DNA of 64,000 nucleotides from Macrostomum lignano (GCA_002269645.1 NIVC01002651.1:8482-72481); one strand, 5' to 3'. Positions 1 through 64,000 are shown, counted from the stretch's first letter. Made by a program: numbers and translations. Notes: generated by a model from the letters alone, not told the origin.

Positions 1-714
1 TTAGTGCACTCTGTTTATCTATGGCCAGTGCATCAATGCACTCTGTTTATCTATGGCCAGTGCATTGGTGCACTCTGTTTATCTATGGCCAGTGCATCAG
101 TGCACTCTGTTTATCTATGGCCAGTGAATTAGTGCATTCTGATTATCTGTGGCCAGTGCATCAGTGCATTCTGTTTATCTATGGCCAGTGCATCAGTGCA
201 CTCTATCTATCTATGGCCAGTGCATCAGTGCACTCTGTTTATCTATGGCCAGTGCATCAGTGCACTCTGTTTATCTATGGCCAGTGCATCAGTGCATTCT
301 GTTTATCTATGGCCAGTGCATCAGTGCACTCTGTTTATCTATGGCCAGTGTATCAGTGCACTCTGTTTATCTATGGCCAGTGCATCAGTGCACTCTGTTT
401 ATCTATGGCCAGTGCATCAATGCACTCTGTTTATCTATGGCCAGTGAATTGGTGCACTCAGTTCATATGGCCAGTGCATCAATGCACTTTGTTTATCTAT
501 GGCCAGTGTATCAGTGCACTCTGTTTATCTATGGCCAGTGCATCAGTGCATTCTGTTTATCTATGGCCAGTGAATCAGTGCATTCTGTTTATCTATGGCC
601 AGTGCATCAGTGCATTCTGTTTATCTATGGCCAGTGAATCAGTGCACTCTGTTTATCTATGTCTACTGCATCAGTGCACTCTGTTTATCTATGGCCAGTG
701 CATCAGTGCACTCT
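1..714. repeat. 32-bp minisatellite in iGluR intron 1 (copy 1)
   Basis: Unit ATCTATGGCCAGTGCATCAGTGCACTCTGTTT, ~22 copies; the same array occurs in intron 1 of copies 2 and 3. Confidence 0.95.
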
Positions 715-773
715 AATACACTAGCTGTAAAACAAAAACATTCAAATCCTATACTTAAATAATTACCTTGCAG

Positions 774-3700
774 TCTGTCGGTCCAGCGGATTCCACGGCC
801 TCGTGGCAGTCGGCAGCTGCTCTCTGGGCAGCTCGGTGCACCGGCTGGCCAAGTCCTTGCGAGTGCCCGCCATTTTTGTGCCAGCGGGGGAGCTGTGCCT
901 ACTGGACACTGCTGAGTCTGGTATGTGAGCTGTGCCTGCTGCATGGACACTGCTGAGTCTGGTATGTGAGCTGTGCCAGCTGGACACTGCAGAGTCTGGT
1001 ATGTGAGCTGTGCCAGCTGGACACTGCAGAGTCTGGTATGTGAGCTGTGCCAGCTGGACACTGCAGAGTCTGGTATGTGAGCTGTGCCTGCTGGACACTG
1101 CAGAGTCTGGTATGTGAGCTGTGCCTGCTGGACACTGCAGAGTCTGGTATGTGAGCTGTGCCTGCTGCTGGACACTGCAGAGTCTGGTATGTGAGCTGTG
1201 CGTGAGCTGTGCGTGAGCTGTGCGTGAGCTGTGCGTGAGCTGTGCGTGAGCTGTGCGTGAGCTGTGCGTGAGCTGTGCGTGAGCTGTGCGTGAGCTGTGC
1301 GTGAGCTGTGCGTGAGCTGTGCGTGAGCTGTGCGTGAGCTGTGCGTGAGCTGTGCGTGAGCTGTGCGTGAGCTGTGCGTGAGCTGTGCGTGAGCTGTTGT
1401 CCAACTCATTCATCCTGCAGAGTTTGCTTTTGTTGGCGATGATCACCCTAGCAGACTTTTGTCTGCAGTCGTCGCCCTGCTGAAGTCGCACTCAGCCAGC
1501 CTCGTGTCCGTGTTCTATGACAGTCACCAGGGTATGCGGCTGCTCTAAAATTGCCTTTTGTTATAATAGACTTAAACCATTGCTAATTGATACGTCGTAA
1601 ACGACAAACTTCAGATGAGAGCCAGATGCAGTCGCTCCAGTCGCAGCTGTCAGCCTCAGGCATTGCGGCTGTCAGCTTTCAAACTGATGCTCCAACGTCA
1701 AACATATCGAGAATTCTGGCTGACTCCATTAAAAAGAAAATCCGATTCAATCTGATCTTTGCCAGGCCCGATGCTGTCTACAGTCTGATAAGACAGGTGC
1801 TGTTTCACACTAGCTTTCAATTTCCAAATTTTTGGCCTTTATATTTTGATTGCGAAGCAAATTTTGCAGGCGGTTCAAGCGGAGGCAGTGCAGGCCCACT
1901 ACTACTGGCTGGCTCTGGACGAGGGGCTGCGGCCGAACCAGCTGCTGCGGCTGCTGCCACCCAACGTGTCGGCCAACGTCATGCTGGTCCGCGGCTCGAG
2001 TCACGGCCTGCTGGATCCGCAGCGGCTGCGGCTGAGCGGCGGCTGTCCCGACGCTCTGCGAGCCGTCATGGGCGACTCGTGCGACCCAGGAGCTGTCAGC
2101 GTGAGCATCTGAGCATTCTCATTGAGCCTTGGCATCTGAGCATTCTCATTGAGTCTTGGCATCTGAGCATTCTCATTGAGCCTTGGCATCTGAGCATTCT
2201 CATTGAGTCTTGGCATCTGAGCATTCTCATTGAGCCTCGGCATCTGAGCATTCTCATTGAGTCTTGGCATCTGAGCATTCTCATTGAGCCTTGGCATTCC
2301 GGCCATTGTGACCCGTGGTGGGCAAGCCATTGTGACCCGTGGTGGGCAAGCCATTGTGACCCGTGGTGGGCAAGCCATTGTGACCCGTGGTGGGCAAGCC
2401 ATTGTGACCCGTGGTGGGCAAGCCATTGTGACCCACGTGGGCAAGCCATTGTGACCCGTGGTGGGCAAGCCATTGGGACCCGTGGTGGGCAAGCCATTGT
2501 GACCCACGTGGGCAAGCCATTGTGACCCGTGGTGGGCAAGCCATTGGGACCCGTGGTGGGCAAGCCATTGGGACCCGTGGTGGGCAAGCCATTGTGACCC
2601 GTGGTGGGCAAGCCATTGTGACCCGTGGTGGGCAAGCCATTGTGACCCGTGGTGGGCAAGCCATTGTGACCCGTGGTGGGCAAGCCATTGTGACCCGTGG
2701 TGGGCAAGCCATTGGGACCCGTGGTGGGCAAGCCATTGGGACCCGTGGTGGGCAAGCCATTGGGACCCGTGGTGGGCAAGCCATTGTGACCCGTGGTGGG
2801 CAAGCCATTGTGACCCGTGGTGGGCAAGCCATTGTGACCCCTCAGCCTCCGTAGCTGCAGATGCGCTCCCAATCGCACTCAGTGAACTCATTTTCTCATC
2901 GAACATTCCAGTCTGTTGAGCTGCGCACCATTGACGCAGTTCTGGCCATGACGAGGGCTGTCCACAGCGTCACAGGCGGCTACACCAGCTCGAGCTCCAC
3001 CAACGCCAGCTGCAACGGCGCCACTCGAGCATGGCCTGATGGAGCACTGGCAGCTCGCGCTCTCGCTAAGGTTGTGAGCGACTTGTCTGCATTCCAACAC
3101 ATTCACATCCGGCATCACTGCTGGGAAACTTTTCATTGGAATTCCAGACCACGGACTTCAACACACTCGGCTCTCTGATTTCCTACAATGGCACCACGAG
3201 GCACTTCACCAGCTACATCGAGGCGGTGTCCACCTTCCACGCCTTCTACACGAGTCCGCTGAGGTACATCGAGAGCGCCAGGTACCACCCCGACAACGCC
3301 TCGCTCAGCGTCTCGTTCGTCTACAAAGACAGGCGACTGGCTTTCCCGAACACCTTCGTGGACTTCAAGAACCGAACTCTGCGAGTCTGCGCTCCGGATG
3401 TAGGAGCTAAATTTCAACTGTCACACTGAAGTATTTGGATTTCATACTTGAAAACTATACCTATTATTGTCTTGAATTTCAGGTTCGTCCCTACGTAATC
3501 TACGACGAGAACACTTACGGAAAGGTCACCGGCCACGCTGAGGATGTGCTCAATATTGTGCGAGAAAATCTGAACTTCTCGTTAGTGACTCGAAAGCGTG
3601 AAAATTCTTAGTCAATGCCACCAGTTTTAATGCAACTAACATATTGCACCGAGGGGGGGGGCCGTAGCCCAGCGGTAGCGCAGATGCTCTGGTGTCCAGC

Positions 3701-5404
3701 GACCCAGGCTCGATTCCAAGTGCAGTCGCATTAATTTGGGGCTGAATTGGAATTTTGGCTTGGCTCTGCTCGTGCAATTAACGGCTTTGAGAGCCAACCC
3801 CCCAAGGCGCAGTGAAGTGTACATGCCTAACGATAAATAAAGTTAGGGCCGCTGTACACTCCTGTGTGAGTGTGTGCCTGCGTACGTATCCGCGCGCTTG
3901 TGTGCCTGCTCAGGGGAGTCGGCGGAATGGGCAGTAATGCCTCTCACCGGTTGTGTGCCTATGTCGCTTAAAAAACATATTGCACCAATATTGCAGAACC
4001 ATCGTTCTGAAGCCGCCAGACGGGCAGTTCGGGGCGCCAATCAATGGCACGCAGCGCTTCTCCGGCTGCATTGGAGAGCTGCAGAATGGCGTGAGTTGCT
4101 TCTTGAAGATGGCTTAAGAGTCGCGACGGCTTCAAGTTGTTTGATAAATCTAGCTGTGAGTTTCAGTTTGTTCATCCGATTTCTCTTCCAGAAAGCAGAC
4201 TTGGCAGTCGTTTTCGCTGTCACCAATCTGCGCTATGCCGTCGTGGACTACTTGGACGACTACCTGTACTCATCCAACAACATCCTAGTCCGCATACCAC
4301 CCCCTGCCAGCAAAATCTGGAACGTGTTCACGCCGATGACGCTGCAAGTTTGGCTGCTGCTGGCTGCCTCCATCTTCATCGTGCCCTTCATCATCTACCT
4401 GCTGGCCTTGTTCAGCCCCTTCTCCGCTTGGAACCTGAAACTGAGCTTCGCTTTCGCCGACGAGGTCTGGTACAAGGAATACCTGTGGTCCACCATCGGC
4501 AGTTTCTTGCAACAGGGTCAGGACTTTTATCCATTCGCAATGTCGCCCAGAACCGTGATGGTGTTCTGGTGGCTGCTCACCGTTATTATATTTGGTGCAT
4601 ACACTGGAGACCTGACTGCTCACTTGGCTACATCAGTCAGCAGTTTGACTATTAGGACTCTGGAAGACCTGGTGTCCATGCCTTACTACACTGCTTTAGT
4701 ACCAAGGGGAACCAACATTCACACGGCGATCGACATGGCTACGTCGGGACCGATGTTCCAGCTGAAGTCCATGACTGTGCTGGTGCAATCGCACGAGGAC
4801 TGCGCTAGGAAGGTGAGGACTGTGCGCCCCGAATTTGGAATTCTTAGAACAGAAAGGTGCAACGAATCGGTGAAATTATGCGCCTTCAATTTTCAACTTT
4901 CAGCTGCTGGCCTCAACCAATCCGTACACTGTGTGCATCGCGGATCAGAAGTCCAATCTGTACTTTGCTAACCAATTCTGCGAAGAAATGTACGTGGCTG
5001 ACGAGTATTTTAACTTCTACTATCTGGCGTGGCCTGTGCCCAAGGATGCGTTCTATGCTGACGCCATGAACTTAATGTAAGCCGCTAATCCTGACAGTCA
5101 TGCCCACAGTGCTCTGATGCATTTGCTTTATTAATTGACGCGAAATTTACCTTCTAGAATTCGTCGGGCTAAAGAGAACGGCCTCGTTGACATGCTCCGG
5201 TTGAAGTACTTCCCAACTAGCAGCTCAGAGTGCTCAAGTGCACAGGGAGGGATATCGGATGCTGAGCCAATTAACCTGGAGGGCATCGGCGGATCCTGCT
5301 TGGTGCCAGGAGTCCTGTACTTAATTGGACTGCTCATCCTGCTGCTTGAGCTCTTCTGGACCGCCTGTCTGAACAAGGACCCGCTGCAGTGCGTCTTGTT
5401 CTGA
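774..5404 (+). CDS. Ionotropic glutamate receptor-like subunit, copy 1 (5'-partial; exon 1 is upstream of the window)
   Basis: Exons 774-920, 1421-1531, 1615-1796, 1870-2100, 2861(or 2855)-3070, 3148-3399, 3483-3580, 3997-4090, 4192-4812, 4904-5076, 5158-5404; all GT-AG with consistent phases. Motifs: S1 FKNRTLRV..VRPYV..GHAEDVL..LNF, DGQFG..SGCIGEL, KADLAV..LRYAVVDY; M1 VWLLLAASIFIV; pore LWSTIGSFLQQG; M3 FWWLLTVIIFGAYTGDLTAHL; S2 TIRTLEDL..RGT..IADQ; M4 EGIGG..LILLLE. Confidence 0.9.
890..1396. repeat. 37-40-bp exon2/donor-derived minisatellite followed by an 11-bp (GTGAGCTGTGC)n array (copy 1 intron 2)
   Basis: Unit GAGCTGTGCCAGCTGGACACTGCAGAGTCTGGTATGT begins inside exon 2; the 11-mer is a subsegment of it. 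Confidence 0.9.
2103..2840. repeat. Adjacent 27-bp and 24-bp minisatellites (copy 1 intron 5)
   Basis: GCATCTGAGCATTCTCATTGAGCCTTG, then CCATTGTGACCCGTGGTGGGCAAG. Confidence 0.95.
3651..3973 (+). mobile_element. tRNA-derived SINE (family A) inserted in copy 1 intron 8
   Basis: Absent from the same site in copy 2. 13-bp TSD AACATATTGCACC (3638-3650, 3974-3986). Head GGGGCCGTAGCCCAGCGG (A box) ... GGCTCGATTCC (B box); short A-tail. A related copy lies at 34508-34860. Confidence 0.9.
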
Positions 5405-5947
5405 TGGTTGTTTTGAGCGTTTGAAAATTTGTTAACTTGCGGTTTTAATCGCAACTTTAAGATGCTTAAGTTTTTTCTTGATTTAATTGTGAAGCACTAC
5501 TTAGGCATAAAGTTAAGACATTGGAATTTTTGTGTCACCAGAGATCATGTAACTTGTTATACTGAAGTGATCAGCTGACAATTTACCATTAACTGATTTC
5601 TCACAGTATTGCACTGGCACCTATTCAACTTACTTCGTAGGGTCCCGATATTATCACGTACGCTCGTACACAAATAAAAACCAGTTGCAAGAAAAAATGC
5701 ACAAACTGTAAGTCCTTATATTAAAATATTATCCCCAATTCACATTGGCGTACTAATCTTGAAGTAAGGAATTATGTAAATTACTGTATATAGGGTTTGA
5801 AAGCCTACCAAAGTATAATATATTCATATAAAAAATAATTTCTTTATTTCCAGTCAAACCTAATCTGGATTTGCAAGTTAATCTATATAGGTTTCAGGCT
5901 AAATTCATTTGGGGCTCAGGTGGCAACATTTTTTTTCTAGGGCTTCG

Positions 5948-7370
<1,423 letters not shown>

Positions 7371-8183
7371 TGTTTTGAAGGTTCATGCAATGAACTGAGT
7401 ATTCGCAATAAGAGACTTTAGTTTTTCGGCTACTTTTAGCCAAACGAATAAAAACCAAGAGCATAGAGCATACTCTCCCTGAAGAGACTGAAAATTATAT
7501 AATTTAACCTGAAAATTAAATAAGTGTACAAGTAGTTATTAAGTATACAAAAAATTCATGGTATGCTGAAAAGTACGCGTAGGTGAATCGATACAAATAC
7601 ATGTCAATGAAGCCCTCTCCTAAACAGTCAGTTGTACCCCCGCCAGTCGATTGTGCTCGGCAGGCAAACTGTGGCAGACAAATGACAGCATCCCTGTGCA
7701 GTGTCACTCAACACTGCTTAAACGGGGTGTGGCTACGGTGTACTTTCTGCGTGCAGCTGCACCGGTGCACAGCGCCAGACATATTGGTGCAAACGTCAGC
7801 ACGATAAGGAAATTCCTAATTACTTTTGTCTTGCCATTTGGGTTCCCGATTATCAACTGCACGCAGTTCCCCCTGCCCTAACTGGCTATTGTGGATCGCT
7901 TTGGAGGCAAAAGGAGTCCTGATTAGTGCGACAAAAGTAATGATACACGAAAATGAAAGCTGAAGCCGTTAATTCGCGAGCCAAATATCGATTCGAGCAT
8001 CGCTGAGACTCTGATCCCGTTAAGAAACTGTCCTTAGTGCATCGATTCGACCCCAAAAACACCCAACCAGCTTAGTTATCTCAGTGTCGCCTCCGGGAAG
8101 TTCTTGTCTATGTTCAATTAACGGTTTTTCTGGTCGATATCGATTGATTATTCACTGAGACACGGCGATATGACCAACTTCTG

Positions 8184-8192
8184 TCTATATAA
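8184..8192 (+). promoter_or_regulatory. Possible TATA box of iGluR copy 2 (also present ~24164 for copy 3)
   Basis: CTATATAAT about 95 bp upstream of the ATG; motif match only. Confidence 0.25.
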
Positions 8193-8282
8193 TAACTCAC
8201 CTGATCCTCTGCCGCTGGCTTTTCTTTGCTCCGCAATCTAAGAGTCAAGAGTCTGCCTCTAAAGCTACGGATTTTATTCACA

Positions 8283-11200
8283 ATGCTGGCGCTGCTAATG
8301 TTGTCGCTTCTTCTACTAGGAGAAGCCGCAGAAATTGCCCGGGCCCTGCGCCTCGCCGTGCTGGCTGAGCCGGGGCTGCTGCAGCCGGGTCTGGTGCAGC
8401 GAGTCGTCGACAGGCGGGTCAACCAGAACCCGCTGCTGTTCCCCGGCCTCAGCGAGTCCAACCCGCTCACCTGCCAGCTCGTGTCCGCTGACGACTCCGT
8501 CTTGGCTGTGCAACAGAGTGAGACATCTATGCAGAGCTTACCAGCAACAGCCATTGTTTATCTATGGCCAGTGCATCAATGCACTCTGTTTATCTATGGC
8601 CAGTGTATCAGTGCATTCTGTTTATCTATGGCCAGTGCATCAGTGCACTCTGTTTATCTATGGCCAGTGTATCAGTGCACTCTGTTTATCTATGGCCAGT
8701 GTATCAGTGCACTCTGTTTATCTATGGCCAGTGCATCAGTGCACTCTGTTTATCTATGGCCAGTGCATCAGTGCACTCTGTTTATCTATGGCCAGTGAAT
8801 TAGTGCACTCTGTTTATCTATGGCCAGTGAATTAGTGCACTCTGTTTATCTATGGCCAGTGAATTAGTGCACTCTGTTTATCTATGGCCAGTGAATTAGT
8901 GCACTCTGTTTATCTATGGCCAGTGCATCAGTGCACTCTAATACACTAGCTGTAAAACAATAACATTCAAATCCTATACTTAATTAATTACCTTGCAGTC
9001 TGTCGGTCCAGCGGATTCCACGGCCTCGTGGCAGTCGGCAGCTGCTCTCTGGGCAGCTCGGTGCACCGGCTGGCCAAGTCCTTGCGAGTGCCCGCCATTT
9101 TTGTGCCAGCGGGGGAGCTGTGCCAGCTGGACACTGCAGAGTCTGGTATGTGAGCTGTGCCTGCTGGACACTGCTGAGTCTGGTATGTGAGCTGTGCCAG
9201 CTGGACACTGCTGAGTCTGGTATGTGAGCTGTGCCTGCTGGACACTGCTGAGTCTGGTTTGTGAGCTGTGCCAGCTGGACACTGCAGAGTCTGGTTTGTG
9301 AGCTGTGCCTGCTGCATGGACACTGCTGAGTCTGCTTTGTGAGCTGTGCCTGCTGCATGGACACTGCTGAGTCTGCTTTGTGAGCTGTGCCTGCTGCATG
9401 GACACTGCTGAGTCTGCTTTGTGAGCTGTGCCTGCTGCATGGACACTGCTGAGTCTGGTATGTGAGCTGTGTAGCCAGGTGCATCAAGACCCGTCCGCCA
9501 ACCCAATTGCAGAGTTCTCATTCGTTGGCGAAGACCATCCCATCGGCCGCATTGGGTCTATCGAAGCCTTGCTTCGGTCAAAGTCAGCCAGTGTCGTGTC
9601 GATATTTTTCGACAATCATCAGAGTGAGCACAGGCGTTTTGAACTCAACTCTGCCGTTCATCACTTCTTTTAAATGCCTAGTTAATACAAAAAATTGAAA
9701 AAAAACACTTCAGATGAGCAGCTCATTCGGTCCCTGCACAACCAGTTGGCTGATGCGGGCATTGCGACAGTCAGCTTTCAGCTTGACACCATTGGAGTGA
9801 ACCTGTCAAGGATTTTGAAAGATTCCATCAAGAAGAAAGTGAAGTTCAATGTAGTACTGGCAGAGCCGGATGCAGTTTACAGTTTAATTGAACAGGTAAA
9901 TTCGGCTTCTTTGACAGACTTGTGCCTGAAACTCTGTGCCTTAGGGGTCGGCCACTGTGGTTGTGAATTGCAAAGGTGGGCGACACGTGACAATTTTTTA
10001 ACTTCATAATGTATCACCTGTACTGTTGTGTTTTTGCAGGCGGTTCAAGCGGAGGCAGTGCAGGCCCACTACTACTGGCTGGCTCTGGACGAGGGGCTGC
10101 GGCCGAACCAGCTGCTGCGGCTGCTGCCGCCCAACGTGTCGGCCAACGTCATGCTGGTCCGCGGCTCGAGTCACGGCCTGCTGGATCCGCAGCGGCTGCG
10201 GCTGAGCGGCGGCTGTCCCGACGCTCTGCGAGCCGTCATGGGCGACTCGTGCGATCCAGGAGCTGTCAGCGTGAGCACTCTGGCTGCTGGGACAGCAACT
10301 TCATGAGCCTTGGCATCTGAGCATTCTCATTGAGCCTTGGTATCTGAGCATTCTCATTGAGCCTTGGTATCTGAGCATTCTCATTGAGCCTTGGTATCTG
10401 AGCATTCTCATTGAGCCTTGGTATCTGAGAATTCTCATTGAGCCTTGGCATCTGAGCATTCTCATTGAGCCTTGGTATCTGAGCATTCTCATTGAGCCTT
10501 GGCATCTGAGCATTCTCATTGAGCCTTGGCATCTGAGCATTCTCATTGAGCCTTGGCATCTGAGAATTCTCATTGAGCCTCGGCATCTGAGCATTCTCAT
10601 TGAGTCTTGGCATCTGAGCATTCTCATTAAGCCTTGGCATCTGAGCATTCTAATTGAGTCTTGGCATTCCGGCCATTGTGACCCGTGGTGGGCAAGCCAT
10701 TGTGACCCGTGGTGGGCAAGCCATTGTGACCCGTGGTGGGCAAGCCATTGTGACCCGTGGTGGGCAAGCCATTGTGACCCGTGGTGGGCAAGCCATTGTG
10801 ACCCGTGGTGGGCAAGCCATTGTGACCCGTGGTGGGCAAGCCATTGTGACCCCTCAGCCTCCGTAGCTGCAGATGCGCTCCCGGTTGCACTCAGTGAACT
10901 CATTCTCTCATCGAACATTCCAGTCTGTTGAGCTGCGCACCATTGATGCAGTTCTGGCCATGACGAGGGCTGTCCACAGCGTCACAGGCGGCTACACCAG
11001 CTCGAGCTCCACCAACGCCAGCTGCAACGGCGCCACTCGAGCGTGGCCTGATGGAACACTGGCAGCTCGCGCTCTCGCTAAGGTTGTGAGCGACTTGTCT
11101 GCATTCCAACACATTCACATCCGGCATCACTGATGGGAAACTTTTCATTGGAATTCCAGACCACGGACTTCAACACACTCGGCTCTCTGATTTCCTACAA

Positions 11201-13615
11201 TGGCACCACGAGGCACTTCACCAGCTACATCGAGGCGGTGTCCACCTTCCACGCCTTCTACACGAGTCCGCTGAGGTACATCGAGAGCGCCAGATACCAC
11301 CCCGACAACGCCTCGCTCAGCGTCTCGTTCGTCTACAAAGACAGGCGACTGGCTTTCCCGAACACCTTCGTGGACTTCAAGAACCGAACTCTGCGAGTCT
11401 GCGCTCCGGATGTAGGAGCTAAATTTCAACTGTCACACTGAAGTATTTGGATTTCATACTTGAAAACTATACCTATTATTGTCTTGAATTTCAGGTTCGT
11501 CCCTACGTAATCTACGACGAGAACACTTACGGAAAGGTCACCGGCCACGCTGAGGATGTGCTTAATATTGTGCGAGAAAATCTGAACTTCTCGTTAGTGA
11601 CTCGAAAGCGTGAAAATTCTTAGTCAATGCCACCAGTTTTTATGCAACTAACATATTGCACCAATATTGCAGAACCATCGTTCTGAAGCCGCCAGACGGG
11701 CAGTTCGGGGCGCCAATCAATGGCACGCAGCGCTTCTCCGGCTGCATTGGAGAGCTGCAGAATGGCGTGAGTTGCTTCTTGAAGATGGCTTAAGAGTCGC
11801 GACGGCTTCAAGTTGTTTGATAAATCTAGCTGTGAGTTTCAGTTTGTTCATCCGATTTCTCTTCCAGAAAGCAGACTTGGCAGTCGTTTTCGCTGTCACC
11901 AATCTGCGCTATGCCGTCGTGGACTACTTGGATGACTACCTGTACTCATCCAACAACATCCTGGTCCGCATACCGCCTCCTGCCAGCAAAATCTGGAACG
12001 TGTTCACGCCGATGACGCTGCAAGTTTGGCTGCTGCTGGCTGCCTCCATCTTCATCGTGCCCTTCATCATCTACCTGTTGGCCTTGTTCAGCCCCTTCTC
12101 CGCTTGGAACCTGAAACTGAGCTTCGCTTTCGCCGACGAGGTCTGGTACAAGGAATACCTGTGGTCCACCATTGGCAGTTTCTTGCAACAGGGTCAGGAC
12201 TTTTATCCATTCGCAATGTCGCCCAGAACCGTGATGGTGTTCTGGTGGCTGCTCACCGTTATTATATTTGGTGCATACACTGGAGACCTGACTGCTCACT
12301 TGGCTACATCAGTCAGCAGTTTGACTATTAGGACTCTGGAAGACCTGGTGTCCATGCCTTACTACACTGCTTTAGTACCAAGGGGAACAAACATTCACAC
12401 GGCGATTGACATGGCTACGTCGGGACCGATGTTCCAGCTGAAGTCCATGACTGTGCTGGTGCAGTCGCACGAGGACTGCGCTAGGAAGGTGAGGATTGTG
12501 CGCCCCGAATTTTGAATTCTTAGAACAGAAAGGTGCAACGAATCGGTGAAATCATGCGCCTTTAAATTTTCAACTTTCAGCTGCTGGCCTCAACCAATCC
12601 GTACACTGTGTGCATCGCGGATCAGAAGTCCAATCTGTACTTTGCTAATCAATTCTGCGAAAAAATGTACGTGGCTGACGAGTATTTTAACTTCTACTAT
12701 CTGGCGTGGCCTGTGCCCAAGGATGCGTTCTATGCTGACGCCATGAACTTAATGTAAGCCGCTAATCCTGACAGTCATGCTCACAGTGCTCTGATGCATT
12801 AGCTTTGGAATGGGCGTGTAACCTCGCGGCTAAGCTGCTGGTTTTGCTAAGGATTACGAGTGGACTATTATCTGCTGTACTGATTTGAGATTTGGTAGAA
12901 TCGCTGCCACCAGGCTTCCTGCTTCCCTAATCCTATTATTTTGAGACAAAGGAAGAACTCAGGAAAACCAAATTATTTGACAAAAGTTTATACTTCAAAA
13001 AAATAGAACAGCATGCAATGGTTATTGTGCGAGAGTTTTAGGCATTGACTACCTGGTAGTGTACTGTTTTAGGCATCGACTACCACCAACAGTTTTACGT
13101 ATCTCCCAATATTTCCCCGCCTCTTACCTAATCCTACTTGAGACTACGCAAGTCCGCGAGCGAACGAAAGATCTGCTTACCCAAGCTTTAAACTGCTCTA
13201 TTCTTCTAAGGAATCCCGGAAACCTGCGATTTTCCCCGGCTCTAATTACTTTCCCAAACCTAAACTACTGACAGTAGGCAAAAAGCATATCTGCTTCGCT
13301 ACTAATTCCCATTCCTAAAATACTGCCCTACTACAGCTTTATTAATTGACGCGAAATTTACCTTCTAGAATTCGTCGGGCTAAAGAGAACGGCCTCGTTG
13401 ACATGCTCCGGTTGAAGTACTTCCCAACTAGCAGCTCAGAGTGCTCAAGTGCACAGGGAGGGATATCGGATGCTGAGCCAATTAACCTGGAGGGCATCGG
13501 CGGATCCTGCTTGGTGCCAGGAGTCCTGTATTTAATTGGACTGCTCATCCTGCTGCTTGAGCTCTTCTGGACCGCCTGTCTGAACAAGGACCCGCTGCAG
13601 TGCGTCTTGTTCTGA
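8283..13615 (+). CDS. Ionotropic glutamate receptor-like subunit, copy 2 (complete, ~866 aa)
   Basis: Exons 8283-8517, 8999-9145, 9513-9623, 9714-9895, 10040-10270, 10873(or 10867)-11082, 11160-11411, 11495-11592, 11673-11766, 11868-12488, 12581-12753, 13369-13615; total 2601 nt, open. Signal peptide MLALLMLSLLLLG; same iGluR motifs as copy 1. Confidence 0.92.
8555..8939. repeat. 32-bp minisatellite (copy 2 intron 1)
   Basis: Same unit as 1-714, ~12 copies. Confidence 0.95.
9115..9471. repeat. 37-40-bp exon2/donor-derived minisatellite (copy 2 intron 2)
   Basis: Same unit as 890-1195, with GGTATGT, GGTTTGT and GCTTTGT variants. Confidence 0.9.
10305..10851. repeat. 27-bp plus 24-bp minisatellites (copy 2 intron 5)
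   Basis: Same units as 2103-2840, different copy numbers. Confidence 0.95.
12807..13340. mobile_element. 534-bp segment in copy 2 intron 11, absent from copy 1 (possible non-autonomous insertion)
   Basis: Flanked by direct repeat AGCTTT (12801-12806, 13335-13340). Short inverted repeat GGAATGGG (12807) / CCCATTCC (13308-13315). Confidence 0.5.
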
Positions 13616-14158
13616 TGGTTGTTTTGAGCGTTTGAAAATTTGTTAACTTGCGGTTTTAATCGCAACTTTAAGATGCTTAAGTTTTTTCTTGATTTAATTG
13701 TGAAGCACTACTTAGGCATAAAGTTAAGACATTGGAATTTTTGTGTCACCAGAGATCATGTAACTTGTTATACTGAAGTGATCAGCTGACAATTTACCAT
13801 TAACTGATTTCTCACAGTATTGCACTGGCACCTATTCAACTTACTTCGTAGGGTCCCGATATTATCACGTACGCTCGTACACAAATAAAAACCAGTTGCA
13901 AGAAAAAATGCACAAACTGTAAGTCCTTATATTAAAATATTATCCCCAATTCACATTGGCGTACTAATCATGAAGTAAGGAATTATGTAAATTACTGTAT
14001 ATAGGGTTTGAAAGCCTACCAAAGTATAATATATTCATATAAAAAATAATTTCTTTATTTCCAGTCAAACCTAATCTGGATTTGCAAGTTAATCTATTTA
14101 GGTTTCAGGCTAAATTCATTTGGGGCTCAGGTGGCAACATTTTTTTTCTAGGGCTTCG

Positions 14159-16642
<2,484 letters not shown>

Positions 16643-16851
16643 TGTTGTAGAAATTGAACAAGTCTGAGGGCCGTCAATTTAGCCAACAAGAAAAATCAAC
16701 AATTAAGCGCTCACTGAGAGGCCTGCGAATATATTATATATTTAGCTCCGTCTCTCGCAACAACCACCCCACCATGCGCACAGAGGAGGGGGGACGCCAA
16801 GCGTACATACAAACCAGAGTATGCTAGGCAGGCACACAACTAACCCTAACA
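16643..16851 (-). repeat. 3' LTR of the BEL element (209 bp)
   Basis: TGTTGTAG...CCCTAACA on +; matches 21298-21456 with a few substitutions and indels. Confidence 0.9.
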
Positions 16852-18612
16852 CTCCCCCTAATGATGCTTCAACATTACAGTACTTAACACTGATATTCGA
16901 AAAAGGAAACTCACTATGAACTTAAAAGAAATTAAACGAAACGAATAGCAAAAAAAACAAACGAACAACAAAAAACGCTCTAACATTACAACAGACTTGA
17001 TAAATAAAAATGTGACGCACCATCACTACAGTTTTAAGTTAACGAAAAAGCAGAAACACAAAAGGCGCCAAGGAGCAAAAATGTAAGCACCGTCACCAGC
17101 GTACTGTAAATTAGAGAAACCCAAATGTCGCGTTGAAAAGTTTACTCAAAGCACGAGCACGATGCTGGGATAAGAACTGGAGATTGAAACTAAGGAGAGC
17201 TAAAGACTGAGATGTCAGATGTCAATAGTCACTGTCAGCTTAAGAAAAGTCAATAGCATTTCATTCATTCACGGCTTCTAGCAAAATCAGGTTCTCAACC
17301 GGCCAGCGAATCAAGCATCTCCTGGGTCCGCGGCCTGGCTTTTGCGCGACTCGAACTGTTGCCAATTTTACTGCTCCGTCTCGTCCCGGATGCACCGCCT
17401 CGATAATCCCAATACACCAGGTGAGCCTCGGTTGGCCAGCTTCGCCTTTCACCAGGACGATGTCACCGATCGTTGCCTCTCGGATCTCGCCGTGCTTAGG
17501 ATTGAGCCGATGTTCACGCAGGCTGGTCAGATACTGCCGCTCCCAGCAGTCCCAGAAGGTGTGAAGTCTGGTGCGCATTCGCTTCAGCATTTTTGGCAAC
17601 GGTAGCAGAAGATCCGGCGCGCAACTAGAAGTAGGTTCCGCTGTCAGCCGCTGCAACACCAGGAAGTGTGTTGCGGTGTCAGAACTTCTCCTTCGGGCTC
17701 GGCATCCACGTAGAGCAGAGGGCGGCTGTTGAGCACCGCCTCCACCCCATGAGCAGTGTCAGCAGTTCGTCCAGTGTTAGACTTGCATTCAGAAGGGTTT
17801 TGCGCAGCGCCAGTTTGATGTCCTTAATCAGTCGCTCCTAGAAGCCGCCTTTCCAGGGTGCGCGTTCGGTGATGAACTGCCAGGTAATCTTCCGAGCGGC
17901 GCAGGACTCCTGAACCTTTTGACTCTCCGATGCTTGTAAATCCGCGCGGCTTTGACGAATGTCTTAGCGTTATCGCTGATGAGACTAGGGATACCTCTCC
18001 TTGCACAGAATCTCCTTAGGGCTCTTAAGAAGGTCTCAGTTGTTAGATCTTTCACCAGTTCTAGATGAAGCGCTCGCGTTGCTGCGCAGGTAAACACTAA
18101 AATTTAGCCCTTCTCGACAGCAGTGTCTTCTCTCAGTTTGACCGGACCACATTAGTCGAGCCCGCTCCACTCAAATGCTCTCATTGCTTTCACGCGAGAT
18201 TCTGGCAACGCAGGAACTTGCTTCACAGCGAACGGGAGTCCCTAACGGGAGAACTGGAACGGGAGAACGGGAGAACTGCAGACGACGCATTTTCCAAGAA
18301 TTGCCTTCACTCGCTGCCTGCCACGGATCAGCCAAAACTTCTCTCGCAGTTTGCAAAGGGTGCTTGGAACTCCCCGGTGCAGAACTTTGCTGTGCGCGTC
18401 TCGGATGAGGAGAACTTCTAGATGAGTCTAGTTCGGGATGAGGATGGGGCAATCAGCAGCTGCACCAACGTTTGATTCTCTCAATCGACCCCGACTTCGG
18501 AGCAGACCTTTGCTGTCGATGAAGAGATTCAGCTGCTTTGCGAGGTCCGTAGATGCTGTCGACCTTTCAAAGTGAGCAATCTCAGCAGGGAAACTCCTTC
18601 GTTGTACATCTT

Positions 18613-19446
18613 TCAGCCAATCAGGACCATGCCACCAGCTGGATCAGTCTTCAGCTTGTCGACCGAAGTGCCGCGAGATGCAACATCGGCAGGGTTCTCA
18701 CTGCCTGGCACGTGTCGCCATGATTCCTCCGGAAGCAGCCGGCGGATCTCAGAGACTCGGTTGTGAACAAAGAGCTTCCATGGCTTGTGCTGTCGGATCC
18801 AGTACAGAGTATCGGCACTATCTGTCCAGCAGAAAACTTGGCGGACTTGAGGATGTTGACTCAGGGCTGAAATCACTAGTCTGGCCAGTATCAGGGCACC
18901 TAATAGTTCCAGCCGAGGAACCGACAGGGCCGATAGTGGAGCCACTCTGGCCTTCGCCGTCACCAGGGTACAGCTGACAGAACCGTCGATGTACTGAACT
19001 CGTAGGTAGAGACAAGCCGCGTAGCGCTTTGCGGATGCGTCACAGAAGCCATGCAGCTGCATCTCTTGGACCACCCGTGTCGCGAAAAGCACCAGCCGCG
19101 GTACCTGGAATCGTGCTTTCAGCATGTCCTGCAGCCACTTCTGCCACAGCTGTTCAGTCGGCTCATCCAGCGGGCAATCCCAAGCAACTTTGTGAGCACA
19201 GAGTGTCTGAAACATTGTTTTCGGCCAAGTCAGTATTGGAACTAGGAAGCCGAGAGGATCATAGACACGTGCCAGAAGCTGTAGCATGACTCGCTTGGAT
19301 TGCGTAGCTCTGAGTAACTCCTCTGCTGGTGAGAACCGAAGCACGAACACGTCCGATCCGGTTTCCCAGTGCAACCCAAGGACCTTCGACAACACGCCCT
19401 CCTCACTCAATGAGGCGGAGGAATAGCTCCCCTGGTCCTCCGTCAT
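18613..19446 (-). pseudogene. BEL/Pao pol fragment (RT connection and RNase H)
   Basis: ORF with KVLGLHW, RVYDPLGF, LHGFCDAS, PRLELLGA, WTDS, NPADVASRG; neighbouring segments are frameshifted. Confidence 0.9.
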
Positions 19447-19525
19447 TCTGAGAGTCTCTACTGACAGGGCTGGAGCCAGAATGTCCTGGTCTGTAGCGCT
19501 AGCTCGAACTGCGGACTAAACCGCT

Positions 19526-20446
19526 TTACTGTTGGACTGCCAATGGCGTAGATTCATACCTGCCTGGCGGAAGACGTGACGGGATTTTTGGATGAGTTCC
19601 ATGGCTTGCCGTTCGCTTGCACACCCAGAGATATGTCCACATAGATCTCTCCACAAACTGCGCATCCTGGTCCCGATGAGATGCTAAATGATGTTGAATG
19701 ACCGTCTTCAGAATCCCAGGTGAGCAGGTGAGTCGGAATACCAAAGCGGCGTAACGAAGAACAACGAGTGGCGATTCAGCTCGACTTGGATCCTGTGGCC
19801 AGAGAAACCGCAGTGAATCCCGATCTTCTTCAGCAATGCGAATCTGAAGAAACGCCTCAATATCAGCTGTAAGAGCGATCGGATGAAACCGGAATGCTTG
19901 AAGAAGACGAGGAATCTCGACCAACGAACACGATCCAGTCTCCAGACACTCATTCAAGAACGAGCTCCACCGATCTCGCTTAGCACTGGCATCGAAAACT
20001 ACTCTGACCTTCGTCGACTCTGCTTCAGGACGAATCACTGCTCGGTGAGGCAAGTAGTGGACAAGATGGTGCGTGCCGTCGGGAACCTCATCCACTATTC
20101 CAGCTTCTTTCTGGCTCATCAGAATGTGGTGGTATTCCTGCAGCAGTGCGGGTTCACGGCGCAGCCTGCTCAGGTTGATCTGAAGCCTCTTGAATGCCAC
20201 GTCGAAGTTGTCCGGTAAGGTCAATTCCTCCTCGGGAAGCCTCCACGGCAGCTTGACTGAGTAGCGCCCATCCTGGAATTGACTGCCTAATTCGAAAGGC
20301 CGATGCTCAGGTTCGGATGCGCTGGTAATGCCAATGCCTTCAAGCGTCCAAAACGTCTCCATGGAACAGTGGTCAAGGCCTTTGAAGCACTTGCTCTTTT
20401 TTGTCTTCCAGTCCTCCTGCCGAAATGGCGTCGGACAAGGAGCCAC
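19526..20446 (-). pseudogene. BEL/Pao reverse transcriptase fragment
   Basis: RYSVKLPW, HYLPHRAV, KVRVVFDAS, LRFLW; the YVD motif lies in another frame (frameshift). Confidence 0.9.
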
Positions 20447-21297
20447 ACAGGAGCCACCAAAGCTGACTAGCTACCCCAACCAGCCCGGTGCTGATTTCAG
20501 AACGATCCACCTGTCCTGTGACAAGGTCATCGAACTGGTCAGCTCCTATGAGGATGCTGATCTCTGGATGCTGCTCGCTGCCGATGTCCCAGTCTGCAGC
20601 CATCTGGTGAAATCAGTACAGCTCCCGCAGTAGGAAGAACTACTGTCTGGGCCTTGGTGACCATCGCCATAGTCTTTACTTCGTGACTCTTGACACCCTG
20701 CGCGGCCGACTGTTCGACTTTCTTCTTCTCTGAACCCGCCGTATCGAAGGTGCAATAGGCGTCTTGTCTGCCGGTCTCGGTGGCTGTTCCACTGGCGCAG
20801 CGCAGACTGGGATGATGCTTTAACCACAGATCTTATAAACACTAGATAGGCCACTCCAGCTAATTTATTCACAACACGACGTTTACTCTACTTTCTGCTT
20901 AGTAGTAGTAAATACATTTTAGCGTTATTTATATTTAAAAAGCAAAAAAAACAAAATGAATGCAGTGCAGCAATTGCATTGATTTTAATTGCAAAAAGAA
21001 ACTTATAATTATACTTTCTACAATTCAAAGCAACATAGTGAATGCTTTAGATTGTATTGAAGGCTATATTATTGTAGTCAACTATTGTACATTTAGCAAA
21101 TACGACCTATATCATATACTCTATATTCGTGTAGCAAAATAGAAAGATTTCTCCTCTTATTCAGCTCATCTGTTTCTGAAACTTTCGCAGCGTGCTGTCG
21201 AAGCACAGGGTCGCCAGTCGCCTTTGTTCAGAGGCAGCATTCAGCACGGCTTAAGAGATGAAAAAAACTGGCAAATGCGCCTCTTCAAATCCCCCTT

Positions 21298-21456
21298 AAT
21301 CAACAATTAAGCGCTCACTGAGAGGCCTGCGAATATATTAAATATTTAGCTCAGTCTCTCGCAACAACCACCCCACCATGCGCACAGAGGAGGGGGGGAC
21401 GCCAAGCGTAAATACAAACCAGAGGATGCTAGGCAGGCACACAACTAACCCTAACA
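21298..21456 (-). repeat. Truncated 5' LTR of the BEL element
   Basis: Matches only the last ~160 bp (on +) of the other LTR; the inner ~50 bp and the PBS are missing. Confidence 0.85.
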
Positions 21457-23350
<1,894 letters not shown>

Positions 23351-24262
23351 TGTTTTGAAGGTTCATGCAATGAACTGAGTATTCGCAATAAGAGACTTTA
23401 GTTTTTCGGCTACTTTTAGCCAAACGAATAAAAACCAAGAGCATAGAGCATACTCTCCCTGAAGAGACTGAAAATTATATAATTTAACCTGAAAATTAAA
23501 TAAGTGTACAAGTAGTTATTAAGTATACAAAAAATTCATGGTATGCTGAAAAGTACGCGTAGGTGAATCGATACAAATACATGTCAATGAAGCCCTCTCC
23601 TAAACAGTCAGTTGTACCCCCGCCAGTCGATTGTGCTCGGCAGGCAAACTGTGGCAGACAAATGACAGCATCCCTGTGCAGTGTCACTCAACACTGCTTA
23701 AACGGGGTGTGGCTACGGTGTACTTTCTGCGTGCAGCTGCACCGGTGCACAGCGCCAGACATATTGGTGCAAACGTCAGCACGATAAGGAAATTCCTAAT
23801 TACTTTTGTCTTGCCATTTGGGTTCCCGATTATCAACTGCACGCAGTTCCCCCTGCCCTAACTGGCTATTGTGGATCGCTTTGGAGGCAAAAGGAGTCCT
23901 GATTAGTGCGACAAAAGTAATGATACACGAAAATGAAAGCTGAAGCCGTTAATTCGCGAGCCAAATATCGATTCGAGCATCGCTGAGACTCTGATCCCGT
24001 TAAGAAACTGTCCTTAGTGCATCGATTCGACCCCAAAAACACCCAACCAGCTTAGTTATCTCAGTGTCGCCTCCGGGAAGTTCTTGTCTATGTTCAATTA
24101 ACGGTTTTTCTGGTCGATATCGATTGATTATTCACTGAGACACGGCGATATGACCAACTTCTGTCTATATAATAACTCACCTGATCCTCTGCCGTTGGAT
24201 TTTCTTAGCGCCGCAATCTAAGAGTCAAGAGTCCGCCTCTAAAGCTACGGATTTTATTCACA

Positions 24263-27200
24263 ATGCTGGCGCTGCTAATGTTGTCGCTTCTTCTACTAGG
24301 AGAAGCCGCAGAAATTGCCCGGGCCCTGCGCCTCGCCGTGCTGGCTGAGCCGGGGCTGCTGCAGCCGGGTCTGGTGCAGCGAGTCGTCGACAGGCGGGTC
24401 AACCAGAACCCGCTGCTGTTCCCCGGCCTCGGCGAGTCCAACCCGCTCACCTGCCAGCTCGTGTCCGCTGACGACTCCGTCTTGGCTGTGCAACAGAGTG
24501 AGACATCTATGCAGAGCTTACCAGCAACAGCCATTGTTTATCTATGGCCAGTGCATCAATGCACTCTGTTTATCTATGGCCAGTGCATCAATGCACTCTG
24601 TTTATCTATGGCCAGTGCATCAATGCACTCTGTTTATCTATGGCCAGTGCATCAATGCACTCTGTTTATCTATGGCCAGTGCATCAATGCACTCTGTTTA
24701 TCTATGGCCAGTGTATCAGTGCATTCTGTTTATCTATGGCCAGTGCATCAGTGCACTCTGTTTATCTATGGCCAGTGTATCAGTGCACTCTGTTTATCTA
24801 TGGCCAGTGTATCAGTGCACTCTGTTTATCTATGGCCAGTGCATCAGTGCACTCTGTTTATCTATGGCCACTGCATCAGTGCACTCTGTTTATCTATGGC
24901 CAGTGAATTAGTGCACTCTGTTTATCTATGGCCAGTGAATTAGTGCACTCTGTTTATCTATGGCCAGTGCATCAGTGCACTCTAATACACTAGCTGTAAA
25001 ACAATAACATTCAAATCCTATACTTAATTAATTACCTTGCAGTCTGTCGGTCCAGCGGATTCCACGGCCTCGTGGCAGTCGGCAGCTGCTCTCTGGGCAG
25101 CTCGGTGCACCGGCTGGCCAAGTCCTTGCGAGTGCCCGCCATTTTTGTGCCAGCGGGGGAGCTGTGCCAGCTGGACACTGCAGAGTCTGGTATGTGAGCT
25201 GTGCCTGCTGGACACTGCTGAGTCTGGTATGTGAGCTGTGCCAGCTGGACACTGCTGAGTCTGGTATGTGAGCTGTGCCTGCTGGACACTGCAGAGTCTG
25301 GTTTGTGAGCTGTGCCAGCTGGACACTGCAGAGTCTGGTTTGTGAGCTGTGCCTGCTGCATGGACACTGCTGAGTCTGCTTTGTGAGCTGTGCCTGCTGC
25401 ATGGACACTGCTGAGTCTGGTATGTGAGCTGTGTAGCCAGGTGCATCAAGACCCGTCCGCCAACCCAATTGCAGAGTTCTCATTCGTTGGTGAAGACCAT
25501 CCCATCGGCCGCATTGGGTCTATCGAAGCCTTGCTTCGGTCAAAGTCAGCCAGTGTCGTGTCGATATTTTTCGACAATCATCAGAGTGAGCACAGGCGTT
25601 TTGAACTCAACTCTGCCGTTCATCACTTCTTTTAAATGCCTAGTTAATACAAAAAATTGAAAAAAACACTTCAGATGAGCAGCTCATTCGGTCCCTGCAC
25701 AACCAGTTGGCTGATGCGGGCATTGCGACAGTCAGCTTTCAGCTTGACACCATTGGAGTGAACCTGTCAAGGATTTTGAAAGATTCCATCAAGAAGAAAG
25801 TGAAGTTCAATGTAGTACTGGCAGAGCCGGATGCAGTTTACAGTTTAATTGAACAGGTAAATTCGGCTTCTTTGACAGACTTGTGCCTAAAACTCTGTGC
25901 CTTAGGGGTCGGCCACTGTGGTTGTGAATTGCAAAGGTGGGCGACACGTGACAATTTTTTAACTTCATGATGTATCACCTGTACTGTTGTGGTTTTGCAG
26001 GCGGTTCAAGCGGAGGCAGTGCAGGCCCACTACTACTGGCTGGCTCTGGACGAGGGGCTGCGGCCGAACCAGCTGCTGCGGCTGCTGCCGCCCAACGTGT
26101 CGGCCAACGTCATGCTGGTCCGCGGCTCGAGTCACGGCCTGCTGGATCCGCAGCGGCTGCGGCTGAGCGGCGGCTGTCCCGACGCTCTGCGAGCCGTCAT
26201 GGGCGACTCGTGCGATCCAGGAGCTGTCAGCGTGAGCACTCTGGCTGCTGGGACAGAAACTTCATGAGCCTTGGCATCTGAGCATTCTCATTGAGCCTTG
26301 GCATCTGAGCATTCTCATTGAGCCTTGGCATCTGAGAATTCTCATTGAGCCTCGGCATCTGAGCATTCTCATTGAGTCTTGGCATCTGAGCATTCTCATT
26401 AAGCCTTGGCATCTGAGCATTCTCATTGAGTCTTGGCATCTGAGCATTCTCATTGAGCCTTGGCATCTGAGAATTCTCATTGAGCCTCGGCATCTGAGCA
26501 TTCTCATTGAGTCTTGGCATTCCGGCCATTGTGACCCGTGGTGGGCAAGCCATTGTGACCCGTGGTGGGCAAGCCATTGTGACCCGTGGTGGGCAAGCCA
26601 TTGTGACCCGTGGTGGGCAAGCCATTGTGACCCGTGGTGGGCAAGCCATTGTGACCGTGGTGGGCAAGCCATTGTGACCCCTCAGCCTCCGTAGCTGCAG
26701 ATGCGCTCCCGGTTGCACTCAGTGAACTCATTCTCTCATCGAACATTCCAGTCTGTTGAGCTGCGCACCATTGACGCAGTTCTGGCCATGACGAGGGCTG
26801 TCCACAGCGTCACAGGCGGCTACACCAGCTCGAGCTCCACCAACGCCAGCTGCAACGGCGCCACTCGAGCGTGGCCTGATGGAACACTGGCAGCTCGCGC
26901 TCTCGCTAAGGTTGTGAGCGACTTGTCTGCATTCCAACACATTCACATCCGGCATCACTGATGGGAAACTTTTCATTGGAATTCCAGACCACGGACTTCA
27001 ACACACTCGGCTCTCTGATTTCCTACAATGGCACCACGAGGCACTTCACCAGCTACATCGAGGCGGTGTCCACCTTCCACGCCTTCTACACGAGTCCGCT
27101 GAGGTACATCGAGAGCGCCAGGTACCACCCCGACAACGCCTCGCTCAGCGTCTCGTTCGTCTACAAAGACAGGCGACTGGCTTTCCCGAACACCTTCGTG

Positions 27201-30200
27201 GACTTCAAGAACCGAACTCTGCGAGTCTGCGCTCCGGATGTAAGTGGAGAAGGCTTGCTATTAAGTTTGTAGGAGTATTGCTCACCTAATTTAAGACTTT
27301 AACAGTAGAACAACCTAGAGGGGGAAGAATTCCCCCTGACAATTTTTTGTCAACGCAGGCACACAAAATTCAAGAACACAGGCTAACTTTTTGTTGCGCA
27401 CCTTCTCAAACAAGAATCAAGTCGCCAGCCCTCCAGACCGTCGAGATATTCGACCATTCTGCCAGAAGGTCGGAATTTTTCCATAAGCGCTACTGTTCTC
27501 AGTACACCCCAGTGCGCCAAACAGCACTGCGCCAAGCCTCTAAATTTCATCATCACGTCGAAGACATGTGTCTGCATCAGCTCTGACTTCGTTGGTCACT
27601 GGCCTTCACCCTGGCGGAGCTTCTGGACCTTCACCCTGGCGGTGGGCAAGCCTCAACTGCTGGACATCCTCAGCTAGTCTCTCAAGAATTCCGTCATCAC
27701 CTCGATGTTGAATTTCGTGTGCCTGCGTTGCTCCCCCCGTCCGGCGGAAAATGGCTTGGTTTTCCTACTGTTGATCCGGCTTTCCAGTTCCGGCCGTACA
27801 CCGTATTCGATAACAGGACGGACGGCAAGGTCACTGGCCACTCTGAAGATCTGCTTAACGTGCTGAGGATCGACCTTAATTTCTCGTGAGCGCCGAATAA
27901 TACTTGAAAATCATGATGCTTTCGGATAAAAGAGAGTTAATGAACCGCTTTTGTTGATCTGAATCTGTAGCACCATCGTTTTAAAGCCGCCTGATGGCGT
28001 CTTCGGCACTCCGATCAATGGAACTCAGCAATTTTCCGGCTGCATCGGAGAGCTGCAGAAGGGAGTGAGTCGTGCTGCTTGCTTCTATTCAATGCTTTTC
28101 TTTCCAAAGTAAATTTAAACTGGGGATTTTTAATACAGTCTTTAATTAGTCTTTGTTGTCTTTGTTGTTCCTGTCTATGACCAGTCCTCACCTGCTCCTG
28201 TCTATGACCAGTCCTCACCTGCTCCTGTCTATGATCAGTCCTCACCTGCTCCTGTCTATGACCAGTCCTCACCTGCTCCTGTCTATGATCAGTCCTCACC
28301 TGCTCCTGTCTATGACCAGTCCTCACCTGCTCCTGTCTATGACCAGTCCTCACCTGCTCCTGTCTATGACCAGTCCTCACCTGCTCCTGTCTATGACCAG
28401 TCCTCACCTGCTCCTGTCTATGATCAGTCCTCACCTGCTCCTGTCTATGATCAGTCCTCACCTGATCCTGTCTATGATCAGTCCTCACCTGCTCCTGTCT
28501 TTGACCAGTCCTTACCTGCTCCTGTCTATGATCAGTCCTCACCTGCTCCTGTCTTTGACCAGTCCTCACCTGCTCCTGTCTATGACCAGTCCTAACCTTG
28601 CTGAACTCGAACCGTTGCACTTCTCACAAGAATTCGGATCTGGCCATGCTGTTTGCCATCACGAACGTTCGCTATGCCGTCGTGGACTACTTGGATGACT
28701 ACCTGTACTCATCCAACAACATCCTGGTCCGCATACCGCCTCCTGCCAGCAAAATCTGGAACGTGTTCACGCCGATGACTCCGCAAGTTTGGCTGCTACT
28801 GGCTGCCTCCATCTTCATCGTGCCCTTCATCATCTACCTGTTGGCCTTGTTCAGCCCTTTCTCCGCTTATAACCTCAAACTGAGCTTTGGTTTTGCCGAC
28901 GAAATCTGGTACAAGGAGCACCTCTGGTCCACCATAGGCAGTTTCTTGCAACAGGGTCAGGACTTTTATCCGTTCGCAATGTCTGCCCGAATCGTGATGG
29001 CTTTCTGGTGGCTGCTCACCGTTATTATATTTGGAGCCTACACCGGTGACCTTGCGGCTCACCTGGCTACATCAGTCAGCAGTCTGCCGATCCAGACTCT
29101 GCAGGACCTGGTGTCCATGCCTTACTACACTGCTTTAGTACCAAGGGGAACCAACATTCAGACAGCGATCGACATGGCTACGTCGGGACCGATGTTCCAG
29201 CTGAAGTCCATGACTGTGCTGGTGCAATCGCACGAGGACTGCGCTAGGAAGGTGAGGCTCGAAAAGGCAGACTTGTTTTGTTGGCGGCACGAGAGTTGCC
29301 CGCCGGGAGCTGAATAGAGATTTTCGGCAGGCGTAGCCATGTACTCACCGCCCAGCAGCTGGTTGCAGCCAGCTTCTAGCAGGAAGCAGTTACAGGCACC
29401 TTTGTAGTTTGCCCCTCTGTAGCTGGCGCCCCCTCTGTAGCTGGCGCCCCCTCTGTTGCTGGCGCCCCCTCTGTAGCTGGCGCCCCCTCTGTTGCTGGCG
29501 CCCCCTCTGTTGCTGGCGCCCCCTCTGTAGCTGGCGCCCCCTCTGTAGCTGGCGCCCCCTCTGTAGCTGGCGCCCCTCTGTAGCTGGCGCCCCCTCTGTA
29601 GCTGGCGCCCCTCTGTAGCTGGCGCCCCCTCTGTAGCTGGCGCCCCCTCTGTAGCTGGCGCCCCTCTGTAGCTGGCGCCCCTCTGTAGCTGGCGCCCCTC
29701 TGTAGCTGGCGCCCCCTCTGTAGCTGGCGCCCCTCTGTAGCTGACGCCCCTTTGTAGCTGGCGCCCCCTCTGTAGCTGGCACCCCCTCTGTTGCTGGCGC
29801 CCCCTCTGTAGCTGGCGCCCCTCTGTAGCTGGCGCCCCCTCTGTAGCTGACGCCCCTCTGTAGCTGGCGCCCCCTCTCTTGCTGGCGCCCCCTAATCCAA
29901 TCTACACACCCTATCACCCCAGCTACACCCTAGAACCTCAGTTGCATTCCCAGTAACCCAGCTACATACCCAGTTCCCCAGCTACACACCCCAGTAACCC
30001 AACTACACACCCCAGTAACCCAGCTACACACCCCAGTAACCCAGCTACACACCCTAGTAACCCAGCTACACACCCTAGTAACCCAACTACACACCCCAGT
30101 AACCCAGCTACACACCCCAGTAACCCAGCTACACACCCCAGTAACCCAGCTACACACCCCAATAACCCAGCTACACACCCCAATAACCCAGCTACACACC

Positions 30201-31825
30201 CCAGTAACCCAGCTACACACCCCAATAACCCAGCTACACACCCCAATAACCCAGCTACACACCCCAGTAACCCAGCTACACACCCCAGTAACCCAGCTAC
30301 ACACCCCAATAACCCAGCTACACACCCCAGTAACCCAGCTACACACTCCAGAACCCCAGCTACATGTACATAACCCAGTACCCCAGAGCTCTACATACCC
30401 TTAGTAGACACTCAGTGTCTCGCGTACAAAATTTACGCGGGAAAATCTCGGCGGACAATTCTTGTACATTTAGATCTCGTTTGGTTTCGTGTAGAGTCTC
30501 AGTCTTCAAAATATTGCCTGCATTTTCAGCTTTTAGCAACAAACAATCCGTACACTGTGTGCATCGCGGATCAGATGTCCAATCTGTACTTTGCTAACCA
30601 ATTCTGCGAAAATGTTTACGTGGCTAAGGAATATTTTAACTTTTACTATCTGGCTTGGACGGTGCCACAGGATGCGTTTTACATCGATGCTATGAATTTT
30701 GTGTAAGTTTATTAAATGTTTATGAGATTCATGATGGACTGTAGATCTTTGAGTCGTTAAGCGTATGCGCACTGATTCGAAATACTCCAAGATCCTCAGG
30801 CCTCTCCAGCTCTTCGCGCTAACTTAAGGGTTCTGCTGATACGCACTTCAATTCCTCAAGCTAGCCCACACTGTACATTCGTTTCTAAATTTAGGGCTTC
30901 TGCTGATACACGCTTCAACTCCAACCCCCTCAAGCTAGCCCACACTGTACATTCGTTTCTAAATTTAGGGCTTCTGCTGATACACGCTTCAACTCCAGCC
31001 CCCTCAAGCTAGCCCACACTGTACATTCGTTTCTAAATTTAGGGCTTCTGCTGATACACGCTTCAACTCCAACCCCCTCAAGCTAGCCCACACTGTACAT
31101 TCGTTTCTAAATTTAGGGCTTCTGCTGATACACGCTTCAACTCCAGCCCCTCAAGCTAGCCCACACTGTACATTCGTTTCTAAATTTAGGGCTTCTGCTG
31201 ATACACGCTTCAACTCCAACCCCCTCAAGCGAGCCCACACTGTACATTCGTTTCTAAATTTAGGGCTTCTGCTGATACACGCTTCAACTCCAACCCCCTC
31301 AAGCTAGCCCACACTGTACATTCGTTTCTAAATTTAGGGCTTCTGCTGATACACGCTTCAACTCCAACCCCCTCAAGCTAGCCCACACTGTACATTCGTT
31401 TCTAAATTTAGAGCAGTTTTTTTAGATTATATACTTTCTTTGTAGTTATACTCAAACAGTTCACTTAGTCTCATTTTACTGTGTATTCAATTTTTTTATT
31501 CTCCTGTACTACCAGTCTTACTTTATCTAACAACACCGTTCTCATTCTTACTAAATTTCCTCTTGCTGAAACATCCACCAGCGTAAGTCGAGCCAGAGAG
31601 AACGGCCTCGTTGACATGCTCCGACTGAAGTACTTTCCAGCCAGCAGCTCAGAGTGCTCAAGCTCCCAGCTGATGGCGGAGGCTGACCCAATCAACCTGG
31701 ATGGCATCGGCGGATCCTGTTTGGTGCCAGGAGTCCTGTATTTAATTGGAATGCTCATCCTGCTGCTTGAGCTCTTCTGGACCGCCTGTCTGAGCAAGGA
31801 CCCGCTGCAATGCATCATATTCTGA
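24263..31825 (+). CDS. Ionotropic glutamate receptor-like subunit, copy 3 (complete, ~865 aa; exons 8-12 diverged)
   Basis: Exons 24263-24497, 25043-25189, 25475-25585, 25675-25856, 26001-26231, 26701-26910, 26988-27239, 27788-27885, 27971-28064, 28631-29251, 30530-30702, 31582-31825. Exon lengths and phases match copy 2 (last exon 3 nt shorter). M3 AYTGDLAAHL; ends LQCIIF. Confidence 0.9.
24535..24983. repeat. 32-bp minisatellite (copy 3 intron 1)
   Basis: Same unit as 1-714, ~14 copies. Confidence 0.95.
25159..25433. repeat. 37-40-bp exon2/donor-derived minisatellite (copy 3 intron 2)
   Basis: Same unit as in copies 1 and 2. Confidence 0.9.
26265..26680. repeat. 27-bp plus 24-bp minisatellites (copy 3 intron 5)
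   Basis: Same units as 2103-2840. Confidence 0.95.
27351..27730. mobile_element. MITE-like element with 23-bp TIRs (copy 3 intron 7)
   Basis: CAACGCAGGCACACAAAATTCAA ... TTGAATTTCGTGTGCCTGCGTTG (1 mismatch); 380 bp; no clear TSD. Confidence 0.65.
28168..28592. repeat. 27-bp minisatellite (copy 3 intron 9)
   Basis: CTGTCTATGACCAGTCCTCACCTGCTC, ~16 copies. Confidence 0.95.
29410..30365. repeat. 17/18-bp (GCTGGCGCCCC(C)TCTGTA) and 21-bp (CCCAGCTACACACCCCAGTAA) minisatellites (copy 3 intron 10)
   Basis: Two adjacent arrays, ~29410-29893 and ~29915-30365. Confidence 0.95.
30826..31410. repeat. 74-bp minisatellite (copy 3 intron 11)
   Basis: Period 74 (TGCTGATACA at 30901 and 30975), ~8 copies. 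Confidence 0.95.
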
Positions 31826-32029
31826 CTTTCTATTGATAACAGTGTCTATTCAATGCCACCCATAATTATTGAATGCACCGCATGTAAGAACAATGCCCTA
31901 TGTTCAAATCATGGCCGCACTTTACTACTTGCTAAGCGAAGTAGTCGCATCGCAAACAACTCTATTGCAAACTCAATAAAGTTCTATCTGACACTTTTAA
32001 CGGCCTCATTATCGCCAGCTGTCGTTTGG

Positions 32030-33465
32030 ACCCTCACTATCTAGACTGAAATCCGTTCTTCTGACCCTCACTATCTAGACTGAAATCCGTTTTTCTGACC
32101 CTGACTATCTAGACTGCAATCCGTCCTCCTGACCCTCACTATCTAGACTGCAATCCGTCCTCCTGACCCTCACTATCTAGACTGAAAGCCGTCCTCCTGA
32201 CCCTCACTATCTAGACTGAAACCCGTCCTCCTGACCTTCACTATCTAGACTGAAACCCACCCTCCTGACCCTCACTATCTAGACTGCAATCCGCCCTCCT
32301 GACCCTCACTATCTAGACTGAAATCCGTCCTCCTGACCCTCACTATCTAGACTGCAATCCGCCCTCCTGACCCTCACTATCTAGACTGAAACCCGCCCTC
32401 CTGACCCTCACTATCTAGACTGAAACCCGCCCTCCTGACCCTCACTATCTAGACTGAAATCCGCCCTCCTGACCCTCACTATCTAGACTGAAATCCGCCC
32501 TCCTGACCCTCACTATCTAGACTGAAATCCGCCCTCCTGACCCTCACTATCTAGACTGCAATCCGCCCTCCTGACCCTCACTATCTAGACTGAAACCCGC
32601 CCTCCTGACCCTCACTATCTAGACTGCAATCCGCCCTCCTGACCCTCACTATCTAGACTGCAATCCGCCCTCCTGACCCTCACTATCTAGACTGAAACCC
32701 GCCCTCCTGACCCTCACTATCTAGACTGCAATCCGCCCTCCTGACCCTCACTATCTAGACTGAAATCCGTTCTTCTGACCCTCACTATCTAGACTGCAAT
32801 CCGTCCTCCTGACCCTCACTATCTAGACTGAAATCCGCCCTCCTGACCCTCACTATCTAGACTGCAATCCGCCCTCCTGACCCTCACTATCTAGACTGAA
32901 ACCCGTCCTCCTGACCCTCACTATCTAGACTGCAATCCGCCCTCCTGACCCTCACTATCTAGACTGAAATCCGTTCTTCTGACCCTCACTATCTAGACTG
33001 CAATCCGTCCTCCTGACCCTCACTATCTAGACTGCAATCCGCCCTTCTGACCCTCACTATCTAGACTGAAATCCGTTCTTCTGACCCTCACTATCTAGAC
33101 TGCAATCCGTCCTCCTGACCCTCACTATCTAGACTGCAATCCGTCCTCCTGACCCTCACTATCTAGACTGCAATCCGTCCTCCTGACCCTCACTATCTAG
33201 ACTGCAATCCGCCCTTCTGACCCTCACTATCTAGACTGAAATCCGTTCTTCTGACCCTCACTATCTAGACTGCAATCCGTCCTCCTGACCCTCACTATCT
33301 AGACTGCAATCCGCCCTTCTGACCCTCACTATCTAGACTGCAATCCGTCCTCCTGACCCTCACTATCTAGACTGCAATCCGCCCTTCTGACCCTCACTAT
33401 CTAGACTGAAACCCGTCCTCCTGACCCTCACTATCTAGACTGAAACCCGTCCTCCTGACCCTCAC
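32030..33465. repeat. 34-bp minisatellite
   Basis: GACCCTCACTATCTAGACTGAAATCCGCCCTCCT, ~42 copies, downstream of copy 3. Confidence 0.97.
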
Positions 33466-34117
33466 CAGACTGTAATGCCCCTTCTCTGCCCAAGCTACTT
33501 GTATGCATAGTTTTTTACTTTTACCACTTCGTTCATAAATTCTACTTTGAAAAATAGCTCACACAAGTCATTGCACGCTAAAAGCTAAGTTCTCGCACAA
33601 AATGTTTGTCGCGGGTAGCTTTGTCGGTCTTCTACTAGCCAATGAATAGTATTTGAGCTCCAATTTAAGAGAGAGCATTCACGACTTGAAAAGCGTGACA
33701 GGATGCGAGAGCCAGACGAAAGAGGCTCAGGCTTGAGGGTTGCCGCTTTTAGAGCGAATAGAAAGTATTTTTAAATCTTCGTTCACAAGCTTGGCTTCTA
33801 CTGTATATTTTTGGAAGATTATTAGGTTGTAGCTGAACTTATTTCATCAGCCTCGTTGCTGCGATCAACGGATTCAAACTTGTCAATCAGTGAACTTTTA
33901 AATGTAATAAAAGTTCCTAGACTTTCTCTACTAGAGAATCTGGAAATTCTGACTGACTAGGATTCTTTTGTCAATTTCTACCATACCCTTGAGCTCACTT
34001 CCTTGGGGTAATTCGCTTTGTAAAGTAATTTAGCTAGCTCTCATGTATTCTCATTCATCTGCATTTGATCACCGCACACTGTGAGTGCAGGATTAGAAAT
34101 CCCGAAAGAGTGATTGT

Positions 34118-34500
34118 GCAGGATTTATTATGTCTATAGTCAAACCTCCCCCGGAGCGTGCAGGATTGATTATGTCTATGGCCAAACCTCCCCCGGAGCG
34201 TGCAGGATTGATTATGTCTATGGCCAAACCTCCCCCGTAGCGTGCAGGATTGATTATGTCTATGGCCAAACCTCCCCCGGAGCGTGCAGGATTGATTATG
34301 TCTATGGCCAAACCTCCCCCGGAGCGTGCAGGATTGATTATGTCTATGGCCAAACCTCCCCCGGAGCGTGCAGGATTGATTATTTCTATGGCCAAACCTC
34401 GGGCCCGGAGCGTGCAGGATTGATTATGTCTATGGCCAAACCTCGGGCCCGGAGCGTGCAGGATTGATTATATCTATGGTTAAACCTCGGCCCCGGAGCG
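34118..34500. repeat. 42-bp minisatellite
   Basis: CCCCCGGAGCGTGCAGGATTGATTATGTCTATGGCCAAACCT; degenerate units resume after the SINE at ~34861-34925. Confidence 0.9.
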
Positions 34501-34507
34501 TGTGGGA

Positions 34508-34860
34508 TTTTTTTATTAGAGGCAGGGGGTTGTGTGCACCCTGGCGTACTTTAAGCGACATTGTCGCACAACCGGCGAGAGGCATTACTGCCCATTCCGC
34601 CGACTCCCCTGAGAAGGCACACAAGCGCGCGGATACGTAAGCAGTCATACGCACAGGCAAACACTCACACAGGAGTGTACAGCGGCCCTAACTTTATTTA
34701 TCGTTTATCGGGGTTTGGCCCTCAAGGCCGTTAGTTGCACGAGCAGAGCCAAGCCGAGGTTCCAATTTAGCCCCAATTCAATGTGACTGCACTTGGAATC
34801 GAGCATGGGGTCGCTGGCACATCAGAGCGCCGCGCCAGACCACTGGGCTACGACCCCCTG
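34508..34860 (-). mobile_element. tRNA-derived SINE (family A), copy with full 3' tail
   Basis: Reverse complement: GGGGGTCGTAGCCCAGTGG ... CTCGATTCCAAGTGCAGTC ... GCTGTACACTCCTGTGTGAG ... GGGGAGTCGGCGGAATGGGCAGTAATGCC ... CCTCTAATAAAAAAA; colinear with 3651-3973; degenerate TSD. Confidence 0.88.
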
Positions 34861-35463
34861 CGTGCGGGTTTGATTTCGTCTATGGCCAAACCACCCGAGA
34901 TAGTGCAGGATTGATTATGTCCATGGGTTAGCCTCATCAGACTCAGGCTCTCGCAAGGCTCTCTCTGTCTATATTATCAATGAAAACCTTTCATTCCAGT
35001 AGTCATTTGGCCATTGGTTGTCATGTAATTAATTTACCAGTGCTAAAGCTAAATTATTCTATGATATTGTCAGCCAATAAGAATGGATGAGAAGCCACCG
35101 GGACATTATTGAGCAGCTGAGCATTCACTCTAGCTTTTCAATTTAAGTCCTCCCAGATGCGCACAATCCCGCCAATAAATAACTCAACGACATTCAATAG
35201 CAGAGAATTTTTCGCTAAAGAAAAAAATAGTAACAGGCCATAATAAAACTTTTGCCTGAAAGGCGATTCCAGATACCCGACAGATAGCATCTGCTATCCG
35301 CACCGCTGCCAACGGGAAGGCAAAGTCAAGCAAGTCACAATACAGACGACTCAGGCTTCACCTACACAGTATCTGGGATAAATAGAGAGAAAGTCATCCG
35401 TTCCCCCTTCAACTCCGGCTGCGATGCCAAAAGATTAATTGGCCTTGCCGTGCGACCGTCGGA

Positions 35464-35466
<3 letters not shown>

Positions 35467-35518
<52 letters not shown>
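35467..35518. repeat. (GA)n microsatellite upstream of the BAMBI-like ATG
   Basis: Pure GA run. Confidence 0.95.
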
Positions 35519-35520
<2 letters not shown>

Positions 35521-35606
35521 CACAGCAGCAGCAATCTATTAAAAAGCGGAGCAGCAGAGAAGGATCAGATTCAATCATTCTTAGAATTCCCAGCTGCGGA
35601 GACCCG

Positions 35607-38422
35607 ATGCCGAGACCAACCAGTTCCAGGCTGATGCACCTGCTGGCAGTGCTCATCGTCGGCTGCGGCGCCTCAGCCCTACTCTGTGAGTCCTGGAAGC
35701 TCAACCCTCAAAAAATGCCTAAAATCTCAGCTTGGGAGAAGTTGCATAGAGGACGCTGTTTCCGCTAGGTGGACTTGCAAGATTTCCCGTCGCACAGCTC
35801 AACCAAGGCGTGAGACATACCTTCACCTCTGGCTTTACTCTGTAGAATTAAGGAACAGGATTAGAATGGTGCAGATCGCTTGGTTCCTGAGGCTGGTATG
35901 CGAGGGCGGCCAGGCGTGAGAGAGTAGGAATGTCTGCGCGGGAGGTGAGCCTATCTTTGTTAAGTCGCTGACGCCCTGTAGAGTTTGTTTTTCTGCTGAA
36001 TTTTGTCACGGCGGCTGCTTCAGCACCTCTCTCAGCCCCGGCTCGCTCTCCGGCTCATGCTATTGAACAGGCTGCAGAGCAAAGTTAATGGAGAAGCTCT
36101 GGGAAAGCAGTTCAGAGAGGAGTTGAGAAGTAGGGACCGAGAGCAGTGCTCTCTTGGCTAGGGTGGGTCGGGCGGGCGGCATCCGCTTAGCGGAAGACGG
36201 CTTGGAAGGCTTGGGCTCCCTGCCTGATGCAAGCTGGCGCTCTGCGGCCGGTCTTCTTCTTTTTCTGTGTTTCTTTCTGTTGCTTCGCCTTTCTTTTTGG
36301 CTCATCTGTCTCGCTGTGCAGCACCCTCCACACTGCAGCACCCTCCTATCCTACAGCACCCTCCTATCCTACAGCACCCTCCACACTGCAGCACCCTCCT
36401 ATCCTACAGCACCCTCCTATCCTACAGCACCCTCCACACTGCAGCACCCTCCTATCCTACAGCACCCTTCAATCCTACTGCACCCTTCAATCCTACAGCA
36501 CCCTTCAATCCTACGGCACCCTCCTATCCTACAGCACCCTCCTATCCTGCAGCACCCTCCTATCCTACAGCACCTTCCTATCCCCACAGCACCCTCCTAT
36601 CCTACAGCACCCTCCTATCCTACAGCACCCTCCTATTCCCACAGCACCTTTCAATCATACAGCACCCTCCTATCCTACAGCACCCTCCTATCCTACAGCA
36701 CCCTCCTATCCTACAGCACCCTCCTATCCTACAGCACCCTCCTATCCCCACAGCACCTTTCAATCATACAGCACCCTCCTATCCTACAGCACCCTCCACA
36801 CTGCAGCACCCTCCTATCCTACAGCACCCTCCACACTGCAGCACCCTCCTATCCTACAGCACCCTCCTATCCTACAGCACCCTTCTATCCTACAGCACCC
36901 TCCACACTGCAGCACCCTCCTATCCTACAGCACCCTCCTATCCTACAGCACCCTCCTATCCTACAGCACCCTCCTATCCTACAGCACCCTCCTATCCTAC
37001 AGCACCCTCCTATCCTACAGCACCCTCCTATCCTACAGCACCTTCCTATCCCCACAGCACCCTCCTATCCTACAGCACCCTCCTATCCTACAGCACCCTC
37101 CTATCCTACAGCACCCTCCTATCCTACAGCACCCTCCTATCCTACAGCACCCTCCTATCCTACAGCACCCTCCTATCCTACAGCACCCTCCTATCCTACA
37201 GCACCCTCCTATCCTACAGCACCCTCCTACGGCACCTTCCTATCCCCACAGCACCCTCCTATTCTTTTCTCGCTACTCGCTAGTAGTCAGTCTATAATTC
37301 AGCATCCTTCGCTGTATCTTCAGCAAACTCGGCAGGATTCGAACCCACGACCTGCGCCTGCACAACCGCGGACTGCATCGGGGCGGGCACGGACATCTGC
37401 CGAGCTCCGCAGCTCTGCTACAGCCGGCTGAAGGCATTCAGCGGAGGCTCGCCAGAACCGCTTGACAAAGGCTGCGTGCTCAGCAGCAAGGATCAGGGAG
37501 CCTGCAGTCTAGACGAGCCTGTGAAGGACTCGGAAGGGGCCTTCCTGGTCTGCTGCTCGGGCTCCTGGTGCAACAGCAAGCCGTCTGAGATGATGCCCAC
37601 CCTGCCGGGCCAAGCCGGTGAGTGGCGCCTGACCAAATGCATATCCCGACTTGTCCTTAGCTGGCAGAATGCATAACCTGGCCTGTCCTTAGCTGGCAGA
37701 ATGCATAACCTGGCCTGTCCTTAGCTGGCAGAATGCATAACCTGGCCTGTCCTTAGCTGGCAGAATGCATAACCTGGCCTGTCCTTAGCTGGCAGAATGC
37801 ATAACCTGGCCTGTCCTTAGCTGGCAGAATGCATAACCTGGCCTGTCCTTAGCTGGCAGAATGCATAACCTGGCCTGTCCTTAGCTGGCAGAATGCTCAG
37901 CTTGACTTGTCCGCCCTTCCGCCAGCCGTCTCAGGCCCCAGCCAGGCTCTGCACTCAACAGTCACAAAGCAGATTCTGCAGCCATCTGCAACACCAGCGA
38001 TGACGTCTCCCACTGCAGCAAGCAGCAGCACCTCGGCGTCAACCACGGAGACTCTGCAGCAGCTGCGGCATCGCCGACCGATTCCGCAGTCGCCGAGAGT
38101 TGCCGACGGCAGTCTGGACGGCAGCGCGGCAATCTTGGCCACCGGACTGACCGCGGTGCTGCTGGGCATAACTGTGGCAGTCGCCGCTGCTGCCCTGCTG
38201 GTCCTGCTGGTCAGGCGTCGCCAACAAAGCCGGCGGCATCAACGACACGACCGGAGTCAGGAGGCCGAGCTGGAGGCCGCTGCCCAGCAGCTGCCGATGC
38301 CGGAGTCGCCGACTCTGTCGCAGTTGGCTCAGTTTGACCTGCACTACAGGAACAGCCTGGCTGAGCAGCTCTGCTCACCGCTGCCAGCAAGGACTCAAGC
38401 CAAGCTGGATGCGGTCTATTGA
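35607..38422 (+). CDS. BAMBI: BAMBI-like TGF-beta type I pseudoreceptor (~289 aa)
   Basis: Exons 35607-35685 (signal peptide), 37324-37617, 37926-38422; both introns phase 1. Ectodomain CACTTADC-x7-C-x5-CYSRL...PLDKGC...C...VCC-x4-CN, resembling vertebrate BAMBI as I recall it (CYC-x4-C..CFSRL..PLTHGC..ECC..CN). Single TM helix; short kinase-less tail with LHY...QAKLD, matching the BAMBI C-terminal motif. Confidence 0.8.
36315..37260. repeat. 18-bp minisatellite (BAMBI intron 1)
   Basis: CAGCACCCTCCTATCCTA with variants. Confidence 0.95.
37650..37895. repeat. 32-bp minisatellite (BAMBI intron 2)
   Basis: CCTGGCCTGTCCTTAGCTGGCAGAATGCATAA, ~7 copies. Confidence 0.95.
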
Positions 38423-39019
38423 ATCAGATTTGCCCGCCCCGTCTTAGTCTACTATTCTCCTTAGTGTAAATTAATCACAAAATAGCGTATAAAATTCAGC
38501 AATGTTTACAAAGCTACTATAAGTAGTTTAAAAGATGCGAATTTGAAATTTTTAGCAAAAATGAACTAATTTAATCGTATGTAAATAATTTATATGCCAA
38601 TAAATTGGAAATATAACGTCAATTATGTTTTCTGGTTATATCGAAATTATTGTGTTTGTTATAATAGAGATTTTGGAAATTTTCAGAAAATATCCCGTCT
38701 CACTGATGTATTTTGAAGCTCCAGTGAAATTTGCACGAATTGAGAGTGTAGTTAAAATTTAATTGGAACGAAGAGGGTAGAGAACATCGAGAGACCTGCT
38801 TGACCATCTCTTGAACTCATTCTGAACAATTTCTGCAGGTGCTGCATGACGCACTGTGGTGATTAAATATGCAGACCACCCTTGCTCATGCAAATTCATT
38901 TAGATAGCAATCTGCACCAGTGTTTTGTAGCAGCCGACCAGAGCCCACTGTCTGGCACGATATTGTTGTGTCTTGTCAGAGCTGCGCGTGAATCACGTGG
39001 ACACATCTCTTTAGCGTGG

Positions 39020-39590
39020 ACAAAAGCACTAAACGAGGACACAAACAATCACTAAATGAGGTCAGACACAAGCACTAAATGAGGACACAAACAAGCACTA
39101 AATGAGGACACAAGCAGGCACTAAATGAGGACAAAAAACACTATAAGCGAGGACACAAACAAGCACTAAATGAGGGCGCAAACGCTAAGCGAAGACACAA
39201 GCAAGCCCTTAAACGAAGACAACAAACAAGTACTAAACGAAGATAACAAACAAGTACTAAACGAAGATAACAAACAAGTACTAAACGAAGACAACAAACA
39301 AGTACTAAACGAAGACAACAAACAAGTACTAAACGAAGACAACAAACAAGTACTAAATGAAGACAACAAACAAGTACTAAATGAAGACAACAAACAAGTA
39401 CTAAATGAAGACAACAAACAAGTACTAAACGAAGACAACAAACAAGTACTAAATGAAGACAACAAACAAGTACTAAATGAAGACAACAAACAAGTACTAA
39501 ATGAAAACAACAAGCAAGTACTAAATGAAGACAACAAACAAGTACTAAATGAGGACACAGACAAGTACTAAATAAGGACACAAACAAGCA
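39020..39590. repeat. 24-bp minisatellite
   Basis: AAACAAGTACTAAATGAAGACAAC with degenerate flanks. Confidence 0.93.
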
Positions 39591-40009
39591 CAAATTATTA
39601 TGATATTAAGCCACCAGTGTATTGCCATTGGTTCCGACTAATATATTTACAGAACACTTGCTTATGCCATTATAATAATGCATGGAATTCCGATAAAAAT
39701 TGAAACTGTGTGTACAGCCACTCGTAGAAATCGCAGATAAGAATTTTAGCAAAGAAATAACGCCAACGGAAATTAGTTCACACGGTACGCTGCTCTCAGG
39801 AAAATTTGTTAGGGCAACGAGAAGCTGACTGGGCGAGAGCAATGATGATGGGCTTAACTTCGAATACTCTTCTTCTGGGTGCCGAATAAATAACTGATTT
39901 GCTAATTTATGATCAAGTGTACGATTGCACTGCGGCTGCCGGCTGAATAAAAGGGAAGGCACTCTGGGCAGATCTCTCGCCCTTCTCAGGCTTGCTCATA
40001 TTCTTGAAT

Positions 40010-40495
40010 TGACTCAGAACCTGACTCAGAATCTCACTCAGAATCTCACTCGGAATCTCACTCGGAATCTCACTCGGAATCTCACTCGGAATCTCGCTCG
40101 GAATCTCACTCGGAATCTCACTCAAGCTCAGAAGCAAGTCTCACACCAAATCTTACTTGAAATCTCAACCCGAACCTCAATCAGAATCTCACTTGGAATC
40201 TCACTTGGAATCTCAATCAGAATCTCAATCAGAATCTCATTCAGAAGAATCTCACTCGGAATCTCACTCGGAATCTCACTCAAGCTCAGAAGCAAGTCTC
40301 ACACCAAATGTCATGCTAAATCTCACTCCGAATCTCACTCTAAATCTCACTCCAAATCTTACTTAAAATCTCACTCCAAATTTCACTCTAAATCTCACCT
40401 CAAATCTTACTTTAAATCTCACTCCAAATCTCACTCTAAATCTCACCTCAAATCTTACTTTAAATCACACCTCGAATCTCACTCTAAATCTCACC
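40010..40495. repeat. 12-bp degenerate minisatellite, 3' of the CUB gene stop
   Basis: CTCGGAATCTCA / CTCTAAATCTCA units. Confidence 0.9.
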
Positions 40496-40530
40496 CCAGA
40501 TTCTCCTCACAGTCCCAGTGAGAGTCACAG

Positions 40531-54294
<13,764 letters not shown>

Positions 54295-55649
54295 CTCGCT
54301 GTCCGAAAAGCTGACCCGGCCAGCACCCAGGCACCAGCAGCAGCAGCAGGAGACTGGAGCCTAAATACCTGACAATTAAGCGCTCCGTTGATCCCTCAGA
54401 AAAATGTTCAGCAGCCTTTATCAGGACACCCCCAGCTGGCAGCCAGCCTCCTCCCCCAGCTGCATCAATTAGGGATTGGCCGTGATGAGTGGCCAGCCAA
54501 TCCCTCCACTGGGTGACTTGAAAGTTTAAAAGAAATGAAAACTCCTTATTGGTTTCTGGAGACTTTAGAATCCCCTTCAAGTTGATTTATAACAATGCGC
54601 CAGTTCTGTAGCGTCCCATATTTATTTATGGTTTACTGTTATATTAATAAATTATAAATTTGACAAAAAACCAGCAGCGCGTAGCAAATATAAAACAGCC
54701 AGACTGACTACTATTTAACAGTAATACAGTTAGAATCTTACTATTAAAAGTTGATTTAAAAAAAAATAAAATACAAACGCACAGAGTAAAACAAATAGGA
54801 ATTATTTTGTGCGACAGGACTTCGATAAAGAAACATCGTGTTTGGAATGTATTAAATAAACACTACGAAATGACAGAACTATTCATTAGAATAATTACTT
54901 TATTTACAGACTAATTTGTTGAATTAATAAATATTAATAATTTATATAGTGTGCCATGAAAAAATGATTAGAATATTTATTAAAGGTAAAACTGTGCGCA
55001 AAATTGTACTTTTTTAGCAAATAAAATTAACTGTAAAAGTCCAAATATATATTATGTAAGGTGTATTGCACAGCAAAAATCAGATATGCAAAGCAAAATT
55101 GCACTTTTACTATTGCAATAAGTACACACGAACTTAATTTAAATTCCCCTCGACGACAACCCGATTATTAATTATCAATAGTACCCGTGTTACACAATTA
55201 TTGACAAAATAAAACCACATTTGCGTGTAAGCTACTTACAGTTCAGTAGCAGGCTAAATTAAGAAGCATTTTAAATGTATTTTTAGGGTAAAAGTCTCAT
55301 TTATTGGCTCTCTGACCCCCATAGCTTGAATCTCTACTCCCGTCCCACTGAAAATTTTTATTGCGTTCCTCGCTGTGTTTTCTAACCTGCCATGTACATT
55401 CTCAGTGGCACTGGCTGATGTACATTATGACGGCTTGCGCCGCCAATAGCAAGCTGTTTATTAAGGTCTGCAAGTCACTCCAACTGGCTTTCTCTTTTCA
55501 TAAAATAGCTTACGCATTATAACTTACCATACTACTGAACTGAAAGCTAAAGTAGAGAGAAACACTTATAAAAAGCTAATATAATATGCCCAAGTGGCCC
55601 ATTTAAGTATAAGATTTATTATCGTTTGACTATTTCATGTTGGCATATG

Positions 55650-56005
55650 ATTTACATACACATGTACATCCATACACATGCACATCTATGCACATGTACA
55701 TCCATACACATGCACATCTATGCACATGTACATCCATACACATGCACATCTATGCACATGTACATGCATACAAGGCACATCTATGCACATGTACATCTAT
55801 ACACATGCACATCTATGCACATGTACATCCATACACATGTACATCCATACACATATACAGCTATGCACATGCACATCTATGCACATGTACATCCATACAC
55901 ATGTACATCTATGCATATGTACATTCATACACATGTACATCTATGTACATGTACATCTATGCACATGTACATCCATACACATGTACAGCTATGCACATGT
56001 AAATC
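55650..56005. repeat. CATG-rich minisatellite abutting the 3' side of the CORE-SINE
   Basis: ATGTACATCCATACAC / ATGCACATCTATGCAC units. Confidence 0.9.
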
Positions 56006-56009
56006 CATG

Positions 56010-56240
56010 CGCGGCGCATCTGAAGGCTGCGTACGGCTGTTCAGTCCAAGGACTGGGGGGTCGCCACACACAGCCTCAATTACCCCAGCTAATTCTGGCA
56101 CCCATTTTACAGCTGGGAGAACTGAAGCAATTCAGAGTTAAGTGTCTTGCTCAAGGACACAAATTGTTCCAGTGGAATCGAGAATCGAACCCCCGACCTT
56201 CAAGTAGTGAGTCCGACGCTCTAACCACTAGGCTAACAAT
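56010..56240 (-). mobile_element. tRNA-derived SINE (family B) with CORE/MIR-like domain
   Basis: Reverse complement: TAGCCTAGTGGTTAGAGCG (A box) ... GGGTTCGATTC (B box), then GTGTCCTTGAGCAAGACACTTAACTCT...CAGTTCTCCCAGCTGTAAAATGGG, close to the MIR core as recalled (GGGCAAGTCACTTAACCTCTCTG..CAGTTTCCTCATCTGTAAAATGGG). Confidence 0.8.
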
Positions 56241-56383
56241 TCTAAGAATCCCACTAATTATAGAGTTATTGATATTTCAAATAGTTAAGACACGCGCTGT
56301 GGCAACACAAGAAGCCACAGTATATAATAAAACTTACTAATAGTAAATCAGCTACTCGAAAACGCACACCCTATGCCTGTGTC

Positions 56384-57196
56384 TTACACGGTGCTGTCGC
56401 CAAACGGGCCACCAGACCGAGCCGTGCTGGCCTTGTAGTCTCCGCTAGTCGGATCATAATAACTGCCCGGTCCCTTGGCCACAGTGGACGGGCCAGGCAG
56501 ACCGGACAGTCCCTTGTCCTCCTGGTCGGCCAGCAGGTAGTCCAGCTCGTCCTGGTCCAGGTAGCGAATCACAATGAATGCCACGGTGAACAGGCTGGCA
56601 AAGTTGGCCACGCAGGCGAGGCCATAGGAGAAGCCCAGCCTATTGTGGTCCGGCTTGGGCATCCATTCTCTATCCAGGCTTTTCACTCCGACCAAGATTA
56701 GCTGAAGCAGCACGCAGAAGGTGGCGAGCGACTGGCAGATGGCGCAGACGCGCAGCAGTTTCCAGTCGGCGGGCTCTCGCAGTACCTGCTTGTTGATGAA
56801 TCGGCGACAGGCCAGCCGGCTGATGATCAGAGTGGCCAGCAGCATGCAGATAAGGGCCACAATGCCCATCATTTGCACAGCGTAGAACCATGGCGGATTC
56901 AACCAGGATCGAATGTAATAGTACTCAGGATAGTAGATATACCAGCAGCCAGAATAGGCCTTGGACACGTAGTCCTCTGGGTGAATATAGTTATTGAAGC
57001 ACGACACCCACAGGCCTAGCCTAGTGAATGTACTTTTCATAGCTGGATCGGACTCAATCCAATAGGGCGTGACAAAGGCGACAAGGTAGAGTATGGAGCC
57101 AACCACTGAGCTGACTAGGCTGCAGCGGAATGGCAGATCGCGCGGCAGCTGGCCATACTGGACTGGCTGCTGGTCATATCCTTGATAGCTGTGCAT
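56384..57196 (-). CDS. Invertebrate claudin-family (PMP22/EMP/claudin) tetraspan protein, pickel/kune-kune/sinuous-like (270 aa)
   Basis: Single ORF with four hydrophobic segments, PYW..LGLWVSC..GC ECL1 signature, YIRSWLNPPWFYAVQ, WMPKPDHNRLGFSYGLA, and C-terminal STV (class I PDZ ligand). Confidence 0.9.
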   Translation of the reverse strand: MHSYQGYDQQPVQYGQLPRDLPFRCSLVSSVVGSILYLVAFVTPYWIESDPAMKSTFTRLGLWVSCFNNYIHPEDYVSKAYSGCWYIYYPEYYYIRSWLNPPWFYAVQMMGIVALICMLLATLIISRLACRRFINKQVLREPADWKLLRVCAICQSLATFCVLLQLILVGVKSLDREWMPKPDHNRLGFSYGLACVANFASLFTVAFIVIRYLDQDELDYLLADQEDKGLSGLPGPSTVAKGPGSYYDPTSGDYKASTARSGGPFGDSTV

Positions 57197-57509
57197 TAGC
57201 TGGAGCTCTGGAGTATGCAGTGTAAGGAGTCAACATTATACATTATAAACATTATAACTTATGCAAATACAAAAGGGCAGCCTGTCTAAAAGAAGCTTGA
57301 GTCGGATTGGATGTATTACTAAATAAAAGCCATATTTTAAGCAACATAAATTGTTTTAAATTTCAATGTAATTTCTTTTCTATGTTATTTCTATGAAATA
57401 GAAAGGTCTAGTATACGTAGTCTAGTCTAGTTTAATTATAATATATTGTTTATAATTAAAACATATTATTCATTTTATAAATAATATTTGACAGACACAT
57501 GCTTGGTCG

Positions 57510-57659
57510 CAACCTAGGGAGTCACCCGGCCGTTTCTATTGGCAACACACACATCATTATCGCTATTGGACGAAATAGTAGTCATGTAACTGCTCTCAGC
57601 CAATAGCGACTTACATGTGTGTGTTGCCAATAGAAACGGCCGAGTAATTCCCAAGGTTG
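57510..57659. mobile_element. 150-bp palindromic MITE-like element
   Basis: CAACCTAGGGAGTCACCCGGCCGTTTCTATTGGCAACACACACAT ... ATGTGTGTGTTGCCAATAGAAACGGCCGAGTAATTCCCAAGGTTG (45-bp IR, 4 mismatches) plus inner IR CGCTATTGG/CCAATAGCG. Confidence 0.7.
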
Positions 57660-57784
57660 TGCATGTATGGACAGACATGTTTATAAAATCTATTTGATTG
57701 TCAACTTGGTTAACTAAAAGAAGTCACAATATTATAAACAAGGGAATTAAAAGCGTTATACTAATCACCACACTCTGCCCTAAA

Positions 57785-58800
57785 GGATCATGCACCTGAA
57801 GGATCAAAGACCTGAAGGATCATGCACCTGAGTGAATAGACCTAAAGGATTATAGACCTGAAGGATCAGAGACCTGAAGAATAAGAGACCTAAAGGATCA
57901 GGGACCTGAAGGATCAGGGACCTGAAGGATCAGGGACCTGAAGGATCAGGGACCTGAAGGATCAGGGACCTGAAGGATCAGGGACCTGAAGGATCAGGGA
58001 CCTGAAGGATCAGGGACCTGAAGGATCAGGGACCTGAAGGATCAGGGACCTGAAGGATCAGGGACCTGAAGGATCAGGGACCTGAAGGATCAGGGACCTG
58101 AAGGATCAGGGACCTGAAGGATCAGGGACCTGAAGGATCAGGGACCTGAAGGATCAGGGACCTGAAGGATCAGGGACCTGAAGGATCAGGGACCTGAAGG
58201 ATCAGGGACCTGAAGGATCAGGGACCTGAAGGATCAGGGACCTGAAGGATCAGGGACCTGAAGGATCAGGGACCTGAAGGATCAGGGACCCGAAGGATCA
58301 GGGACCTGAAGGATCAGGGACCTGAAGGATCAGGGACCTGAAGGATCAGGGACCTGAAGGATCAGGGACCTGAAGGATCAGGGACCTGAAGGATCAGGGA
58401 CCTGAAGTATAAAGGAGCTGAAAGATCAGAAACCTGAAGGATCAGGGACCTGAAAGAATAAACGTGAAGTATTGGACCTGAAGGATCAGACCTGAAAGAT
58501 CAGAGGCCTGTAGGATCAGGGACTGAGAGACCTAAAGGATTAGACCTAAAGGATCATGCACCTGAAAGATCAGAGGCCTGTAGGATCAGGGACTGAGAGA
58601 CCTAAAGGATTAGACCTAAAGGATCATGCACCTGAAGGATCATGCACCTGAGTTATTAGACCTTAAGGATCAGAGACCTGAAGGATTAGACCTGAAGAGT
58701 CAGAGACCTGAACAATTAGAGACCTGAAGGATTAGACCTGAAGGATCATGCCCTTAAAGGATTAGACCTATAGGATCAAAGACCTTAATGATTAGAGACC
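57785..58800. repeat. 16-bp satellite
   Basis: GGGACCTGAAGGATCA; pure core ~57900-58405 with degenerate flanks. Confidence 0.97.
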
Positions 58801-59542
58801 TGATGACTCCAGATCATATAGTATATGCCAAAAATTTGGGTGTGCATTGGAATTGCATGCCAAAAGTTAGGCCTATATAGTTGGTGCATTACTCCTAAGA
58901 AAATAATATGCAAGCATACTAAGCATACACTTTGTAGTATCATGTGAAAGAGTTAGTATAAAGTGGAAAAAAGATTGAAAAGTTCATTTTTAATTGTAAA
59001 TTTCATATTTTCCAATTTTTAACCTTGTATTTGTAATAAAGCATTTAAACAAATTGTTGTGCATATATATTTCCCCTAAAGTAATAAAGGCAAGAATGAT
59101 AAATAATCAACCAAATTATCAATTAAAAAGGGTCTATTACGCAATTGCAAAAAAATCATTTTTGGTCACAATGTAAATAGGTCATTTATGATTTATTGTT
59201 GCAACACTGGCCTAGATTTGAGAGTGTAGACATGCACTTAGAATTTTTTGGCATTTATCCTTGATAGCTGTAATTAATAATTTAAATTGTAATTATTTAA
59301 TTTTTGCTTAGGTGTGCAGCCAGCATGATCCAGACTATGGACTAACTAAAATCACAGGCTAAGTATGCCCTAAAAGTATTTACACCACAAATACAAACTT
59401 AGATATCTAGAAAGTTTTATCATTATTTGAGTACAAGACCTTACTAAGCTGTTGGATTTAAATACCCCTTTATATAGATTCTAGGAAATGAATGTATTAT
59501 AAGTATAAGTATATTCTTATTATTTTAAATTATTATCAAAGA

Positions 59543-59980
59543 CAGCTGTTATTGTTACGGTGACCATTTAAAATAGGAAGACAGTTATTTTTACAGTCAA
59601 CACTTAAAAACAAATACATATAAATGAAGTGACAAACTGCTATCCAAATATTAAGATGGTTAATTAAAAAATAAAGAAATGTGTTATGAATAAATACAAT
59701 GGTAACTTCTTAGTGCGTTCTTGTCATGGTAGCTAGCTTTAGCTAATTGTTAACTATTACATTGTTATTAAACTGAAATTTCTTCCACATGATGATGACC
59801 ATTAAAAAATAGCCATTTTGCTTTTCTTACCTATTATGGTGAGGGTAAAAATAACAGTTTTGCTATTTATACAGTCACATTAAGTAAAGACCATAGGCCC
59901 AGATAGTGTCTTTTGCAGTAACCATAAAAATAACCATTTTATTATTTATATGGTCATGGTCACCGTAACAATAACAACTG
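59543..59980. mobile_element. 438-bp MITE-like element with 25-bp TIRs
   Basis: CAGCTGTTATTGTTACGGTGACCAT ... ATGGTCACCGTAACAATAACAACTG (1 mismatch); AT-rich interior. Confidence 0.7.
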
Positions 59981-62900
59981 CCATTATCAAAATATGGCTA
60001 GTATAGATATAGAAAACAATCTAATTAGAAACAATTTGTTTAACAGACGATTTGATATTAGTAGCTCAAAAGGAAAAGTGTTTTATCACTTCTATATAGT
60101 TTATTGAATCAAAAAGCTCTGATAAACCTCTTACAGTTTATCAAGACCTTAAGTGAACAATTTATACTGACCATTAATTTTTTTCTATAAGCAGACGGAA
60201 ATTAAAAGGAAATATATCAAAGCGAGAGTGAATCAGTGATAAATTATAATGTTAGTAAATTTCAGCAAAATAATTATTTTTGAATTTTAGAAGACAATGC
60301 CATCGGAAAATAAAGTCAGGCTAAAACAATTTTGAAAAAAATTAAGAATTTACTTCCTCATTTTAAATCTACTCAGCACAGTTTTGAACAAAAAAATTAA
60401 ATTAATAACGATGAAAGTAATAAAGAATTACTTTTTGTATTTTAAAAAAGCTAATTGGGCAAGATTTTGGTTTGTTTTTAAAACTTATATTAAAATATCG
60501 TTTTACCTGATGTCCAGTTCTACGAAAAGAAAGAATAATAGGGGCCTAATTTAAATTGGGGTCTCCCTGAAACTTCTCACTAAGTGAATATAGCTAAACT
60601 ATATGAAGTCATCAATAGCTATAACAGTTATGCAAACTAAAACAGATACATCAGCAGTTTAATAAATCCGGTTTTCAGTTGTTTATTCGTTTACTGTCTT
60701 TTTTAATTCCCTATTTAAATCGTCGTTAATCGCTAGACGTTAAGTTCGTTCGAAGTGTGTTTATGCTCGTTCTTCACGCTTTGAAATATCACGCGCAATT
60801 AAATCTACATCGTTACAACTCCACACATGGTTGTGGAAGCGAAGCTATAATAAAATTACAATCAACACTTGTACACATATAGCGTGCATTTAGATGCCAA
60901 TTATAGCGAGAAGTTGAATCCCTAAACGTGTATTTAATCCTATATTTTACATACTATTGATTGAGAAACAATTTACATGTATAAAAAACAATCGAATAAC
61001 AATTTTACAGCTTTGCGAAATCTTGCGATGACGAAGTGTCCAAAAACCATGGTCACTTCGTCATCTGGATGACGAACTGGTAAGATGACGAAGTGTCCAG
61101 GACTCGAAAATTTTGCTTAAGCTAACTCTTTCTTACTACTATTACTTAAACATTAATTATAATTAATTATAAAATCATTTAAATAAAAAATAAAACTTGT
61201 TTTTATAAAAGTGGTAACTTTGTCTATTTATTTGACCATGTTCCATCTTGTAATGTTGACAAATCAAGCATTGTCATCTTTTAATTTGATCTTTGAGCTT
61301 TGAGCTTTTGACCTACTTAGCCCTAAGTTTTAGTTTTAGTTTTACCTAAAACACTAAAATTTAGTTCTATTGAAACAATAACAAATGAAAATAATTCTCA
61401 TTTAAATTTGAATTAAAAATTAGCTAAACTTGCTTTTGCCTTTGTTTTTTTCCTTAGGGGGCCTACCTTTGTAGAAACTTCTCAAGTGATCTTAAGTTAA
61501 GATCTTAGATCTTAAGTAAAGATCTAGAAAATTTTTGAAAGGGAGGGAGGGGCAAGTAGTATCTACACTTTTCAATGCCTATGCTTTTTGGTGCCTAGCA
61601 ATTTGGTAGGGGTACCATCAAAACAGCCACATATAGAACAGCCACTTGACAGAATGGCCACATAAAACAAAAAATGTTGCAGGTCTATCACATTTTGTAC
61701 TATTAGGACACTATATATAATTAATAGAAGTTGAAAATGCTTAATTGAAGTTTGTAATTAACAAAAAGGGGGTGGAGCTACTATCTACTTTTGTGATCAA
61801 TTTAACTTTTGTGGTAAATTTATTTTGTGATACTTTGTAAATCATTTTAACATTTTTAAAATTAAACTTTCTTACTTGTAACATATGCTACAACTAAGAA
61901 AAAAGCAGTGGAATGAAGTATAAAAACTAGTGGTAAGGTATATTGCTCTGGCTTCTTAGCTTAGTGCTATAGAACTATATTTCATTGTTATGGCATTTGG
62001 TATAGATCCTATTCATTTCGTCAACTGCCATTTTGTTAACTGGACACATTGTCAACCTGTTCCCCATATTGGTTGTTTTGTCAACCAACCAATAAGATAC
62101 TTTTAAAGCTTGGTTATTTCATCAACTATTCAATGGGACAATGTCAACTTTTGGTCACTTCCTCAATTGCCAATAATACATGCCTGCATGAAACTTTTTC
62201 CCTTCCGACTTATATTCTTAGAGGCTGCAATGATTGACACAGTATCTCTAAAACTACATGTTGTTTTAGTCTTTAAAACCACAACCACTGTATTCAGTTG
62301 CATGTTTATTCAATGCAGTCCTCTTCCTTTCTTAATGCAGTCCTCTTCCTTTCTTAATGCAGCCCTCTCAGGCTTGGGACCAGACAATGGCAGAGTTACT
62401 GCCACAAAAATGCAGTTTGCATGGTAAAAAAAAGAATAATGCATTGCACAAAATCACAAAAAGCACAAAGGCCACCACAAAGGTCACAATCAAATATAAA
62501 GCTGAAGATATGCACAGAATGTACAGTTATTTATAGGATTTATTTTGCTGTCTATTTGTTATTTGTAAAGAACAAGGATTCTATCCAAATGCCCCCCCCC
62601 ATTGGGGGGCAAAGATTGTTAGTAACTTACCAAGAGAAACCAAGTAAAATGAAATAAGATATATTTATATATATATATAGTGTTAAAAAAGGCCATAACC
62701 CTCTCTAATCTTGGCAATATCTAAATTGAATAGTTAGATAACTAAAATATTTATAGGAAGAGATGAGATGAGATAAGATAGAAGTCACAATAAATAATAA
62801 TGCTAATAGGTAACAAGTTAGAAACACCAAAAACGTATTCTCAGACTAATATTTAGACTTAGTGTATGTAATAATTATCTCAAAATTTAATCTAAAGAAT

Positions 62901-63374
62901 TGAGGTTAAAAAATCTATGCTTAGACTAGTCTTGTAACAACTTCAAGGGTATTTAGTGAATTAGTCATGAGCCTACTGTAGAAAATTTTTGTGTTAGCAA
63001 AAGGACATAAGAATTTATCAAAAGACTAAAAGACAAGACAAATAGCTATTATAACTTTGGTATCAGCTTTAAGGTAGAATTAAAAGTCTCTTAGATGTAT
63101 TAGAAATCTCTTAGAAAACTGAAGTCTAGGCAATAAAGTTTTTGCAAGCTCTTTATTCTGTTAATTATGTAAATTAGGATAGATATTTGTGCAAAATCTA
63201 CCCAATATAATACTACATAAATTACAGCTTGGATCTTTGATTAGATCCAATGTTAAGCATAAAACATTAAATTTACCCAACTGGATTTTGATTGTGACAA
63301 TGACTTTAACTATATATATGCATACAAAAATATTTACCTTCAGTCTACCTCACTGCAACTGCCCTCAACAACAG

Positions 63375-64000
63375 ATGAGGAGGCATCAGCCTCCGCCTAT
63401 GCCAAATTTCTAATCATAGCCGATAATATCAAGCGTACCACGCGTACTGGCTGGCAGCTTCGAGGCCTGAACAATGTGGAAACTGTTGCCAGCCACATGT
63501 GGTCCATGGCTGCTGAAGCTGCAGTCCGCTTGCCAGCCTGGCCCGGCTGCTCCGGAGCCAACCAGGACCGCCTAGTAGAGCTCTGCATTGTACACGATCT
63601 GGCCGAAGCTGTTGTAGGCGACCTGACGCCACACTGCGGTGTGCCGCCGGACGAGAAGCTCAGACGCGAACAGGCCGCACTGAATAGCATGGCCGCCAAT
63701 TTGAGCCGGGAGTCATCGGCTAAGCTAATTAGCCTGTTCGCTGAGTACAATGCTCAGGCTACAGTAGAGGCCCGTCTAGCTAAAGAATTAGATAGATTAG
63801 ACATGTGCTGCCAGGCGGCTTATTACCAATTGACCCGGCCAAACTGTCCGAATCTGTCCGAGTTCACCCGATCCTGTCTGTCAAAAACCAGCATTAGCGG
63901 TGTGTCCAGTCGAATTCGTTCGGCAAATGTTTTTGTTGAATCCGCCAAGTCTAGCGAGACTGACAGTGCTGAGATTCCATTCAAACAGTTGACTCTGTTC
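63375..64000 (+). CDS. HDDC2: HD-domain 5'-deoxynucleotidase, HDDC2/YfbR-like (partial exon, runs off the window end)
   Basis: After acceptor CAACAG the frame reads ..IKRTTRTGWQLRGLNNVETVASHMWSM..LCIVHDLAEAVVGDLTPHCGVPPDEKLRREQ..EYNAQATVEARLAKELDRLDMCCQAAYY..; open to 64000. Not in the ORF track. Confidence 0.85.

Follow-up and report, generated by a model that had tools for sequence, protein, structure and literature searches.

Three iGluR-like genes lie one after another in a 64,000 nucleotide stretch of Macrostomum lignano DNA (the window; GCA_002269645.1, NIVC01002651.1:8482-72481), and their comparison raises the following question: has each diverged evenly from its neighbours along its length, or are they patchworks of segments of different age, and if so, how did the segments come together? 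All three genes are intact, lie on the + strand and have 12 exons with GT-AG introns; in our hand-built gene models exon lengths are identical among the three; phases are likewise shared and all frames open, as an earlier note on this DNA had claimed. Exon 1 of copy 1 lies beyond the window's left edge, and the copy 1 model comprises exons 2-12 only. The genes are as follows:

774-5404, + strand: copy 1, exons 2-12 (hand-built GT-AG model, open frame); e2 774-920, e3 1421-1531, e4 1615-1796, e5 1870-2100, e6 2912-3070, e7 3148-3399, e8 3483-3580, e9 3997-4090, e10 4192-4812, e11 4904-5076, e12 5158-5404
8283-13615, + strand: copy 2, complete 12-exon gene, 849 aa (gene model and Pfam); e1 8283-8517, e2 8999-9145, e3 9513-9623, e4 9714-9895, e5 10040-10270, e6 10924-11082, e7 11160-11411, e8 11495-11592, e9 11673-11766, e10 11868-12488, e11 12581-12753, e12 13369-13615
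24263-31825, + strand: copy 3, complete 12-exon gene, 848 aa (gene model and Pfam); e1 24263-24497, e2 25043-25189, e3 25475-25585, e4 25675-25856, e5 26001-26231, e6 26752-26910, e7 26988-27239, e8 27788-27885, e9 27971-28064, e10 28631-29251, e11 30530-30702, e12 31582-31825

When the window was searched by tblastn with the three proteins, the 5.4-8.2 kb, 16.6-23.4 kb and 32-64 kb regions yielded no additional iGluR exons.

What kind of receptor do these genes encode? The copy 2 protein scores 73.9 bits against Lig_chan and 47.8 bits against Lig_chan-Glu_bd, both above the Pfam cut-offs (copy 3 scores similarly), and a weak 22.2 bits against ANF_receptor, below the 25.4 cut-off. The amino-terminal domain appears to be full-length (~430 aa), alignment to GluD1 is also full-length, from residue 58 across that domain, and among solved structures (PDB) GluD1 gives the best full-length match (E = 3e-38). 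The most similar proteins from outside Macrostomum belong to molluscs and bear the name delta-1-like iGluRs (26-30% identity). By this similarity ranking the three genes would form a delta-like iGluR array; delta-type iGluRs (GluD1/GluD2) belong to the AKDF class (Ramos-Vicente et al. 2018, PMC6307864). The encoded proteins share with GluD1/GluD2 the domain order ATD, S1, M1, pore loop, M3, S2, M4, but are only 26-30% identical to them, have FLQQGQD in the pore loop and a partly conserved M3 (AYTGDLTAHL, not the canonical SYTANLAAFL) and belong to a clade that is a Macrostomum-specific expansion. If the glutamate-contacting residues are taken as Arg in S1, Thr in S1 and Asp/Glu in S2 (PMC2924276), alignment to GluD1 indicates that only the Arg is retained (R517), with Ala in place of the Thr and Gln in place of the acidic residue. 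Loss of some canonical glutamate-contacting residues, tandem clustering and membership in the iGluR superfamily are likenesses to the chemosensory IRs; however, IRs are without an amino-terminal domain except for the co-receptors IR25a and IR8a, whereas the M. lignano genes keep this domain and have delta, AMPA and kainate receptors as their best-scoring matches. The earlier proposal of a chemosensory family finds no support, given the retained domain and the delta-1-like nearest non-Macrostomum relatives, nor does that of diversifying selection, since dN/dS in the diverged blocks described below is 0.1-0.4.

Copies 1 and 2 differ by ~1% over the entire 8-kb repeat unit, with the exception of an island that contains exons 3-4:

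1398-1861, + strand: copy 1, old diverged island (self-BLAST); exons 3 and 4 with introns 3 and 4, preceded by the end of intron 2
9472-10031, + strand: copy 2, counterpart of the island (self-BLAST)
25434-25992, + strand: copy 3, counterpart of the island, 99.3% identical to that of copy 2

Outside the island repeat-masked self-BLAST gives 98.4-99.6% identity between copies 1 and 2, and the divergence is uniform (1.3% in the 5' half and 1.0% in the 3' half). The same search gives no DNA match between copy 1 1398-1861 and copy 2 9472-10031, and the island likewise has no DNA match in copy 3. It is 464 bp long in copy 1 and 560 bp in copy 2, and encodes amino-terminal domain residues 128-225, a 98-aa segment. 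Between copies 1 and 2 nucleotide identity falls to 63% in exon 3 and 62% in exon 4 (58% in amino acids), and the synonymous sites of these exons are saturated (pS 0.77, pN 0.26; background dS is 0.01-0.06). Mismatches number 111/293 in exons 3-4 versus 22/2022 in the other exons (Fisher P = 1e-85). The two versions of exons 3-4 are equidistant from an outgroup paralog, P0015, which places both within the clade.

Copy 3 is related to copy 2 in a different way, closely up to the end of exon 7 and distantly beyond it, with two short patches of renewed similarity within exon 10:

23352-27242, + strand: copy 3, young shared block that runs from upstream intergenic DNA through exons 1-7 to position +3 of intron 7, matching copy 2 7372-11414
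27243-31825, + strand: copy 3, old diverged block from intron 7 position +4 to exon 12 (self-BLAST and dS)
28670-28857, + strand: copy 3 exon 10, patch 1, end of S1 to M1, 3 mismatches/188 nt versus copy 2
29105-29257, + strand: copy 3, patch 2, at the start of S2 and ending 6 nt inside intron 10, 5 mismatches/153 nt versus copy 2

The young block is 99.3-100% identical to its copy 2 match (repeat-masked self-BLAST), with 14 differences in 2752 unique bases (0.5%) and dS 0.010. In the old block, which encodes the ligand-binding domain, channel and C-terminus, the introns cannot be aligned with those of copy 2 and the exons can (64-90% nucleotide identity; 78-92% in the self-BLAST matches); dS is highest in exons 8-9 (1.9), followed by exon 11 (0.79), exon 10 (0.34) and exon 12 (0.25). 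Copy 2/3 mismatches are 4/1317 in exons 1-7 versus 147/986 in exons 8-11 (Fisher P = 3e-51). The junction falls at codon 439/440, beside the start of S1, at the boundary of the amino-terminal and ligand-binding domains, and the two kinds of 3' half (copy 1/2 type and copy 3 type) are equidistant from P0020 and likewise in-clade. Within exon 10 the longest identical run is 110 nt (permutation P = 0.00025). Copy 3 groups with copy 2 in patch 1, where it has the copy 2 base at 5/5 sites that separate copies 1 and 2, and with copy 1 in patch 2, where 3/5 mismatches are private to copy 2 (copy 3 has the copy 1 base).

These limits agree with the earlier note, which had placed the diverged tract of copy 1 at ~1397-1862, the end of the copy 2-like part of copy 3 (from the 5' flank to exon 7) at ~27242 and near-identical exon 10 patches at ~28680-28860 and ~29110-29255, and we obtained its counts of identical amino acids in exon 3 (21/37, copies 1 and 2) and exon 8 (20/33, copies 2 and 3). 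Its statement that copy 1 matches copy 2 almost base for base is correct for exon 2 and exons 5-12, but in intron 1 it applies to aligned repeats only (~96%).

Introns and synonymous sites co-vary with coding sites, and so the blocks reflect recombination between paralogs and not local selection. The topology along the gene is not a single one: 11/13 three-way informative sites in the 5' half unite copies 2 and 3, and the 3' half unites copies 1 and 2. Sharp shifts in divergence, the joint shift of introns and synonymous sites, and the change of tree topology thus bear out the proposal that older paralogs have recombined, and the blocks do match receptor modules, copy 1 having a different 98-aa amino-terminal domain segment and copy 3 a different ligand-binding/channel/C-terminal part. 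Both versions of the blocks look functional, with open frames, conserved phases and a dN/dS of 0.1-0.4. From these sequence comparisons the three genes are probably recombinant mosaics of two old paralog lineages, Q and R, in a young tandem array. Two old lineages are enough to explain the mosaic, and interlocus gene conversion and/or unequal crossover between older paralog lineages is supported as the process. Copy 2 is Q-type over its whole length; copy 1 duplicates the entire copy 2 unit, intergenic DNA included, but has a 0.46-kb foreign exon 3-4 island; in copy 3 the upstream region and exons 1-7 are Q-type and are joined, where exon 7 ends, to old diverged exons 8-12; and the short exchanges inside exon 10 are later events. 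The pattern can be read equally well as homogenisation (concerted evolution) that left old islands.

In what order might this have happened? Unit duplication would first have built an array Q-Q-R; a short interlocus gene conversion would then have inserted an R-type exon 3-4 segment in copy 1, with the 5' half that copy 3 originally had as a possible donor; and the 5' half of copy 2 would finally have supplanted that of copy 3 by a long conversion or a crossover. The uniform copy 1/2 divergence (above) and the 0.5% copy 2/3 divergence fit duplication followed by later copy 2/3 exchange, an order that depends on rates that differ only modestly (P = 0.045 and 0.014). Both partners of the copy 2/3 exchange are within the window. 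The donor of the copy 1 island was found neither in the window (tblastn) nor in the protein databases searched, which leaves the two-lineage model and the direction of each transfer as inferences.

Where do the blocks end? The introns nearest the first exons contain the following repeats, in addition to a 32-bp minisatellite that constitutes intron 1 and differs in copy number in each gene:

890-1397, + strand: copy 1, intron-2 minisatellite, 37-bp units and then an 11-bp array
9115-9471 and 25159-25433: its counterparts in copies 2 and 3, respectively

In the intron-2 unit the last 31 nt of exon 2 are followed by the donor GTATGT. On its left the copy 1 island begins at the 3' end of this minisatellite, and on its right it stops 8 nt upstream of the exon 5 acceptor. 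The block edges are the minisatellite end, acceptor -8, donor +3 and donor +6; most thus adjoin a minisatellite or lie no more than 8 bases from the edge of an exon. The coincidence with exon edges concerns two or three edges only (P = ~0.007 for 2/2) and was noticed post hoc. If the old paralogs share homology only in exons and common intronic minisatellites, heteroduplex formation and branch migration would halt there, and tracts would end at exon or repeat edges.

Could copy 2, rather than its neighbours, be the recombinant? A single unequal crossover in exon 7 between an ancestral copy-1-like and a copy-3-like gene would give a middle gene with a copy 3 5' half and a copy 1 3' half and would duplicate the intergenic DNA. 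In one step it would explain why the upstream flank and exons 1-7 of copy 2 resemble copy 3 and why its exons 8-12 and downstream DNA resemble copy 1, and the switch lies in exon 7, between 11133 and 11414, a stretch in which the three copies are identical except for one private copy 2 base. However, under this event the 5' block of copies 2 and 3 should be as old as the 3' block of copies 1 and 2, but they are 0.5% and 1.0% diverged, respectively (P = 0.045); it makes the equal copy 1/2 divergence of the 5' and 3' halves a coincidence; and it needs copies 1 and 3 to have been already ~99% alike in exons 2 and 5-7 but not in 3-4, which calls for conversions at an even earlier time. We consider it unlikely.

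Less probable still, and to our minds a slim chance, is an artefact of assembly: tandem joining of haplotypes or of duplicated-chromosome copies, or homogenisation of paralogs by polishing, would have given a false number of copies or false sharp blocks of identity. M. lignano assemblies are highly redundant and repeat-rich (180 Mb in blocks at least 95% identical; 15% tandem repeats; PMC5730564), and long microsatellites lie between the copies. The relevant repeats and insertions are:

5948-7371, strand not given: TAGT microsatellite 3' of copy 1
14159-16642 and 21457-23351: matching TAGT array downstream of copy 2, split by a retroelement
16643-21456, - strand: that retroelement, a degenerate Pao/BEL LTR retrotransposon inside the microsatellite
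3651-3973, strand not given: retroposon private to copy 1 intron 8, with a 13-bp target-site duplication and an A-rich tail
12807-13335, strand not given: 529-bp insertion private to copy 2 intron 11, flanked by a 5-bp duplication, GCTTT

The TAGT microsatellite is a possible site of the unit duplication. The Pao/BEL element has 159-bp direct repeats (16694-16851 and 21298-21456, 96.9% identical) and minus-strand matches to Peptidase_A17, DUF5641 and, weakly, rve; unit 2 is 16 kb long instead of 8 kb because of its insertion. The intron 8 retroposon has a second copy at 34550-34858 on the minus strand and no tRNA-derived head was found in it; no introner-like similarity was found among the introns. 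Against an artefact, the window sequence has no N gaps, and copies 1 and 2 differ in minisatellite lengths and in private insertions with target-site duplications, the latter indirect support for separate loci. Copy 3 is clearly a different gene, yet has 3.9 kb including the promoter region in common with copy 2, and a mis-join could not make 99.5% identity give way abruptly, three bases inside an intron, to sequence that cannot be aligned. Other M. lignano models also show the island followed by copy 2 exons, and with it the order copy 1 then copy 2, one UniRef model being assembled from copy 1 exons followed by copy 2 exons; UniRef A0A1I8HNV3 includes the copy 1 exons at 100% identity, and A0A1I8JJ64 is exactly copy 2 exons 8-12. 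Existing models at the locus are fused or truncated, and our searches found no NCBI transcript-based models for the three genes. Several M. lignano models have a copy 1 or copy 2 type 3' half, the database matches to this type or to copy 1 type exons 3-4 being this locus or near-identical duplicates only, and no protein with copy 2 type exons 3-4 or a copy 3 type 3' half was found in the protein databases. Finally, a similar mosaic is present at a second locus in GCA_002269645.1 (below). The explanation without recombination, by local mutation-rate or selection differences along genes of a single age, has practically no chance even though the diverged blocks coincide with functional units, one with a portion of the amino-terminal domain and the other with the ligand-binding domain, and is ruled out by the self-BLAST blocks (introns unalignable inside them, 98-100% identical outside), a >30-fold difference in synonymous divergence between adjacent exons and the topology switch along the gene.

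Recombination between old paralogs, the reading that we prefer, has ample precedent. Interlocus conversion and unequal crossover in tandem arrays have given the red/green opsin hybrids, the RHD/RHCE exon-block hybrids, the glycophorin A/B hybrids and the CYP21A2/CYP21A1P exchanges. The M. lignano genes resemble such arrays in being adjacent same-strand paralogs with sharp blocks, co-converted silent and intronic sites and an intact frame; the mechanism is well known, and the event is real and of a known kind. The island size (464/560 bp) is within the range of human non-allelic conversion tracts (mean ~250 bp, CI 63-1000; Harpak et al., doi 10.1101/135152). Croset et al. 2010 (PMC2924276) infer duplication of chemosensory IRs by non-allelic homologous recombination, not intragenic mosaics. 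The present case differs from the known conversion arrays in having edges at intronic minisatellites and no more than 8 nt from exon edges, in the missing small-island donor (above) and in one junction at a protein-domain boundary that recurs in a second cluster.

That second, unrelated M. lignano iGluR cluster, L001, has a similar mosaic whose break is 9 codons from the copy 3 junction, so that domain-boundary junctions occur nine codons apart in the two clusters; the L001 paralogs possess the equivalent of intron 7, and a duplicate of that cluster, L002, spans one copy only, itself interrupted by an insertion. It is conceivable, though we regard it as rather doubtful, that in the Macrostomum delta-like iGluR expansion recombination recurs at the amino-terminal domain/S1 boundary as a repeated mode of natural domain swapping, which exon-limited homology and intronic minisatellites might guide. 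If true, neighbouring genes would share an "assembly" (amino-terminal) cassette and differ in their ligand-binding/channel cassettes. The window itself encodes three subunits: those of copies 2 and 3 have the same amino-terminal domain and ligand-binding and channel parts that are 85% identical, and those of copies 1 and 2 have near-identical ligand-binding and channel parts and differ in one amino-terminal domain segment. The locus is a clean, datable case of conversion tracts between old paralogs confined by exon-limited homology, and its natural domain chimeras are ready constructs with which to probe the roles of iGluR modules in assembly and ligand choice.

Repeat-masked self-comparison of the window resolves a repeat unit of ~8.2 kb that is present three times on the + strand, with one delta-like iGluR gene per unit. 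Guided by open frames and GT-AG splice sites, we built models of the three genes (copies 1-3) by hand, as follows:

Hand-built iGluR gene models
774-5404, + strand: copy 1, exons 2-12 (exon 1 lies off the left edge of the window)
8283-13615, + strand: copy 2, 849 aa
24263-31825, + strand: copy 3, 848 aa

Each copy has 12 exons of equal lengths and phases, except for one codon in exon 12 of copy 3, and no internal stops occur in the three models. The Pfam domains Lig_chan and Lig_chan-Glu_bd score over their cut-offs in these genes and the ANF_receptor match is weak. Minisatellites fill the introns. That of intron 2 (890-1397, 9115-9471 and 25159-25433 in copies 1, 2 and 3) has a 37-bp unit made up of the final 31 nt of exon 2 and the GTATGT donor, so the coding end of exon 2 is itself the first repeat unit; exon 2 of copies 1 and 2 differs at three positions, including Q121L, all of which match variants present in downstream units, and use of any later donor in the minisatellite would add an in-frame TGA.

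Copies 1 and 2 are 98.4-99.6% identical in genes and intergenic DNA outside one island in copy 1, whereas self-comparison finds no DNA match between the island (1398-1861, exons 3-4) and its copy-2 counterpart (9472-10031), where 21/37 residues of exon 3 and 36/61 of exon 4 are identical. Copy 3 matches copy 2 at 99.3-100% identity from 7372/23352 to 11414/27242, a block that starts 1.2 kb 5' of the start codon and ends at the third base of intron 7; past this point the introns of the two are unalignable and exon identity is 64% in exon 8 (20 of 33 residues), 78% in exon 9, 90% in exon 10 and 83% in exon 11. Exon 10 of copy 3 nevertheless contains two patches that are nearly identical to the other copies (patch 1, 28670-28857, and patch 2, 29105-29257), and the longest stretch of this exon free of mismatches measures 110 nt (P = 0.00025 by permutation with codon-position counts kept). 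Fisher tests of block against background mismatches gave P = 1e-85 for exons 3-4 of copies 1-2 and P = 3e-51 for copies 2-3. The description in the earlier note, of a copy 1 that departs from copy 2 in exons 3-4, a copy 3 that follows copy 2 from the 5' flank to the intron 7 donor, near-identity that returns within exon 10, and open frames and phases kept throughout, was thus reproduced, including both of its residue counts (exons 3 and 8). The upstream flank that copies 2 and 3 have in common is 1183 bp long and contains six differences, five of them packed into 40 bp directly 5' of the start codon (8215-8254 vs 24195-24234); either a micro-conversion or clustered mutation in the promoter or 5' UTR may account for this.

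On its left the island begins where the intron-2 minisatellite stops, and on its right it ends 8 nt short of the acceptor of exon 5. In copy 3 the junction falls at +3 relative to the donor of intron 7, and patch 2 stops at +6 relative to that of intron 10. Of the non-repeat edges, two of two lie at most 8 nt from a splice junction, for which the chance is ~0.007 (a rough value, only indicative because the pattern was spotted post hoc). If homology between the old paralogs were limited to exons and shared minisatellites, heteroduplexes would halt where it runs out. In the protein the copy-3 junction falls at codon 439/440, the start of S1, and the ligand-binding, channel and C-terminal part of copy 3 is 85% identical to that of copy 2. 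Copy 3 is therefore a domain chimera of the copy-2 amino-terminal domain and a different remainder, which bears out the proposal that amino-terminal and ligand-binding modules have been recombined.

Silent sites, analyzed per exon block by the Nei-Gojobori method, change with the blocks:

Silent-site divergence between copies
Copies 1-2, background: dS 0.03-0.06
Copies 1-2, exons 3-4: pS 0.77, saturated
Copies 2-3, exons 1-7: dS 0.010
Copies 2-3, exons 8-9: dS 1.9
Copies 2-3, exon 10: dS 0.34
Copies 2-3, exon 11: dS 0.79
Copies 2-3, exon 12: dS 0.25

Introns parallel the silent sites, being identical or nearly so outside the diverged blocks and unalignable within them. The topology also switches along the gene: the shared 5' blocks have 13 three-way informative sites, of which 11 join copies 2 and 3, none joins copies 1 and 2 and the other two are private to copy 2; over the 3' half it is copy 3 that stands apart from copies 1 and 2. 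Within exon 10, copy 3 agrees with copy 2 at five sites of patch 1 and with copy 1 at three sites of patch 2, which indicates that small exchanges went on after the large events. The origin that the earlier note proposed, conversion or unequal crossover between older paralogs, agrees with this joint switch of silent sites, introns and topology.

How might the array have arisen? Copies 1 and 2 are evenly diverged along their length (1.3% over the 5' half and 1.0% over the 3' half), and the block shared by copies 2 and 3 is 0.5% diverged. On these values the simplest reading would be that tandem duplication of a whole unit gave copies 1 and 2, that copy 1 then acquired a foreign segment with exons 3-4 by a short conversion, and that in a later, longer exchange copy 2 passed its upstream region and exons 1-7 on to copy 3. 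The island tract, at 464 bp, fits the usual range of non-allelic conversion (doi 10.1101/135152). The two exon 3-4 versions are equidistant from the outgroup paralog P0015, and the two 3'-half versions from P0020, so the two versions of each block are mutual closest relatives; two old lineages would be enough for the whole mosaic. The island could be the sole survivor of the original 5' half of copy 3; with the two old blocks in separate parts of the gene, each saturated at silent sites, the data are compatible with this idea. Alternatively, a gene like copy 1 and a gene like copy 3 could have crossed over unequally, once and within exon 7, to give copy 2; this accounts neatly for the flank pattern, but it predicts the same age for both halves, which the data reject weakly (P = 0.045), and it requires earlier conversions too.

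A mis-join in assembly is an improbable source of the mosaic: the window is gap-free, target-site duplications flank insertions that are private to copy 1 or to copy 2, the island and the order of the copies recur in other gene models, and a mis-join cannot turn 99.5% identity into unalignable sequence within an intron. The mobile elements are as follows:

Mobile elements and insertions
3651-3973: retroposon of ~320 bp in intron 8, private to copy 1, with a 13-bp target-site duplication and an A-rich tail
12807-13335: 529-bp insertion in intron 11, private to copy 2, with a 5-bp flanking duplication (GCTTT)
16643-21456, - strand: degenerate Pao/BEL LTR retrotransposon within a TAGT microsatellite downstream of copy 2
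34550-34858, - strand: second copy of the intron-8 retroposon, 81% identical, downstream of the array

A tRNA-like head was looked for in the intron-8 retroposon and not detected. The Pao/BEL LTRs are 96.9% identical and so are more diverged than copies 1 and 2. Among public M. lignano models, UniRef A0A1I8HNV3 joins copy-1 exons, including copy-1 exons 3-4, to copy-2 exons, its pieces being 100% identical to the window; A0A1I8JJ64 exactly matches exons 8-12 of copy 2, and those exons only; and four more are near-identical. A0A1I8HNV3, A0A1I8JJ64 and A0A1I8I4V2 are fused or truncated, and one UniRef entry of 2220 aa for the family is probably several tandem genes. Database searches returned no NCBI transcript-based model of the three genes. 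The look of the window fits the published genome, which is reported to contain 15% simple and tandem repeats, 21% LTR elements and 180 Mb of duplicated blocks at ≥95% identity (PMC5730564). Downstream of the array are further likely coding pieces (56384-57196, 44794-45357 and 41043-41726, all - strand): a claudin/PMP22-like membrane protein of 270 aa with four passes (Claudin_2, E = 4e-20), an exon with a CUB domain and, near the latter, a cysteine-rich ORF that has no Pfam match; the rest of the 32-64 kb part is largely minisatellites and microsatellites.

Selection instead of recombination is ruled out by the silent-site and intron shifts and the topology switch. Nei-Gojobori dN/dS is 0.1-0.4 in the diverged blocks, with no sign of positive selection there; both versions have been under purifying selection, and the earlier suggestion of a diversifying family is not supported in this respect. 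The mosaic is real and statistically overwhelming, and its best explanation is that two old lineages recombined within a young array by interlocus conversion and/or unequal crossover.

Among proteins of known structure the top full-length match is GluD1 (E = 3e-38); AMPA and kainate receptors rank next. The closest relatives of the window genes are all from M. lignano (≤53% identity), and the best matches outside it are mollusc 'delta-1-like' iGluRs and cestode proteins (26-30%). Aligned with GluD1, the genes retain the S1 arginine but have alanine at the S1 threonine position and glutamine at the S2 acidic position, replacements from which we predict that the ligand is probably not a standard alpha-amino acid in the canonical binding mode. 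Altered ligand-contact residues are one criterion for Ionotropic Receptors (PMC2924276); unlike those receptors, the co-receptors IR25a and IR8a apart, the window genes retain the amino-terminal domain. The chemosensory role put forward in the earlier note is not supported.

A second M. lignano cluster (L001; GCA_002269645.1 NIVC01000067.1:181593-219642), the locus of Mlig017883.g1, a paralog at 42% identity, has three iGluR copies, one of them inverted:

iGluR copies of the second cluster
about 3508-7160, - strand
about 9988-13500, + strand
about 24157-27792, + strand

The annotated gene Mlig017883.g1 covers two of these. All three are 97-100% identical across ~1.5 kb coding for the amino-terminal domain, and 3' of this shared block the identity of one copy falls to 50-75%, and a patch of its channel region reaches 95-97%. 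The breakpoint of this copy (FKN|RT) precedes by 28 nt the donor of the intron-7 homolog, nine codons away from the copy-3 junction in the window. Such exchange is already well known as a mechanism, and the interest of the mosaic, which is moderate, comes from the precision of its edges at exon and domain boundaries and from its recurrence in this second cluster; the latter, an independent repeat of the window pattern, is the most interesting result and the basis for a novel, rather improbable reading in which these genes would be subject to recurrent domain swaps.
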